A stretch of DNA of 64,000 nucleotides from Abditibacterium sp. (GTDB lineage: Bacteria; Armatimonadota; Abditibacteriia; Abditibacteriales; Abditibacteriaceae): NCBI GenBank assembly GCA_965199495.1, contig CBDASK010000003.1, positions 1,056,001 through 1,120,000 of the forward strand, given 5' to 3'. Numbering within the stretch: position 1 is the first letter of the stretch; each line of letters opens with the position of its first letter. Under the pieces are notes generated by a model. That model was not told where the DNA came from. It saw nothing but the letters and a program-made list of their open reading frames with translations, and searched no databases. Shown piece after piece: positions 1 through 64,000 of the stretch. The position numbers and the translations under genes were made by a program.

Positions 1-9
1 TATAAGTAA
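1..9 (+). CDS. Probable 3' end of succinate dehydrogenase/fumarate reductase flavoprotein (partial)
   Basis: TAT AAG TAA (YK*) just upstream of sdhB; SdhA of this class typically ends ...RSYK. Context inference only. Confidence 0.4.
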   Translation, partial: YK

Positions 10-14
10 TCGTA

Positions 15-103
15 GAGACGCCGATTTATCGCGTCTTAAACGTTAAAGCACTCGCGCGTTTTGCGAAAGATTCGACGTTTAAGACGCGATAAATCGGCGT
101 CTC
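15..103. repeat. REPIN-like inverted repeat, GTAG family A
   Basis: Perfect 29-bp arms GAGACGCCGATTTATCGCGTCTTAAACGT / ACGTTTAAGACGCGATAAATCGGCGTCTC, GTAG at 12-15; related copy at 33535-33627. Confidence 0.9.
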
Positions 104-195
104 ACCGATAGAAAGCGATAAGCAACCTCGGTGCAGCCACGGAGCGCCGATAAGAACGTCAGGCGCAGTCAAACGTCTTTTAAAGCATCAAAATT

Positions 196-1068
196 ATGCA
201 AACCATTCAGCCCACGCAGCACTCCGGCAACAACGGCCACGCCACGCCGACCAACGATAAGTTAGTCAATGCCGATGCTTCCAAACATTCGACGGTGACC
301 AACAAACCGACCAAAAACATGAATTTGAAATTGCTCGTCTGGCGCCAGAGCGGCGCCAAAGACAAAGGCAAAATGGTCGAATATCGCGCCAACGACATTT
401 CGCCCGACATGAGCTTTTTGGAAATGCTCGATGTCGTCAACGAGCAGATGATTCACAAGGGCGAAGAACCCATCGCCTTTGAACACGATTGCCGCGAAGG
501 CATTTGCGGTTCGTGCGGCCTGATGATCAACGGTCTGGCTCACGGCCCCGACGCGGGAACCACGGTTTGTCAGTTGCACATGCGCAGTTTCAAAGATGGC
601 GATGAAATCGTTATTGAGCCGTGGCGCGCGCGCGCGTTTCCCGTGATTCGCGATCTGGTCGTTGACCGCAGCGCGTTCGACCGCATCATCGCGGCGGGCG
701 GTTATATTTCGGAAAACACCGGCAACGCGCCCGACGGCAACGCGATTCCCATCGGCAAAGATGTCGCCAACGACGCGATGGATGCGGCAGCGTGCATCGG
801 TTGCGCAGCGTGCGTCGCGCAGTGCAAAAACGCGTCGGCGGCTTTGTTTACGTCGGCCAAAGTCGCGCACTTGGCGCTCTTGCCGCAGGGCGAACCCGAA
901 CGCATCGAGCGCGTTTTACGCATGGTCTCGCAAATGGACGCCGAAATGTTCGGCTCCTGCTCCAACGAGGGCGAATGCGAAGCGGTCTGCCCGAAAGAGA
1001 TTAAAATGGTCAACATTTCGCTGATGAACCGCGAATATGAACGCGCGATTCTGTCGAACAAAAAGTAA
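196..1068 (+). CDS. sdhB: Succinate dehydrogenase/fumarate reductase iron-sulfur subunit
   Basis: [11 protein letters not shown] 2Fe-2S motif, [11 protein letters not shown] and [13 protein letters not shown]e-S motifs; true start may be near 319. Confidence 0.95.
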
Positions 1069-1080
1069 GTTGGGAAAAAG

Positions 1081-1118
1081 AAAAAGCGCAAGTTCGGTCA
1101 CCTGAACTTGCGCTTTTT
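1081..1118 (+). terminator. Intrinsic terminator after sdhB (possibly bidirectional)
   Basis: AAAAAGCGCAAGTTC...GAACTTGCGCTTTTT hairpin right after the stop codon. Confidence 0.8.
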
Positions 1119-1148
1119 CGTTTACAAAAACGATTGGTGTTCTTGTAT

Positions 1149-1332
1149 TAGACCTCTGGCATCCGTCTTTATAAGCGTGGTTTGACTCTGAGTCCGCTTC
1201 CATAGCGGGGTGGTCGCCTGGCGGAGCCAACGCAGTTCCTCTTCCAATCGGGTTTTCTCTTCGCACCAAGATTGCAAGAGGGCGCAAGCCCCGCTCACGT
1301 CAAATTTGCCGCGGACGGATGCAAGAGGTCTA
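1149..1332. repeat. Nested long hairpin: 19-bp terminal inverted repeat enclosing a degenerate family B REP
   Basis: TAGACCTCTGGCATCCGTC (1149-1167) pairs with GACGGATGCAAGAGGTCTA (1314-1332), one mismatch; inner CCTCTTCCAATC...GATTGCAAGAGG. Confidence 0.7.
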
Positions 1333-1334
1333 TT

Positions 1335-2204
1335 CTATCCGTTACCACCGCCCCGTCCGCGACCCTGACCGCCGTTCCGACCACCTTGCCCTTGAGCTTG
1401 GCCGCCGTTCCAACCGCCTTGGCCATTTTGCGATTGCGCGGGCGAGAAAACTGCGGTGGGGCCGCCAATCGCCAGCACGTCGTTATTCAAGATACCGACG
1501 AGGGTCAAAAACGCTTTGATGCGAGGCGTTGTCGAATAATGGATTTTGGAATCCAAGTCTTTAAGCGCTTTGGTTTGGCGGTCGTTTTCGGCTTGCACGG
1601 CGTTTTCGTAAGCCGCGAAAGTTGTGGCGACTTTGGAATCGGCGGCGGCTTCGATGCCGGTATCGGCGACGTTGGCGGGAGCCACGACGGGCGCTTGCAG
1701 CGCCGTGGCTGCTGTTTGGGCCAGTTGCAACAACGTCACGCGCGCCTTGTTTTGCTCGGCGACATAAGCGACGATGGCATCTTGCACATCGAAATCGGCG
1801 ATGCCCGCCGCGTTCATCATTTGCTTCATCGCATCGGCGGTATTACGGCTGTTACGCCCGCCGCGTCCGCCGCCGCCGCCTTGGCCAGTCTGCCCGGCTT
1901 GGCCCATCAAACCCGCATCTTGCGCTTTTTGCAACGCATTCGGGTCGTTCGGATCAATGCCAGCCTGTTGTAATCTTTGGTTGATAACCTGCTGGACGGC
2001 GGCGCGTTGTTCGGGCGTCATGGACTGCATACGTTCTTGCAAGCGCGCCTGAAAATTTTGCGCGCGCTGTTCGGGCGTGAGATTTTCGTTGCCCTGCTGA
2101 CGCTGGTCTTGACGAGCGTCACGATTGGGACGCGCATTTTGCGCCTGAGCGGTTAAGCCCGTCATCAAGAGTGCGCCCAATGCGCAGTAAAGAATTTTAT
2201 TCAT
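1335..2204 (-). CDS. Hypothetical secreted protein, Gln/Gly/Asn-rich
   Basis: 289-aa ORF with signal peptide (MNKILYCALGALLMTGLTAQA) and low-complexity G/Q/R segments; follows the DUF1559 gene. Confidence 0.8.
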   Translation of the reverse strand: MNKILYCALGALLMTGLTAQAQNARPNRDARQDQRQQGNENLTPEQRAQNFQARLQERMQSMTPEQRAAVQQVINQRLQQAGIDPNDPNALQKAQDAGLMGQAGQTGQGGGGGRGGRNSRNTADAMKQMMNAAGIADFDVQDAIVAYVAEQNKARVTLLQLAQTAATALQAPVVAPANVADTGIEAAADSKVATTFAAYENAVQAENDRQTKALKDLDSKIHYSTTPRIKAFLTLVGILNNDVLAIGGPTAVFSPAQSQNGQGGWNGGQAQGQGGRNGGQGRGRGGGNG

Positions 2205-2219
2205 ATTTTGGTTTCCTTT

Positions 2220-2930
2220 TTAATTGACACAAAAAGTCGCGTTCGATCCCGTAGGCGTATTAGCCCCCGCCGGGCCACAGTCCGTGGCATTGCCAGCGCC
2301 CAAGGCGCGTTCGGGACGCATCCATTTGACGTGACCATCTACAAATGAGTAATTGGCTCCTTCCAAATGGCGTGCCCTACCCGCGCCTGGAGGGGACAAC
2401 TGGTAAGAGTTTGCCGTCGCGTCACCGCTAATTCCGGTGCCTTCGCCATTTAGGATAGTGTTGGACGAATAATCTATCGCGGCCTCGCTGCGCCCGGTCC
2501 CAACGACCGGATTGGCGCTGGAATCCACGACACTCACCGTGTTGTAATTGACGTAGTAATCGGAAAATCCGTTAGTGGCAGCGCGCGTTAAAAGATCGGC
2601 GCCGGGCGGCGGCGGTGCGGTTTCGCTGGGGCATTGGAAAATCTGTTCGCTCTTTATATAGGGCTGAACCGCGTAACCCCAGCCCGGCGAACCCGCCGGA
2701 GCAGGAACCGTGATATTGGGAAAACGCTCGTCGTAATCCTGCGTGTATTGCTTAATTCCCAACGCGATCTGTTTCAGGTTGCTCTGACAACTGCTGCGCC
2801 GCGCGTTTTCGCGGGCACGCGCAAAAACTGGGAACAAAATCGCCGCCAGAATCGCGATAATGGCGATAACGACAAGCAATTCTATCAAAGTAAATGCCGA
2901 ACGCGGTTTTTGATGCTGGAAGTGAGACAT
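2220..2930 (-). CDS. DUF1559 prepilin-type N-terminal cleavage/methylation protein with H-X9-DG motif
   Basis: [43 protein letters not shown] and C-terminal [15 protein letters not shown]. Confidence 0.95.
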
Positions 2931-2942
2931 GATTGAACGATA

Positions 2943-2979
2943 AATTAGGGACTTTTCCCCGATTTAAAAGTCCCTAATT
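2943..2979. promoter_or_regulatory. 14-bp-arm palindrome between pnkp and the DUF1559 gene (terminator or operator)
   Basis: AATTAGGGACTTTT-N9-AAAAGTCCCTAATT. Confidence 0.55.
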
Positions 2980-3050
2980 CCGACATTCTGTCCGTTTGCC
3001 AAGTTCGTGAACAAATCTGGCGATTCGCGCAGGGTTAGTTAAGGCTGTCT

Positions 3051-5579
3051 TTACAAGCGCGGATCAACCGGTTCGCTTTCCAGGGCCAGCACGCCAAAGA
3101 CGCATTCGTGAACGCGCCGCAACGCCTCGCCCGCGACAAACCGTTCGAGCGCCTCAATGCCCAAAGCGAATTCGCGCGACGCCAACGAACGTTTGGCGCC
3201 CAATCCACGCGCGCGCAGCCGATCCAAATTGCGCGGTAACAGATAATCCGGCCCATAAATAATGCGCAGATACTCGCGCCCGCGCACCTTCACGGCGGGC
3301 TGAACCAACCCTTTTTCGCGCGCATTAATCCAATCGAGCGGTTTCACGACCATGCCTTCGCCGCCTTTGCTCGTCAGTTCTTCCCACCACGTCGTCGCGT
3401 TTTCAACAGCCACGGCGTCGGACAAATCCACTTTGACGAACGGCGTCGCGACAAAAATCGCATCCTCGCCCGTCAGCTCTGCCAACGTTTCCATGTGCCA
3501 GACGTGATTTTTATCAACGTGAACTTTGCCCTTCGACGCCAGCAGATGAAATGGCGCCAGACGATAATCATCCAACGAATTCACGTCCCAACAATAGCGC
3601 GAGTAAGCGGCGCGATAGTCTTCTATCGCGTCCAGACGCGCCGCCGTATTATTTTGGAGTTCGCCGATTTCCAAACCGCGCGTTGCCGCCATTTCCAAAA
3701 CCGCACTCGCCGCCGACAACGCCAGTTCGCCCGCCGCACCGACGGGCGCGTATTGATGGCGAATCAGTTCGCGCGCCTTGGCCGACCAGGGCATCAGTTC
3801 GCAATCCAAAACGAACCAATCGCTCTCGAACTTGTCCCACCAATCCGCGCGCCCAATCGCGGCGCGCAACCGTTCCAAGAGCGCGCTTTCGACCGACAAA
3901 TCGTCGAAAAAGCGCCGCCCCGTCCGCGTTAGGATCGCGCCTTCGCCCGCGACGCCAAACGACGCGCGCGCCGCATCGGCATCGCGCGCCACGACCACAA
4001 CGGCGCGCGAACCCATGTGCTTCTCTTCGCACACGACGTGGCTGATGCCTTCGCCGCGAAAATAGCTCCATGCCTCGTCGGGATGCTCCAAATAATCCGG
4101 GCGCTTCGATGTGGCGACCGGCGCCATCGTCGGCGGCAAGTAAACCAGCCATTTCGGGTCGGCGGCGAAACGGCTCATCACTTCCAAAGCCGCCGCGCTG
4201 TTTTCGGCGCGAATCGTGATGTTGCGGCCCAGTTTTGTCTCGATCAAACGTTTGCCCAGATAATCGCCGATGTCCAACACTTCGTCCTGCCGTTGCTGCG
4301 GCGTGAGTTCGGTGTTTTGCGTCCAAATCGGACGCACCGATTCGGCGTATTCGCGCCGCGCCGCAACGCTGACGATTTCACGCTGCGGCCAACGCATCGC
4401 CGTGAGCGAGCCGCCGAAAACGCAGCCGGTATCGAGATTGAGCGTATTATTGAGCCACGTCGCGCGCGGCACAGGTGTGTGCCCGTAAACCACGGCGCTT
4501 TTGCCTTTATATTCGCGCGCCCAGTCCAACCGTTCGGGCAAACCCCATTCGTCGGTTTCGCCGGTCGTCTCGCCATACAAACAAAACGAACGCACCGTGC
4601 CCGATGCGCGCCCTTGCATCGCCTCTTTGAGTCCGGCGTGCGCCACGACCAAATCCCCGTCATCGAAAACGTAATGCGAAATCAAACCGTCCAGCCACTC
4701 GCGCAATTCGTTCTTAAATTCTGGCGATTGGTTTTCCAGATCGTCCAGCGTCTCCTGCAAACCGTGCGTGACCGCCGTCTTTTTGCCGCTCAAAAACCGT
4801 TTCAATTTATCGTCGTGATTGCCGCAAACGCACCAAGCCGTGCCCGCTTTCGTCATATTCATCGCGATGCGCAACACGTCGGCACTACGCGGGCCACGGT
4901 CGGCCAAATCGCCGACGAACGCGACTTGCCGATTTTCGGGATGGCGGTAAACGTCAGCCACGTCGCGCGCATAACCTAATTTAGCGAGCAATTCTTCCAA
5001 TTCGTCGGCGCAACCGTGGATATCGCCGATAATGTCGAACGGGCCATGTTCGGTTTTCTTATTGTTCCACAGCGGCACGCGCTCGATTTCGGCGTTGTCA
5101 ATGGCGTCGCCGCGCAAAACGCTGACATAGCGAAAGCCATCTTTCTCCAGGTGCCGCAACGATTGGCGCAACTGCCGCGCGTGATTGCGCGTGACGTGCG
5201 GCCCAAAATCGCGGTCGGGCCGCGATTGGTTGCGCTCGTGGCAAATTTCTTCCGGCACATCCAAAACGATGGCGACGCTCTGCACAAAAAACCGTTTGGC
5301 CAAAGCCAACAACGGCGCGCGCGCTTCTTTTTGCACATTGGTCGCATCAATCACGGTTAATTTGCCGTTTTTCAGGCGCAAAGCCGCGATTTCGTGAACC
5401 AACCGAAATGCGTCGGCGCTGGCTTCGAGCGAAGATTCGTCGTCGCAAACCAGACCGCGACAAAAATCTGACGAGATGATTTCGGTGGGCAAAAAGTGGC
5501 GCCGCGCGAACGAAGACTTACCGGCGCCCGACGCGCCGATGAGAACAACCAGACAGAGTTCGGGGATTTCGATTTTCAC
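3051..5579 (-). CDS. pnkp: Polynucleotide kinase-phosphatase (bacterial Pnkp: kinase, metallophosphatase and ligase domains)
   Basis: P-loop GASGAGKS; phosphoesterase GDIHG/GDLADRG/GNHD; ligase motif EEKHMGSR; C-terminus ESEPVDPRL. Confidence 0.97.
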   Translation of the reverse strand: MKIEIPELCLVVLIGASGAGKSSFARRHFLPTEIISSDFCRGLVCDDESSLEASADAFRLVHEIAALRLKNGKLTVIDATNVQKEARAPLLALAKRFFVQSVAIVLDVPEEICHERNQSRPDRDFGPHVTRNHARQLRQSLRHLEKDGFRYVSVLRGDAIDNAEIERVPLWNNKKTEHGPFDIIGDIHGCADELEELLAKLGYARDVADVYRHPENRQVAFVGDLADRGPRSADVLRIAMNMTKAGTAWCVCGNHDDKLKRFLSGKKTAVTHGLQETLDDLENQSPEFKNELREWLDGLISHYVFDDGDLVVAHAGLKEAMQGRASGTVRSFCLYGETTGETDEWGLPERLDWAREYKGKSAVVYGHTPVPRATWLNNTLNLDTGCVFGGSLTAMRWPQREIVSVAARREYAESVRPIWTQNTELTPQQRQDEVLDIGDYLGKRLIETKLGRNITIRAENSAAALEVMSRFAADPKWLVYLPPTMAPVATSKRPDYLEHPDEAWSYFRGEGISHVVCEEKHMGSRAVVVVARDADAARASFGVAGEGAILTRTGRRFFDDLSVESALLERLRAAIGRADWWDKFESDWFVLDCELMPWSAKARELIRHQYAPVGAAGELALSAASAVLEMAATRGLEIGELQNNTAARLDAIEDYRAAYSRYCWDVNSLDDYRLAPFHLLASKGKVHVDKNHVWHMETLAELTGEDAIFVATPFVKVDLSDAVAVENATTWWEELTSKGGEGMVVKPLDWINAREKGLVQPAVKVRGREYLRIIYGPDYLLPRNLDRLRARGLGAKRSLASREFALGIEALERFVAGEALRRVHECVFGVLALESEPVDPRL

Positions 5580-6118
5580 GCGTTATAGTCTGACGCCGTG
5601 GCTGCATCGAGCGCGCGATTGACAGCGCGCCACAAATTGAGACCAAATAGGGCAACGCTTGACAGGAACCATATCAAGAATACCCACATGAACGGAACGA
5701 GATGAATAATCATAAACAAAAAATTCGAGGTGAAAGCACAGAGTAGAGATGTTGACGCCGTGAACCAGAAAGTCTGGCGCCCAACCGAACGAAAGAAACG
5801 CGATTTGAACGGATTTTTCGCATCATTAACCGGAGCGTAAATTCCTGTGACGATGCCTACCAGTCCACCCATAATAGCGAGAATAAAGCTACTTCCACCG
5901 CCCAGCCAGAGCAAAATGCCAAGGAGAGCGCTATCGTCGAGTTCGAGAAGACCACGTTCAGCTTCGGGAACAGGAGGCGTTGGATGTTGAACAATAAATA
6001 GGATAAGACTGGCCATTGGGATTGCCACGGGCAACGCCCACAACAACGCGCCCGCCGCGCCCCAACCCAATACGCGACGCGCGAGCGGAAACCACCAAAC
6101 GTTGGAGTTGCGATTCAT
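5576..6118 (-). CDS. Hypothetical membrane protein
   Basis: About 4 hydrophobic segments; stop overlaps the pnkp start (GTGA); ATG start chosen at 6118. Confidence 0.7.
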   Translation of the reverse strand: MNRNSNVWWFPLARRVLGWGAAGALLWALPVAIPMASLILFIVQHPTPPVPEAERGLLELDDSALLGILLWLGGGSSFILAIMGGLVGIVTGIYAPVNDAKNPFKSRFFRSVGRQTFWFTASTSLLCAFTSNFLFMIIHLVPFMWVFLIWFLSSVALFGLNLWRAVNRALDAATASDYNA

Positions 6119-6201
6119 CGAAACGATTATCGCCAATCGCTTGGGCAGACGCAAGCACTTGAGTGCGAAAGAGCAATGCTCTTACTTATGGGCTGTTTCG
6201 T

Positions 6202-6981
6202 TTAACCTTCGTCCGGCATAGGAATCTTTTTGAACGCCGGTTCGCCGACGCGAAAATTGCGATTGTAGTGGTAAAGATCGCCATTGGCTTCGGAATCCAC
6301 GTTTGAACTGGTAAAAATGTCCAAACCTTCGCGCGGCAAATAAGCGCTCATGTAACCGCCGTCGAATCGGCCCAGTTCGTAAGGAAAGAAATCTTCGCTC
6401 ACTTTGCGCGGATGGCGGTCGGGATCGTCGGATTCGCCATAATAAAAGTCGAGCGCGCCCGGCGTTTGACCATTGGGCCACACGATGCGGCTGACGGCAC
6501 ACCACGGCTCATCGCCATTGGGAAAAAGCGTGATTTGTAACCTGCGCAAATCGCCGTCACGCTCGTCAGCAGAGCCGGGAATCTCGATGAAGTTGTGCTT
6601 ATAATCCACAATCGCGCCTTTGCGATTCAGCAGCGAACGCCGATTGACGCCGCCAAACGCGGCGAAATGTTTGGCGGGCAAACGATCATAAAAATCCATC
6701 AATTGGCTTTTCGGCTTGCGTGACGACGATTTCTTCGCGGGTTGGTCGTCGGTTTTGGCGGCAGTTTTTTTCGCGTCAACATCGTCGGAAGTGCGCAAAT
6801 CGGCGATTTCGGTCTCGTCGCCCGCGCCCTTGTCCGCCGCCGTGGCTACATCGGGCGCGGGGACTTGAACGTTTATCGTCATGTTCGACGCCGGTTGGCG
6901 CGACGCGCATGAAGGGACGAGCAGCGAACCGACAAGGGTGATGGCGGCGACGCCTGAGCCAACTAAAAATTTCTTTTGCAT
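6202..6981 (-). CDS. Hypothetical exported protein / possible lipoprotein
   Basis: N-terminal hydrophobic segment ending LLVPSC; ORF of about 260 aa. Confidence 0.7.
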   Translation of the reverse strand: MQKKFLVGSGVAAITLVGSLLVPSCASRQPASNMTINVQVPAPDVATAADKGAGDETEIADLRTSDDVDAKKTAAKTDDQPAKKSSSRKPKSQLMDFYDRLPAKHFAAFGGVNRRSLLNRKGAIVDYKHNFIEIPGSADERDGDLRRLQITLFPNGDEPWCAVSRIVWPNGQTPGALDFYYGESDDPDRHPRKVSEDFFPYELGRFDGGYMSAYLPREGLDIFTSSNVDSEANGDLYHYNRNFRVGEPAFKKIPMPDEG

Positions 6982-7058
6982 GAGATTCAATCCTTGGATT
7001 TCTGCACTCGTCTGAGAGAAATCAAATTTGCCAATGTGGTGCCACGCGCGACTTCATT

Positions 7059-7877
7059 TTATTTCGGCTGATATTGACGCGTAATTTCATATAACATCAC
7101 GCCCGCAGCCACACCGACGCCCAGCGAATCTACGCTCGCGTCAACCGGAATGTAGGCCAATTGCTGGCAGGCGTGAAGCGCGCGCGGCGAAAGTCCGCTG
7201 CGTTCGTCGCCCAGCCAGAGCCACAAATCGCGTGGATAATCCAAAACGCGATAATCATGGGCGCCACGCAGTGATGTGCCCAGCCAAAACGGACGATAGC
7301 GCGCGCGAAATCGAAAAACTTCGTCCCAACTGGCGCGCACCAGAGTTTGTTGCCAGAACGCGCCCATGCTGGAACGCACCGTCGCTGGGTGGAAAAAGTC
7401 CACATCATCGCCGACCGCGATGCAGCCACGGGCACCGGCAGCTTGTGCGGTGCGCAGCATCGAACCCAAATTGCCGGGTTTGCGAACCGATTCGAGCGCC
7501 AACCAAACGCCGCTATGCGCGCCCAATTCGGATAAATTCATCGTTTGGCTCGACGCAATACCGATTAAACCCTGCGGGTCTTCGCCCTGCGCCAATGTTT
7601 GCAAAGTGACGGCATCGGTGACGAAATGGGGAATGCCACGAATGCGTGTTTTTGCCACAAGACGCCCGGAAATTGCCGTCATTGGCGAGGCGTAAAGCAG
7701 CGTTTGCAGCGCGTCGTTTTGTAGCGCCAACTCGATGTTGCGGGCGCCTTCGATGAGAAATTGGCCGCGCGAGTCGCGGTGGCTGCGTTGGCGCAAAAGT
7801 GCGGTCTGAGCGATTAATTCGTGTGGAGCGGGCATCGCTTTAGCGCGCGGAACCTCCTTGTTGAGATGGCGTTTCAT
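7059..7877 (-). CDS. TrmH/SpoU (SPOUT) family RNA methyltransferase
   Basis: FLIEG substrate-binding domain; LESVRKPGNLGSMLRTA, LGDERSGL and SLGVGVAAGVMLYE SPOUT motifs. Confidence 0.92.
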   Translation of the reverse strand: MKRHLNKEVPRAKAMPAPHELIAQTALLRQRSHRDSRGQFLIEGARNIELALQNDALQTLLYASPMTAISGRLVAKTRIRGIPHFVTDAVTLQTLAQGEDPQGLIGIASSQTMNLSELGAHSGVWLALESVRKPGNLGSMLRTAQAAGARGCIAVGDDVDFFHPATVRSSMGAFWQQTLVRASWDEVFRFRARYRPFWLGTSLRGAHDYRVLDYPRDLWLWLGDERSGLSPRALHACQQLAYIPVDASVDSLGVGVAAGVMLYEITRQYQPK

Positions 7878-8115
7878 GGTTTAAAAAATTCATAATTGGG
7901 AAGTTTGCCATACGGCAAACGACAACGGAACCGGCGCGAGAATCGCGCGGTTTAGAAGGGAAAAACGGGTTGATGCGGAGAGTTGAGATCAATGAAATCT
8001 GCGGCGACAGTTGCAAGCGCAGCAGCAACGAACATAAAAGTTCCATTCGATTTTAACTTTTAGAGCGCCCGGCGGCAAGCGCTGGCATCGCGCATACTGC
8101 AAACGAGAAAACATC

Positions 8116-8481
8116 ATGGCACAACACAAAGACGAGGCTCGCGAACAACGCATCATCAACGAAATCGTAGTGGACGCTTACGACGCGGAAGAGCGAGCGC
8201 TGGGCTGGTATTATTATCTCGAAGAGCAGTTGCAGTTTCCGTTTCGCGCGCGCTGCAACCGCACCAATCCGATTTCGCCGCTCCGGCGCGGTGAAGAAGT
8301 CGAAGTGCTAAAAATGCCCGCCGAAGAAGTTTGCCAGCACGAGATGTTCGTGGTTATCGAGTGGGAAAACCGCCGCTTTGGTGTGCCGCTTTCGCAGTTA
8401 GAACCGCTCGATGTGGACGCCGAAACGCTGCAAGGCATCGAAGATTGGCACTATTGGAAAAAACAAAATTACGAGTTTTAA
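8116..8481 (+). CDS. Calcium-binding protein CcbP-like family
   Basis: EIVVDAYD-EERALGWYYYLEE-LQFPF and DWHYW signature. Confidence 0.8.
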   Translation: MAQHKDEAREQRIINEIVVDAYDAEERALGWYYYLEEQLQFPFRARCNRTNPISPLRRGEEVEVLKMPAEEVCQHEMFVVIEWENRRFGVPLSQLEPLDVDAETLQGIEDWHYWKKQNYEF

Positions 8482-9233
8482 TTGCCTCCCAACCGCAACC
8501 GAAGGAGCCAATCGTGGAGCGCCGGTTTAATATCAATTTTGGGTGGCAACGGCGAATTTTGTTCCGCGTTTTGCAACCGCTCGCGCAGACGCGCATATTG
8601 CGCTTCGTAGAACGGCAAATCAGCGTTTTCCAGCGTTTGACGTTCGGCGCCGTTGAGCTTTAAATCAATCAAATCGTTGATCGTCGCGCTGCCAAACTCT
8701 TCGTTTAAACGCGGTAAATTCGCTTCGAGTTTTCCGGTTTGCAGCAGATGCGCGCCGGTTAAAAGCACGCGATAAATATAAAGCAGTGGCTTGACGCGCG
8801 GCGGTGAATCTTTGAGGAAAAGTCGCCATTGATTATCGGCAAATCCCAGATAATGTTTGGCAAATTTGCGATTCAAACTATCGAGCGCAATCGCTTTCAA
8901 TTCCTCGTGCGCGGGCGAAGTGACGACGACCAAAGGCGAACACAATTGTTCCAAAGCGTAGCCGGAATCTTTGGCGATTAAAGCGCAAAATTTGCGCGCT
9001 TCGTGGCTGACGATGTCCCATTCCAAGCCATCGCGGATTTCGGCGACTTCGATGGTTTCGCGCGGCGGAAACAGCCCGACCAAATCGCGAAGCGGCGCGA
9101 CGTGGCTGCCGCGCAGGTCGTAATCGGAATCGGGCGACGAAAATCCGTAAAGATGCGCGCCCGAAACCGTGACAAAGAGCGCATCGGGAATATGAAGTTT
9201 GGCGGCGGCAGATAATCGCGGATCGAGTTGCAT
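8478..9233 (-). CDS. RlaP/YcgL-type DNA polymerase beta superfamily nucleotidyltransferase
   Basis: SGAHLYGFSSPDSDYDLRG catalytic motif; KPLLYIYRVLLTG helix; start set at 9233 because the upstream extension is a REP. Confidence 0.9.
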   Translation of the reverse strand: MQLDPRLSAAAKLHIPDALFVTVSGAHLYGFSSPDSDYDLRGSHVAPLRDLVGLFPPRETIEVAEIRDGLEWDIVSHEARKFCALIAKDSGYALEQLCSPLVVVTSPAHEELKAIALDSLNRKFAKHYLGFADNQWRLFLKDSPPRVKPLLYIYRVLLTGAHLLQTGKLEANLPRLNEEFGSATINDLIDLKLNGAERQTLENADLPFYEAQYARLRERLQNAEQNSPLPPKIDIKPALHDWLLRLRLGGN

Positions 9234-9247
9234 ATTTATGTTGAGAG

Positions 9248-9341
9248 GCGAGAGGAGCGGGGCTGACGCACCCTTCCAATCTTGCATCTGTTCGAGGGAA
9301 GTTTGCCGATTGGAAGGGTGCGTCAGCCCCGCTCCTCTCGC
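9248..9341. repeat. REP/REPIN family B inverted repeat
   Basis: Perfect 34-bp arms GCGAGAGGAGCGGGGCTGACGCACCCTTCCAATC; relatives at 13975, 55494 and inside 1149-1332. Confidence 0.9.
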
Positions 9342-9346
9342 TTTAT

Positions 9347-9814
9347 CTATTTTTGCCACGCCAAAACTTGCGCGGTGAGTTCTGGTAGCGAACCGACGAC
9401 TTGAACATCGGGCCGCTCTAATTCGAGTTGGATAATTACGTCTTCATAGCGCGCATAATCGGGTTGCGCGGCGACAAATAGCGGTTTGGGCTGGCCATTT
9501 TCGTCGCGCCAGTGCGCCCACGAACCCAGTTCGTAAAGCGAAATTAGGCACAACGCGCCCGCAGGAAACCAGAACGAAATCGCGCTCGAATTGCGCAAAC
9601 CGTCGTGTTCCCAGCGAATCTGTTCGCGCAAAGCCTGCGGGTCGAGCGCGTTATACGTTTCGCGGCGCGGGTTGAGCAACGTTAAATCGGTTTCGCGCAA
9701 ATCGTTGGCGAATTCGGTTTGCCAATCGGGCGCGCCAGTGATGGCGCCGGCGACGAACAGACTATTGTCGAATGCAGCCACGGGCACGAGTTCAGGTGGA
9801 CGATAGAGTTTCAT
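9347..9814 (-). CDS. Nucleoside 2-deoxyribosyltransferase-like protein
   Basis: LFVAGAI...DWQ, LNPRR, QIRWE and ISLYELG motifs of the NDT-like family. Confidence 0.85.
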   Translation of the reverse strand: MKLYRPPELVPVAAFDNSLFVAGAITGAPDWQTEFANDLRETDLTLLNPRRETYNALDPQALREQIRWEHDGLRNSSAISFWFPAGALCLISLYELGSWAHWRDENGQPKPLFVAAQPDYARYEDVIIQLELERPDVQVVGSLPELTAQVLAWQK

Positions 9815-9823
9815 GGTTTTTAT

Positions 9824-9948
9824 TTCACACAAAGAACACCAAGTTCTCACAAAAGACACAAAGAGGTTGAAGAGAATTTACTTCGATGTTTTATGCGTGC
9901 TTCCTTCTCTTTGTGTTCTTGGTGAGAACTTGGTGTTCTTTGTGTGAA
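9824..9948. repeat. Purine/pyrimidine-arm long palindrome (family C)
   Basis: TTCACACAAAGAACACCAAGTTCTCAC... / ...GTGAGAACTTGGTGTTCTTTGTGTGAA. Confidence 0.85.
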
Positions 9949-9954
9949 CCCCTT

Positions 9955-11346
9955 TTACAATCTCTTAAAAACCGCCATTTGCGACGGCGCGCCCCAATTC
10001 TCATCTTCCGGCCCCAACGGACGAACTTCGACTTGGTAACCGTAATCCACAGCCACGCGCCCGGCCCAATCCGCGAATTCGGCGCGATCCCACTCGAAGC
10101 GATGATCGCCGTGACGCATTTTTCCGGCGGGCAAAGATTCCCAGTGCGCGTTATATTCGCGATTGGGCGTGGTCAAAACTATGGTTTGCGGGCGCGCCCA
10201 TTCCCACACCGCGCGCTCGAACGCGGGCAAACGCGCCGCATCGAGATGTTCGACGACTTCGACCAGAGCCGCCGCATCGAAATTTTTCAGGCGGTCGTCA
10301 CGATACGTTAAAGCGCCGTGCAGTAAAGTCAAGCGTTCGCGTTTGAGCGGCGCCATGCGTTCGAGGTGCAGCTTATCCGCAGCCACGTCGAGCGCGCGGT
10401 GGCTGGCGTCCACGCCAATAATGCGCTCGAACTGCTTTTCGTCTAACAATCCGCGCAGCAATCGGCCTTCGCCGCAACCCAAATCCAGCACGCTTTTCGC
10501 GCCCGATTTTTTCAGTTCGTCCAACACGGCGTCCAGCCGAATTTGGTGTAGCGACACGGCTTTTTCGGTCGGCGCGTCGGCTTCATCGGGCGCATCGGTT
10601 TCGTCGGCGGTTTCGGGCGCCAAACGCGCCAATCGTTCCAGCGCCGAATTAATCAATTTGCGCTGGCGCTTGAGATAACGCGCCGCGATAACTTCGCGCA
10701 TCGGATGATTTTCCAGCCAACCGGCGCCGCGCTTGAGCAATTTTTCGACCTCGTCTTCGCCGATAAAATAATGTTTGGAGTCGTCCAAAACCGGCAGCAA
10801 AACATACAAATGAGCCAGCAAATCGCTGAGCTTTACGTTGCCGCGCAAAGCCAACGACGCGCACGGCGCCGCGCCCCAATCGAATTTCGGATCGAGAACG
10901 GGAATCTCCAATTCGACGGTATAGCCCAACGGCTCGAACAAATTGCGCACGAAAGAGCCGTCGCCCGAACAGGGAATCGCGTCCACGCACGCAACTAAAT
11001 CGAGAACGGTTTGAGCGAGTTCGGGCTTTTCTTTCGATTGGCCGCCCAGCGCCGAACGCAAAACCTGCGCGATGGCGACGCTGGCGAACGAACCAGCCAC
11101 GTAGGGCCGGTCGTTGACGTATTGCGCCAAGGGGCCGCTATCATTTTTGTTTTTGCCGCGCACCAGCGCAATCGGATCAACTTCCAACAATAGGGCGAAA
11201 TCGCACTGATTTTCGGTCGCGACCGGATAAAACGCGTGCGCGCGCCCAAACGATAAATCGAACGATTGAGCTTTATCGGGATTTTTGGCGAGCAGATAAC
11301 CGATGTCGGTCGCGGGCGAGTGCGTCGTCGAAATTTGCAGCAACAT
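9955..11346 (-). CDS. hen1: 3' terminal RNA ribose 2'-O-methyltransferase Hen1
   Basis: N-terminal ligase-activating domain (PATDIGYLLAKNP, YVNDRPY); methyltransferase motifs VLDLGCGEG, EVVEHLD, TTPNREYN, RHGDHRFEW. Confidence 0.97.
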   Translation of the reverse strand: MLLQISTTHSPATDIGYLLAKNPDKAQSFDLSFGRAHAFYPVATENQCDFALLLEVDPIALVRGKNKNDSGPLAQYVNDRPYVAGSFASVAIAQVLRSALGGQSKEKPELAQTVLDLVACVDAIPCSGDGSFVRNLFEPLGYTVELEIPVLDPKFDWGAAPCASLALRGNVKLSDLLAHLYVLLPVLDDSKHYFIGEDEVEKLLKRGAGWLENHPMREVIAARYLKRQRKLINSALERLARLAPETADETDAPDEADAPTEKAVSLHQIRLDAVLDELKKSGAKSVLDLGCGEGRLLRGLLDEKQFERIIGVDASHRALDVAADKLHLERMAPLKRERLTLLHGALTYRDDRLKNFDAAALVEVVEHLDAARLPAFERAVWEWARPQTIVLTTPNREYNAHWESLPAGKMRHGDHRFEWDRAEFADWAGRVAVDYGYQVEVRPLGPEDENWGAPSQMAVFKRL

Positions 11347-11381
11347 TGGAAGCACAGTTTGAACGATAACGCGAACCAACG

Positions 11382-11509
11382 CTTTTAATTTCACGCAGAG
11401 AGGGAGAGAGAATGAAGAACACTTAAAACTAAAGAAATTGTTACTCTCTTTATTTTTTGGTTTTTCTTCATTCTCTCTGCCTCTCTGCGTCTCTGCGTGA
11501 AATTAAAAA
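11382..11509. repeat. Purine/pyrimidine-arm long palindrome (family C) between divergent hen1 and ubiD
   Basis: CTTTTAATTTCACGCAGAGA... / ...TCTCTGCGTGAAATTAAAAG. Confidence 0.8.
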
Positions 11510-11574
11510 GTAAGCAACTCTCGAAACTAAGCAACGCCCGTCTACCGAATTCTGTCTCCTGTATTCACTTCAAA

Positions 11575-13074
11575 ATGGCTCACGACATTCCTTCGTTTCT
11601 GCGCGAAATCGAGAAAATTAATCAACTCCAAAAAATAGACGCGCCGGTTTCGCTCGACCTCGAAATCAGCGAAATCGCCGACCGCGTGATCAAAAAAGCT
11701 GGCCCCGCGCTTTTATTTCGTAACGTGAAAGAAAACCCCGACGTGCCGGTGGCTATTGGTTTGTTCGGCTCGCACGAACGATTGGCGCTGGCGCTGCACG
11801 ATTCGCCGCAAAATATCGCCGGGCGCATCACGGATTTAATTTCGACGCGTCCGCCCAATTCGCTGGTCGGCATGGCGAAAATGGGTTTACAAATGTTGCC
11901 GACGATTTCGAGTCTGGGCGTCAAGCGCGGCAAATCTGGCCCGGTGAAAGAAGTGATAATGAAGGGCGACGACGTGGATTTATCGAAAATTCCGGTTTTG
12001 AAATGTTGGCCCGACGATGGCGGGCCGTTCATCACTTTGCCGATGGTTTTCACGCATAATCCTAATAATGGGCGGCGCAACGTCGGGATGTATCGCGTGC
12101 AGATTTACGATAAAAATACGACGGGAATGCACTGGCAAACCCACAAAGTCGCCGCACAGCACGCGCGCGATGCCGCCGCCAAAGGTCAAAATATCGAGGC
12201 GGCGGTTTGTCTGGGCGGCGATCCATGTTTGCCGTTTTGCGCTCTGGCGCCTTTGCCCGAAGAGATTGACGAAATGCTCTTCGCCGGATTTTTGCGCGGC
12301 AAACCGGTCGAATTGGTTCAATGCGAAACCATTGATGTGCAAGTGCCCGCCGATTGCGAATACGTCATTGAGGGATTTTTAACGCCCGGCGAATTGCGGC
12401 CCGAAGGCCCGTTTGGCGATCATACCGGCTATTACACGCCCATCGAGCCATATCCGGTTTTTCATGTGACCTGCGTGACGCAACGGAAAAAGCCGATTTA
12501 TCCGGCGACAATCGTCGGAATTCCGCCGATGGAAGACGGTTATCTCGGCAAAGCTGTCGGCACGATCTTTCTGCCTTTAATCAAAACGCAGGTGCCCGAA
12601 ATCGTGGATATGCACTTGCCCGTCGAAGCGACGTTTCATAATTTGGCTTTGGTCTCGATTAACAAACGCTATCCAAATCACTCTTATAAAGTGATGCACG
12701 CCTTATGGGGTCTGGGCCAATTGATGTTCTCGAAGATGATTATCGTGTTCGACGACGATGTGAACGTGCATAATCTAAGCGAAGTCATCTGGCGATTGAG
12801 CAATAATATTGATCCGGCGCGCGATGTTCAAATCGTGAAAGGCCCGGTGGATTCGCTCAATCACGCGGCGCCCCTCGTCGGGTTCGGCAGCAAAATCGGC
12901 ATTGACGCGACCAAGAAATGGTCGAGCGAAGGCCACGCGCGCGAATGGCCCGATGTCGTCAAGATGAATGCAGCCACGGCGGCGCGCGTGGACGAAATGT
13001 GGAGCAAACTGGGGCTGGGCGAGAATCCCGGCAGCCCGTCCAAAGACGGGCATATCGTGGGGCCGATGCCGTGA
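11575..13074 (+). CDS. ubiD: UbiD family decarboxylase (menaquinone biosynthesis decarboxylase, MqnL-like)
   Basis: RNVGMYR, EGPFGDHTGYY, PPMED and SKIGIDAT motifs. Confidence 0.9.
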   Translation: MAHDIPSFLREIEKINQLQKIDAPVSLDLEISEIADRVIKKAGPALLFRNVKENPDVPVAIGLFGSHERLALALHDSPQNIAGRITDLISTRPPNSLVGMAKMGLQMLPTISSLGVKRGKSGPVKEVIMKGDDVDLSKIPVLKCWPDDGGPFITLPMVFTHNPNNGRRNVGMYRVQIYDKNTTGMHWQTHKVAAQHARDAAAKGQNIEAAVCLGGDPCLPFCALAPLPEEIDEMLFAGFLRGKPVELVQCETIDVQVPADCEYVIEGFLTPGELRPEGPFGDHTGYYTPIEPYPVFHVTCVTQRKKPIYPATIVGIPPMEDGYLGKAVGTIFLPLIKTQVPEIVDMHLPVEATFHNLALVSINKRYPNHSYKVMHALWGLGQLMFSKMIIVFDDDVNVHNLSEVIWRLSNNIDPARDVQIVKGPVDSLNHAAPLVGFGSKIGIDATKKWSSEGHAREWPDVVKMNAATAARVDEMWSKLGLGENPGSPSKDGHIVGPMP

Positions 13075-13267
13075 GTAGCTAACGCGCACGTTTATCCCTC
13101 ACCCGGACTCGCAAAGCTCGCCCACCCTCTCCCAGAGGGAGAAGGTTAATCGGACAAAACTTCCAAGAAAGCTCTTTATAGCGATAGTGCAAATAACCTT
13201 CTCCCTCTGGGAGAGGGTGGGCGAGCTTTGCGAGTCCGGGTGAGGGATAAACGTGCGCGTTAGCTAC
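13075..13267. repeat. Long perfect inverted repeat (74-bp arms), GTAG-ended REPIN/MITE-like
   Basis: 13075-13148 is the reverse complement of 13194-13267; contains CCCTCTCCC...GAGGG cores. Confidence 0.92.
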
Positions 13268-13282
13268 GAAAATTTCAATCTC

Positions 13283-13963
13283 ATGCTCGATAAATCCACC
13301 GCCGCCGTTTCGCAGATGTTTTCCGACATCGCGCCGACTTACGACTTTTTGAATCACCTGTTATGCGCCAATCAAGACCGACGTTGGCGCCGCCGTGCCG
13401 CATCGCGTTTGTGTCCGCGCGCCGATGAAATCGTTCTGGATTTATGTTGCGGCAGCGGCGATTTGACGCGCGAAATTCAATCGCAGCAGCCGCGTTGTCG
13501 CGTTGTGGGCGCCGACTTCGCCCTGCCGATGTTGCAAATCGCGCAGACCAAAAATTTGCCCGCGCTCACCTGTGCCGACGCGCTCCATATGCCGTTTCGC
13601 GACGCGCATTTCGACGCGGTATCGGTGGCGTTTGGCGTGCGCAACTTCACCGATACGCGCGCTGGACTGGAAGAAATGTTTCGCGTGACCAAACCGGGCG
13701 GGCGCGTTTTGATTTTAGAATTCATGCGCCCAACATCGAACATCCTCGCGCGCGGCGCGGGCGCATCCAACTTCGTGTTGGCGCCAATTGGTCGCGCGAT
13801 TTCGGGGCACGAATCGGCCTATAGTTACCTGCCGCAATCCATTGACGGCTTTTACTCGCGGCGCGAGTTCGAGACGCGACTGCGCGAAATCGGCTGGACG
13901 AACGTGCGCTCATTCGATCACGCGCTGGGCGTGGCGACTTCGTTTGTCGGGGTGAAAGGTTGA
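13283..13963 (+). CDS. ubiE: Ubiquinone/menaquinone biosynthesis methyltransferase UbiE/MenG
   Basis: MFSDIAPTYDFLNH, VLDLCCGSGD, AFGVRN and YSYLPQSI motifs. Confidence 0.9.
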   Translation: MLDKSTAAVSQMFSDIAPTYDFLNHLLCANQDRRWRRRAASRLCPRADEIVLDLCCGSGDLTREIQSQQPRCRVVGADFALPMLQIAQTKNLPALTCADALHMPFRDAHFDAVSVAFGVRNFTDTRAGLEEMFRVTKPGGRVLILEFMRPTSNILARGAGASNFVLAPIGRAISGHESAYSYLPQSIDGFYSRREFETRLREIGWTNVRSFDHALGVATSFVGVKG

Positions 13964-13974
13964 AATTCTTTCGC

Positions 13975-14051
13975 GGCGGGGCTGACGCCCTCTTCCAATC
14001 GGCGAACTTTGGATGAATACCCGCCGATTGGAAGGGTGCGTCAGCCCCGCC
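13975..14051. repeat. REP family B inverted repeat
   Basis: GGCGGGGCTGACGCCCTCTTCCAATCGGC...GCCGATTGGAAGGGTGCGTCAGCCCCGCC. Confidence 0.88.
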
Positions 14052-14154
14052 AACTTCAGAGTTCGTTCGCCGTATCTCGTTTGGTCAAGAACATCGCGCT
14101 AACGCGCGATGTTCCCGAAAAGCGGGCAAACTGTGGGGCGAGTGCGTTTCGCTT

Positions 14155-16095
14155 ATGCCCACCGTTTTACCCACATCGAGTTCCGTTAAGGCCGCTGGCC
14201 CCGGCTGGGAAGTCGCCGATTCGTCGCTGATTCGGCGGCGCGCGTTTTATTCGCTTTTGGTGCTGGCCCTCGCGTTTTCCGCGCTTTTGATGCGGCTCTA
14301 TTATCTGCAAGTCGTCAGCGGCAATAATTTCGTCGCCCGCGCCCAGACCAACCGCTTGCGCGCGGTCAGCATATCCGCGCCGCGCGGTCTTATCACCGAC
14401 CGCACTGGCGTGATTTTGGCGACTTCGCGACCGGTTCACGACATCTCCATCGTGCCGGGGCTTTTGCCGAGCGGACGCAGCCAGCGCGAAGAGCGCGCGC
14501 GCGTCATTGGCAATTTGGCGACGTTGCTCAATATCGATCCGAACTCTATCGAGCCGCAAATCACCGAGGCGCTCAAGCGACAGGGGCGGCTCGACGCCGT
14601 GCCGATTGCGACCGATGTTTCGCTGGCGACCATCGAGCGCATCGAAGAAAATCGCGCCGAACTGGGCGCGGGCGTTTTGGTGACTAACGATCTGCGCCGC
14701 TTCTATCCGCAGGGCGCACTCGCCGGGCACATTCTGGGTTATAGCGGCATCGTCAACGAGCGCGATATGGAGCGCGCCAAAGCCGCCAAAGAAACGCTGG
14801 GTGCAACCGATCGCGTCGGCAAAAGCGGCATCGAGCGCGAATATAATACGTTGCTCAAAGGCGAACCGGGCGCGCAAGTTTTCGAGGTAGACGCCGCCAA
14901 TCACCCGCTTGGCGAGCGAGCGCCCGTCCCATTTCATCCGGGCGAAACGCTGCAACTGACGCTCGATATGAAGTTGCAGCGCGCCGCCGAAGACGCCCTC
15001 GCTAAAGCCAAAAACAATGGCGCTTTGGTCGCGGTTGACCCGCGCAACGGCGAAGTTTTGGCGATGGCTTCGCGGCCCAATTTCGATCCCAACATCTTCG
15101 AGTTGCCGCGCGCGCAGTTCAGCGCGGCCTATCGCAAACTCATAGCCACGCCGGGGCACCCGCTCCTCAATCGCGCGGCGACTTCGCGCTTTCCGCCCGG
15201 CTCAACCTTCAAAATGATCAGCGCCGCCGCCGGTTTGCAAAAGGGCGTGATTGACCCGAACTGGACGGTGACCTGCAACGGCGGCATCAACATCGGACGG
15301 CACTTCGGTTGCTGGAAAGTTCACGGGCGCGGCGTCAATCTCGCGCGCGCCATCGCCGAATCGTGCGACGTTTATTTTTACGAGATGAGCCTGCGTCTGG
15401 GCGATTCGCAGAGCAGCGGCCCGACCTATTTGGCGCAAACGGCACGCAAATTTGGGTTGGGCAGCGATACCGGCATTGATCTGCCCTCGGACGAAGCGGG
15501 CCTGATTCCCGACCCGGCGTGGCTGGCTCGCGTCAACGCCAAACATCCGCAATACGCGCAGTGGATGCCGGGCAATACGCTTAACATGAGCATCGGTCAG
15601 GGCGACGTTTTGGCGACGCCCCTGCAAATGGCCCTCGCGACCGCCGCCGTGGCGAATGGCGGCACATTATGGAAACCGCATCTGCTGCGCAAATCGCAGA
15701 AAGACGCGCAAAGCGGCCCAGTTTTGACAACACCCGAAGGCCATGACATCGGCATCGCGCCGCGCAACTTGGCGATTATCCGCGCGGGACTGCGCCGCAC
15801 CGTGACGATGGGCACCGGCAAACCGGCGGCGATGACCAACGTCGAAGTCGCGGGCAAAACCGGCAGCGCCGAAGACGCCAACAACGCCCTACCACATTCG
15901 TGGTGGATCTGTTTCGCGCCCTACGACAAGCCGACAATCGCCATCGCGGTGATGATCGAGAATTCGGGCCACGGATCGGAAAACGCCCTGCCCGTTGCGC
16001 GCGCCGTTTTGGAAGCGCGCTTTCCGTTGCCCGCGCCTCAACCGCAGAAAACTCCGGTGATCCTCAAATCGCGCCGCCAACAATCGCGCAATTGA
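14155..16095 (+). CDS. mrdA: Penicillin-binding protein 2
   Basis: N-terminal TM helix, APRGLITDR, STFK (SxxK), SCD (SxD) and KTG motifs. Confidence 0.93.
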   Translation: MPTVLPTSSSVKAAGPGWEVADSSLIRRRAFYSLLVLALAFSALLMRLYYLQVVSGNNFVARAQTNRLRAVSISAPRGLITDRTGVILATSRPVHDISIVPGLLPSGRSQREERARVIGNLATLLNIDPNSIEPQITEALKRQGRLDAVPIATDVSLATIERIEENRAELGAGVLVTNDLRRFYPQGALAGHILGYSGIVNERDMERAKAAKETLGATDRVGKSGIEREYNTLLKGEPGAQVFEVDAANHPLGERAPVPFHPGETLQLTLDMKLQRAAEDALAKAKNNGALVAVDPRNGEVLAMASRPNFDPNIFELPRAQFSAAYRKLIATPGHPLLNRAATSRFPPGSTFKMISAAAGLQKGVIDPNWTVTCNGGINIGRHFGCWKVHGRGVNLARAIAESCDVYFYEMSLRLGDSQSSGPTYLAQTARKFGLGSDTGIDLPSDEAGLIPDPAWLARVNAKHPQYAQWMPGNTLNMSIGQGDVLATPLQMALATAAVANGGTLWKPHLLRKSQKDAQSGPVLTTPEGHDIGIAPRNLAIIRAGLRRTVTMGTGKPAAMTNVEVAGKTGSAEDANNALPHSWWICFAPYDKPTIAIAVMIENSGHGSENALPVARAVLEARFPLPAPQPQKTPVILKSRRQQSRN

Positions 16096-16114
16096 CGTTC
16101 TGTGAACCCGAAAT

Positions 16115-18274
16115 TTATTTCTCCTGCGCCACGCGCGTGATGGGCGCGAATTTGAGAGTTTCGACGCGTCCCGTTGGGCGCGTTTCCGCCGCCGAAAGCC
16201 ACACTTCCAATTGTTTGGCGTTCTCGGTGGGCGCATTGAACAAAAAAGTGATGAATCCCGGCGCGCCGTTCGTGTTTTGCGTGGCATCGCCCGCGATCCA
16301 ACGCTCATCGTGGGGCGGTTCTATGCTGAGAATCGCGCCGCTATTGTCGGCGGCTGTCGCGCGAAACTCGCCGGTTGTGGCGCCCGGTGTACCATCCGGT
16401 GCGGCGTTTAAAATGGGCGCGAACCGCACCACCATCGCCAGTCCCGGCCCCGGCACGGCCTCACGCCACGAAGCGGGCGCGCCGGACAATTCGGCAGCGT
16501 CAGTAAACCTCATTAACCGCACGATTTGGAAAAAATCGCGTTGTCCAAGCGCGCCCGTTTCGCCCTGCAACTCGCCCTTATCGCCGAGTTTTGGCAAGGC
16601 CAATTCGCCGTTCCAGCGATGCTCCACGCGCCGCAATTCTTCGACGGTGGCCTCGACTTGCACGCTCGACGGCGGCGGTTCGGGCAGTCGCACTTCGGCG
16701 CGGTCGCTCCGTTCGCCGCGATCAGCCACGTCGCCGTTGGCCTTGAGATAATGTGGCTCGTCGGGCCAATAATCCAAGCGCACCGGCAAGGCTTTGGCGC
16801 CGTCGCTGACTTTGAGTTCGCGCAATTTCCAAACGCGCTCGCGCGCCTCGTCCAGAGGTGCCATCCAAAAACGCCATTCCTGCTGGCCGCTCCATTCGGA
16901 GAACGTCGTTTCGATTTGAGCGGCGACGCTTGCGCCGCGCGCGCTGGCAACAATTGCGCCTCCAAAATCTACCGGCGAACCGCTCCAACTCAGGCGCGTC
17001 AAATCACCTTTGCCAAAAGCGCGCTCGTATAACTGGCGCGGCGAAAGGGTGAAGCGAAAGTGGTGCATCCATTTTGGATCGGCCAAGTCGGGCGCGCGCT
17101 CCACGCACACAAATGTCAGCGCGATGCGTTTGGCGCCAGCAGGCGGGCGCCCGGAATTGGTCTGCTCGATTGTCATGGTGGGCGCGCCATCGTTGTTTGC
17201 GCCGCCAGCCCTTAGAAAACTAACGTGGCCCGTTTCGTCTTCGATTTGGCGCGGCAACAACTCGAATTTGTCGCGCGTCGAATCCGCCGCAGGTTGCACG
17301 CGGAACTTGCAGCGCGTGAGTTCGCCCTCGACTTGAAGCGAATCAAGCGTGATGCGCGTGCCCAACTGCGTTTTTAAAGTTTGGCCAACCGGGAGGATTT
17401 GGCCTTTCTCATCGAACGCGATGTCCTTCCATTGCAACACCGAACGCACCGTCCCATCGGCGCCTTCGGGCGCCAAAGGGTCGAGCGCGTCCACGGCAAT
17501 CGTCATTTTTTCCCAATCGGGACTCACGTTTTCGCTGGTGGCGCGCATCAGATGATTGTCGCCAGTCACGTAGAATTGAGCGATATCTCGATCCAAGACC
17601 TGCGCGCGCGCGTTCAATTCGGCCAGCGATGAACGCAGTCCGTAAGTGGCGGCGCGGCGCGGCGGCGGCCCCGAAAACTCCCACCACACGCCAAAAATTG
17701 GCGCTTTGTTGGTCGCCTCCTCGCCCGCGATTTGCGGGCGAGGGAACCATCCGGCCTGAATCACGCGCAGCGAGAGCGCGCCTTGTTGTTCTTGCCACAA
17801 AGCCGGGGTTTCGGGCGCGGACGCGAACGCATTCGCGTCGGGCACATCGGGAGAATCATCGGGCAAAACCACCGCACGCGCCGCCCCATCCGAGCCTTTG
17901 GGCCGCAGAATTTCCACCGTTTGCCCGACCCGAATCGAACCGAAACCGCGCCATTGCCCGTCGCGCGTCACCACAATCGTGCGCTCATTCAACGGATAAG
18001 GCACGCCAGTTTCGTCCGCGTCAACGGGCGCCAACATCAATTTCCAAACTTCCGACGCGCCATTGGAAACATTATTGGTAGCGTCTTGCCGGGCGAACTG
18101 GGTGACACGGCCTCGCACAACTTCGTCACCCGGTTCGGGCAAAGCTGTGAAGCCTGTGAACGCAAGAGGTGGCGGCGGATCGGCAGCGATTGCGCGAACG
18201 GTTGGGCCAAGCGCGGGTGCGCTCGCGCTCAGCAGAATGAAACACGCGCGCACAAGGGAGGAAATCGAGGGCAT
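16115..18274 (-). CDS. Hypothetical secreted protein
   Basis: ORF of about 720 aa with signal-like N-terminus and beta-rich character; no family recognised; start uncertain. Confidence 0.75.
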   Translation of the reverse strand: MPSISSLVRACFILLSASAPALGPTVRAIAADPPPPLAFTGFTALPEPGDEVVRGRVTQFARQDATNNVSNGASEVWKLMLAPVDADETGVPYPLNERTIVVTRDGQWRGFGSIRVGQTVEILRPKGSDGAARAVVLPDDSPDVPDANAFASAPETPALWQEQQGALSLRVIQAGWFPRPQIAGEEATNKAPIFGVWWEFSGPPPRRAATYGLRSSLAELNARAQVLDRDIAQFYVTGDNHLMRATSENVSPDWEKMTIAVDALDPLAPEGADGTVRSVLQWKDIAFDEKGQILPVGQTLKTQLGTRITLDSLQVEGELTRCKFRVQPAADSTRDKFELLPRQIEDETGHVSFLRAGGANNDGAPTMTIEQTNSGRPPAGAKRIALTFVCVERAPDLADPKWMHHFRFTLSPRQLYERAFGKGDLTRLSWSGSPVDFGGAIVASARGASVAAQIETTFSEWSGQQEWRFWMAPLDEARERVWKLRELKVSDGAKALPVRLDYWPDEPHYLKANGDVADRGERSDRAEVRLPEPPPSSVQVEATVEELRRVEHRWNGELALPKLGDKGELQGETGALGQRDFFQIVRLMRFTDAAELSGAPASWREAVPGPGLAMVVRFAPILNAAPDGTPGATTGEFRATAADNSGAILSIEPPHDERWIAGDATQNTNGAPGFITFLFNAPTENAKQLEVWLSAAETRPTGRVETLKFAPITRVAQEK

Positions 18275-18383
18275 GAACGCAGTTTGCGTGTTCGTCCGAG
18301 CGCGCGCTACTTGGTGATAAGTCAAGCGGCACGCGCTTCACGAAAGAGGCATCAGTTCCATTTCCCTTGAATTAAGCGCCCAA

Positions 18384-20843
18384 TTACCGGCTGTGTTTGG
18401 TGCCGACCGACAAACCGATGAGCGCGCTGGTATTGCCGTTGGAAAAGCGTGACAGCGAGCCGACTAAATCCACGTTATCGCTGACGCGGCGATAGGCGCG
18501 AAGCGCAAATTCGGCGGGCGGACGGGCCGCGTTATCGGACGAACCGACGTAGGCCGCTTCGAGATAAACATCGAGGCCAGTGCGCGCATAAAAACCGGGA
18601 AACGATAGGCCCGCGCTCGACAGATTGCGCCCGTAGGTATCGCGCCCGACTTCGCCATAAAAATCCACGCCGCTTTTGCCCAACGGCACGGCGCCATCGA
18701 GCGATAAGCCCAGTTGGTTGGAACGATCCAAATCGAAATACTTGATCGCGTTCAAGCCGATATTGGCTTTTTTCTGTATCGAGTAGCGCGCCAAAAATCC
18801 CTGCTGCAAACCGCCCACGCGAAACGGCAAATTGCGCGGATAAGCATCCACCAAGTAAGCCAAATCCAAACGTTGCGCGCGCGAGGCGCCCAGCGTTTTC
18901 GAGACGCGCACGGCGTCCATCGTTTCGCGCCCGCCCTGACGCACGAGCGAACCGTAAAGCGTGGCTTGCGTCGGGCCGCTCAAAAAGCGTTGGCGCCCGG
19001 CCTGCACTTCGATTGCGGGCGTGCGATAGGTCAGCGACAAATCCGAAATCGCCGACAAATCGAAGTTTTGTCCGCCCGCCCGTGCCTTGAGCGGTTGAAC
19101 GGCACCATCGAGCAGAAAGTTGCCGCGCGCCACGTAGCCACGGATGCGCGCCCCGTAGGCATAGTTGCCGCCGTCGCCCAGAACGCCGATGGCACGCGCA
19201 TCAAAGCCCGACGATTTTCCGCCCGCACCGGAAAGTTCGTCCAAACGTTCCTGCGCGCGCGTCGAATCGAAACCGAGTTCGTTGGTCGCTTTGTTCACGT
19301 CAAGCGCATCTTCGCCGCCCTTCGCGGAGGGAACCGGCGGTAACTGCACCAGAAGTGCACGATTGGAAAGGCTTTCGGTCTGAGTGCGCTTGCCCAACGG
19401 CGCCGAAAACGTGAAACGTCCGCCGAGTTGCCCCGCGATAGATGAAGTCAGAGTTGATGAACCGGCGACGGAAGAGGCAACGCTGGCCGATGGCGAATTG
19501 TGAGCGAGAACGCGATCATTCTTGCCGTCATCTTTGCCTTTGTCGTCTTTGGGCGGCTTGGGGTCTTTGCCATCATCTTTAGGTGGCTTGGGGTCTTTGC
19601 CATCGTCCTTTGGTGGCTTTTCAGGTGTTGGCGGCTGGGTCGGCGGTGTGGGATCCGGCGGCGGGGTTGGGTTCGTGGGCGGAGTCGGTTCTGTTGGGCC
19701 ACCCGAAGTTGGCGGCACCGGTTGAGGCGTTGGATTTGTCGGCGTTACCGGATCAGGAGTTGGAGGGTTCGTTGGCTGTGTCGGCGTAATTGGCGGAGTT
19801 GTCGGAACAACCGGCGGTGGATTTGGTTGTTCTGGCGAAGTTGGCGTTGGCGGTTGTTCGGGAGTTGGCGATGGCAGAGTCGTCGGTGGCTCCGGCGTGG
19901 CTGGTGTTGTCGGCGTCGGTTCCGGCGTCGGTTGTTCCGGTGTCGGTTCTGGCGCCGGTGTCGGTTCTGGCGTCGGTTGCGGTTCCGGCGTCGGTTCTGG
20001 CGCCGGTTGCGGTTCTGGCGTCGGCGAAGTTGTTGGCGTCGGTTGCGGTTCTGGCGTCGGCGAAGTTGTTGGCGCGGGCACAGTTGGCGGGCTGATGGGA
20101 GGCGCGGCATTCGGTTGAGCCGGATTGAAGCCGCGCGTTTGCGTGATGCTTTTCGATTGCGCGACGGTTTCGCGTTGCACCACGCGCGCGGGCGAGTTTT
20201 TTACTTCGACATCGGCGAGGGAACCGGCGAAGGCGCCGGTTTTCGGTTCGCTCAACAATTCGATGGGCGAACCGGCCTGCGCGAAGAAAATCGGCGCGGC
20301 GGTGCGAAGTCCCGACAGCGTGCCGTCGGGACGCGCGAAAACTTCCGTTCCCGGCTTCAATTCCTGACGGTTGCCCGTTGTCGTCACGATTTCGGTGGCG
20401 CCTTCGTAAAGCGTGAAAGTTGTGCCTTCGTCGGTCACAGCGATGTTGACGATGGTGCCTTTAATTTCGGCGGCAGCGTAGCTCGTACCGATTTTGCCCG
20501 GACTGAGCCACGAAATCAGCGCTTGACCGCTCCCGACCTGCACGTTGCGCGGGCCGCGCACTTCGATACTCGACAGTTGCCCCAGACGCACCAGAGAACC
20601 GTCGCTAAATTTCACGTCGGCTTTGGAGCGGCGACCAGTGCGCACGACGGAGCCACGCCCAACCGATGCGCCCTGCGCAATCGCGCGAAACGCGCCGCCA
20701 GCGCCCAGGCTGACCTCGACTTTCTGCTGGACTTTGGTCAACTTCGCCAACGGCGCCTGCGCTTGAACCGGGCGCATCAATACAGGGCACGCGGGCAAAG
20801 CGAGCGACAGCAAACTGCTGGCAACAACAAAACGAAATTTCAT
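18384..20843 (-). CDS. Secreted FecR-domain protein with Pro/Thr-rich linker and beta-rich C-terminal domain
   Basis: Signal peptide; VRTGRRSKADVKFSDGSLVRLG and AAEIKGT FecR-like motifs; PTPEP repeats; start chosen at MKFRF. Confidence 0.8.
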   Translation of the reverse strand: MKFRFVVASSLLSLALPACPVLMRPVQAQAPLAKLTKVQQKVEVSLGAGGAFRAIAQGASVGRGSVVRTGRRSKADVKFSDGSLVRLGQLSSIEVRGPRNVQVGSGQALISWLSPGKIGTSYAAAEIKGTIVNIAVTDEGTTFTLYEGATEIVTTTGNRQELKPGTEVFARPDGTLSGLRTAAPIFFAQAGSPIELLSEPKTGAFAGSLADVEVKNSPARVVQRETVAQSKSITQTRGFNPAQPNAAPPISPPTVPAPTTSPTPEPQPTPTTSPTPEPQPAPEPTPEPQPTPEPTPAPEPTPEQPTPEPTPTTPATPEPPTTLPSPTPEQPPTPTSPEQPNPPPVVPTTPPITPTQPTNPPTPDPVTPTNPTPQPVPPTSGGPTEPTPPTNPTPPPDPTPPTQPPTPEKPPKDDGKDPKPPKDDGKDPKPPKDDKGKDDGKNDRVLAHNSPSASVASSVAGSSTLTSSIAGQLGGRFTFSAPLGKRTQTESLSNRALLVQLPPVPSAKGGEDALDVNKATNELGFDSTRAQERLDELSGAGGKSSGFDARAIGVLGDGGNYAYGARIRGYVARGNFLLDGAVQPLKARAGGQNFDLSAISDLSLTYRTPAIEVQAGRQRFLSGPTQATLYGSLVRQGGRETMDAVRVSKTLGASRAQRLDLAYLVDAYPRNLPFRVGGLQQGFLARYSIQKKANIGLNAIKYFDLDRSNQLGLSLDGAVPLGKSGVDFYGEVGRDTYGRNLSSAGLSFPGFYARTGLDVYLEAAYVGSSDNAARPPAEFALRAYRRVSDNVDLVGSLSRFSNGNTSALIGLSVGTKHSR
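19540..20070 (-). repeat. Coding tandem repeats (PTPEP/PEPTP and PPKDDGKD)
   Basis: Repeated GGCGTCGGTTGCGGTTCT-like units, and GGCTTGGGGTCTTTGCCATC twice. Confidence 0.85.
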
Positions 20844-20929
20844 AAGGCAACTCGATAAATCGCCTACGGGCGACTTGACATAGAGTTTGATTGTGAAAGA
20901 TTTTGGCCAAATTTCATCTGTAAAAATCG

Positions 20930-23371
20930 TTATTCGGCATCGAAAATCCGGCCTTTGCCGTGACTTCCATTGAGAGCGAACGGCGATTGAGGTGCGGGCA
21001 ACGAAAGCGGCACCGCGTTGCCGAGCGCGGGCGATTCGTCGGGCACACCGCTCGCGATTTCGACTTCGGCGCATTCGATTTGCGCGCGCGTTTGCGCGGC
21101 CCAGACGCGCGCGCGCGGCGCGCGGTGCGCGGCGCCGATGGCGATGAGAACTTCGACTTCTTCGCTCAAGCCTTTGATCGGCGTGCGCGCCGTCACGAAA
21201 CTGGCCACATCCGGCGCCGCCTCGCCCAGCGCGCGCGAACACATGACCCACGAACCGAACTCTTTGTTTTTGGCTTCCAATCGCGACGCCAAATTCACCG
21301 TGTCGCCGATAACGGTGTAGTTCATGTGCGCGGCGTTGCCATTGCTCGCCTCGCTGCCGACGCTGCCCACGATGAGCGCGCCAGTGTGAAGTCCGATGCG
21401 CATCCGAAACGGAATGCCGGTGTCGTAGCGGAATCGGGCGCACTCTTCCTGCAAGGCCAGCGCGCACTGCAAAGCGCGGCGCGCATGATCGGCGCGCGGT
21501 AAAGGCACGCCGAAAAAGCACATCATCGCGTCGCCGATGAACTTGTCAATCGAACCGCCGTGCGCTACCACAATCGGCTTCAGGCGACTGAAAAACGCGT
21601 TGAGCGCCGCCACGACTTCTTCGGCCTCGTGCGCCTCGGAATAGGACGTGAAACCTTCGATGTCGGTGAACAAAACCGTGGCATCGGTGCGGCGCGGGCG
21701 CGGATACTGCGCTTCGGGATGCGCCAGAATTTCGTCTACCACGCGCGTATCCATATACAAACCCAACTGCGAAACGACCTTGCGCCGCTCGGCGCTTTCG
21801 AGCGTGAACAGCAGCATTAACATCAGCGCGCTCGCGGTTAAACCGGCACCGAGCGGGTAAGTCGCGGCCATCCACAAGCCTTCGACGCGAAATGCGAACG
21901 TGCAAATCCACCAGAACAACAGCAACGGAAGCGCCGCAAACGCGCTGTAAAGCCCGATCCAGACCGCGTCGTAGATGCGATTGCGCCGCCCGCCGCGTTG
22001 CCATCGGTTTTGAATCGCGCGCGCCCACAGCGAAACTTTGCCGCGCATTTTCTCGGCCCACAGCGCGCAACCCAGCGCCAAGCCAAACAACGAAACCCAA
22101 CTCAGCCACGCTTTTGGTGGCGTCAAAAACCTGTGGTCGAGCAGCATCGAAATCGCGTTGGCGTGAATTTCGACGCCCGGAATATCTGCTTTCATTTCGC
22201 GCGCGCGGCTGTAAAACGGCGGACACGGAAACACATCTTTGAGTAAAGGCGCCGTCGCCCCAACCAGCACGATGCGCCCGCCGAATTTGCGCTTTAATGT
22301 TTGTTCGTCGTAACTTTGCAACACATCGGCGAACGAAGAAGTCGCGAAAGTGCCGCCCGGCCCGGCCCAGTCAATCAACATATTATGCAAAAGCGGCGCA
22401 TTGGCGCCCGCGAACTGCATCGAACGCAACGGAATTTGTGTCGCGCCCGTCGCCGATCCGGTCGCCGTGGCTGCATTGGGCGCGGGCCAGACGCCGCGTT
22501 TTAGCGCGCTTTGATAACGCTCGTTGTTTTGCGTGCTGAGCAAACCTTGATAAATCGCGGCGCCGAGCGGAGCCACGCCGCCCAGAGTTTCGCCGTTGAC
22601 GTTGAGGGCAAACGGATAACGCCGAGAATGGCCGTCGGAATCGGCGGGCAAATAGGCCAATCCCAGATCGAGCGTTTGTTCATCCAAGCCATCGTTGCCG
22701 TTTGGGTCGGCGCCAAAGGGCGTCACCATTTGGTAAGTCAGCGCGCCGTTGGCGCCGGTTTCGGGCGTTAGCAGCGACGACAAAACCACGTTGCCCGCGT
22801 TTTTGGTCGCCGCGATGAGCGCGCGGTCGCCCGCAGAAAGCGCGCCGTTTTTGCCGGGGTTCTGGCGGTCGGAAAAATCGAAATCCAAGACGATGACGCG
22901 CGCGCCCGCTTTTTTCAGTTTGTTGACCATTTGCGCGTGCAGGTCGCGCGGCCACGGCCACTGGCCGATGCGCGTCAGCGAATTTTGATCAATGCCGACG
23001 ATGGCGATTTTGTCTGCCGACGCGGGCGCACGAATGCCGCGCGCGGTGAAACGCGCGTCGAGCAGATGCAGTTCGACGTTTTCCAGACCGTTGCGCCCGA
23101 CGAGCCAGCGCGTGGCCGCCCGCTCGCTGTTTTCGCGTTGTGCGCTGGCGCCTTGCAAGAAAAACCATAGATAAGGCGCCCACAAAAGCGCCGCCAAAAT
23201 CCCGATGAGTAACGCCGCGCGCCCGGTCGAATCGGTCGAAAACCGGCGCAATTTCCCGGCAACGCCCCACAATTGTCGGGAACGCGGCTCCGTTGCGCGC
23301 GCATCTAAAGCGGCGGGTTGAGGCGATTTGAGACGGGTGAAGGCGGACGGCATAACAAACGCGGCACTCAT
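20930..23371 (-). CDS. CHASE2-domain membrane adenylate/guanylate cyclase (class III)
   Basis: CHASE2 (IAIVGID, WPWPR, PGVEIHA); TM helices; cyclase TVLFTDIEGFT, DKFIGDA, GDTVNLASRLE. Confidence 0.93.
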   Translation of the reverse strand: MSAAFVMPSAFTRLKSPQPAALDARATEPRSRQLWGVAGKLRRFSTDSTGRAALLIGILAALLWAPYLWFFLQGASAQRENSERAATRWLVGRNGLENVELHLLDARFTARGIRAPASADKIAIVGIDQNSLTRIGQWPWPRDLHAQMVNKLKKAGARVIVLDFDFSDRQNPGKNGALSAGDRALIAATKNAGNVVLSSLLTPETGANGALTYQMVTPFGADPNGNDGLDEQTLDLGLAYLPADSDGHSRRYPFALNVNGETLGGVAPLGAAIYQGLLSTQNNERYQSALKRGVWPAPNAATATGSATGATQIPLRSMQFAGANAPLLHNMLIDWAGPGGTFATSSFADVLQSYDEQTLKRKFGGRIVLVGATAPLLKDVFPCPPFYSRAREMKADIPGVEIHANAISMLLDHRFLTPPKAWLSWVSLFGLALGCALWAEKMRGKVSLWARAIQNRWQRGGRRNRIYDAVWIGLYSAFAALPLLLFWWICTFAFRVEGLWMAATYPLGAGLTASALMLMLLFTLESAERRKVVSQLGLYMDTRVVDEILAHPEAQYPRPRRTDATVLFTDIEGFTSYSEAHEAEEVVAALNAFFSRLKPIVVAHGGSIDKFIGDAMMCFFGVPLPRADHARRALQCALALQEECARFRYDTGIPFRMRIGLHTGALIVGSVGSEASNGNAAHMNYTVIGDTVNLASRLEAKNKEFGSWVMCSRALGEAAPDVASFVTARTPIKGLSEEVEVLIAIGAAHRAPRARVWAAQTRAQIECAEVEIASGVPDESPALGNAVPLSLPAPQSPFALNGSHGKGRIFDAE

Positions 23372-23564
23372 TTGCGCCGCATAACTGGAACTTCAAGGTG
23401 CAATGAAACTGCTTTTCAAAAGCGGTGTAGCGCGCTTTGGCTGCGGAAGAATCTCATTCGATAGTCGGGTTTTGCCCCGTTAAGAATTGGTTTAGCGGCG
23501 TGCCCTGCGGCGAGCGAGAGCGCAAACTACACTCAGCCAACGAAAATTGGCGCCGTTAATTTCC

Positions 23565-24941
23565 ATGAAAAACCCGCTTTTGCTCAACGCGCGCGCCTCT
23601 CACGTCCCATCTTTGCGGCGTTTCATCGTGATTTGGTCGGGCGCCATTGGGTTCGCGTTTTTGCTGTTGGGAATGGATGCGGTTTTGACGTTGCGCCATC
23701 TCGACACCACCGCGCGCGACGCAATGAATCACGCCGCGCGCCTGCAACTGCTGCAAAATTTCGAGGTCTCGTCGCTCGAAGCCAATCGTCGTCCCGCCGC
23801 CAACTGGAGCCACGCCGACGACGAACTGCGCCAACTGCAAACGCAGGTCGCGCCCGCCGATTTCGCGCCCATAGAAACGGCTTATCGCGATTTAAAAACC
23901 GAATTTGCCGTGGCGGCGCCGTGGAGCGACGAGCGCCCGTTTCTCGATGCGCTGCGCTCTTATCGTCACGACGAGTTCACGCGCGCCGCCGCCGATAACG
24001 TTCGCAGCGCGCAATTGGAAAGTTTATCGCGCGGCGCGATTTTAGTGCTACTGGCGGTGGCGTTAGCCGGATTGATTGCGGGCAATATCGAGTTGTGGTC
24101 GCGTGTTTTTGGGCCGCTTTTGCGTATTTCGCGCGAGGCCAAACGCTTTGGTGAGGGCGAATTGGGCGCGCGCATCGAAATTGAGCGTGCCGACGAGATC
24201 GGCGAATTATGCGCGACATGGAACGACATGGCGGGCGCCATCGAAGCGCGCGAAGCCGAGCGTCTGCGTTTTGTCGCGGCCCTCGCGCACGACCTGAAAA
24301 ACCCGCTCATGGTCGTGGGCATGGCCGCCACGATGATGCGCGAAAAGCCGAACAAATTCACGCCCGACCAGCGCGACGATTGGTTGGAGAAAATCGCGCG
24401 CAACGCCCGCCGCATGGAAGCGATGATCGCCGATTTGACCAACGCCGTCCAATCGCAAACCGGCGCGCTGCAACTCCAACTCGCGCCGCTCGATTTGGCG
24501 CTCGTCGCCCGCGAATGCGCCGACGAAATTCGGTTGGCCTACCCCAATCATCCCATCGCCGTCTCTGGTGCGCAGTCACTCGAAATCAACGGCGACCGCG
24601 CCCGATTAGAACGCGTCATCGCCAATTTATTGTCCAACGCGGCCAAGTATTCGGCGCCGCAAACCGAGATTATCGCGGATTTAAAATCCGATAAAAACCG
24701 CGCGATTCTGTCGGTGCGCGATCAAGGCGCGGGCATTTCGCCCGAAGATTTGAAGCGATTATTTACGCCGTTCGTGCGATTGGAACGGACGGAAAAGATG
24801 GCGAGCGGCACCGGTTTGGGTTTGGCGACAACGAAAAAATTAATCGAAGCGCACGGCGGCGAATTAGAAGTCGAAAGCGCACTCGGCGTCGGCTCAACGT
24901 TTCGCGTAATTTTGCCGGTTGATAGCGCGAATAAAAATTAG
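23565..24941 (+). CDS. HAMP-domain sensor histidine kinase
   Basis: Two TM helices, DEIGEL HAMP, AHDLKNPL H-box, NLLSNAAKY, DQGAG, GTGLGL. Confidence 0.93.
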   Translation: MKNPLLLNARASHVPSLRRFIVIWSGAIGFAFLLLGMDAVLTLRHLDTTARDAMNHAARLQLLQNFEVSSLEANRRPAANWSHADDELRQLQTQVAPADFAPIETAYRDLKTEFAVAAPWSDERPFLDALRSYRHDEFTRAAADNVRSAQLESLSRGAILVLLAVALAGLIAGNIELWSRVFGPLLRISREAKRFGEGELGARIEIERADEIGELCATWNDMAGAIEAREAERLRFVAALAHDLKNPLMVVGMAATMMREKPNKFTPDQRDDWLEKIARNARRMEAMIADLTNAVQSQTGALQLQLAPLDLALVARECADEIRLAYPNHPIAVSGAQSLEINGDRARLERVIANLLSNAAKYSAPQTEIIADLKSDKNRAILSVRDQGAGISPEDLKRLFTPFVRLERTEKMASGTGLGLATTKKLIEAHGGELEVESALGVGSTFRVILPVDSANKN

Positions 24942-24980
24942 CAATTTGGCCAATTGCGGCGCGGCATTTATACTTTGGGC

Positions 24981-25547
24981 ATGAGAAACAATGAGCCGCG
25001 CGCCGAAATTTCCGAAGGCCGCCAACTGCTTTATTACGCGGGCATGGGCCTGACGGCAATTGGACTATTACTTTTCTTTTCGACGTTCCTGACCGTTTTT
25101 CGCAGCGGCCCATCGCTTGGCGATTCGCCTTTTGGCGGCTCGCCTGAATCAACCATCATCACCACATCGCCCGGTAGCGAAGCGTTCTTCCCAGAAGCGC
25201 ATCGTCCAGTTCGAGGCCCACAAACAACTTTTGGTCGCGCGTTTCTCGGTTTTGGCATGGTTTTCGTCGGCGGCATCCTGATGAATCTGGGCCGCGCCGG
25301 TTTGCGCGGTTCGGGCGTCATTCTCGACCCACACGGCGCGCGTGACGATCTCAAGCCGTGGAGTCAAGCGGCGGGCGGAATGCTCGACGATGCGCTGTGC
25401 AGTAGCCACGTCGTGAGCCGCGCCGTCGAACGCATCGGCGATGATGACGACAAACCGCGCGAAATTGTGCGCGTGCGTTGTCCCGATTGCCGCACGCTCA
25501 ACGACGAAGACGCCAAGTTTTGCGACAACTGCGGCGCGGCACTTTAA
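24981..25547 (+). CDS. Membrane protein with C-terminal zinc ribbon
   Basis: Two TM helices; CPDCRTLNDEDAKFCDNCG. Confidence 0.85.
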   Translation: MRNNEPRAEISEGRQLLYYAGMGLTAIGLLLFFSTFLTVFRSGPSLGDSPFGGSPESTIITTSPGSEAFFPEAHRPVRGPQTTFGRAFLGFGMVFVGGILMNLGRAGLRGSGVILDPHGARDDLKPWSQAAGGMLDDALCSSHVVSRAVERIGDDDDKPREIVRVRCPDCRTLNDEDAKFCDNCGAAL

Positions 25548-25550
25548 TCA

Positions 25551-26086
25551 ATGCTTAGCCGCGATTTAATCGAGCGCCACGCCCGCCAAACCAACGAACA
25601 GATGGCGCGCATTAACGCGACTGTCGCGCGCCGCGATAAAAGCCAACAAGATTGGCAGAACTGGAAGGATGCCTGTCACGTTTGGCACACTTCGGAGAAC
25701 GCATCTTTTGCTTTGTGGCCGCTCGAAGCGCGCGACAAAATGCGCGCGGGCGACCGCGAAACTATCGAAGACGCTTTGCTGTTTCTGGAAGTTGATCCGT
25801 GGTTTTTCGTTCGGGTTATCTCAAAGAACGCGTGATTCGCCATCTGAAAAGTGCGCCCCTCTCCGAAGCCGACAAAGGCCGTTTGCGCAACGTCATTTTT
25901 GCTGTCGCAATGAGGCGTAACCGTCGCGAATGGAGCGATTTTTGTCGCTTGGCCCTCGCCGTTTGGACGCCCGAATGGGAAAGTTATCTGCGCGAACAAA
26001 AACGGGTGCGCGGCGTGGGTCACGGCAACAAACTTTTCAATTTGCTCCAATTCCTTGAGGCTCACCGTGATAAATTGCGCGTTTAA
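25551..26086 (+). pseudogene. Hypothetical protein split by a frameshift
   Basis: ORFs 25551-25835 and 25799-26086 join as ...EVDPWFF-RSGYLKE... if the T5 run at 25803-25807 were T6. Confidence 0.7.
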
Positions 26087-28524
26087 CCCAACTTCACCAC
26101 GGTCGCGCCGTCGCCGCCTTCGGCGGCATCAGCCACGGCGTAGCCTTTGACACCGCGCGCGGTTTTCAACCATTGATGAATGGCGTTGCGTAGTGCGCCC
26201 GTTCCGCGTCCGTGAACGATGCGCACCGACTTTTTGCCCGCCAGAATCGCGTCGTCCAAATACGGTTCCAATTCCTCGAACGCCTCGTCCACGCGTTTGC
26301 CGATGACGTTGATTTCCTCTTCGACAACATAACCTTTGCGCGCCTGAATCGAACCGATGCCGCCGACGCCGACCATTTTCTTGGCGGCGTCCAAATCGTT
26401 GGCGGCGACGGCGATTTTCATGGCGCCGACGCGGACTTCGATTTTCTCGCCGTTTAAGCCGACGATTTCGCCTTCTTTGCCCACGCTTTTCACGTTGACC
26501 AAATCGCCGATTTTGTATTGATGCGCCGGTTTCGGTCGGGCGCGCAATCTTCCGCGCACAATCGAAGGATGCGGCGCGGGCGCTTCGATGGCCGGACGTG
26601 GCTGCGTCTCGGCGCCCTCGAATTTGACGACGGTTTCGCGTAGGCCGCGCAATTTGCCGCGCGCGGCTTCGGTGCCTTTGTTTTCGCCGCCCGCGCTTCC
26701 GGCTTTGCGCAGTTCGCGCAACGCTTCGTCGGCTTCGCGCGCGGCGCGCTCGACCAATTCGCGCGCTTCCTGTTTAGCGGCGGCGATAGATTTTTCTTTC
26801 TCGCGCTCGACGATTGCAATGCGCCGCTCGTAATCGCGCTCCAAATCTTCGACGCGCGCGCGGGCTTCGCGCATTTCGGCGGCTTGCTGGGTCAAATCGC
26901 GCTGGGTTTCTTCCAGGCGCTGCGCCGCTGCTTCGTTTTCGACGCGCTCGCGGCCCATGTATTTGCGCGAACGCTGAATAATATCGGCGGGCATTCCTAA
27001 ACGCGCCGCGATGTCCAGAGCGTTGGAAGCGCCCGGCACGCCGATGCGCAAATGATAAGTCGGCCCCAGCGAAATCGGATCGAATTCGACCGACGCGTTC
27101 TCAAAGCGCAACGCCGACAACGCGAATTGTTTCAGTTCGCCATAATGCGTCGTCGCCACGACGCGCGCGCCTTTGCGCGAGAGCGCCCGCAATGTCGCTT
27201 TGGCGAGCGCGGCGCCTTCGTCGGGATCGGTTCCGGCGCCGATTTCGTCGAACAAAACCAAATCGCCCATTTTCACCGTTTCCAAAATCGCGATGATATT
27301 TTTCAAATGCCCCGAAAACGTCGAAAGCGATTGTTCGATGGATTGTTCGTCGCCGATGTCAACATGAATTTGCGGCGGCAGATGCAGCCACGAATCGTCG
27401 TCAACCGGCAAATGCAAACCGCAACCGGCCATCGCGGTGAGAAGTCCCAGCGTTTTCAAAACGATGGTTTTGCCGCCGGTGTTTGGCCCGGTCAGCATCA
27501 TCACGTCGAAATCGCCGCGCTCGGTGATGGCACTCTCATCGCCAATTTGAATATCATTAGGCACGCAATCACCAACGAGCGGATGCCGCGCTCGATGCAA
27601 TTTCCAACCAGTCACCTCGTCGCGCAAAAGCGGCGCGCGCCCGTTCATTTGCGCCGACAATCGCGCTTTGGCAAACGCGAAGTCCAAATCACCAGCCACG
27701 TCGAGAGCCTCGCGCAAATCGGGCGCGGCGCCACCGACGTAATCCGACAAACTGCGCAAAACCTGTTGCACCGCTTCTTTTTCGTCGGCGGCCAACTCGC
27801 GCAGACGATTATTGAGTTCGACGACCGCTTGCGGCTCGATGAAAACCGCGTTGCCCGAACCGCTACGGTCGTGAACGATGCCCGGCACCGACGCGCGACT
27901 TTCGGCTTTGACCGGCAAACAATAACGCCCGTCGCGCACCGTCACGAACTGATCTTGCAAATGTCCCGACAAACGCGAATCGCCCAGCATCGCGCGCAAT
28001 TTGGTCTGGATTTGCGATTGCGCCGCGCGCATCCCGCGCCGCGCTTTGAGTAAGTCGAGCGAAGCGTCATCGCGGATTCCGGCGTTGTCGTCAATCGCGT
28101 CGTAAATCGTTTTTTCGACATCGCTACGCGGAACGATCCGTTCGGCCAAATCCAATAATCGCGGAAAACGCGCGTCGAGTTCCGGTTCAATATCCAAAAT
28201 CGCCACGCGCAAACGGCGCGCGCCTTCGCTGGCGCGGCCAATCGCCAACAGCGCCGATTCGTCCAACAGCGCGCCTTTGCCCGCCGCTTGAACCGCAGCA
28301 GCCACGTCGGTCAGCCCGCCAAACGGCGGATGGCGCACGATCTGGGTAAATTCGCGCGCCTCGCTCGTCAAAGCCATACGCGCGCGCGCGATTCCGTTAT
28401 CGTTGGTCGGCGCGAGTTCGCGCACGCGCGCGCGACCCAATTCGCAGGCGCAGGCATTTTCGAGTTGCGATAAAACGGTGGGTAATTCGAGACGGTCGAG
28501 CGAACGTTTTTGATAAGACGACAT
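26083..28524 (-). CDS. mutS2: Endonuclease MutS2 (Smr domain)
   Basis: GIVHDRSGSG, TGPNTGGKT Walker A, QSLSTFSGH, DEIGAGTDP, C-terminal Smr IVHGRGTG. Confidence 0.96.
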   Translation of the reverse strand: MSSYQKRSLDRLELPTVLSQLENACACELGRARVRELAPTNDNGIARARMALTSEAREFTQIVRHPPFGGLTDVAAAVQAAGKGALLDESALLAIGRASEGARRLRVAILDIEPELDARFPRLLDLAERIVPRSDVEKTIYDAIDDNAGIRDDASLDLLKARRGMRAAQSQIQTKLRAMLGDSRLSGHLQDQFVTVRDGRYCLPVKAESRASVPGIVHDRSGSGNAVFIEPQAVVELNNRLRELAADEKEAVQQVLRSLSDYVGGAAPDLREALDVAGDLDFAFAKARLSAQMNGRAPLLRDEVTGWKLHRARHPLVGDCVPNDIQIGDESAITERGDFDVMMLTGPNTGGKTIVLKTLGLLTAMAGCGLHLPVDDDSWLHLPPQIHVDIGDEQSIEQSLSTFSGHLKNIIAILETVKMGDLVLFDEIGAGTDPDEGAALAKATLRALSRKGARVVATTHYGELKQFALSALRFENASVEFDPISLGPTYHLRIGVPGASNALDIAARLGMPADIIQRSRKYMGRERVENEAAAQRLEETQRDLTQQAAEMREARARVEDLERDYERRIAIVEREKEKSIAAAKQEARELVERAAREADEALRELRKAGSAGGENKGTEAARGKLRGLRETVVKFEGAETQPRPAIEAPAPHPSIVRGRLRARPKPAHQYKIGDLVNVKSVGKEGEIVGLNGEKIEVRVGAMKIAVAANDLDAAKKMVGVGGIGSIQARKGYVVEEEINVIGKRVDEAFEELEPYLDDAILAGKKSVRIVHGRGTGALRNAIHQWLKTARGVKGYAVADAAEGGDGATVVKLG

Positions 28525-28582
28525 AAAAAATCTGTTTACAGACGGAACAAAAGGAAATGCGTTGCGGTCAAAGGCGGCACCA

Positions 28583-29422
28583 ATGTTCATTCGCAAATCT
28601 TCCTCTTTGTCGTTGTGCGCCGTGGCTGCTATGGCAGCCACGGCGCATGCGCAAACCGTAAATTATCCGGTCGCAAATGGCGTCACCTTAAAAGCTCGCG
28701 CTTACACCGACTATTCTGGGCCGCTCAAATACGCCTCGCGCTACGATTTGGCGATTGCCGGCACGCCCAAAGACGGCACAAAATGGGATTTCACGCTGCC
28801 TGTTGAGCCAGAGTATCATTACACCGGCGGCATTTTCAATGAGGCTTCCCCGACGACTTACAACAACAAACCGACCGCGATTCTGCGCGCGACGCTTCAT
28901 CAATACCAAATTTATGACGAGCGAGTCACTTTCAAAAATTTGGATTTAGCGCCAGTCGCCGCCAAAGGTTCGATGTTCGATTTCGGTTCGCAAGTTACGC
29001 CGCGCGCTTTGTCGCTGAAGGAGCCAGTCACTTTGACGACACCGAGCGGCATCTCGGTCACTTTGCCCGCGCAAGATGCGACAACGTTATTTGAAGTTTT
29101 CAGCAACTTTAACGGCAACGCCAACGCGCTATTCATGAAAATAAACGTTTCGCCCGACGAGCGCGCAGTGACGTTGCCCGCTTCGCCGCTCTACAAAAAA
29201 TACGGTAAACCCGTTACCATCCAATTGAAAACGCCAGCACCAAATTCGATGATATGGGACAGTGCCGATAACACGTTCAAAACATTTGCCATCTATTTAC
29301 CGAACTTGAAAACGTTAAAACATCTCGATTCGCTAACGCTCGTTTTGCGCCAACGTGTCGAATTGCAAACGATTCCCGTTGCCATCGAAGTTCCCGTCGA
29401 GCGTCTGGTCAAAAATAAGTAG
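28583..29422 (+). CDS. Hypothetical secreted protein
   Basis: Signal peptide ending AHA-Q; beta-rich 279 aa. Confidence 0.75.
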   Translation: MFIRKSSSLSLCAVAAMAATAHAQTVNYPVANGVTLKARAYTDYSGPLKYASRYDLAIAGTPKDGTKWDFTLPVEPEYHYTGGIFNEASPTTYNNKPTAILRATLHQYQIYDERVTFKNLDLAPVAAKGSMFDFGSQVTPRALSLKEPVTLTTPSGISVTLPAQDATTLFEVFSNFNGNANALFMKINVSPDERAVTLPASPLYKKYGKPVTIQLKTPAPNSMIWDSADNTFKTFAIYLPNLKTLKHLDSLTLVLRQRVELQTIPVAIEVPVERLVKNK

Positions 29423-29465
29423 CATTTGTTACACTGGGCGCGTTTAATTTCAACAAACATTCATT

Positions 29466-29816
29466 ATGGCTATGACTTTAGAATACGGGAAATGCGCTTC
29501 GTGCGGGCGCGAAAATCCCAAAGCTATCGAACAGTGTCGCGGTTGTAACGCGGTTTTGCCGTGGGTCAAAGGCGCCGCGCCCAAGGCAGCCACGGCGGGC
29601 AACCATTCCTCTGGCAATGCTAAACCCAAAGTCGGTTTGGGCGACATCGCGTGGGGCGGCATGGCCGTGGCTTTGGGCGGCGGCGCGATTTTCGTGTTGG
29701 GAATCGTGCTGTGGTGCGGCAACGTCTTCGGATTTCTGCCGACCGTGCCGGGCGCGGGTTACATCACGATGGCAATCGGTGGCGCGATTTGGCGTTTCGG
29801 CAGTTCGATGGAATAA
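29466..29816 (+). CDS. Small zinc-ribbon membrane protein
   Basis: CASC...CRGC plus two C-terminal TM helices. Confidence 0.75.
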   Translation: MAMTLEYGKCASCGRENPKAIEQCRGCNAVLPWVKGAAPKAATAGNHSSGNAKPKVGLGDIAWGGMAVALGGGAIFVLGIVLWCGNVFGFLPTVPGAGYITMAIGGAIWRFGSSME

Positions 29817-29830
29817 TTCTTCGCCGCGAA

Positions 29831-29868
29831 AAAAGCGCGCAACCCAACGGTTGCGCGCTTTTGTTTTT
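29831..29868. terminator. Intrinsic terminator between convergent genes
   Basis: AAAAGCGCGCAACC-CAAC-GGTTGCGCGCTTTT. Confidence 0.75.
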
Positions 29869-29996
29869 GTCCAAATGCGGGCGCCGTGGCTACCGTTGAG
29901 GCCAGACAAATCGCCAGTAAAGCGGCGCGTTAAAAATGAAATTTTATGCAAGCTGAATTTGCCACGTTAAACCCGCCCGCTTTGGCCAAATGTCGC

Positions 29997-30986
29997 TTAC
30001 AACTTCCATTTCAATAATTTCGCTTGCTGTTCATTGACCAACTGCACATGACCATTAACTAAACAGACAATCGCATAACCATGATGCCGAAAGTCTAAAT
30101 TTTGGTTGCTGCCTTCATAAAACAACACTAACTTGTCGGTTTCGACGTTCCATGCCGCGCGATTTGTTTTGTCGCTAAATTCCAATATAATGGGATCGGA
30201 ATGCGCTATGCCGTCCGAGTCAATGTAATTCGTCGGTTCGCGCTCAAGTTTCGACCAGGCGACGCCGGTTACATTATCGTTGAGCGCGAAACTCACATCT
30301 TTATCTGACGCACAATGAAAAACCGCTTCAGCTTTGATGTAAGGCATCAATTTATCTTTAAATGTTGCAACCGTCAACTCCACTTTGCCCTGCTCCTCAT
30401 CTTCATAATCCTGCTGATATAGGAGCCAACCCAAACCGATGGCTTTGGCATTAGTCAGGCAAATGTCAGTCGCTTTGCGGCTCAAAACCGCATCGGGATG
30501 GGCGACGGCAGTCGCCAGATTGAGCAGAAACCCGACTTTTTTGTTGCTGAAAAATAGCGCGGCTTCATCCGGCACAATTTTCCAGCGGTTGCCCTCGCGC
30601 CGCAATTGCAACGTCTCTGGTTGAGTCAAAGTGCCGAATAAGCCGTCTCGGAGTTCAAGTTGCGCGGTAACGGTGGCTTCATCGCCCTTGATTTCGGTGT
30701 GCAAATCGTGGAGCGTGAGCAAGACGTTTGGGTTGGCGGCTTTAAATTCCTGATTCAATTGCGCCAACGGCTCCCCGTTTTGCGCGCCAACAACCCACTG
30801 CGCCATCCCGATGAGATTGCCCGCGCTATAATCATAAGCCAACGATTTTACGGCGATTTCCGGTGGCAGTTTGATAATTGGTGGCGCGCCTGCCACGGGG
30901 AATTTCACGACGGGCGCCGGTGCGTCCGCAGCAGCCACGCGCGCGCCTAACGCCAACGGGATCAGAAATAACCAATGATTTTTCAT
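29997..30986 (-). CDS. Secreted protein with a DUF1559-like C-terminal half
   Basis: Signal peptide; CLTNAKAIGLGWLLYQQDYED, PYIK..VFHC and FRHHGYAIVCLVNGHV resemble DUF1559/H-X9-DG. Confidence 0.7.
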   Translation of the reverse strand: MKNHWLFLIPLALGARVAAADAPAPVVKFPVAGAPPIIKLPPEIAVKSLAYDYSAGNLIGMAQWVVGAQNGEPLAQLNQEFKAANPNVLLTLHDLHTEIKGDEATVTAQLELRDGLFGTLTQPETLQLRREGNRWKIVPDEAALFFSNKKVGFLLNLATAVAHPDAVLSRKATDICLTNAKAIGLGWLLYQQDYEDEEQGKVELTVATFKDKLMPYIKAEAVFHCASDKDVSFALNDNVTGVAWSKLEREPTNYIDSDGIAHSDPIILEFSDKTNRAAWNVETDKLVLFYEGSNQNLDFRHHGYAIVCLVNGHVQLVNEQQAKLLKWKL

Positions 30987-31010
30987 GTTTGTTCGCTTTC
31001 ATTGACGCTT

Positions 31011-31964
31011 TCATTCCACGTTAAATCTGCCCGCTTTAGCTAAATCTTCTTTGAGTTTAAAGACCGCCAAATCTTTCGATTTCGCTTCGACCATCACGTC
31101 GAATTCGCGGCAATTATCTAAAACTTCGCGCGCGAATGGAATGAAAACTTCTTCATCAATGTAATCGGCGTGTTGCGTCGGCAACGCCGCGCACTCGAAC
31201 GCTTTTTTCTTGCCGGTTTCTTTGTCCACGCGCATCACAGTGCGGTTTTCCTGGCGCGGCGACGAAAAATGAATTTTGGGCCGACAATCGGTGGGCCAGG
31301 TTTGCAAACTCGCGCAACACGCCGCTTCGGGCGTGGTGCCGTCGGGATTGCAGCAGTTGTGATGTTGATGATCGAAAATCAAGCGGATGCCGCAACCCTC
31401 GTGAATTTTCAGGGTGTCGCGCACGCCATACGATTTGTCATCGTTTTCCAACACCAATCGGCGCCGCGCCGGTTCGCCCAACTTTTTGTGATTTTCGATG
31501 AAACGCGCAATCGAAGCGTCGGGATCGCCGTAAACGCCGCCGACGTGGGTCACGATAACGGCCTCGTCGTTCATGCCCATAATATCCAAAATTTCGGCTT
31601 GCGCGGCGAAATCGCGTATCGAAGTTTCGACCAACTTTTCACTCGGCGCATTCAGAATAATATATTGCGACGGATGAAAACTCAAGCGCAAATTCATCGC
31701 GCGCGCCCGCGCGCCCAATTCTTCCAATTCGCTGCGACATTTCACCAGTTGATTGTGAAATTGCGGCATATCGGGATGCGTCAGATAGGGCGCGAAATCG
31801 CTGGAAAAGCGATACATCGAGATGCCGACTTCGCCCAAATAATCGAAAACGCCGTGCGCATATTTGATGCTTTCGCGCAAATGCGGGTTGGACGCGTGAC
31901 GGCGGGCATCGTGACTTTTCACGTCGTCTTTGCCCAGAACTTTAACTGCAAAACCTATACGCAT
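31011..31964 (-). CDS. uvsE: UV DNA damage repair endonuclease UvsE
   Basis: YRFSS, RLSFHPSQY, HVGG, LENDD, FDHQHH, PKIHFSS and MVEAKSKD motifs. Confidence 0.93.
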   Translation of the reverse strand: MRIGFAVKVLGKDDVKSHDARRHASNPHLRESIKYAHGVFDYLGEVGISMYRFSSDFAPYLTHPDMPQFHNQLVKCRSELEELGARARAMNLRLSFHPSQYIILNAPSEKLVETSIRDFAAQAEILDIMGMNDEAVIVTHVGGVYGDPDASIARFIENHKKLGEPARRRLVLENDDKSYGVRDTLKIHEGCGIRLIFDHQHHNCCNPDGTTPEAACCASLQTWPTDCRPKIHFSSPRQENRTVMRVDKETGKKKAFECAALPTQHADYIDEEVFIPFAREVLDNCREFDVMVEAKSKDLAVFKLKEDLAKAGRFNVE

Positions 31965-31971
31965 GATGAAA

Positions 31972-32652
31972 CTAAATCCATTCCAATTCGCCCGCGACAA
32001 CTAACTTCGGCCCATCGGCGGTTTTCAAACGCAATTGCCCGTCGCTTTCGATGCCGTCTACGACGCCCAAAACGCCGTTGGAACGGGCGATTTCGCCGAT
32101 GCCCCACATTCGATGTTCGTAAGCGGCGCGCCAATCGGTCTGTTCAAACGTCGTTTCGAGCGAACTCAAAATCGCGTCGAGCAGAGTTGGAATTGGAAAG
32201 GATTTTCCGCTTTCCAAAAGCAAAGACGAGGCCGGAAATATCGGGCGATCAGGCAAATCTTCGCGCGCGTGCGTCACGTTCAAACCAACGCCGACGATTA
32301 AACGGTCGTCGCGCGTTTCGCATAAAATGCCGCCGATTTTTCGGGAATGGCACAAAAGGTCGTTGGGCCATTTGCACGCGAGTGGCAATTCGCAAACCTG
32401 TTCGATAGCAGCAGAGGCGCCGAGTCCGGCCAGTAACGCGAAGCGCGCGGGATTGGGTTCGTTGGGCCGAAGTACAAGGGAAAAATATAAACCCTTGCCC
32501 GCCGGACTTTCCCAATTGCGGCCCAATCGCCCGCGCCCCACCGTTTGTGCATCGGCCCAAACCAAAGCGCCCGATGGCGCGTCCGCCCATTCGAGCGCGG
32601 CGCGGTTAGTCGAGTCAATTGCGGCGAAATGTTGGCGGGGTTGTCCGAGCAT
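31972..32652 (-). CDS. birA: Biotin--[acetyl-CoA carboxylase] ligase (no HTH domain)
   Basis: DSTN, QTVGRGRLGRNWES, KWPND, KIGGILCE. Confidence 0.92.
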   Translation of the reverse strand: MLGQPRQHFAAIDSTNRAALEWADAPSGALVWADAQTVGRGRLGRNWESPAGKGLYFSLVLRPNEPNPARFALLAGLGASAAIEQVCELPLACKWPNDLLCHSRKIGGILCETRDDRLIVGVGLNVTHAREDLPDRPIFPASSLLLESGKSFPIPTLLDAILSSLETTFEQTDWRAAYEHRMWGIGEIARSNGVLGVVDGIESDGQLRLKTADGPKLVVAGELEWI

Positions 32653-32680
32653 AATTTTTGGGCGAATGAATTCGCCGCTA

Positions 32681-33514
32681 CTAAATTTCGATGTCCAAAC
32701 CAATATCCAATGAGCGCACGCCGTGCGTCAAAGCGCCCACCGAAATTAAATTGACGCCGGTTTTGGCGATGCCCGCGACAGTCTCCAAATTCACGCCGCC
32801 CGACGCTTCGGACAACGCGATGCTGTCTATTAAAGCGACGGCATCGCGTAACTGTTGATTAGTCATGTTATCGAGCAGAATAATATCAGCATGAGCAGCC
32901 ACGGCCTCTTCGACCTGCTTGAGGTTGTCGCATTCGACCTCGATTTTGACCGCGTGCCCGACACGTTTGCGCGCCCGCTCGACCGCTTGCGAAATGCCGC
33001 CACACAGCGCGATATGATTGTCTTTGATCAAAATCATATCATCGAGCGCATAACGATGATTGGCGCCGCCGCCCATGCGCACGGCGTATTTTTCGGCCAA
33101 ACGCAGACCCGGCGTCGTCTTGCGCGTATCGGCGACACGGGCGCGTGTGCCTTGAGTTAAAGCGACATATTGTGCGGTTAAAGTGGCGATTGCGCTCAAA
33201 CGCTGCGCGAAATTCAGCGCGACGCGTTCGGCGCTGAGTAGCGCGCGCGCGTTGCATTCGATACGCATTATCGTCGCGCCTCTGGCGGCGTGGCTGCCAT
33301 CGGGCGCCAGAATTTCGAGTTTGGCGTTGGGATCAAGCGCACGAAACGCGAGTTGCGCGAGGGGCATTCCGCACACGATGCCATCGGCGCGAAAATTCAT
33401 CTGCGCCGTGCCGCGCGCGTCGGCGGGAATCAGCGCTTCGGTGGTCAAATCGCCCGAACGCAAATCTTCGCGTAGCGCGGCTTCGACGAGCGGTTGAAAT
33501 AAAAATTGATTCAT
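32681..33514 (-). CDS. nadC: Nicotinate-nucleotide diphosphorylase (carboxylating)
   Basis: DTRKTTPG, NHR, LIKDNH, IEVE, LLDNM, EASGG. Confidence 0.96.
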   Translation of the reverse strand: MNQFLFQPLVEAALREDLRSGDLTTEALIPADARGTAQMNFRADGIVCGMPLAQLAFRALDPNAKLEILAPDGSHAARGATIMRIECNARALLSAERVALNFAQRLSAIATLTAQYVALTQGTRARVADTRKTTPGLRLAEKYAVRMGGGANHRYALDDMILIKDNHIALCGGISQAVERARKRVGHAVKIEVECDNLKQVEEAVAAHADIILLDNMTNQQLRDAVALIDSIALSEASGGVNLETVAGIAKTGVNLISVGALTHGVRSLDIGLDIEI

Positions 33515-33534
33515 AAATAATGGTCAACGCTTCC

Positions 33535-33627
33535 GTAGAGACGCCGATTTAGCGCGTCTAAAACGTCAGATTTGCCGTTACGTTGAGGCAACTCGAACAT
33601 TTAGACGCGATAAATCGGCGTCTTTAC
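33535..33627. repeat. REPIN-like inverted repeat, GTAG family A
   Basis: GTAGAGACGCCGATTTAGCGCGTCTAAA...TTTAGACGCGATAAATCGGCGTCTTTAC; matches 12-103. Confidence 0.88.
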
Positions 33628-33633
33628 GGGCAT

Positions 33634-34176
33634 TCAAATCGAAATAAAACGCGGCGGCACTTCTTCGACCAGCCACACGCCGTTTTCGGACTTGTAAAAC
33701 TCAAAGCCCGCCGCGTTCATGCCGAGCGCGTCAATGCTCAAAACCAAGGGCTTGCCGTGACGCGAACCGACCTGAACCGCCACTTCGGTTTGGCGCGATA
33801 GATGAACGTGATGGCGGCGTCCTTTCAAAATGCCTTGCTCCATTATCGCCTCTCGGTTTTTCTCGGCGGTGCCGTGATACAAAATATCGGGCGGCGTTTG
33901 AACTTGCAGTTGCAGATCAACTTCGACGCTATGGCCTTGATTAGCGCGGATTTTCCGGCCCGTATGGTCGAACGCAAAACGCTGTTTATCGTTGTCTTTG
34001 ACGACTTCTTGCAATTGCGAAAACGTCAGCGACATATGATTGTCGTTGGCGGCCTTGAGTAAATCGGCGACTGTCACCCAGCCGCCTTCTTCGAGAACCA
34101 AACCGACTTTTTGGGGCGAGTGACGCAGATGTTTGGACATCCATTTGGATTTGGTTTTAATTGTTTCGGGTGTCAT
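33634..34176 (-). CDS. kptA: RNA 2'-phosphotransferase (Tpt1/KptA)
   Basis: LRH, KQRF, IRANQGHS, LYHGT and RHHVHLS motifs. Confidence 0.95.
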   Translation of the reverse strand: MTPETIKTKSKWMSKHLRHSPQKVGLVLEEGGWVTVADLLKAANDNHMSLTFSQLQEVVKDNDKQRFAFDHTGRKIRANQGHSVEVDLQLQVQTPPDILYHGTAEKNREAIMEQGILKGRRHHVHLSRQTEVAVQVGSRHGKPLVLSIDALGMNAAGFEFYKSENGVWLVEEVPPRFISI

Positions 34177-34199
34177 TGCTGGGCGATAGTTTATAGATT

Positions 34200-34349
34200 T
34201 TTAGCCACAGAAGACACAGAGAACGCCCAGAAAAACCCAGAGAGGAACGAAGAGAACAGAAAATAAAGGTTTTATTCGATGCAGATTTTTTGCTTGCTCT
34301 GTTCCTCTCTGAGTTTTTCTGGGCGTTCTCTGTGTCTTCTGTGGCTAAA
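34200..34349. repeat. Purine/pyrimidine-arm long palindrome (family C)
   Basis: TTTAGCCACAGAAGACACAGAGAACGCCCAGAAAAAC... / ...GTTTTTCTGGGCGTTCTCTGTGTCTTCTGTGGCTAAA. Confidence 0.9.
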
Positions 34350-35091
34350 TATTCAATCGCTTAAACAGAAAGCCCGGAATAATTTTGATAATTCCCATGA
34401 TAATGCGCCACGGTGCGGGCGTATAAACCACGTCGGCGCCGCGCCGCAAGCCGCGATAAATATCGCTGGCGACTTTGGCGGGCGAAGCCAATAACGGCAG
34501 TTTGTCCATGCCGAACGTCATGCCGGTATCAACCGGGCCGGGTTTAATCGTCGTCACGCTCACTCCAGCGGGAAACAAGCGCGCGCGCAAGCCTTCGCTA
34601 TAAGTCGAAAGCCCGGCTTTGGCGCTGCAATACAGATAATTGGTGCGCCGTCCCCGGTCGCCCGCGACGCTGGAAAGCACGCCGATAAAACCGCGTTCGC
34701 GCTTTTCAAATGTATCGGCGACCAGATTTAACAACGAGACATTGGCGTTGAAATTGACTTCGAGCATCGGGCCGCATTTGTCCCAATCCCCGCGCGCTTT
34801 TTCTTCGTCGGGCAAAATCCCGAAGCAGACGACGACACCAGCCACGTCGCCGCACGATTCCCAAAATTGCGCGTGCGAAGCGTAATCGAGCGCGTGAAAC
34901 TCGCGCGTTTCGACGTTCGCGCCGCGAATACGCGCGTCGGCGGCGATGCGACCCAGCTCGTCGGCGTCGCGGGCGGCCAATATCAAATTGAAGCCGTGGC
35001 GTGCGAATTCGCGGGCGAGTTCGATAGCGATGCCGGATGTTGCGCCCACGATAAGAACGCGCGCGCCGGGGCCAAAAGTTTTGTGGGACAT
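34345..35091 (-). CDS. SDR oxidoreductase, DprE2-like
   Basis: GATSGIA, SSVAGDRGRRTNYLYCSAK (YxxxK); adjacent to a DprE1-like gene. Confidence 0.85.
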   Translation of the reverse strand: MSHKTFGPGARVLIVGATSGIAIELAREFARHGFNLILAARDADELGRIAADARIRGANVETREFHALDYASHAQFWESCGDVAGVVVCFGILPDEEKARGDWDKCGPMLEVNFNANVSLLNLVADTFEKRERGFIGVLSSVAGDRGRRTNYLYCSAKAGLSTYSEGLRARLFPAGVSVTTIKPGPVDTGMTFGMDKLPLLASPAKVASDIYRGLRRGADVVYTPAPWRIIMGIIKIIPGFLFKRLNI

Positions 35092-35102
35092 GATAATTTC
35101 TT

Positions 35103-35247
35103 TAGCCACAGAGAACACGGAGGACGCACAGAGAGAAAGAGGAAATTGAAACCTCGAATTCGATGCCAGGTGCTTTGTGCTTTTACTTCTTAGTTTCTTC
35201 GTGCTCTCTGTATTTCTCTGTGCGTCCTCCGTGTTCTCTGTGGCTGA
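35103..35247. repeat. Purine/pyrimidine-arm long palindrome (family C)
   Basis: AGCCACAGAGAACACGGAGGACGCACAGAGA... / ...TCTCTGTGCGTCCTCCGTGTTCTCTGTGGCT. Confidence 0.9.
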
Positions 35248-35250
35248 TTT

Positions 35251-36606
35251 TCAAACGCCGATTTTCAAGCGACGGCTGAGCGACGAAGCAAACCTGTCAT
35301 CGGGATCGAGTTGGCGCTTGACTTTTTCCAGTTCGCCCGCGCGCGGATACATCTGGCGAAAGTGGGCGGGCGACGTGGCTGCATCTTTGGCCAGATAAAC
35401 TCGCCCACCCGCCGCAACGCTAATCTCGTTCAATTTCTCATAGAAATCGAGCGTGCCTTCGGTCATCGGAATATCGAGCGCCAAACAATAACCGTCGAGA
35501 GCGAAATCGAGTGGCGCATTATCCGAAGCGCCCATGCGCTTCAATACCGCCAAAAACGCCGCCTGCCCCGACGCTGCAATCGTCTCCAACAGATATTTTA
35601 AATTCACCTCGACATTATCAAGGGGCACGACGCACTGGTATTGCACAAATCCGCGCGAACCATAGATTTTGTTCCAGTTTTCTATTTTATCGAGCGGATA
35701 AAAGAACGTCTCAATTGAAGTCAATTTATTTTCTGTCGGATGATTGGCGTAATACAAATCGTTGAATTTTTTGACCGTCCACGGATTGAGAACGAAATCG
35801 GGTAAATCCATTGGGACGCCCTTTTTCTTCGGCGTTTCGAGCGCCATTACGTCGCCTTTAATCTCGCGCAAAGCGCGCTCGCCACTCGCGTGCGCGCCTT
35901 CGATGACGACGCTGCGGCCTAAATCGGTGCCCGATGAAAGACAATCAATCCACGCGACAATATATTCGCTGTCTGCACCTTTCTCGAACGCCGCCAGCGT
36001 CTCAGATAAATTGGCAGTGCGCGTAGTTTTGGTTTCGATGGTGGCGCTTTCAATCGGCATCAAACGCATCTTCGCGCTGATAATAATTCCGGTCAAACCC
36101 ATGCCGCCCAGCGTCGCCCAGAAAACATCCGAGTTTTCGTCGCGCGAACAAATCAGCGTTTTGCCGCTGGCCGTTAGCAATTCGATTTCTTCGATAAATT
36201 GGGAAAGCGCGCCGACGCGGTGATGATTTTTGCCGTGAACGTTGCAGGCGATGGCACCGCCCAGCGTGACATATTTGGTGCCGGGCGCAACGCTGAGGAA
36301 GTAGCCACGCGGCACGAACGTTTCGATAATATCGGCGAAACTGGCGCCGCCTTCGGCGTGCAAGACGCCGGTTTGCGAGTCGAAATCTAAAAAGCAATTG
36401 AGCTTTTCGGCTATAATTACGCCCGAACCTTGATTGACGGCGGCATCGCCATACGAGCGACCCAACCCACGCGCGATCACGTCAACGACGGCGTGGCTGC
36501 TGACGGCTTCTAACAATTCGCGGCGCTTTTCGGGGCGCGTCACCTGACAAGTTTGGACGGGAAAGCGGCCCCAGCCCGATAATTCGCGGGAAATAAATTC
36601 TGGCAT
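35251..36606 (-). CDS. FAD-binding oxidoreductase, DprE1-like
   Basis: GWGR, ARGLGRSYGDAA, PGTKYVTLGGAIACNVHGKNHH, GGRVYLAKD. Confidence 0.9.
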   Translation of the reverse strand: MPEFISRELSGWGRFPVQTCQVTRPEKRRELLEAVSSHAVVDVIARGLGRSYGDAAVNQGSGVIIAEKLNCFLDFDSQTGVLHAEGGASFADIIETFVPRGYFLSVAPGTKYVTLGGAIACNVHGKNHHRVGALSQFIEEIELLTASGKTLICSRDENSDVFWATLGGMGLTGIIISAKMRLMPIESATIETKTTRTANLSETLAAFEKGADSEYIVAWIDCLSSGTDLGRSVVIEGAHASGERALREIKGDVMALETPKKKGVPMDLPDFVLNPWTVKKFNDLYYANHPTENKLTSIETFFYPLDKIENWNKIYGSRGFVQYQCVVPLDNVEVNLKYLLETIAASGQAAFLAVLKRMGASDNAPLDFALDGYCLALDIPMTEGTLDFYEKLNEISVAAGGRVYLAKDAATSPAHFRQMYPRAGELEKVKRQLDPDDRFASSLSRRLKIGV

Positions 36607-36636
36607 TTGGGAAGAGTATGCGAAAAATTCGTTTGT

Positions 36637-36736
36637 CAGCCACGAAAAGGCGCAAAAGAAACAAAAAGTTTGGATGCACCTGCCAAAGCTGAGTGCATCC
36701 AAACTTTTTGTTTCTTTTGCGCCTTTTCGTGGCTAA
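36637..36736. repeat. Purine/pyrimidine-arm long palindrome (family C)
   Basis: AGCCACGAAAAGGCGCAAAAGAAACAAAAAGTTTGGATGCAC / GTGCATCCAAACTTTTTGTTTCTTTTGCGCCTTTTCGTGGCT, perfect arms. Confidence 0.92.
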
Positions 36737-36744
36737 ACCCAGAT

Positions 36745-37140
36745 TTATTCCGTAGCGCCATCTTTCCCGGTCAGGCGATTCCACAACAGGTAGTCCACCT
36801 CTTTTTTCGGCACAATATAATCTTTTTCGCCCACGGTTTCATCGGAAACGGCAGAATATTCGCCTTTGTCAGGATTCATCAAATCGAGATAAGTCGCGCC
36901 CTGATCTAAGCGCGTTCCGGCGGGCAGAATCGGGATGTTCTTCAAATCGGCGTTACCGAGTTGCGGAAATTTACCGTGCAATTCCTTGAATTCGTAAGCC
37001 GAAGGCGCCTCTTTTTCGTTTTGCGCCGAAGCGGCGCCGTCGTTTTCTCCGGCGAATTCGTCGGGACGCAGGTCTTTATCGAAGCCGTCTCGGTCGAGGT
37101 CTTCGAGTAGCGGATCGTTTTGGTTAATTGTGTCTGACAT
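36745..37140 (-). CDS. Hypothetical acidic protein
   Basis: 131-aa ORF; GTRLDQGATYLDL and VPKKEVDYLLWNRL look like conserved segments. Confidence 0.75.
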   Translation of the reverse strand: MSDTINQNDPLLEDLDRDGFDKDLRPDEFAGENDGAASAQNEKEAPSAYEFKELHGKFPQLGNADLKNIPILPAGTRLDQGATYLDLMNPDKGEYSAVSDETVGEKDYIVPKKEVDYLLWNRLTGKDGATE

Positions 37141-37216
37141 AATTTTAATGCTCAGGGCAAATGTGCCTTGATAAAGAAGGTTTGCAAATGGGGCGCCGCG
37201 CTACACCAGACGGAAT

Positions 37217-37726
37217 TTAAGCGACTTGCAGTTCGCGGATGGGTGCGTCCAACTCGGATAGACGCGTTTCCAATTTGACGCGCAGGTTGGCGCTCAAAAC
37301 ATCGCCGCTCTCGTTTAACATCTGCCGCATATTAGCCGGATTGTTCATCAGACGCAACAGTTTCGAGGGCGCGACATCGGCGAGGGCACCGCCTTCGTAA
37401 CGATGCACGGTGATTTCGCCCAAACCCAGCAATAGCGCCAGATTCTTTTGCGACAGACCATACTTTTCGCGCAAAGTCACGATTTCCGCAGGAAAAACGA
37501 TATTGTGGCGCGCGCGATAAACATCGTAAATAGCGATGTCGAGCGCGGTATCGAGCGCGGTGTCGTTAATAAGTGATTGGCAAATCGCGCAGATTCTCAC
37601 CGGCATTTCGACGGTAATTTCTTCACCGCGCACTTGACCAATATGGGCGCGCGTTTCGCTGAGCGTTTCGCTCTCATCCAAAGTTGTGTCACACGTTTCG
37701 CAGTAAAAGAATGGTTGGGATTGCAT
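37217..37726 (-). CDS. mqsA: MqsA-family antitoxin (zinc finger plus XRE HTH)
   Basis: CETC...CAIC; LREKYGLSQKNLALLLGLGEITVHRYEGG HTH. Confidence 0.85.
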   Translation of the reverse strand: MQSQPFFYCETCDTTLDESETLSETRAHIGQVRGEEITVEMPVRICAICQSLINDTALDTALDIAIYDVYRARHNIVFPAEIVTLREKYGLSQKNLALLLGLGEITVHRYEGGALADVAPSKLLRLMNNPANMRQMLNESGDVLSANLRVKLETRLSELDAPIRELQVA

Positions 37727-38105
37727 AGTTCTCCTTTTCAGGGTCGAAGCGGATATGAAGCGCGAATTGGACTTTGTGAAAAGAGAGGCACTCCAAAATC
37801 TTACCGTGCGCGTAATCCTCAATTTTGAGTTTGATATAGGTCTCTTGCTTTTCGATGGTGCCACCAAATATCCACAAAAAAGTTCCGCCCCTACCCCAAT
37901 CTTCTTCCGGCCCGGAACAATAGTTGTTGAGCGTCAATCGCCCGACGACTTCCCAGGCTTGCTCGACGGTAATTTCTAATTCTTCAATCCATCGCACATT
38001 CTCCTCGCGCGGCACCAAGACAACCTGAGCATTCGTAATTAAATCGCGCGCTTCACACAAAAATTCTTCGGCACCCGTTTCGGCTTCGCTTTTGTTTGTC
38101 GGCAT
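37689..38105 (-). CDS. MqsR-like toxin (putative mRNA interferase)
   Basis: YCSGPEED, LWIFG, YIKLKI and CLSFH motifs; overlaps the antitoxin start. Confidence 0.75.
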   Translation of the reverse strand: MPTNKSEAETGAEEFLCEARDLITNAQVVLVPREENVRWIEELEITVEQAWEVVGRLTLNNYCSGPEEDWGRGGTFLWIFGGTIEKQETYIKLKIEDYAHGKILECLSFHKVQFALHIRFDPEKENYAIPTILLLRNV

Positions 38106-38267
38106 AATTTGAAGTTGAGTGGCCCGTTGCCAATTATAAAAGCACCATCTTATGATAGCACAATCCTGAGACAAGTGCCATTTCTTCCTTTATTATCGGC
38201 TTTTCGCAAATTAATTTTTCTGTTCTCCGCATCTCCGCGCGAAATTAACCCGCTAAACTAAAATTCA

Positions 38268-39491
38268 ATGCAGTTGCGTTTTCTCACGGCGGGCGAAAGT
38301 CACGGCCCCGCGCTGACCTCTATTATCGAAGGTATGCCATCGGGCGTGCCGCTTTTAGCCGAACAAATTGACGTACATCTGGCGCGCCGCCAATCCGGTT
38401 ACGGGCGCGGCGGGCGCATGAAAATAGAAACCGACCGCGTCACTTTTTCCAGCGGCGTGCGTCACGGATTCACGATGGGCGGCCCGATTACTCTCACGGT
38501 GCCCAACCGAGATTTCGAGTCGTGGGGCGACGTAATGAAAGCCGAACCAGTGCCGCCTTACGCGCACGATTCGGTCAAGACGCGCCCGATTCAGGTGCCG
38601 CGTCCGGGGCATGTGGATTACGCGGGCGGCATCAAATATCACACGACCGACGATATGCGTCCGATTCTCGAACGCGCGTCGGCCCGCGAAACCACGATGC
38701 GCGTGGCTGTTGGTTCTGTCGCGCGCCGAATTTTGGAAGAATGCGGGATTACCATCGGTTCGCACGTCGTCGAAATCGGCGGCGTCAAAGCCAATTGCGA
38801 CGAAATTCCGCGCGCGCGCGATTTGAATGAAAAGGCCGACGCTTCGGAAGTGCGCGTGATTAACCGCGATTCGGAAGCGCAAATGATTCAAGTCATTGAC
38901 GAGGCGCGCGAAAATCGCGACACAGTTGGTGGCGTTTTTGAAGTTGTGGCCGACGGTTTACCGGTCGGTCTGGGCAGCCACGTCCACTGGGATCGCAAAC
39001 TCGACGGGCGTTTGGCGGGCGCGTTGATGAGCATTCACGCGATGAAGGGCGTCGAAATCGGCCTGGGATTTGAAGCGGCGCGGCGGCGCGGTTCGGAGGT
39101 TCACGATCCGTTTACTTTCGCCGAATTGTTGGACGAAAACGAGGGCAATCTGCTGAAACGCACGCGCAACAACGCGGGCGGATTAGAAGGCGGCGTCACC
39201 AACGGCGAACCTTTAGTTTGCCGCGTGGCAATGAAGCCGATTTCGACGTTGATGAAAGCGTTGCCCAGCGTCAACGTGGCGACGGGCGAAGCAACGGCGG
39301 CGCACGTCGAGCGCAGCGATTATTGTGCGGTTCCGGCGGCGGGCGTCGTCGGCGAAGCGATGGTCGCGATTGTTTTGGCCGAAGCGCTACTGGAAAAATT
39401 CGGCGGCGACTCGATGGAAGAAATCCGTGATAGCGTGGCGCGTCATCGTAAATATACGCGCGACATCGCGAATAAATGGGCGGCGAAATAG
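38268..39491 (+). CDS. aroC: Chorismate synthase
   Basis: LTAGESHG, PRPGH, ERASARET, NNAGGLEGG, MKPIST, ERSD. Confidence 0.97.
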   Translation: MQLRFLTAGESHGPALTSIIEGMPSGVPLLAEQIDVHLARRQSGYGRGGRMKIETDRVTFSSGVRHGFTMGGPITLTVPNRDFESWGDVMKAEPVPPYAHDSVKTRPIQVPRPGHVDYAGGIKYHTTDDMRPILERASARETTMRVAVGSVARRILEECGITIGSHVVEIGGVKANCDEIPRARDLNEKADASEVRVINRDSEAQMIQVIDEARENRDTVGGVFEVVADGLPVGLGSHVHWDRKLDGRLAGALMSIHAMKGVEIGLGFEAARRRGSEVHDPFTFAELLDENEGNLLKRTRNNAGGLEGGVTNGEPLVCRVAMKPISTLMKALPSVNVATGEATAAHVERSDYCAVPAAGVVGEAMVAIVLAEALLEKFGGDSMEEIRDSVARHRKYTRDIANKWAAK

Positions 39492-39504
39492 GGTTTTAGA
39501 ACTC

Positions 39505-39599
39505 GGTTTGGAGTAGGCACGTAAGTGCCTGAAATTGTGGGATCATCTCAGATTGGAGGCGAGTCCTATTTTTAGGCACTTACGTGCCTACTCCAAACC
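39505..39599. repeat. GTAG-containing REPIN-like inverted repeat
   Basis: GGTTTGGAGTAGGCACGTAAGTGCCT / AGGCACTTACGTGCCTACTCCAAACC. Confidence 0.85.
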
Positions 39600-39640
39600 T
39601 TATTCCTGAAAAACTGACAACCGTAAAAGGATTTATAACA

Positions 39641-40132
39641 ATGGTGCGAATGACGATTGAAGGCGTAGGCTTTGACCAGATGCGACAAACCGTTGTCGTG
39701 CTCAAAGATTGGGAAGACAAAAAACTGTTGCCGATCTGGATCGGTCCCGCCGAGGCGCGCGCGATTCAGGTCGAACTCGAAGGCAACCAATCGCCGCGCC
39801 CTCTGACGCACGATTTGCTGGTGTCGGCCATCGCCAGTCTGCGCGGGCGCATCACGCGTATCGTGATTAACGATCTCATCGAAGGCACGTTTTACGCGAC
39901 GATTGACATTGACACGCCGCGCGGCATGAGACATATTGACGCGCGGCCCTCCGATGCCATCGCCGTGGCTGTTCGCGTCAAGTGCCCACTTTTCGTGGAT
40001 GGCAGCGCGATTGACGCGCTGATTGATGCCGACGAACTGGGTAGCGTGCCCGATGTCGAAAACGAATTGGATGAACCCACCGAAACCGACGAGGAATTGG
40101 AACGGTTTCGCCGTTTGTTGGACGAAAATTAA
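39641..40132 (+). CDS. Bifunctional nuclease family protein (DUF151)
   Basis: LPIWIG..EA, RPLTHDL, IDARPSDAIA. Confidence 0.93.
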   Translation: MVRMTIEGVGFDQMRQTVVVLKDWEDKKLLPIWIGPAEARAIQVELEGNQSPRPLTHDLLVSAIASLRGRITRIVINDLIEGTFYATIDIDTPRGMRHIDARPSDAIAVAVRVKCPLFVDGSAIDALIDADELGSVPDVENELDEPTETDEELERFRRLLDEN

Positions 40133-43100
40133 TACTGCGCGTCCAGCCCCAAGCGCGCGCGTTGCGCGGCGGTCGAAAGCGCGATGACGGCGATGTCGAA
40201 CTGCGACATTTCGCGGCCATAATTTTGGGTTTGAATCGCGTCGGCGGCAGTCTGCATTTCCGCCGCGCGTCCGGCGTCTACGGCGGCCATGCCTTTGATT
40301 AAATTGGAAAGCTGACTATAATCCGAGAAACCTCCATCGTCTTTGTTGATGCGGGCGGCGGGCAAGCGCCAATCCCATTCGCGCTCGACTAAAACGCGGC
40401 TTTGCGCGGCATCGTAGGGCGCATGATAATACGCCCACATTCCAATTGAATGCGGCGAAAACGACGTGTTTTCGCGTTTGGGCAACGCTTTTTTCTTGGC
40501 GTCGGCGAACAATTCGTCGCCCAACTTTGGATTGACCAGCGCGCCAATGGCGGCGGCTTGCGCGAAGTATTCGACGTTGCCGATATTGGCTTTCATCACC
40601 AAGCGCAACGCTTTTTCGGCGACATCGGCGTTGCCCGCGCTTTGCGCGCCGCTCGCGACTTGAAGCATCGCGCGCGCCTGGGTGAACTCGTCTTTGATTT
40701 GCCCGGCCAACTCCAACGCCCCACTCGGATCGGTCGGCGCGAGGGTGCGCGCCAGAGCTTGCCGCACGTAATCCAGACGGCGCGGCGAAGTTTCCCAGTT
40801 GTTCGGGCTGTCGCCCTTGATAATTTCGGGGTCACGCGCCAACGTTTCCAAGCGGACTAAGGCCGCGCGCGCGCCGGTAAAATCGCCCGCGCCCGCCATT
40901 TCGGGCGCGACATCCGCCCACAACTTGAACTCGTCGGTGACGGCCCGTCCCTCGGCCATGTTCTTGACGGCATCCAATCCCAAAGCCGCCAACGGTTTGG
41001 CCCAGCCTTGCGTTTGGCCGCGCGCGCCGCCGCCCAACTGAGCAGCCACGGCGGCGCCATAATCGAGCCACTGCGCGCTATCTTCGCGCTTCAACTTCTG
41101 CGCGACCGCCGCCATTTGTAACAGTTGCGTCACGCTACGCGCGTTGATTTCGTGCTTGGCCTGCTTTTGCTCGTCCAACCATGCGTTGGCGTCGGTGCGC
41201 TGTCCCGCATCGTCCCCTGCCGCGCGCAAAAGATTGGTTTGCGCCTCCAAATCCTCGCGCGCTTCGTCGGTGGACTTGCCCAATAATTCGGGCGCGCGTT
41301 GGAGCAATTGCGCCGGATCGCGGCGCGCCAGTTCGGCACCGAACATCACCATAACTTCGGGCGACGGTTCGCCGTTGCGCCGGATATATTTCTCGATGTT
41401 TTCAGCGCCCAATACGTCCCAGGCGCCAAATAATCTGTCGGTTGGGACGCTGCCTTTGAACGTCAACAATTGCTCCAGCGCCCGCGCTTTGTCGGCATCC
41501 GAAGCGATGGCGGTGGGTGAATTTTGCAGTTGCAACGTCAAACCGGTTTGGTCGCTCCCCGCGCTTTGTTTCGTCCAATCGCTGCCGCGCGCGGCCAATA
41601 GAGTGAATTTGTCCAATGGCACGTCGGCCAAACTGAAAGTGCCGTCGGCGCCGGTTTGGATAGGCTCGAAATCGCGCGCCTCGACGATGGCGACCCACGC
41701 GCCGGGCGCGGGCTTACCATCGGCGCCGTTGACGCGCCCGGCGAAAATGGCGCCGCGTTTTTTGGCGACTAAACCCGAAATCGTGGCGATGCTATCGGCG
41801 ACTTTCACTTCGGCTTTGCCGCTGATTAGATAAGCCGGATTCTCGGCGCTTTCGATTTGGACGCCGACGACGCGCCCGTTTCTGGCGTTCACGTCCAAGA
41901 CAAACGCGCCCTCTTTGTCGGTCGTGGCCGTCGCGTTGAAATAGGAACCGCCGCCTTCAAACATTAGGCGCGCCTTGACCGTGACGCCAGAGACGCCCTG
42001 ATTCTGCGCGTCCAAAACGCGCCCGCGCGCGCTTTTGATGGCGGGCAAAACCGGCGTCAAACGCTTGACGACGACTTCGATGGGCTTGAACTCCTTACCG
42101 AATTCGGGCAACATCACGTTGCGCGGCGAAACGATTTGCCAATCTTGGCCCGAACTATTGATATTGACATTATAAGAACCGGCGCCCAGCACTTTCGAGG
42201 CGAAGTTGCCGTTCGCGTCCACGCTGACAAAATCATAATTGCCGTTGCGCGAAAAGCTCAAGCCCGGCGCGCGCACATCCGCCGTGGCTGCATCAGCGCC
42301 CTCGATGCGCACCGAACCCGTGATGGCGTTGCCGCGCTCCAACGCGATGGTGCCCAAATCGAGCGTTTCGTCTTTGGTATCGAAGAGCGCGGGCGGAAAA
42401 TCGTGGTCAACGTAATTCGCGTTGGCGATTTTGGGCCGGTCGAATCCACTGATGCGCGCCTGCGACAAAATCCGCGCGCGCAGTTCGCCGTCCTCGCTCG
42501 TGGTGCTGTCCACATCGCCATATCCGATGCGGAAACGCGCGTCGGGCAGGGGTAATTTAGTATCGGCGCCGATCACGCGCGCCTTAATCAGCAGACCGCG
42601 TTGCGCCTTGATTTCGCCAACATCGGCTGTTTTGCCGACTTCGACCTGCGCGCGCGCTTTGTTATCGAACAGGTATTGCGGCAACTCCTTTTTCTTGCTG
42701 CGCTCAAACAACATTTCGCCCATGTAAAGAATGCTGCGTCCCGGCGCCACACCATTGAGCGTGAAGCGCCCCGCCGCATCGGTCTTCGTCTGGACATCGG
42801 AACCGAAACCAGCGCGCACCGTTTCGCCCTCAATCGGTTTGCCGTCGGGATCGAGCACAACGCCGGTCACGGTGCCGCCGGGCTTGAGGTAAATCGGCGT
42901 GGCGTCGCCTTCGCCAATCGAAAGCGACACGCGCTGGCTGACGTAATTCGGCGCGCTCACCGTCACATCGGCGCGCCCCTGCGTCGGCACGCCCGCGAAA
43001 GTCCAACGTCCGTTGGCATCGGTCGTGGCGACGTTGTCTTTGACCGAAATAAACGCGCCCAACAGTTCGTCATCGGCAGCTTTGGGTTCTTCGAGCGCTG

Positions 43101-43518
43101 GGCTGACGTTGCCCAGCGTGACTTTGGCGCCCGCGAGCGGCTTTTGGTTTTCATCGAAAACAACGCCGCTCCAAGCGCGCGTCGCGCGCAATTGAATCGT
43201 GGTCTGGCCTTTTTGGATGACCTGAAACTGCGGCGCCAAACCCGGCGCTTCGACGCGCACGCGCAAAAACGGCTTTTGACCGAGGGGCCGTTTGTCGGCG
43301 AAATCGCCGTCCCAATCCCATGTAAAAACACCAGCCACGCCGGTCTGCTCGGTCGCGGCGGGCATCTCGTCATAAATAAAAGTCGTCTCGAACGAGCTGA
43401 GTTTGGCGCCCGGCAACGGCTTGTTATCGGGGCCGACGATTTTCACCGTAACGGGCACGGCAAAAGCGGGAGTAACGGCGCAGGCGAGCGCGAGACAAAG
43501 CAAAAAGGTGAGTTTCAT
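40129..43518 (-). CDS. Large secreted protein with carboxypeptidase-regulatory-like repeats and a helical C-terminus
   Basis: Signal peptide; repeated GxVxDxxGKPxxGAxV...TDxxGRF units. Confidence 0.85.
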   Translation of the reverse strand: MKLTFLLCLALACAVTPAFAVPVTVKIVGPDNKPLPGAKLSSFETTFIYDEMPAATEQTGVAGVFTWDWDGDFADKRPLGQKPFLRVRVEAPGLAPQFQVIQKGQTTIQLRATRAWSGVVFDENQKPLAGAKVTLGNVSPALEEPKAADDELLGAFISVKDNVATTDANGRWTFAGVPTQGRADVTVSAPNYVSQRVSLSIGEGDATPIYLKPGGTVTGVVLDPDGKPIEGETVRAGFGSDVQTKTDAAGRFTLNGVAPGRSILYMGEMLFERSKKKELPQYLFDNKARAQVEVGKTADVGEIKAQRGLLIKARVIGADTKLPLPDARFRIGYGDVDSTTSEDGELRARILSQARISGFDRPKIANANYVDHDFPPALFDTKDETLDLGTIALERGNAITGSVRIEGADAATADVRAPGLSFSRNGNYDFVSVDANGNFASKVLGAGSYNVNINSSGQDWQIVSPRNVMLPEFGKEFKPIEVVVKRLTPVLPAIKSARGRVLDAQNQGVSGVTVKARLMFEGGGSYFNATATTDKEGAFVLDVNARNGRVVGVQIESAENPAYLISGKAEVKVADSIATISGLVAKKRGAIFAGRVNGADGKPAPGAWVAIVEARDFEPIQTGADGTFSLADVPLDKFTLLAARGSDWTKQSAGSDQTGLTLQLQNSPTAIASDADKARALEQLLTFKGSVPTDRLFGAWDVLGAENIEKYIRRNGEPSPEVMVMFGAELARRDPAQLLQRAPELLGKSTDEAREDLEAQTNLLRAAGDDAGQRTDANAWLDEQKQAKHEINARSVTQLLQMAAVAQKLKREDSAQWLDYGAAVAAQLGGGARGQTQGWAKPLAALGLDAVKNMAEGRAVTDEFKLWADVAPEMAGAGDFTGARAALVRLETLARDPEIIKGDSPNNWETSPRRLDYVRQALARTLAPTDPSGALELAGQIKDEFTQARAMLQVASGAQSAGNADVAEKALRLVMKANIGNVEYFAQAAAIGALVNPKLGDELFADAKKKALPKRENTSFSPHSIGMWAYYHAPYDAAQSRVLVEREWDWRLPAARINKDDGGFSDYSQLSNLIKGMAAVDAGRAAEMQTAADAIQTQNYGREMSQFDIAVIALSTAAQRARLGLDAQY

Positions 43519-43611
43519 AGGCGAATAACTGGGATTAGAAAACGTGCCCAGTTTATCTTTTTGGACAGCACGAAACTAATTTTTCGCCACGGGGAGAATT
43601 GCGCGCAATTC

Positions 43612-43914
43612 TCAATGTTTTTTGCGCGTCGCCAGATATTTTTGCAACTCTTGCAGCGAGCCGGGCGCGGCGGTGACTTCGCCAGCTTTGGGGTTCGGGT
43701 TCTTTTTGTAGGCGCACGCGATACAAAACGGCACCAGCTTTTTGTTTTGCTTCATGGCGCGCTGGCCCGATAGCGAAATCCAGATCGAGGATTTGCATTC
43801 GCGACATTTGTCCCAGATGCTGCCCTTCAAAACATCGGGCGCATCTTCGGTGCGTGCGCAGATCAGAATGTCCATTTCTTCGTTATCTTTCGGCGATTTT
43901 TGTTTTTTGTCCAT
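43612..43914 (-). CDS. Small hypothetical protein with two CxxC motifs
   Basis: CREC...CIAC; 100 aa. Confidence 0.6.
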   Translation of the reverse strand: MDKKQKSPKDNEEMDILICARTEDAPDVLKGSIWDKCRECKSSIWISLSGQRAMKQNKKLVPFCIACAYKKNPNPKAGEVTAAPGSLQELQKYLATRKKH

Positions 43915-44053
43915 TGTTTGTCCTCGATTCTCGCAGCAGTTTATTCGCGAAACCGCCGCCGTGGCTGCTTGTGGGCACCGTTTTATTCAGAAAATGGCGT
44001 GCGAAGTTTGATAACCTTATCTGGCATCCATTTCCCGGAGAAACCTAAATATT

Positions 44054-45232
44054 ATGGCCAAGAAAAAAGCGGGCATCGCCCTCATCGGATACGCCTTTAT
44101 GGGCAAAACGCACTCGAACGCGTATCGTCAAGTCACCAAGTTTTTCGATCCCGATGTCGAACCCGAAATGAAAGTTTTAGTCGGTCGCAACGAAGAAAAC
44201 GTCCAACGCGCCGCCCAAAACTTGGGCTGGCAGGAATACGAAACCGATTGGCGTAAAGCGATTGAACGCCCCGACATCGACATCGTGGACATCGCCACGC
44301 CCGGCAAAGAGCATATGCCGATGGCCATCGCCGCCGCGCAGGCCGGAAAAACCGTGTTTTGCGAGAAACCACTGGGCAACGATTTCGAGCAAGCCCAACA
44401 AATGATGGACGCCGCCGAGCAAGCAAAAGTCGTCAATATGGTTTGCTTCAACTATCGCCGCGTCCCAGCGATTGCTCTGGCCAAACGCATGATCGAAAAC
44501 GGTGATTTGGGCCGCATCTACCATTTCCGCGCGCGCTATCTGCAAGACTGGATCGCCGACCCGAATTTTCCCCTCGTGTGGCGTTTGCAAAAAGAGATCG
44601 CCGGAAGCGGCACGCTGGGCGACATCGGCGCACATATTCTCGATTTATCCACGTTTTTAGTCGGCCCACTCAGTTCACTTTGCGGCATGACCGAAACCTT
44701 CGTCAAAGAACGCCCCTTGCAAGCAGCCACGACGGGCGACGAAGGTTTAACCGCCAAAGCCAGTCAAGAAATGGGCGAAGTGACCGTTGACGACGCGGCG
44801 GCGTTTATGACGCGTTTCCAAAACGGCGCGATGGGCGTTTTCGAGGCGACGCGCTTCGCGCCCGGTCGCCGCAACTTCAACACCTTCGAGATCAACGGCG
44901 AAAAAGGCTCGATTTCGTTCAACTTTGAAAGAATGAACGAACTCGAATATTTCAACACCGCCGACCCAACCGACCGCCAGGGTTTTCGCACTATCAACGT
45001 CAACGAAAACGATCAGCCCTACGCCGGAACGTATTGGCCCGCCGGTCATATTATCGGCTACGAGCATACCTTCATCAACACGGTTTACGATCTGTTGCAG
45101 GGCCACGCGAAAGGCGAATCGCCGCATCCGACGTTTCGCGATGGCGCCTATAATAATCTGGTTTTGGGCACGATTGAGAAATCGGAAGCCTCGAAAAAGT
45201 GGGAAGAGATTCCCGATTTCCAGTTGTCGTAA
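44054..45232 (+). CDS. Gfo/Idh/MocA family oxidoreductase
   Basis: IGYAFMG, CEKP, FNYRR, DIGAH. Confidence 0.93.
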   Translation: MAKKKAGIALIGYAFMGKTHSNAYRQVTKFFDPDVEPEMKVLVGRNEENVQRAAQNLGWQEYETDWRKAIERPDIDIVDIATPGKEHMPMAIAAAQAGKTVFCEKPLGNDFEQAQQMMDAAEQAKVVNMVCFNYRRVPAIALAKRMIENGDLGRIYHFRARYLQDWIADPNFPLVWRLQKEIAGSGTLGDIGAHILDLSTFLVGPLSSLCGMTETFVKERPLQAATTGDEGLTAKASQEMGEVTVDDAAAFMTRFQNGAMGVFEATRFAPGRRNFNTFEINGEKGSISFNFERMNELEYFNTADPTDRQGFRTINVNENDQPYAGTYWPAGHIIGYEHTFINTVYDLLQGHAKGESPHPTFRDGAYNNLVLGTIEKSEASKKWEEIPDFQLS

Positions 45233-45243
45233 CGCGAACAACC

Positions 45244-45278
45244 GCCCCGCGATTTTACTGCGGGGCAGTTTTGTTTTG
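45244..45278 (+). terminator. Intrinsic terminator
   Basis: GCCCCGC-N9-GCGGGGC followed by a T-rich tract. Confidence 0.7.
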
Positions 45279-45307
45279 CGAGTTCAATTATTTAACTTAT
45301 TTGCGCC

Positions 45308-45682
45308 ATGACACAACAAAAACTGGAGGCGCAATGGGACGAATTGGCCCATCTGAGTCTGTGGGAGCATCTTCGGCGCGACCGTTCTTTCTATCTCCTT
45401 CATATCGGAGCTTTTCTATTCTTTGTTGCGCTCTGGCTCGCGACCAGAAGCTCTTTTTACGTGGGCATGGCCGTTTTCGGCATCGGGCCGATTTCCCGAT
45501 TATTGTTCACCATCTTCTACCGCTGGTTCTGGAAATTGAAGCAGGGACGGAAGCTAATGATTTCTCTCAGCCAGGGTTTAACGCCTTCGATGGTTGGACT
45601 CATCATGCTGGCTGTGGTGATTTCCGTTGTCTTGCTCTTCACCGTCGGCGTGAATTTAGTGGTCAAGAGTGGCAAAATTTGA
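45308..45682 (+). CDS. Hypothetical membrane protein
   Basis: 124 aa, about 3 TM helices. Confidence 0.65.
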   Translation: MTQQKLEAQWDELAHLSLWEHLRRDRSFYLLHIGAFLFFVALWLATRSSFYVGMAVFGIGPISRLLFTIFYRWFWKLKQGRKLMISLSQGLTPSMVGLIMLAVVISVVLLFTVGVNLVVKSGKI

Positions 45683-45769
45683 ATGTTTGCCACTGCGCAA
45701 TCAATATTGTGGGCGACCCGAATTCGCAACAGACTCTATTTCATATTGATGAGCGTTAAACTCAATCGC

Positions 45770-46006
45770 ATGAACCCATTCAACGCCGCCGCAATGCCAA
45801 CTTCTGCCATCGAATCTTCGCCCGACGTTTTGGGTGGCACGCCCGTTTTCGCCGGAACGCGCGTGCCCATCGCTAACTTAACCGATTACCTCGAAGCGGG
45901 TGATAGTCTGGATGAGTTCTTGTCCGATTTTCCTTCGGTGACGCGCGAGCAGGCGATTGCTGTTTTAGAGCGGGCAAAAGAGGCCTTGTTTGCAACTTTC
46001 AATTGA
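45770..46006 (+). CDS. DUF433 family antitoxin
   Basis: PDVLGGTPVFAGTRVPI...FLSDFPSV. Confidence 0.9.
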   Translation: MNPFNAAAMPTSAIESSPDVLGGTPVFAGTRVPIANLTDYLEAGDSLDEFLSDFPSVTREQAIAVLERAKEALFATFN

Positions 46007-46346
46007 CCTTCCGCGCGTGCTGTTGGACGAATGTTTGCCGCGCAAACTCAAATGGGAATTCGCAGATTGCACGGTCTCGACAGTGCCTGAAATGGGTTGG
46101 TCGGGCACCAAAAACGGCGCATTGATGAAGTTGGCGCAGGGACAATTCGAGATTTTCGTGACCGCCGATCAGAATCTGAAATTTCAGCAGAATTTAGCTT
46201 ATGCCGAAATCGCGGTCATCGTTTTGGTGGCGCCAAACAATCGTATCGAAAGCCTGTTGCCGTTAATGGCGCAAGTCAACGCGCTTTTAGGTTCAATTGC
46301 GGCAGGTCAAGTCGTGGAAGTTGAAGCGGCTGGCGAAACCGCTTAG
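45990..46346 (+). CDS. DUF5615 PIN-like toxin
   Basis: VLLDECLP, GTKNGAL, FVTADQNL; overlaps the DUF433 gene. Confidence 0.88.
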   Translation: MQLSIDLPRVLLDECLPRKLKWEFADCTVSTVPEMGWSGTKNGALMKLAQGQFEIFVTADQNLKFQQNLAYAEIAVIVLVAPNNRIESLLPLMAQVNALLGSIAAGQVVEVEAAGETA

Positions 46347-46512
46347 GCGAGATGCCTCATCTCATTCGGTGCGCTCGCCCGATGCAGCCACGGCGCATTG
46401 GATGGCGCCTCTCATTTCATTTGTAAAATCGTTGTGCGCGGGCGCGTGGCTGGTCTACCGTATCGCTGCGGAAATAGTAAGATTAATTGAAGGAGTGTCG
46501 CGGGAATAAACA

Positions 46513-47019
46513 ATGATGCCAAATGAACAAGATTTTATTGGTGGAGACGGCGGCCCAATGATTGTATTGCAATTCAAGGCTACGGCGCAGTGGCAAGGCG
46601 CGGGCGCGACGAAAGAAGACTTCGAGAATAGTTTGATGATGGGTGGATATATCGAAACAGATTATGACGTGATTTGTAACAGCACAGAGCGCGTCATATC
46701 TCGCTACGAACGAGATATGTTGGTTTTGGAAGATAGCGGATGGGGCGCCTTTCTCTTTGTCAACGAGACCGGACAAATTGTTGTCGCCCAATTATTTAGC
46801 GGCGATTTGTCAGAGCATTTGGAGCAGATGAATCAAATGGAGCCGTCAAGCTCTTATTCCTTCGATGTCAAAGATACGAACTTACGACTCTTAGTTGGCG
46901 CCGAGGATGGCACCGGAGAGATTTATGGCTTCAAAGATGTGCCCATCAAACCGGGCCAGAAGCGATGCGATATTTACTCTAACGCCGACTTCTTCATTGC
47001 AACAATCGCTCAAAATTAA
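46513..47019 (+). CDS. Imm21-like immunity protein
   Basis: GDGGPMIVL...WQG...DYDVIC resembles the Imm21 signature as recalled. Confidence 0.55.
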   Translation: MMPNEQDFIGGDGGPMIVLQFKATAQWQGAGATKEDFENSLMMGGYIETDYDVICNSTERVISRYERDMLVLEDSGWGAFLFVNETGQIVVAQLFSGDLSEHLEQMNQMEPSSSYSFDVKDTNLRLLVGAEDGTGEIYGFKDVPIKPGQKRCDIYSNADFFIATIAQN

Positions 47020-47035
47020 CGTTGCCGTGAAACAC

Positions 47036-47073
47036 AAAAGCGCCCCGCGAATTCACATTCGCGAGGCGCTTTT
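47036..47073. terminator. Bidirectional terminator after gltB and the Imm21-like gene
   Basis: AAAAGCGCCCCGCGAA...TTCGCGAGGCGCTTTT. Confidence 0.75.
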
Positions 47074-47076
47074 CAT

Positions 47077-50000
47077 TTACGAACCTGCCGGAGTCGGTGC
47101 CGGTGGCTCTTCGGGCGTCGCCGCCTTCAAACCGACCGGTTCGCGGCCCGCGTAATCCGAAACTTTCACCGTCGCATCGCCCGGCTTCACTTCGGGTCGC
47201 GGGCGCGCGGCGCGTTTTTCGGTCGTGGGCGCCGCCGCTTTTTCCGGGTGCGGCACGGCTTTCCAGAAATTGGGCAGTTCGGCTTCCCAATTTTCGATCA
47301 GCGATTGCGGGTGCGCCGAACCGGTTTCATTGAGATGGCGCTCGATTAATTTCTTCAACGTCGCGGCGTCTTCGCTGCCCTGTTCGATGCGTTCGATGCC
47401 GATCATATCGGGGTTGTAGCGACGCTCGAAGGTTTGGCTCGCATCGTAAATGTAGGCCGTGCCGCCGCTCATGCCCGCGCCGAAGTTGCGACCGCAACTG
47501 CCCAAAACGACAATCGTGCCGCCGGTCATGTATTCGCAGCCGTGATCGCCGATGCCCTCGACAACAGCCACGCCGCCCGAATTGCGAACTGCGAAACGTT
47601 CGCCGCCCTGACCCGCCGCGAACAAAACGCCGCCCGTCGCGCCATACATCACCGTGTTGCCGACGATGACGTTTTTGCTCCAATTGAACTTGGCGTCATT
47701 TTGCGGCTTGACCACGATTTTGCCGCCGTGCATACATTTGCCGACGTAATCCAACGCTTCGCCGGTCAGATACAAGTTCAAACCGTTGATGCAAAACGCG
47801 CCGAAACTCTGGCCCGCCGTGCCGGTGAAGTTGAGCGTCATCGAGCCTTTTTGCAGACCTTTATCGCCGTAGTTATAGGCAATTTCGCCCGCGATGCGCC
47901 CGCCGACAGTGCGGTTGATGTTGGTAATTGGATAGTGCAACACCAAGTCCGAGCCGTGCGAAATCGCGTCGCGCCCGTCCTGCAAAATCGTGTCGTCGAG
48001 CGGCCACTCTTCGGGCCGGTCGTTTTTGCCCACGACCGAATAACGCGGCGAAGTGTCGCGCTCCTCGAACTGGAAGAACAGGCGCGACAAATCCACATCC
48101 GAAGTCTTGGGCAGTTCCATTTCCTCGTTTTGATAGAGCAAGTCCGAGCGCCCGATAATATCGGTCAGATAGCGCGCGCCCATCTGGGCCAGCAGTTCGC
48201 GGACTTCGTTGGCGATAAAAGTAAAGAAATTGACGACGTGATCGGCGTCGCCGGGGAATTTGGCGCGTAGGGTTTCGTCCTGCGTTGCCACGCCGACCGG
48301 ACACGTATTCAAGTGACACTGCCGCGCCATCACGCAACCGACCGACATCAGCGCCGCCGTGCCAAACCCGTATTCTTCGGCGCCCAAAAGCGCCGCAAAA
48401 ATCACGTCGCGCCCGGTTTTGTAGCCGCCATCCGAATGCAAACGCACGCGTCCGCGCAGGCCGTTTTGAATCAAAACCTGCTGCGTCTCGGCCAATCCCA
48501 ACTCCCACGAAACGCCGGTATTTTTGATACTTCCGGTCGGCGAAGCGCCGGTTCCGCCGTCGTGTCCGGCGATGACAATCGTATCGGCGTAGGCTTTGGC
48601 CACGCCCGCCGCGACGGTGCCGACGCCCGCCTGCGAAACCAATTTGACCGAAACGCGGGCGCGCGGATTGACCATTTTGAGATCGTAAATCAGTTGCGCC
48701 AAATCTTCGATGGAATAAATATCGTGGTGCGGCGGCGGCGAAATCAGCGTCACGCCCGGCACGCTGTGGCGAATAAACGCGATTTCGGCGTTGACCTTGA
48801 AGCCGGGCAATTGGCCGCCTTCGCCGGGTTTGGCGCCCTGCGCCATTTTGATTTGCAACTCTTTGGCGCTGGCCAGATATTCCGGCGTCAGGCCGAAGCG
48901 GCCCGATGCGATTTGCTTAATCGCCGAGTTGCGCCAGTCGTTGTTCTCGTCGCGCCGGAAGCGGCGCGGGTCTTCGCCGCCCTCGCCCGAATTCGATTTG
49001 CCGCCGATGCGGTTCATCGCAATCGCGAGTGTTTCGTGCGCCTCGCTACTCAGGCTGCCGTGCGACATCGCCGCGCTGCAAAAGCGCTTGAAAATCGCTT
49101 CAATCGGCTCGACTTCATCAATGGGAATCGGCTCGCCCAGTGTCTTATATTCGAGCAAGTCGCGCAAAACAATCGGCTTTTCGCGCTGATTAATCGCGGC
49201 GCTATAAATCTTGAACTGCTCTTCGTAGAGATTGTCGCGCACCGCCTTGTGGAACGGCTTGAACCAACTGGGAGTAAACGCGTGCAATTCGCCGTCTTTG
49301 CGAAAGCGCAGATAGGCGAAGTTTTCCAACTTCTCCTTGCCCGTGGCTGCTTCGTCATGGGGATAAGCCGTCTCGTGCAGACGCAAAACGTCGCGCGCGA
49401 TTTCCTCGAATCCGACGCCGTGAATGCGCGTCGGCGTCTTGCTGAAACATTCGTCCACCACGATTTTATTGACGCCCAACGCCTCGAAAACCTGCGCGCC
49501 ATGATACGAAGCGACCGTCGAAATGCCCATCTTCGACATGATTTTGAGCAAGCCGCTTTCGATGGCCTTTTTGAAGTTGCCGACGGCTTTAGCCACGGCG
49601 TCGGGGTCGGCCTCGCTCTGCGCGGTTTCGAGCGCCAGATACGGATTGACCGCCGCCGCGCCGTAACCGATCAAACAGGCGAAATGATGCGAATCGCGCG
49701 GCTCGCCGCTTTCGGCGATGATCGAGCAACGCGTGCGCAAGCCCGCGCGAATCAGATGATGGTGAACCGCGCCGACCGCGAGCAACGCCGGAATAGGCGC
49801 GGTGTCTTTGTTCACGCCCCGATCCGAAATAATCAGAATCGTGGCGCCCATGCGCACGGCGGCTTCAGCGTCCCGCTGCATCTGCTGAAGCGCCGCGAAC
49901 ATGCCGCGCTCGCCCTCGTGAACCGAAAATATCGAACGCACCGTCGCGGTTTTGAAGGTGTCACCCCATTTTTCGTCGCCCGCGCGCAATGCCGCCAACT

Positions 50001-51768
50001 GCTCGTTGAGCAAAAACGGCGAATCGAACTCGATGCGGCGGCAACCTTCGGGCGTGTTCGGCTCCCACAGATTCGCCAGTGGCCCGACGAACGAGTGCAG
50101 CGACATCACCAATTTCTCGCGCAGCGGATCAATCGGCGGGTTGGTAACCTGCGCGAATCGCTGGCGAAAATAGGTGTAAAGCAAGCGAGGCTTCTCGCTC
50201 AAAACGGCCAAAGGCGTATCGTCGCCCATCGAATACGTCGGTTCGGTTCCCGACTTCACCATCGGCGAAATCGAGTCGTTCACGTCTTCGGTGGTGAAGC
50301 CGAACGCTTTTTGCTGCGCGATCAAATCGTCGCCAAACGCGGGCGCCGTGCCCTCGACAATCGCGTCGGTTTTGCCGGAAATATCGGCGCCGTGAACCGT
50401 GTTGTTCTCGACCCATTCGCGATACGGTTGCGCCGTCGAAAGCCGCGCCTTGACTTCGTCGTTGCGCATCAGTTGGCCGGTTTTCAGGTCGAGCGCCAAA
50501 ATTTGGCCCGGCCCCAGACGGCCCTTCTCGATGACATTGGCGCCTTCGAGATCGATAATGCCGATTTCCGAGCCGACCAAAATTACGTTATCGTCCGAAA
50601 TTTGATAGCGAAACGGACGCAAACCGTTGCGATCCAGCAAGGCGCCAATAATATCGCCATCGGTAAACGAAAGCGCGGCGGGGCCATCCCACGGCTCCTG
50701 AATCGCGGCGTGATATTCGTAAAACGCGCGCAGGTCGTCATCCATGTCGGGCACCGAGCGGTAAGCGTCGGGCACCATCATCATCGCGGTTTCCAGAATG
50801 TCGCGGCCACTTCGCACCACGCTCTCAAACGCGTTATCCAAGGCCGCCGAATCGCTACCGCCGGGCTGAATAATCGGTAACAATTCTTCCAATTTTTCTT
50901 TGCTGCCCCAAATCTGCGCGTCCTGCGAACGCGAGCGCGCACGCACCCAGTTGGCGTTGCCCTGAACCGTGTTGATCTCGCCGTTGTGCGCCAGAGCGCG
51001 CATCGGTTGCGCCAAAAACCACGTCGGAAACGTATTGGTCGAGTAACGCTGGTGAAATAAGGCGATGGCCGATTCGTAATCGGGATTGCGCAAATCCTCG
51101 TAGAATTTCGAGAGCTGCGGCGCGATGACCAGACCTTTATAGGTAATGGTCTTCGACGAAAACGACGGAATATAAAAGCCAATAATTCCGGCGTGGGCGA
51201 CGCGCGCCTCGATGCGCTTGCGCAAAACGTAACAGGTGCGCTCGAACTCTTCGTCGCTCATGTCTTCGCCGCGCATGAGCAGTAATTGGCGGATTTCGGG
51301 GCACGATTCGGCGGCGATGGCGCCCAACGCGGCCATATCAACCGGCACTTCGCGGCGCGTCAACAGAAACAATTCGGAATCGCCGATAACTTCCTCGCAA
51401 ATCGCATAGGCCGCGTGGCGCGCAATCGGATCGCGTGGGCAAAACAGCATGGCGACCGCCAAATCTTCGGGCTTTTTGAGCAGTTTGCCCTGACCGCGCC
51501 CCAGCGATTTATGCAGCAATTTATGCGGAATCTGGGTTAATAAACCGGCGCCATCGCCGGTCTTGGAATCAGCAGCCACGGCGCCGCGATGCGTCAGGCA
51601 CGAGACGGCTTCCAGACCTTTGACGACGATGCGATGCGAAGGCGTGCCAGTTAAATCGGCGACAAAACCGATGCCGCACGAACTCGTTTCGTGCGACGGA
51701 TGCCACAGACCTTCATCGTTGAAGTCGGGAAGGCCAAGGGAAAGACCGGGAAATTCGGAGTGGGACAC
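47077..51768 (-). CDS. gltB: Glutamate synthase large subunit
   Basis: CGIGF Ntn start, HQRYSTNT, EPWDGPA, QGAKPGEGGQL, CVMARQCHLNTC 3Fe-4S motif, GXGXG C-domain. Confidence 0.98.
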   Translation of the reverse strand: MSHSEFPGLSLGLPDFNDEGLWHPSHETSSCGIGFVADLTGTPSHRIVVKGLEAVSCLTHRGAVAADSKTGDGAGLLTQIPHKLLHKSLGRGQGKLLKKPEDLAVAMLFCPRDPIARHAAYAICEEVIGDSELFLLTRREVPVDMAALGAIAAESCPEIRQLLLMRGEDMSDEEFERTCYVLRKRIEARVAHAGIIGFYIPSFSSKTITYKGLVIAPQLSKFYEDLRNPDYESAIALFHQRYSTNTFPTWFLAQPMRALAHNGEINTVQGNANWVRARSRSQDAQIWGSKEKLEELLPIIQPGGSDSAALDNAFESVVRSGRDILETAMMMVPDAYRSVPDMDDDLRAFYEYHAAIQEPWDGPAALSFTDGDIIGALLDRNGLRPFRYQISDDNVILVGSEIGIIDLEGANVIEKGRLGPGQILALDLKTGQLMRNDEVKARLSTAQPYREWVENNTVHGADISGKTDAIVEGTAPAFGDDLIAQQKAFGFTTEDVNDSISPMVKSGTEPTYSMGDDTPLAVLSEKPRLLYTYFRQRFAQVTNPPIDPLREKLVMSLHSFVGPLANLWEPNTPEGCRRIEFDSPFLLNEQLAALRAGDEKWGDTFKTATVRSIFSVHEGERGMFAALQQMQRDAEAAVRMGATILIISDRGVNKDTAPIPALLAVGAVHHHLIRAGLRTRCSIIAESGEPRDSHHFACLIGYGAAAVNPYLALETAQSEADPDAVAKAVGNFKKAIESGLLKIMSKMGISTVASYHGAQVFEALGVNKIVVDECFSKTPTRIHGVGFEEIARDVLRLHETAYPHDEAATGKEKLENFAYLRFRKDGELHAFTPSWFKPFHKAVRDNLYEEQFKIYSAAINQREKPIVLRDLLEYKTLGEPIPIDEVEPIEAIFKRFCSAAMSHGSLSSEAHETLAIAMNRIGGKSNSGEGGEDPRRFRRDENNDWRNSAIKQIASGRFGLTPEYLASAKELQIKMAQGAKPGEGGQLPGFKVNAEIAFIRHSVPGVTLISPPPHHDIYSIEDLAQLIYDLKMVNPRARVSVKLVSQAGVGTVAAGVAKAYADTIVIAGHDGGTGASPTGSIKNTGVSWELGLAETQQVLIQNGLRGRVRLHSDGGYKTGRDVIFAALLGAEEYGFGTAALMSVGCVMARQCHLNTCPVGVATQDETLRAKFPGDADHVVNFFTFIANEVRELLAQMGARYLTDIIGRSDLLYQNEEMELPKTSDVDLSRLFFQFEERDTSPRYSVVGKNDRPEEWPLDDTILQDGRDAISHGSDLVLHYPITNINRTVGGRIAGEIAYNYGDKGLQKGSMTLNFTGTAGQSFGAFCINGLNLYLTGEALDYVGKCMHGGKIVVKPQNDAKFNWSKNVIVGNTVMYGATGGVLFAAGQGGERFAVRNSGGVAVVEGIGDHGCEYMTGGTIVVLGSCGRNFGAGMSGGTAYIYDASQTFERRYNPDMIGIERIEQGSEDAATLKKLIERHLNETGSAHPQSLIENWEAELPNFWKAVPHPEKAAAPTTEKRAARPRPEVKPGDATVKVSDYAGREPVGLKAATPEEPPAPTPAGS

Positions 51769-52057
51769 AATAGGGAAAGAAGCCGATTCGCGAGGGAATC
51801 GGACGAAGAACTAACGGGATTTAAAGGCGCAGGCGCGCCCAAAGTGCGACAAGAGGGTTAAAGACGCGGCAGGATGAAATCAGCTTCACGCAAAGCGATA
51901 ACGCTGTTTCACCCGCGCGGTTTTCGCGGGCGCGCCCAAGCGAAATTAAAAGTGAGGCGCTGGCAGAGACAAGTCACGTCTTAATTGTAACCGACGCGGG
52001 CGCAATCGAGCAATTTGAAGTTGGTTATCGGTGGACTTCGCCCAGCGAATATTTCGG

Positions 52058-52507
52058 TTATGTTTCGCGTTTAAAATAGGTGAGTTCGTCGTCGGCTTCG
52101 TGGTAAAACACTTCGATTCGACAACTTCGTTGATTGCTGACATCCGCATTGGTGTGCAGCCATGTCCGCAGTTTGGGCAACGCTTCATCGTGCAAAAGTT
52201 GCGTTACGCGCGCGCGGATTTCGACGGGAATCGCGTAAACCGTAATCGTCCATCGCCCATGCCCTTCGTGCGGCCTGTGCGGCATAAACCGGTTGGCTTC
52301 CCAGAAGTGATACCAAACTTCCACGAGCGCAAACTGGGGCAACGCGCGCAGTTTCGTGGGCGTGTAACGGTTAGAAAACGAAATTTCCAATTCGTCCATC
52401 TGCGGCACATCGGAAAGCGCCTCCGAAACCGCTTTGGCTTTGAGCGGATAACTCAGCGATTGGGGAATTTTAGTTCTGGCGCGCGTTGGAAACATAACGA
52501 AATCCAT
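52058..52507 (-). CDS. Hypothetical protein
   Basis: 149-aa ORF co-oriented with neighbours; TAAAAT 6 nt upstream of the ATG. Confidence 0.65.
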   Translation of the reverse strand: MDFVMFPTRARTKIPQSLSYPLKAKAVSEALSDVPQMDELEISFSNRYTPTKLRALPQFALVEVWYHFWEANRFMPHRPHEGHGRWTITVYAIPVEIRARVTQLLHDEALPKLRTWLHTNADVSNQRSCRIEVFYHEADDELTYFKRET

Positions 52508-52534
52508 TGTCTGATTTTACGGGGCATTTGCCCA

Positions 52535-53674
52535 TCAATCCAAATCCCACACCAAAATCGCGTCGCCGCCGCGCACAAACAAGCGTTTGCCATCGGGCGC
52601 AAAGAGCAGACCGGGCGCCACGGTAAGATTCGTTTTTGCCTGACTGCCCAGCGAGCGCGTTAAGCGGATTGCCCCTGTTGCGCTATCGATCAGGAAAACG
52701 CGGCCCTGATAATATTGGTAAGCGGCTACCGTTCGGCCATCGGGCGAAAAAATGGCGTCGCAAACCGAAGCGTTGAAAACGTCCGTGCCACCCATCGCGG
52801 GCGCTTTGATTTGCCAGAGCAATTTTCCAGTCTGGATGTCGAAACAGCGCACCGGCGCGTAAGTGGAAAAATCGCTTTCTCCGAAAGTGTTGCTCACATT
52901 GCCAGACACGACCAGACGTTTGCCGTCGGGAGCGAATTTTACGCTGGCAACCGTATCGGCTTTGAAGCCTTGGCCACCCGGCAAGCGCCGCACGAGTTTT
53001 CCATTGTCGGCTCGATGAATTTCGATGCGATCTTTGATTTTGTGGTCTCCGATATGCGCCACTAATTTTCCATCGGGCGACCAAGAGATGTCTGCCGAAT
53101 AGGGCCGACCATTTTGCCACTGAGTTTTCACTTGCCCATTGCGGGCATCAACGATGCAAACAGCTTTGTCAACGGAAAGCGCAACAGCGCGTCCGTCCGG
53201 CGAAAACGCGGCTCCCGAAGCGTAGTGAGGAAATCGCCACAAAGTATTGCGCGTGGCTGCATCGTAGAGCGCCCACGTCTCGCCCTGGCGCGTGAAACCG
53301 ACTGTTCTTGCATCGGGCGAAAATGCCAGGGCGTAGATATCAAAACCGCCGAGAAATCCCGTTTTATCCCGTTTATAAACCGGAGCAATTGAAGGAAGTG
53401 CTGTGCCGATGCGAGCGTTCCACAGATAAACCGTTCCGCTCCCTTTGAGCCAGCCGCCTTTGCCATCACGCGAACCTGCTGCCGCCAAAATTTCACCGTT
53501 GTCCGACAAGGCCATCGAACGAATTGTGGTGTCGGAAGTCGTCGTCCAAACTTGCGGCAAGCCCAACGCGCCGCGCACGAGTTGCGGCCCCCACATCACA
53601 GCCACGGCGAAGAGGCCGACCAAAATTGGCGTCGCCCACAACCATTTTTCGCCGCGCGTCCACTTGCGTTTCAT
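52535..53674 (-). CDS. WD40-like beta-propeller membrane-anchored protein
   Basis: N-terminal TM helix; repeated FSPDG motifs; terminal VWD. Confidence 0.85.
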   Translation of the reverse strand: MKRKWTRGEKWLWATPILVGLFAVAVMWGPQLVRGALGLPQVWTTTSDTTIRSMALSDNGEILAAAGSRDGKGGWLKGSGTVYLWNARIGTALPSIAPVYKRDKTGFLGGFDIYALAFSPDARTVGFTRQGETWALYDAATRNTLWRFPHYASGAAFSPDGRAVALSVDKAVCIVDARNGQVKTQWQNGRPYSADISWSPDGKLVAHIGDHKIKDRIEIHRADNGKLVRRLPGGQGFKADTVASVKFAPDGKRLVVSGNVSNTFGESDFSTYAPVRCFDIQTGKLLWQIKAPAMGGTDVFNASVCDAIFSPDGRTVAAYQYYQGRVFLIDSATGAIRLTRSLGSQAKTNLTVAPGLLFAPDGKRLFVRGGDAILVWDLD

Positions 53675-53741
53675 GCGTTCTATTTAAACACAAATCGTCA
53701 TGAGTCGAGGAATATAACGAGCCACGGAGTAAACTAAAACT

Positions 53742-54356
53742 ATGCGCGAACCCGAATATTTTCAGCCCAGCATCAGCAAACAAGAATACTTCGCTCTCGA
53801 AGCCAAATCGGAAATCAAACACGAACTCTGGTGGGGCGAAATGGTGGCGATGGCAGGCGCTCATCCCGATCATGTCACGGTTGCAGCCAATGCCTTCCGC
53901 GCGCTTGATAGTCACCTGGCCGACACGCCCTGTCAGGCGGGCGTCAGCGATTTGCGGTTGGGCGTTGATGAAGCGCAAAACTACGTTTATCCCGATGTCA
54001 TCGTTTGGTGCGAAGACGCGCAATGGGATGAAACGACGCCGCTTCCGACGCTCTTGACGCCGCTTGTTATCGTCGAGATTTTGTCGCGCTCGACGCAACT
54101 GCGCGACCGGCGCGAGAAACTCAACGCGTATCGCGATTTGCCGTCGCTGCGCGATTATTTGATGATCGCGCCCGACGCCGTTTCGGTCGAACACTACGCG
54201 CGCGACGAAAACTCGGACGCCTGGATCAATCATCATTATACGCGGCGCGCGCAGATTGTGCGTTTGGCGGCGTTCGATTTGGAAATCGAAGTCGCACAGT
54301 TTTACCGGCGTTTGAACGTGCCCGAAGGTTTGCGCGCGATTGGACGCGGTGAATAG
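53742..54356 (+). CDS. Uma2 family endonuclease
   Basis: HELWWGEMVAMAG, YPDV, VEILSRST...DRREK. Confidence 0.92.
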   Translation: MREPEYFQPSISKQEYFALEAKSEIKHELWWGEMVAMAGAHPDHVTVAANAFRALDSHLADTPCQAGVSDLRLGVDEAQNYVYPDVIVWCEDAQWDETTPLPTLLTPLVIVEILSRSTQLRDRREKLNAYRDLPSLRDYLMIAPDAVSVEHYARDENSDAWINHHYTRRAQIVRLAAFDLEIEVAQFYRRLNVPEGLRAIGRGE

Positions 54357-54391
54357 TTGTCCCGAAATTTGCAGCATTTCAACTTCGACCC

Positions 54392-55456
54392 ATGAAACTT
54401 CCCCTCGCTTTTGCTTTGCTCGCGACCTGCGCGCCGATTTTTGCCGCGCACGCGCAACCCGAAATGACCGACGATGCGCCCGCCGTGGCTGCTAACGGCG
54501 CGATGCCAATGATGCCGCAAAATGTGCCCGCCGTGGATGCGTATCGCTGGAAATTTCAGCCGCCGCTTGGCTCGCGTTGGACGATGCGCACGTTTACGCG
54601 CACGCAACTCGAAGAGACGATTCCCGCGCTGGCGGGCGAACCGTCGCACAAAATGGAGATCGGCGGTTTCACGCGCATGGTCGCCGATTACGACGTGATC
54701 AACCGCGACGAGTTTGGCGCCAGCACGATTCGCGTGACCTATCGGCAATTGACGCTCGATAACAAAATCACCGTTGATGGCAAAGTCGTGGACGCGACAC
54801 CTTATAAACAGGGCGCGGTGCAGGGCGTGAATGGCGCTTCTTATACGATTAAACAGGCGCCCGATGGCAAAGTTTGGGGCATTGACGGATTGGACAAAGT
54901 GCAAGACCAAATTATCAAAGCCAGCACGGCGGCTGATCCAGCCACGCGCGCGGCGCTGGCCAAGTTGACGCACTCGCTGGCCTCGGCGGATGTGCTGCGC
55001 AAAACCATCAACGCCTCGACCGATAGCTGGCCCAAATATCCGGTTCGCGCGGGCGAAACTTGGACTTACGCTTTTAACGCGCCCTCCGATTTGCCGATGC
55101 AAATCAGCATGGAAAGCCATCGCACGCTCAAATCGCTCGATGCCGACATCGCTTCGGTAGGCGAAACCGCCAACTACGATCAGGGTTCGCTCAAACTCGA
55201 TTTGCCGATGGGTGGCGATGAGATGAGTGGCAACGCTCAAATGTCGCTCAAAGTGAACGATCTCAAAGGCACCATCAGTGGTTACACGCGTGTGCAGCGC
55301 AGTAGTGGAATCGCGTTGCAAACGTTGGTTAATCAGACGATGACCGGCGTTTTCCAGGTCAAAGTGCCCGCCGAGGCGGGCGGAGCGCCAATCAATGCGC
55401 GCGTGCCGGTGAAAGTTTCGGGCAACACCAATATCGTCATGGAGCCGCGCGGCTGA
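54392..55456 (+). CDS. Secreted protein (DUF6263-like)
   Basis: Signal peptide AHA-Q; PKYPVRAGETW motif; beta-rich. Confidence 0.7.
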   Translation: MKLPLAFALLATCAPIFAAHAQPEMTDDAPAVAANGAMPMMPQNVPAVDAYRWKFQPPLGSRWTMRTFTRTQLEETIPALAGEPSHKMEIGGFTRMVADYDVINRDEFGASTIRVTYRQLTLDNKITVDGKVVDATPYKQGAVQGVNGASYTIKQAPDGKVWGIDGLDKVQDQIIKASTAADPATRAALAKLTHSLASADVLRKTINASTDSWPKYPVRAGETWTYAFNAPSDLPMQISMESHRTLKSLDADIASVGETANYDQGSLKLDLPMGGDEMSGNAQMSLKVNDLKGTISGYTRVQRSSGIALQTLVNQTMTGVFQVKVPAEAGGAPINARVPVKVSGNTNIVMEPRG

Positions 55457-55493
55457 ATCCAGACAATATTAGGTTTGAATATCACTTTGTTCG

Positions 55494-55595
55494 CGCACTG
55501 GCTTTCTGCGGGGCGGACGCCCTCTTCCAATCGGCGTGCTTTCGAGGAAATTTGCCGATTGGAAGAGGGCGTCCGCCCCACAGAAAGTCAGTGCG
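55494..55595. repeat. REP family B inverted repeat
   Basis: CGCACTGGCTTTCTGCGGGGCGGACGCCCTCTTCCAATCGGC / GCCGATTGGAAGAGGGCGTCCGCCCCACAGAAAGTCAGTGCG. Confidence 0.88.
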
Positions 55596-55662
55596 TTTTG
55601 CATAAATGGCAAGACCAGATTTTTTATCTAATCCATTTGGATCAAAGCCAAAGTTTCGCGCG

Positions 55663-56694
55663 ATGTTAGCCATCACTTTACAGGAGCCGGGCCGCTTCGA
55701 GCGCGTGCAAAACCCGTTCGATGCGGGCGCCGTGGCTGCTTCGCACGCGCGGGTGCGCGTGCATCGTATCGGCGTGTGTGGCACCGACTGGCACGCGTTC
55801 GCCGGACGCCAACCGTTTTTTTCGTATCCGCGCATTTTGGGCCACGAACTGGGCGTCGAAGTCCTCGAAGTCGCGCCCGATTCGATTAACACGCGCGGCA
55901 TCAAAGTTGGCGACCGATGTTGCGTCGAGCCGTATCTCAATTGTGGGCATTGCATCGCCTGTCGGAGCGGCAAAACCAACTGTTGCGAAAACCTGCGGGT
56001 TCTGGGCGTTCACACCGACGGCGGTATGCGCGAAACGTTGGACGTGCCAATTGACAAACTGCACCGCGCCAATGATTTGAGTTTCGATCAACTGGCTTTG
56101 GTCGAAACGCTGTGCATCGGTGCGCACGCCGTGCAGCGCAGCCACGCCGAGGCGGGCGAAACCGTTTTGGTCGTTGGCGCCGGGCCGATTGGATTGGCGG
56201 TCACGCAGTTTCTGAGCGTCGCGGGCGCCAGGATTTTGGGGATGGACGTTAGCGACGAACGATTGGAATTTTGTCGCAACGTCGCCCCTATCGCGGGCAC
56301 GATTAACCCGAATCACGGCGATGCGACCGCGCAAATCCGCGCTTTGAACAACGGAGAACTGCCGACCTGCGTGATGGATGCGACCGGCCATGCGGCTTCG
56401 ATGGAGCGCGCGTTTGAATTGGCCGCGCACGGTGGCCGCATCGTTTTCGTCGGCCTGTTTTCCGGCGACGTAACCTTTAGTGATCCCAATTTTCACAAGC
56501 GCGAACTGACGCTGCTGAGCAGTCGCAACGCCACAGCGCCCGATTTCGAGCGCACGATAGAATTGATTCAAGCCGGACAAATTAACACGACGCCGTGGAT
56601 TACGCACCGCATGAAACTGGGCGAAGTCGCGCAATGTTTCGCCGCGATGCAGGGCGCGCCGGGTTTGGTTAAGGCGATGATCGAAAACGATTAG
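55663..56694 (+). CDS. Zinc-binding alcohol dehydrogenase (L-galactonate dehydrogenase YjjN-like)
   Basis: GVCGTD, GHE, CxxCxxC, GAGPIG, HKRELTLLSSRNA. Confidence 0.88.
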   Translation: MLAITLQEPGRFERVQNPFDAGAVAASHARVRVHRIGVCGTDWHAFAGRQPFFSYPRILGHELGVEVLEVAPDSINTRGIKVGDRCCVEPYLNCGHCIACRSGKTNCCENLRVLGVHTDGGMRETLDVPIDKLHRANDLSFDQLALVETLCIGAHAVQRSHAEAGETVLVVGAGPIGLAVTQFLSVAGARILGMDVSDERLEFCRNVAPIAGTINPNHGDATAQIRALNNGELPTCVMDATGHAASMERAFELAAHGGRIVFVGLFSGDVTFSDPNFHKRELTLLSSRNATAPDFERTIELIQAGQINTTPWITHRMKLGEVAQCFAAMQGAPGLVKAMIEND

Positions 56695-56709
56695 ACAAAT
56701 TTTTAAACC

Positions 56710-57648
56710 ATGCGAAAACGTCTCTTGGGCAAAACCGGCCTCGAAGTTTCGATTCTGGGTTATGGCGCTTCGGCGCTGGGCGGAGTTTTCGGCGCAATCA
56801 ACGAAAAGGACGGCGTCGCGACCGTTCACGCCGCGCTCGATGCGGGCATTAATTTGATTGACTGCGCGCCTTACTACGGCCAGACCACAGCCGAAACCGT
56901 GTTGGGCCGCGCGCTTTCGAGCGTGCCGCGCGATAGTTATTATCTCGCAACCAAAGTTGGCCGTTACGGCGACAACGATTTCGATTTCTCAGCCGGGCGC
57001 GTCACCCAAAGCGTGGACGAAAGTTTGAAGCGTTTGCAAGCTGAATATGTGGATATTGTTCAATGTCACGACATCGAGTTTGGCGATTTGAACCAAATTG
57101 TGGACGAGACGATTCCGGCGCTACGCCGCGTTGTCGAAAGCGGCAAAGCGCGCTTTATCGGCGTCACGGGTTTGCCGCTCCAAATTTTCACCGAAGTCGC
57201 CGCGCGGGTGCCACTCGACACGGTTTTAAGTTATTGTCGCTACACCTTAAACGACAGCTCGCTGGAAAGTATCCTGCCGTTTTTGCACGAGAAAAACATC
57301 GGCGTGATTGCGGCTTCGCCATTGGGCATGGGACTTTTAACCCAAGGCGGCCCGGCGCCGTGGCATCCGGCGCCGCCCGCAATCAAAAGCGCGTGCGCCC
57401 AAGCGGTGCGATGGTGCGAAAGTCGCGGCGTTTCGCTGGAAAAACTGGCGATTCAGTTCGCCGTTTCCAATCCGCGAATTGCCAGCACCTTAGTCGGCAC
57501 CGCCAGTCCGACGCAAATCGCGAACAACGCGCAATGGGCGCAGGAGTCGCCCGACGAAGAACTTTTGGCGGCGGTGCGGACGATTTTGGCACCGATTCGC
57601 AACCAAACGTGGCGCAGTGGCAAAACACAAAATAATGAAATTCATTGA
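56710..57648 (+). CDS. Aldo/keto reductase (L-galactose dehydrogenase-like)
   Basis: LGKTGLEVS, IDCAPYYG, TKVGRYG, CHDIEF. Confidence 0.88.
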   Translation: MRKRLLGKTGLEVSILGYGASALGGVFGAINEKDGVATVHAALDAGINLIDCAPYYGQTTAETVLGRALSSVPRDSYYLATKVGRYGDNDFDFSAGRVTQSVDESLKRLQAEYVDIVQCHDIEFGDLNQIVDETIPALRRVVESGKARFIGVTGLPLQIFTEVAARVPLDTVLSYCRYTLNDSSLESILPFLHEKNIGVIAASPLGMGLLTQGGPAPWHPAPPAIKSACAQAVRWCESRGVSLEKLAIQFAVSNPRIASTLVGTASPTQIANNAQWAQESPDEELLAAVRTILAPIRNQTWRSGKTQNNEIH

Positions 57649-58297
57649 TTTATCGCAACCGCTTTTTGATGACGCCCCGAACTGTCCGGCGCACCCGGCG
57701 GTAAACATCGAATACGAGCCTCACGGCGACGGCGGTTTGGGTTCGTGGCAGATGGAATATTTTCAGTTCGCCTCGCACACCGGCAGCCACGTCGACGCGC
57801 CGCGCCACAAAATCGCGGGCGCGCAGACGATTTCGCAGATGCCGCTCGAAGCGTTCGCGGGCGACGCGGTTTTGGCCGATTTGCGCGCGTTGGCGCCCAA
57901 CGCCGAAATCAACGGCGAAATGCTGCGTTGCGCGTTGCCGACAGATGTGCGCGGACGCATCGTGCTGATCGCGACGGGTTGGGGACAAAAGCGCGCCAAA
58001 GACGAATTATGGCTTTATCAATCGCCGCGCCTCAACGAAGACGGCGCGGCGTGGCTGGTGCAAGCGGGCGCTAAGGCGGTTGGCATAGACCATTTTTCCA
58101 TCGGCGGCGCACAGGAACCGGGTAACGCGCGCACCCACGAAATTTTGTTGGGCGCCGCAATGTGGATTTTGGAAGAATTGCGCTTTCCCGACGAAGTTTT
58201 CGGTTTGAGTTGGCCGCAAACCCTGATGGCGCTGCCAATTAACGTGGCGGATGCGTCGGGCGCGCCGTGCCGCCCGGTTTTGGTTTTGCGAGATTGA
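57635..58297 (+). CDS. Cyclase family protein (kynurenine formamidase-like)
   Basis: HTGSHVDAPRH metal motif; GID; GAPCR. Confidence 0.88.
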   Translation: MKFIDLSQPLFDDAPNCPAHPAVNIEYEPHGDGGLGSWQMEYFQFASHTGSHVDAPRHKIAGAQTISQMPLEAFAGDAVLADLRALAPNAEINGEMLRCALPTDVRGRIVLIATGWGQKRAKDELWLYQSPRLNEDGAAWLVQAGAKAVGIDHFSIGGAQEPGNARTHEILLGAAMWILEELRFPDEVFGLSWPQTLMALPINVADASGAPCRPVLVLRD

Positions 58298-58303
58298 AAA
58301 ATT

Positions 58304-59461
58304 TCAGCGACACCCTTCCCATTGCTCGACGATTTGTTCGCTCGCCCCTTCGATTTGTTCGCGCGTATTGAAACGATGCAATCCCACGCGAATTGTCGAA
58401 GCCGCGTCCGCGCGCGATAAACTCATCGCAAGCAAAGTTTGCGACGGACTGGGCGCGCCCGCATCGCAAGCCGCGCCATTAGACAAAGCCAAATCGGGCA
58501 AGCGCGCCATCAATAATGCTGCATCAACGCCCGCGAAAGTCAGGCTGGCACAATGTGGCAAACGCGATTGGGTCGCGCCGTTGAGTTTTAAATTTTGGAT
58601 AGATTGACAAAGCTCGTTCTCTAACCAATCGCGCAACGCCGCCAGACGCGCGCTTTCGCCCGTCATTTCGTTTTGACAGATTGCGCGAGCCGCGCCCATG
58701 CCGACAATGCCGGGCACATTTGTAGTGCCCGCGCGCAAACCGCGTTCTTGCCCACCGCCGATCTGTTGCGGCACGAGCAAACCGCGCAAGCCACGCCGCA
58801 ACCACAGCGCGCCGACGCCCTGCGGCCCATAGAATTTGTGCGCGCTTAAACTCATCGAATCCACGTTTAATTCGCCCACGTCGAGCGGAATTTTGCCCGC
58901 CGCCTGTGCCGCGTCGCAATGAAATAAGGCGCCGCGTTCGTGCGCCCATTCCGCCAATTCGCCCATCGGTTGAATCGTGCCAATTTCGCCGCTTGCGGCT
59001 TGCACGCAAACCAAAAGCGTATTTTCGTCAATCAACTCGCGCGCCTGTTCCAATCGAACGGTGCCCTGCCCGTCAACCGGCAAAGCGACGATTTGAAAAC
59101 CGTCATTTTCCAGCGCGCGCGCGGCTTCACTCACCGATTTATGTTCGATTGCACCCATCGCAATCGCGCGCCGCGCGCCCGTGGCTGTATGCGCGAGCGG
59201 GCCGCGAAGCGCACTGTGCGCCAATCCTCGAATCGCCAAGTTATTGCTTTCGGTCGCGCCGCTCGTCCAGATGATTTCACTTGCGCGCGTATTCAAAAGT
59301 GCCGCGACCTGTTCGCGCGCCTTTTCAACGGCTTCGTCGGCGCGCGCTCCGGCGAAGTGCGGGCTGGACGCGTTGCCGAACTGTTCATAAAAATGCGGCA
59401 ACATCGCTTCGACGACGCGCGGGTCGCAGGGCGTCGTGGCGCCCGCATCGAGATAAATCAT
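58304..59461 (-). CDS. Cysteine desulfurase (IscS/DndA/SspA-like)
   Basis: YLD..ATTP, FGNASS, TSGATESNN, SAHKFYGP, RAGT, SNGAAC catalytic Cys. Confidence 0.92.
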   Translation of the reverse strand: MIYLDAGATTPCDPRVVEAMLPHFYEQFGNASSPHFAGARADEAVEKAREQVAALLNTRASEIIWTSGATESNNLAIRGLAHSALRGPLAHTATGARRAIAMGAIEHKSVSEAARALENDGFQIVALPVDGQGTVRLEQARELIDENTLLVCVQAASGEIGTIQPMGELAEWAHERGALFHCDAAQAAGKIPLDVGELNVDSMSLSAHKFYGPQGVGALWLRRGLRGLLVPQQIGGGQERGLRAGTTNVPGIVGMGAARAICQNEMTGESARLAALRDWLENELCQSIQNLKLNGATQSRLPHCASLTFAGVDAALLMARLPDLALSNGAACDAGAPSPSQTLLAMSLSRADAASTIRVGLHRFNTREQIEGASEQIVEQWEGCR

Positions 59462-59467
59462 CGGCAA

Positions 59468-60991
59468 CTATAAATGGCAAATTAAACAGCCTTCGTTGTC
59501 ATCGTCATCAACGGCCAATAGCGAAATTAATGTTCCATCCGATTTTTGCGGTGCGTTGTCCAAACGCTTACGATGATCGGCTTTAATCTGCGCCATGCGT
59601 TGCGGCTGTTCCAATTCGTCCAGACTTTCGCGCTGATTCCAGTTCTGCTGAATTAGCGTCCGCATTTCGGATTCGTTCTGGCGCGCGCCTTCGGGATTGG
59701 TGGCGCTGTCGGTATAGGGATCGCCCGCCGCGCCGCTCGGCATATCCTGCACGACCAGCAAACCCAACTTGTCGGCCCAATAATACCAGCGCGCCGGTTC
59801 GACTTTGACGTGCTTGCGAACCGCGTTCAGCCCCAAACGTTTGGCGGCTTCGATATCGAAGCGCAACGCCGCGTCGGTCGGCGCGGTATAAATGCCGTCG
59901 GGCCAGAAACCTTGATCGAGAGCGCCCGCCAAAACAATCGGCTGGCCGTTGAACATCAAGCGCGTATTGCCCTTTGCATCGTGGCCAACCGCCAAATCGC
60001 GCATCCCAAAATACGATTTCACGCTGTCCAAAACCGCGCCGTTTTCGTCTTTGAGCGTGACCGTCAAATCATAGAGAAACGGATCGTCGGTCGTCCACGC
60101 GTGCGCGTTGGGCAACGATACGACGATTTCGGCGTTGGTTTTAATCGCCCGCGCTTGGTACCAATTCAGGTTCGCTAATGTCGCGGGCGTGAGGTCGCCG
60201 CCCAACAGGCCGTTCGCCGTGGCTACTGTTTTGGTGCCATCGGAAACCGCGACTTCGACGCGCGTTTTGCCCGGAATCGTGCGGCCATTGACGGTTAAAT
60301 TCAATTTCCCGTTCTTCAAGTCGGGCATCATTTTGAGCGACTCGACCGACGATTGCGCCACTGGTTCGAGCCAGACGGTTTGCCAGATGCCCGAAGTCGG
60401 CGTATAAAACGCGTCAACGGGATTGAGCTTTTGTTTGCCCGCCAACTGCCAACTCGTGTTGCTCGGATCGGCGACGGCGACCACGATTTCGTTTCGCCCA
60501 TCAGCTTTAAGACGCGGCGTAATATCGAACGAAAACTCATCGTAGCCACCACGATGCGAGCCGATGGATTGGCCGTTGACCCAAACCTCTGAATCCCAGT
60601 CAACCGCGCCAAAATGTAGCATAATGCGTTTACCATTCCAAGTCGGCGGAACGGTAAAACTGCGACGATACCACAATTTTTGGTCGGGCGTAAAAGTTTT
60701 CATGGCGCCCGAAAGCGCCGATTCGACCGGATACGGCACCAGAATTTGCCCGCCGAACGTCGCCGGTTGCGGCGCGTTTTTGTCGGCGATGGCGTAGTCC
60801 CACAGGCCGTTGAGATTCTGCCAATCCGAGCGCACCATTTGCGGACGCGGATATTCGGGCAGAGCGTTTTGGGGCAAGACTTCTTTCGCCCAACGCGTCA
60901 TCAGCGGGCCTTTAGCAATTTGCCAATTTTGGGCGAACATGGGTTTGGCAGAACAAAGAATGGCGGTGGCCGCGATAAAAATTGGTTTCAT
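59468..60991 (-). pseudogene. Truncated GH2 glycoside hydrolase fused in frame to an unrelated ~54-aa tail
   Basis: GH2 motifs (YPRPQ, HFGAVD, SGIWQTV, LDQGFWPDG, RKHVKVEP) end before the catalytic NE motif; tail ends GCLICHL. Confidence 0.75.
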
Positions 60992-61014
60992 GGCGAATCA
61001 ATGGGGCACGACTA

Positions 61015-63786
61015 TTATTTCGTCAATTCCGGCGCGTCCACGATAACGCGGCCCTGCGCATCCATATCAATCGGGCTGGCGGCGGGCGTGCCACGTTGGG
61101 GCGCGTTTTGCTCGCGCCGATATGAGAGCCATTTGCGACCATCCGGCCCATCGAAAACCGCCAGATGTCCGCCCTCGAACACTTTGCCGCGCGCGTCTTT
61201 CGTCCAAGGGCCAAGCGGGCTGTCCGCCGTAGCGACGCCCGTCCAGTAGCTATTATCAAAGGTTTCGGCGTGAAATAGCACGTATTTGTCGCCGATGCGC
61301 TCGACCCACGGGCCTTCGAGATAATTCGGCTTCTGGCCCAATAAAGTGCCCGCGCTGTCACAGCTCACAATTTTCGTTTCCGGGCCGAGCCATTTCACCT
61401 CGCCTTTGTTTAAATTCGTCAAATCAATTTTGCGAATAAAAATATCATATTTCGGCATCACGGCCCACGTCGCGCCATCTTTATCGGCGAACAATGTGGT
61501 ATCGCACGCGCCGTCTTTAATGTAAGTGATATTGCGATACGGCCCAGTGATGGTATCAGCCACGCCGACGAAGGCATAGCCCGCCGCGCCCCAGTTGCCC
61601 GCCGGATTGTATTCGGGTTTGCTCCAATTGTCGGCGGTAAAAATCAGATAAAAGTGGCCGTTCATCTTGTGGATTTCCGGCGCCCAGAAGCGATGTTTGT
61701 AGGGACTATCGGCGGGTAAATCGGCGGATTTGACCAACCAATTTTCCGGCTTCCACGTCTTCAAATCCTTGGACGAAAACAGTTGAATACCCGGCGACGA
61801 ACCGTGATTGGGCAAGTTCATCCGCTTATCTTCGCGGTTAGCGAACGGCCACATCGTGAAGGTCATATAGTAGGTGTCGCCCTCTTTAATAATCGCCGGG
61901 TCGCGCACTTCGCGGCGCAGGACGCCTTCGTTATCGGCGTATTGAAAATCGAACGGATTGGGAATTTGCGCGACGGCTTTGACGCCGTTGACGCGAAAAC
62001 CACTTTGCAAACCGGTGATGTCGCTGGCATTTTTGCCCGCGACCGCAATCGCCGTGTTCGCCGCGCCCAAACGCTGGATGACGTTGCCCGCGAACGTCAA
62101 ATTCTTGGCGCGCCCGACATCTACCAACGCGCCGATATTGTAATGATCGGCGCCGCGCCGATTCTCGACTTGCTGGGCGTTGAGGAACTTATTATCCCGA
62201 AAAACCGCGCCTTCGACGCCATCCAAAACCACGTTGACGCCATCGTTATTGGCGAAGGTATTATTTTCGATAGTGATATTGCGGTGCCCGCGCGCATCGG
62301 GCGCATCGCCCGTTCCGAGCAACGTCAAAACGCCCGCTTGCGCGTTCCACGGGCCAGTCGTCGTGGTGCCGCAATGCGCGAAAGTGTTGCCGCGAATCGT
62401 CACGTTACGCGCATAATTGCCCTCGCCCCACCACAGTTCCGGCCCCATCACCAGACCGGCAATCGAACTGCCGTCCACCAGATTATTTTCGACCAAACCA
62501 TCGCGCGCCTTTAATAAAAGTCCGCGCGCGCGATGATCTAATATCGTATTGTTGCGCAAAACGTAACCGTCGCCGGTCTGATCGAGATTGGAAACCACAT
62601 CGCCTTCCTGCGCCGCCAGAGCTTTGTCGAGCGTTAACTCAAAGAAGAATTTGTTGTCGCGAAAATGCGGAAACTCGGTTTCAATCGGCGCCATCAAACC
62701 GTCGGTCAACGTTTTGATGGCGGTGACGACGGCTTCTCCGCCGGGCACACCGTTTTTGCGCACCCACGTCAAATGGTCGCCAATTGCGTAGGGCGCGCCG
62801 CCCCACAATCTCATGCAAACCAGGGTGTTGCCCTCGACCTGCTGCACCATCTGGTATTCGCCGTGAATCGCGATGCCATCGTCGGGCATGCGAGTGAACA
62901 TCGAATTTTGGATCGTCGGCCCGACTTTGGCGCCCGCACTATGAAAACCATCGGCGTTCTCGCTCATCAACGGGCTGGCCGTGGCTCCAATGGGCAACGG
63001 GCCGGGCTTGGCGCTGATGCGATTGTAATGGTTGCTGCCGCCGCCAGTCTCGAACCAGCCGAAACCGCCCGAAAACTCCGCGCTCACGTCCTCGATATTC
63101 ATCTTTGTGCAACTGTCTACATGAACGCCCGTCCCGCCGCGCCCGCGCATCGAAGTTAGGTCGCCGACCTCGATTTCTTTGCCGAACGGATTATCGAACT
63201 TGACGAGAAAACGCCGCTCGCCCATGCGCTCGACGCCCGCGCTGCCGTAATCGTAGGTGTTGTTTTTCAGGCGGCGCGTCACGCGGTCGAAGATGTAGTA
63301 AGTCGTGCGCGCATCGAACTTTTTCGCGTCGTCGAGCGTGACCGGATAGCCGTCGTCAATTTGCAGCTCGAACGATTTGCGGTCGTCGGCGAGTGCAGCC
63401 ACGGCGCCCTGCGTGAACGGAATCGTGGCGTTACGAACCGTCGCGCCGCGAAAAGTCACGTTCTGGCAATTGCCGAAATAAACGCCGGTTTTAGAGTTGT
63501 CCTCCATCAAAAACGTCGCGCCAGTCGCATCAATCTCGAAGTTCTTGAGATCACGAAATTCCAGATTAGAACCTTGCTTCGATTCGGAAATACGGTAAAC
63601 GCCAGCGGGAATCACGATTTTTTTCTGGCCCGCTTTGTAGGCGTCCATAATCCTCTGCTGCAACAATTCGGGATGCTGAGTCGAGATCGTCATCGGCGGC
63701 TTTCCCTGTGCCAGAGCGCGCGAAATTAGCGGCGTCGCGCCGCTCAGAAGTAGAACGGCGCCCAGGGAAATGGAATGAAAATTCAT
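61015..63786 (-). CDS. Secreted right-handed beta-helix (GH110-like) plus GH43-family fusion
   Basis: Signal peptide; NADGFH and PDDGIAIHG beta-helix motifs; RDPAI, WAPEI and YLEGP five-bladed propeller motifs; start at MNFHS. Confidence 0.85.
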   Translation of the reverse strand: MNFHSISLGAVLLLSGATPLISRALAQGKPPMTISTQHPELLQQRIMDAYKAGQKKIVIPAGVYRISESKQGSNLEFRDLKNFEIDATGATFLMEDNSKTGVYFGNCQNVTFRGATVRNATIPFTQGAVAALADDRKSFELQIDDGYPVTLDDAKKFDARTTYYIFDRVTRRLKNNTYDYGSAGVERMGERRFLVKFDNPFGKEIEVGDLTSMRGRGGTGVHVDSCTKMNIEDVSAEFSGGFGWFETGGGSNHYNRISAKPGPLPIGATASPLMSENADGFHSAGAKVGPTIQNSMFTRMPDDGIAIHGEYQMVQQVEGNTLVCMRLWGGAPYAIGDHLTWVRKNGVPGGEAVVTAIKTLTDGLMAPIETEFPHFRDNKFFFELTLDKALAAQEGDVVSNLDQTGDGYVLRNNTILDHRARGLLLKARDGLVENNLVDGSSIAGLVMGPELWWGEGNYARNVTIRGNTFAHCGTTTTGPWNAQAGVLTLLGTGDAPDARGHRNITIENNTFANNDGVNVVLDGVEGAVFRDNKFLNAQQVENRRGADHYNIGALVDVGRAKNLTFAGNVIQRLGAANTAIAVAGKNASDITGLQSGFRVNGVKAVAQIPNPFDFQYADNEGVLRREVRDPAIIKEGDTYYMTFTMWPFANREDKRMNLPNHGSSPGIQLFSSKDLKTWKPENWLVKSADLPADSPYKHRFWAPEIHKMNGHFYLIFTADNWSKPEYNPAGNWGAAGYAFVGVADTITGPYRNITYIKDGACDTTLFADKDGATWAVMPKYDIFIRKIDLTNLNKGEVKWLGPETKIVSCDSAGTLLGQKPNYLEGPWVERIGDKYVLFHAETFDNSYWTGVATADSPLGPWTKDARGKVFEGGHLAVFDGPDGRKWLSYRREQNAPQRGTPAASPIDMDAQGRVIVDAPELTK

Positions 63787-63839
63787 GATTTCGATGGTGT
63801 GAAAATTGGAGAAAATGGTGCCGCACCACTTCGCCGCGA

Positions 63840-63998
63840 CTAATGCCCGTTGACGTGGGCCAGTTCCAATGGCAAAAAGAACAAGCTCAACGCCAATTCC
63901 GGTTGTGTCGGAATCAGCACGCGCACCATAACGGGAGCGCCATTCGCCACAATTTTTTCCGCGACCGTCCCCATCACCTCGCGGCCAATCCATTCGCT
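63840..63998 (-). CDS. Partial ORF end, possibly a truncated CHAT-domain protein
   Basis: Minus frame reads SEWIGREVMG...VRVLIP...FFLPLELAHVNGH*, then TAG at 63840-63842. Confidence 0.35.
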   Translation of the reverse strand, partial: SEWIGREVMGTVAEKIVANGAPVMVRVLIPTQPELALSLFFLPLELAHVNGH

Positions 63999-64000
63999 TA

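Follow-up and report, generated by a model that had tools for sequence, protein, structure and literature searches.

A strand-counted, over-represented word in an Abditibacterium clade points to an undescribed self-DNA recognition system in gene exchange or repair

Introduction

Chi sites of RecBCD/AddAB are non-palindromic, over-represented, oriented and skewed towards the leading strand, and GTAG-family REP/REPIN elements are intergenic hairpins of 20–40 bp which spread by insertion and flank RAYT genes. The Chi count of E. coli and single-strand recognition are cited in the excerpted text of PMC1939737. Sequence-specific DNA uptake is described in two families, Neisseriaceae and Pasteurellaceae (excerpts of PMC2817400 and of bioRxiv 10.1101/2025.10.24.684340), and PMC3630211, likewise in excerpt, is a further source on the DUS and USS words. 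ComP-type reading of DUS takes place mainly on duplex DNA according to excerpts of PMC12061091, where a strand preference of single-stranded DUS in gonococci is also stated. Uptake by USS is reported as orientation-independent in the excerpted PMC1939737.

Here we describe a word found in the window, i.e. the whole 64,000-nucleotide stretch of Abditibacterium sp. DNA that was analysed; no earlier account of it was found in the literature searched. As far as the excerpted sources describe DUS and USS, it resembles them in being a non-palindromic word of 9–12 bp with 0.4–1 copies per kb, equal strands and an even spread, in its substitution origin, tripeptide enrichment, frame bias and strict core with graded flanks, and in that foreign DNA is poor in it, a related species has a dialect and overlapping inverted pairs are in excess. 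Its sequence is unrelated to theirs and its host belongs to another phylum. Its excess of about 17–60-fold compares with 200–1,000-fold for DUS/USS in these excerpts, the nulls being different.

Results

An earlier note on the window had counted by hand about 34 exact copies of GCAGCCACG. This count is right: 34 matches (19 on the plus and 15 on the minus strand) lie where the note had placed them (Table 1). About one copy had been expected by chance, and dinucleotide shuffles (n = 100) indeed gave a mean of 0.93 and a maximum of 4. Gene calls agree with the placement of copies inside mutS2, nadC, aroC, gltB and a UbiD-family gene as well as with the three intergenic positions. The span also holds 58 copies of the 8-mer CAGCCACG and 38 of the 11-mer CAGCCACG[G/C/T]CG. 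The 9-mer is a portion of a larger graded motif with the consensus (A/T)GCAGCCACG(G/C/T)CG and the strict core AGCCAC(G): positions 3–8 (AGCCAC) are strict and position 9 almost so, while (A/T)GC is preferred before and (G/C/T)CG after. No conserved longer flank surrounds the 9–12 bp copies in G000, the genome of the window, which belongs to the Abditibacteriaceae, or in its relative G011.

Table 1 Exact copies of GCAGCCACG in the window (ORF and gene limits in window positions, with strand)
Positions	Strand	Location
133..63403		Span with 34 exact copies, a sample of the chromosome-wide motif
133..141	+	Intergenic, upstream of sdhB-like gene (196-1068)
1704..1712	-	ORF 1335-2165(-)
5597..5605	-	ORF 5576-6154(-), without a gene call
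7422..7430	+	RNA methyltransferase gene 7059-7877(-)
9101..9109	-	ORF 8478-9233(-)
9774..9782	+	ORF 9347-9814(-)
10379..10387	+	hen1
12970..12978	+	UbiD-family decarboxylase gene
22466..22474	-	ORF 20930-23272(-)
26597..26605	-	mutS2
27384..27392	+	mutS2
28298..28306	+	mutS2
28621..28642		Close inverted pair (28621 -, 28634 +), start of ORF 28562/28631-29422(+)
29586..29594	+	ORF 29472-29816(+)
30931..30939	+	ORF 29997-30986(-)
32895..32903	+	nadC
33289..33297	-	nadC
35374..35382	-	FAD oxidoreductase gene 35251-36606(-)
36492..36500	-	FAD oxidoreductase gene 35251-36606(-)
38974..38982	+	aroC
41042..41050	+	1129-aa ORF 40129-43518(-)
42283..42291	-	1129-aa ORF 40129-43518(-)
43960..43968	-	Intergenic
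44723..44731	+	Oxidoreductase gene 44054-45232(+)
46384..46392	+	Intergenic
49342..49350	-	gltB
51572..51580	+	gltB
53252..53260	-	ORF 52535-53674(-)
54484..54492	-	ORF 54392-55456(+)
55731..55739	-	Zn-dependent dehydrogenase gene, also holding copy 56138
56138..56146	+	Zn-dependent dehydrogenase gene, also holding copy 55731
57783..57791	+	Cyclase/arylformamidase-like gene
63395..63403	+	ORF 61015-63786(-)

The note had allowed that the enrichment might be confined to the window or vanish under codon-preserving nulls; neither is the case. Genome-wide there are 1,783 copies of GCAGCCACG, 917 on the plus and 863 on the minus strand of chromosome C3, with 1 and 2 on contigs C1 and C2. The predicted CDS contain 1,618 copies, as compared to 96.0 ± 8.5 after synonymous shuffling within genes (20 shuffles, maximum 116) and 177–206 under a codon-pair-preserving null (5 draws), which corresponds to a 17-fold and an about 8-fold excess. 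All six frames as well as intergenic DNA are used, most copies falling in two frames (Ala-Ala-Thr; x-Val-Ala-Ala). Ala-Ala-Thr is spelled GCA GCC ACG in 555 of 1,431 tripeptides, GCA making up 5.8% of Ala codons. Measured against the codon null, no 8-mer is more enriched than CAGCCACG (2,838 vs. 281), whose density round the chromosome is uniform (223–287 per twelfth). The leading-strand share suggested for checking by the note is 0.505–0.535, and 0.515 ± 0.03 for words of the same composition, so that no replichore bias exists; unlike KOPS, the motif has no polarity to ter (0.51; GGGCAGGG, also in this genome, reaches 0.90). Intergenic density (0.18–0.21/kb) is about half the coding density (0.41/kb), and 33 of 44 close inverted pairs in G000 are coding.

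Same-strand copies avoid one another up to a distance of about 1 kb, while opposite-strand copies do not. Below 500 bp, direct pairs of the 11-mer reach 0.05–0.25 of expectation, and at 1.5–2 kb they reach 0.96; inverted pairs are near 1 beyond 40 bp. The ratio of direct to inverted pairs is 0.32 (CI 0.26–0.40) for the motif and 0.79 (CI 0.56–1.11) for a USS control, a value with which some orientation effect in USS is possible; at 60–300 bp the control gives 0.65 (CI 0.40–1.06), an interval which includes 1. A Haemophilus-type Chi word had no direct-pair deficit in the control loci, at low counts. Among 835 frequent 9-mers, pooled direct pairs amount to 1.43 for non-motif words and 0.36 for motif words. 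The deficit is found inside genes (sense 0.13, antisense 0.31), across genes (0.40) and on both replichore strands, and it recurs in G011. Furthermore, sites that have another copy on the same strand no more than 700 bp away are kept in the sister genome in 24/40 and 24/41 cases, compared to about 0.78, whereas an opposite-strand neighbour has no effect (171/231 vs. 148/188). No 5′/3′ asymmetry was seen. Judged from these genomic distances, each copy is shown to render a same-strand copy redundant over about 0.4–0.5 kb on both sides, the other strand being independent. In toy models, a duplex rule satisfied by any site depletes direct and inverted classes alike, while a per-strand rule with a tract of 400–500 nt reproduces the observed curve. 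Since a polar rule of first encounter, reaching about 1 kb, also gives a rough fit to most bins, the spacing by itself does not tell uptake from intracellular repair.

Alignment columns at motif sites are free of gaps in 94/98 (G011), 112/120 (G004) and 38/42 (G006) cases, the backgrounds being 0.98, 0.98 and 0.96, and the exact 9-mer was found at none of them in outgroup orthologues (G006: 0/38 ungapped sites). As read from these alignments, the copies arose by substitution and not by insertion. Silent third positions within the motif are conserved between G000 and G011 in 225/249 cases (0.90; expected 0.68). The 8-mer occurs 2 times on C1 and 6 times on C2 (16 and 42 expected), and at 0.22/kb in comM-integrated islands with flanks at 0.80–0.91/kb; plasmid-sized contigs and islands are thus motif-poor.

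Conservation in related genomes, another check named by the note, turned out to be narrow: the motif is enriched in only 3 of the 201 phylum genomes searched. CAGCCACGBCG occurs 2,113 (G000), 1,776 (G011) and 720 (G004) times and at most 134 times in each of the other 198; of the 27 family genomes, the remaining 24 have 12–94 copies each. A ComEC tree built from all 13 genomes of the genus joins the three in a single clade (100/100), and all comparative support for the motif comes from this single evolutionary origin. The dialect of G004 is longer; 90/94 of its pairs lie between genes, and it recalls the DUS dialects and inverted pairs described in excerpts of PMC3630211. The reverse complement of this long form starts with GTAG, its inverted pairs are mostly 32–33 bp apart, and a GTAG REP present in the sister clade has a left arm similar to it. 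Coding copies lie in gapped columns in 11/35 cases for the long form and in 3/36 for the G000-type form. Long-form singles, too, keep coding copies off their own strand (5 against 17.6 expected; 13 against 17.5 on the opposite strand), and so they carry the same signal.

The search for competence genes proposed in the note found comEC in 13/13 and comEA in 12/13 genus genomes, dprA in 5/5 and full-length comM in 4/5 genomes examined, and a pilB-pilT-pilC-pilD-pilin operon. Three comM 3′ fragments ahead of the intact comM mark islands stacked at this gene, which is a mobile-element target in transformable bacteria according to excerpts of PMC11441513. These competence genes are just as present in the 10 motif-less members of the genus. 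Pairwise identities of ComEC, ComEA, DprA and SSB revealed no clade-specific divergence, and no receptor or reader protein, ComP- and ComN-type included, was identified. As regards a sequence-specific minor pilin receptor like ComP or the predicted ComN, all three motif genomes (3/3) carry a tandem duplicate of a gene for a PilX-like pilin of 1.3 kaa, of which G006, G008 and G009 have one copy each. This pilin is hypervariable, and its predicted model matches ComZ weakly (Foldseek E 0.087).

Discussion

The motif, known here from genomes, points to an undescribed self-DNA recognition system acting in gene exchange or repair. The idea of an undescribed, lineage-specific DUS-like signal put forward in the earlier note holds at the level of the genomic signature (abundance, both strands, substitution, silent sites, dialect) and agrees with the scarcity in plasmid-sized contigs and islands and with intact competence genes. 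The motif differs from DUS/USS in two features. In G000 its density is higher within genes than outside them, its close inverted pairs being mostly coding and without terminator association, and its redundancy is strongly strand-specific (0.32 vs. 0.79 for USS), so that the DUS/USS expectation of one site per fragment in any orientation appears not to apply, opposite-strand copies being non-redundant.

Our preferred reading, to which we assign a probability of roughly 0.45, is a predicted role as a transformation signal that is read per single strand. The motif would be a DNA-level self signal, accumulating by point mutation and biased gene conversion (molecular drive) via natural transformation, as with DUS and USS. 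Unlike there, the reading step would count each strand separately: a putative sequence-specific protein would favour entry, protection or recombination of a word-bearing incoming single strand, and the advantage would saturate over some 0.5 kb of single-stranded DNA. A fragment would offer two additive routes, one per strand, and both orientations would therefore fill independently. Against this reading stand the negative receptor search, the competence genes shared with motif-less relatives, the genic density and coding inverted pairs, and, in the excerpted literature, duplex recognition of DUS (PMC12061091) and orientation independence of USS (PMC1939737). Slightly less confidence still is due to the wider proposal of a third, independently evolved self-DNA recognition, outside Proteobacteria and with single-strand reading rather than a pilin on duplex DNA, in which molecular drive, at DNA entry or broken-end processing, would tile each strand with the word at a reach of about 0.5 kb, through a novel putative reader in a lineage without RecBCD/AddAB.

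The main rival, unlikely but serious, is a polar Chi-like signal for intracellular recombinational repair. After random, non-fork-linked double-strand breaks a translocating nuclease/helicase would trim the ends up to a correctly oriented copy, and copy-bearing alleles would survive and convert those without a copy; since left and right ends need opposite orientations, both strands would carry the word without replichore skew. Like Chi, the motif has a non-palindromic core of 7–8 bp, is over-represented, oriented or strand-specific by genomic proxy, and scarce in foreign DNA. The redundancy is orientation-specific and the polar model fits most bins, but it overshoots at the shortest distances (0.2–0.3 vs. 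0.06–0.14); the missing 5′/3′ asymmetry need not, by a rough argument, appear. Unlike Chi, the motif lacks leading-strand skew, and a RecBCD/AddAB-type reader was not found in the motif clade (completeness: G000 95%, G004 92%, G011 87%). An AddA-like helicase is present in 10/10 motif-less and 0/3 motif-bearing genomes of the genus, with no tblastn orthologue in G000. The same query found no AddA in 14 motif-less genomes of other genera, so the absence may be ancestral. RecQ-family genes exist in 5/5 genomes, and a 1,421-aa PD-(D/E)XK nuclease with an SF1B (Dna2/Upf1-like) helicase occurs in 3/3 genomes with the motif and in 0/10 of the others in the genus; nevertheless, in G011 it is frameshifted and its first ~680 residues are missing, copies 42–45% identical exist in the motif-less G016 and G017, and the family is widespread, with weak defence-system hits. 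Distinctly less probable is an abundant oriented site for a DNA-structuring or replication-restart protein (nucleoid, segregation, priming) with a benefit saturating per strand. Uniform density, even spacing and conserved silent sites agree with it, and HIP1 of cyanobacteria, also a hyper-abundant short word conserved past coding need, is argued in excerpts of PMC5861425 to serve chromosome structure. HIP1, in the same excerpts, is a palindrome tied to methyltransferase sites, whereas the motif is asymmetric and strand-counted, with no matching methylase found. With a structural protein bound to the duplex, inverted neighbours should be depleted as well, and priming or segregation signals predict the replichore bias which GGGCAGGG has and the motif lacks; no candidate protein emerged. 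Because, as the toy model suggests, a duplex-bound protein would hardly ignore opposite-strand neighbours, the plain nucleoid-protein site, one of two options in the earlier note, is the less convincing one.

A REP/RAYT-type selfish element or its remains, possibly as seed of the signal, is improbable: the G004 long form is indeed intergenic, inverted-paired, GTAG-containing and, by its gapped columns, partly insertion-like, but the copies of G000 and G011 are short, coding, substitution-derived and do not mark RAYT loci, the RAYT-like gene of G000 is flanked by its own, different REPs, and no hairpin covariation was seen around the motif. Nick-directed mismatch repair acts bidirectionally, per strand, over about 1 kb, which the per-strand ~1 kb action of the motif matches; MutL exists in 5/5 genomes and one beta-class methyltransferase is common to the three motif genomes (85% G000–G004). 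A role of the motif in mismatch repair, as a methylation mark or for telling the strands apart, or a methylase driving it in the manner of HIP1, is nonetheless a shade more improbable still, as four-fold-site divergence from G011 is flat against site distance (0.99–1.03 ± 0.02–0.035; 28,926 sites), the motif is not a palindrome like HIP1, and the methyltransferase family is widespread (65–70% identical in unrelated lineages), which makes a clade-private 8–11 bp target unlikely. Codon or peptide bias together with generic purging of short direct repeats would suit the two frames that carry most copies. It is refuted by the codon nulls and by the direct-pair excess, not deficit, of other frequent 9-mers, and the use of six frames and intergenic DNA and the absence of enrichment from sister clades leave it a negligible chance.

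If such signals did arise a third time, in a deep-branching phylum, this would test whether molecular drive repeatably yields them, and motif-positive, dialect and motif-negative close relatives side by side make comparative gene hunting possible. If the repair reading were true instead, the motif would point to a Chi-like system without RecBCD/AddAB. Strand-specific spacing is a new and cheap diagnostic from genomes alone, here indicating one strand of about 0.5 kb as the selected unit; applied to DUS, USS, Chi, HIP1 and orphan hyper-abundant words, it could sort them by mechanism. In these genomes the word distinguishes native DNA from that acquired recently, and it may serve as a handle for transforming these bacteria.

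Abundance and shape of the motif

The over-represented 9-mer (core AGCCAC(G), with shorter 7- and 8-mer and longer 11-mer forms) is real, chromosome-wide, private to one clade and strongly maintained. The earlier hand count of about 34 copies in the window was exact in number and position (19 forward, 15 reverse), and the proposed background of about one copy agrees with a mean of 0.93 in 100 dinucleotide shuffles of the window. Nor is the word confined to the window. The window covers C3:1,056,001-1,120,000 in the source genome G000, an assembly of 4.81 Mb in three contigs. The chromosome (C3) holds 917 forward and 863 reverse copies, and the 25-kb and 65-kb contigs hold one and two. With our own gene calls (4,053 genes, 84% coding) 1,618 copies are coding, compared to 96.0 ± 8.5 after synonymous codons were shuffled within genes (20 runs) and 177–206 in five draws preserving codon pairs. 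The excess outlasts both nulls, which rule out a codon or peptide artefact as its cause. The word occurs in all six frames, and a further 154 copies lie between genes.

The motif is graded: AGCCAC is strict and the next G nearly so, with (A/T)GC preferred on the 5′ side and (G/C/T)CG on the 3′ side. Near-misses at motif positions 7–8 are reduced to 0.12–0.40 of the null. Coding DNA of G000 also avoids words with CGGCCG, CCGCGG, GCCGGC or CGATCG almost wholly relative to the codon null, and GATC stands at 0.44 of expectation.

Distribution among related genomes

The closest named relative of the window AroC is Abditibacterium utsteinense (80%); further Abditibacteriaceae and Armatimonadota names rank below. 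This cultured relative probably lies outside the motif-bearing clade. The 9-mer is enriched in 3 of 41 genomes, namely G000 (1,783 copies), G011 (1,411) and G004 (972), and the 11-mer in the same three (3/27 in the family, 3/201 in the phylum). In a ComEC tree of 13/13 genus genomes, midpoint-rooted for drawing only, these three form one clade with support of 100/100. They thus represent a single origin, and every correlation between a gene and the motif has n = 1.

De novo word searches in six motif-less sister-clade genomes (76–94 kb each) and three further motif-less genomes (6–23 kb each) gave only REP-like or tandem repeats; this dialect search was confined to the sister clades and to a small fraction of each genome. 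Inverted-pair scans yielded at least 120 loci from metagenomes and at least 118 from viruses, and among those listed five carry extra copies of the word. Two of the three inspected resemble local repeats or GC-rich chance, and none of those inspected matched G000 proteins. The third, a 13-kb viral contig (L562), carries nine 8-mer copies whose flanks are weak, and none of its proteins matches G000; these copies are possibly due to chance or to a phage from a motif-bearing host. A literature search at the level of titles and abstracts found no published description of the word, although k-mer survey tables may mention it; papers that contain the motif string were, among the matches listed, unrelated by title, and the Abditibacterium genome literature held nothing on repeats among the matches listed.

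Origin and maintenance of sites

Codon alignments with orthologues covered 470–560 kb of G004, G006 (motif-less) and G011, and about 80 kb of six others. Motif sites lie mostly in ungapped columns (94/98 against G011, 112/120 against G004, 38/42 against G006), a share slightly under the background of 0.96–0.98, and they fall at less conserved residues (0.56 versus 0.67 identity to G006). The exact motif is present at 61/94 aligned sites in G011, 24/112 in G004 and 0/38 in G006. Silent third positions within the motif are retained relative to G011 in 225/249 cases (0.90, expected 0.68); relative to G004 the value is only 0.67 (expected 0.58).

The 8-mer is below expectation on the small contigs (2 versus 16 and 6 versus 42), and in the 134-kb island stack right of the window its density is 0.22/kb compared to 0.80–0.91 in the flanks. 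The 130 CRISPR spacers of G000 (4.75 kb) contain one single 7-mer copy. Substitution origin, maintenance and scarcity in foreign DNA agree with Findlay and Redfield's account of USS and DUS (PMC2817400).

Same-strand copies are mutually redundant

Direct (same-strand) pairs of the 11-mer are strongly depleted, with observed/expected ratios of 0.05–0.06 at 40–150 bp, 0.14 at 150–300, 0.25 at 300–500, 0.45 at 500–750, 0.68 at 750–1,000 bp, 0.79 at 1–1.5 kb and 0.96 at 1.5–2 kb; on a log scale the deficit fades with a length of about 0.5 kb. Inverted pairs are at about expectation past 40 bp, and overlapping inverted pairs below 20 bp are in 4- to 10-fold excess. Three control 7-mers lacked this deficit. 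A comparison over 835 frequent 9-mers gives a pooled direct-pair ratio of 1.43 for the 814 that lack the core, so that generic purging of direct repeats fails as an explanation, and ratios of 0.36 direct and 1.01 inverted for the 21 that contain it. The deficit is present within genes (sense and antisense), across genes, including oppositely transcribed ones (7 versus 17.4 expected), on both replichore strands and in G011. It grows with site strength, strong–strong direct pairs at 30–300 bp numbering 3 versus 73.

Site turnover shows the same pattern. Among 419 aligned sites, those that have another copy within 700 bp on the same strand are kept in the sister genome at about 0.59 versus 0.78 (p 0.02 and 0.01, one per side), and a neighbour on the other strand makes no difference (p 0.3). 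This test is partly confounded, since sites close to a neighbour are more often weak; strength was entered in a logistic fit, where the 5′ term alone was clearly non-zero. Concerning direction of action, one test revealed no asymmetry and another disagreed between G000 and G011. Same-strand copies are thus mutually redundant and opposite-strand copies independent, a new feature of the word.

For comparison, USS were taken from one scan of 128 stretches around inverted USS pairs, of which 127 entered the filtering; removal of seven overlapping loci and of those below 3 kb or 0.3 USS/kb left 65 loci (1.0 Mb). The direct/inverted ratio at 60–500 bp, copies in close pairs excluded, is 0.79 (CI 0.56–1.11) for USS and 0.32 (0.26–0.40) for the G000 word, although the control is modest, since each of its loci was selected for containing a pair and the set draws on many species. 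With all copies of 54 loci at 80–500 bp both pair classes are depleted (0.44–0.64 and 0.50–0.66). A weaker orientation effect in USS may be compatible with this control. Of the earlier proposal of a DUS-like or nucleoid-protein site, the likeness to uptake sequences holds in most genomic respects, but its per-strand counting sets the word apart from USS.

A longer dialect in G004

The long form in G004, GA(C/T)ACCAGCCACGT(C/T)C, has 241 copies in 560 kb, often in inverted pairs 32–33 bp apart. In 400 kb, paired copies are intergenic in 90/94 cases and single copies coding in 43/72; within aligned genes 24/35 long forms are ungapped and 11/35 gapped. On small numbers, short copies are scarcer near single long-form copies of their own strand (5 versus 17.6 expected) than near those of the other strand (13 versus 17.5), and among themselves they show no mutual repulsion (16 versus 17.8). 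The dialect reads as a shifted specificity partly borne by a REP-like unit.

G000 itself has several GTAG-type REP families of about 90, 69, 35, 24 and 16 copies, one of them flanking its RAYT-like gene. In motif-less G005, loci L059–L062 contain, between genes, tandemly repeated GAGTGCGG(A/G)-type units in arrays that fold back on themselves, together with canonical REPIN-like pairs.

Competing readings

Toy birth–death simulations with hand-set, unfitted parameters were compared with the spacing data. A rule satisfied by one site anywhere on a double-stranded fragment depleted both pair classes, while a per-strand rule with tracts of 400–500 nt reproduced the observed curve. Together with the spacing this suggests that the selected unit is one strand or one direction. 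We tentatively favour a signal for transformation that is recognised while the DNA is single-stranded, at somewhat under even odds (about 0.45). A polar repair signal of the Chi type, which would rely on an undescribed enzyme, is the less likely reading, though it keeps appreciable weight. A polar first-encounter rule needs a reach of about 1 kb and is too high in the shortest bins. The word also fails the classical tests for Chi. The AddB–AddA pair occurs in all ten genus genomes that lack the motif and in none of the three that carry it, and no RecBCD/AddAB enzyme was found in the clade; but a search of the 14 genomes from other genera did not find AddA either. With ori and ter placed by the flip of GGGCAGGG, which we take to be the KOPS-like word of G000, the share of copies whose G-rich strand is the leading one is 0.505 (7-mer), 0.516 (8-mer), 0.535 (9-mer, p 0.004) and 0.509 (11-mer), like same-composition words (0.515 ± 0.03). 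KOPS or Chi as judged by skew is ruled out, GGGCAGGG reaching 0.90.

An oriented site for a structural or restart protein is improbable. That REP origin alone accounts for the word is more improbable still: the G004 long form resembles a GTAG REP found in the sister clade, so a REP may have seeded the signal, but in G000 neither the resident REPs nor the RAYT-like locus has any relation to the motif. A mark for methylation or mismatch repair is about as improbable and is placed marginally lower, as silent divergence from G011 is constant with distance to sites (28,926 four-fold sites), which counts against local repair fidelity. Other causes share the small rest. Hairpin recognition was rejected, neither covariation nor a folding excess being seen around the motif, as was a terminator role in G000, where no peak occurs downstream of stop codons.

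Despite the strong polarity of GGGCAGGG, just 50.1% of the coding DNA of C3 falls on the leading strand, with very little GC skew.

Competence, nuclease and pilin genes

The suggested search for competence genes found comEC in 13/13 genomes, comEA in 12/13, dprA in 5/5, full comM in 4/5 and secretins in 5/5; these genes are intact yet not clade-specific. NurA was not found in the five genomes searched. The comM 3′ fragments before the intact gene point to repeated integration at comM, described in PMC11441513 as a known integration target in transformable species.

A 1,421-aa nuclease with an SF1B helicase occurs in 3/3 motif-bearing and 0/10 other genus genomes. It is truncated and frameshifted in G011, present in motif-less G016 and G017, and patchy in the family. 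The PilX-like giant pilin is a tandem duplicate in 3/3 motif genomes and single in motif-less G006, G008 and G009. It is just 56–62% identical within the clade and had no PDB sequence match. About 48 homologues of this pilin, at 39–64% identity, suggest that the clade includes further genomes. Its predicted model (pLDDT 85) has top fold matches of Z ≤8.6, to a small beta-barrel and CBM-like folds, and a weak match to ComZ of Thermus, which PMC6561018 describes as a tip pilin that binds DNA non-specifically. By sequence, the pilus-tip genes of G000 appear strongly diversified. A 597-aa pilin-like gene of the operon is about 50–55% identical to that of G011 (median protein 90%).

Candidate readers are the nuclease-helicase, giant pilin, ComEC, ComEA, DprA, SSB and methylases, none of them established. 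A beta-class DNA methyltransferase, which may resemble pneumococcal DpnA, is common to the three motif genomes.

Features of G000 and their locations
Feature	Location	Strand	Remarks
Type IV pilus operon	C3:861,101-880,963		ends in two tandem 1.3-kaa PilX-like pilins
Three comM 3′ fragments	C3:1.121, 1.166, 1.197 Mb		precede intact comM at 1.254 Mb
comM island stack	C3:1,120,700-1,254,300		starts ~700 bp right of window; motif-poor; includes type I methylase and serine-recombinase-like ORF (by eye)
Nuclease-helicase	C3:4,111,365-4,115,630 (L326:5365-9630)	-	PD-(D/E)XK, four-Cys pattern, SF1B Dna2/Upf1-like helicase
Beta-class methyltransferase	C3:1,272,798-1,275,057		adjoins possible endonuclease gene
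SbcCD/Mre11-Rad50-like pair (by eye)	C3:80,384-86,483		divergent from mutL; orthologue of nuclease gene adjoins addA in motif-less G001
GTAG-type REP families (example)	C3:1,873,000-1,874,600
CRISPR array	C3:2,766,475 onward		131 repeats
Pnkp	window 3051-5579		RNA repair
Hen1	window 9955-11394		RNA repair
RNA 2′-phosphotransferase	window 33634-34176

Several ORFs lie between the Pnkp and Hen1 genes of the window.
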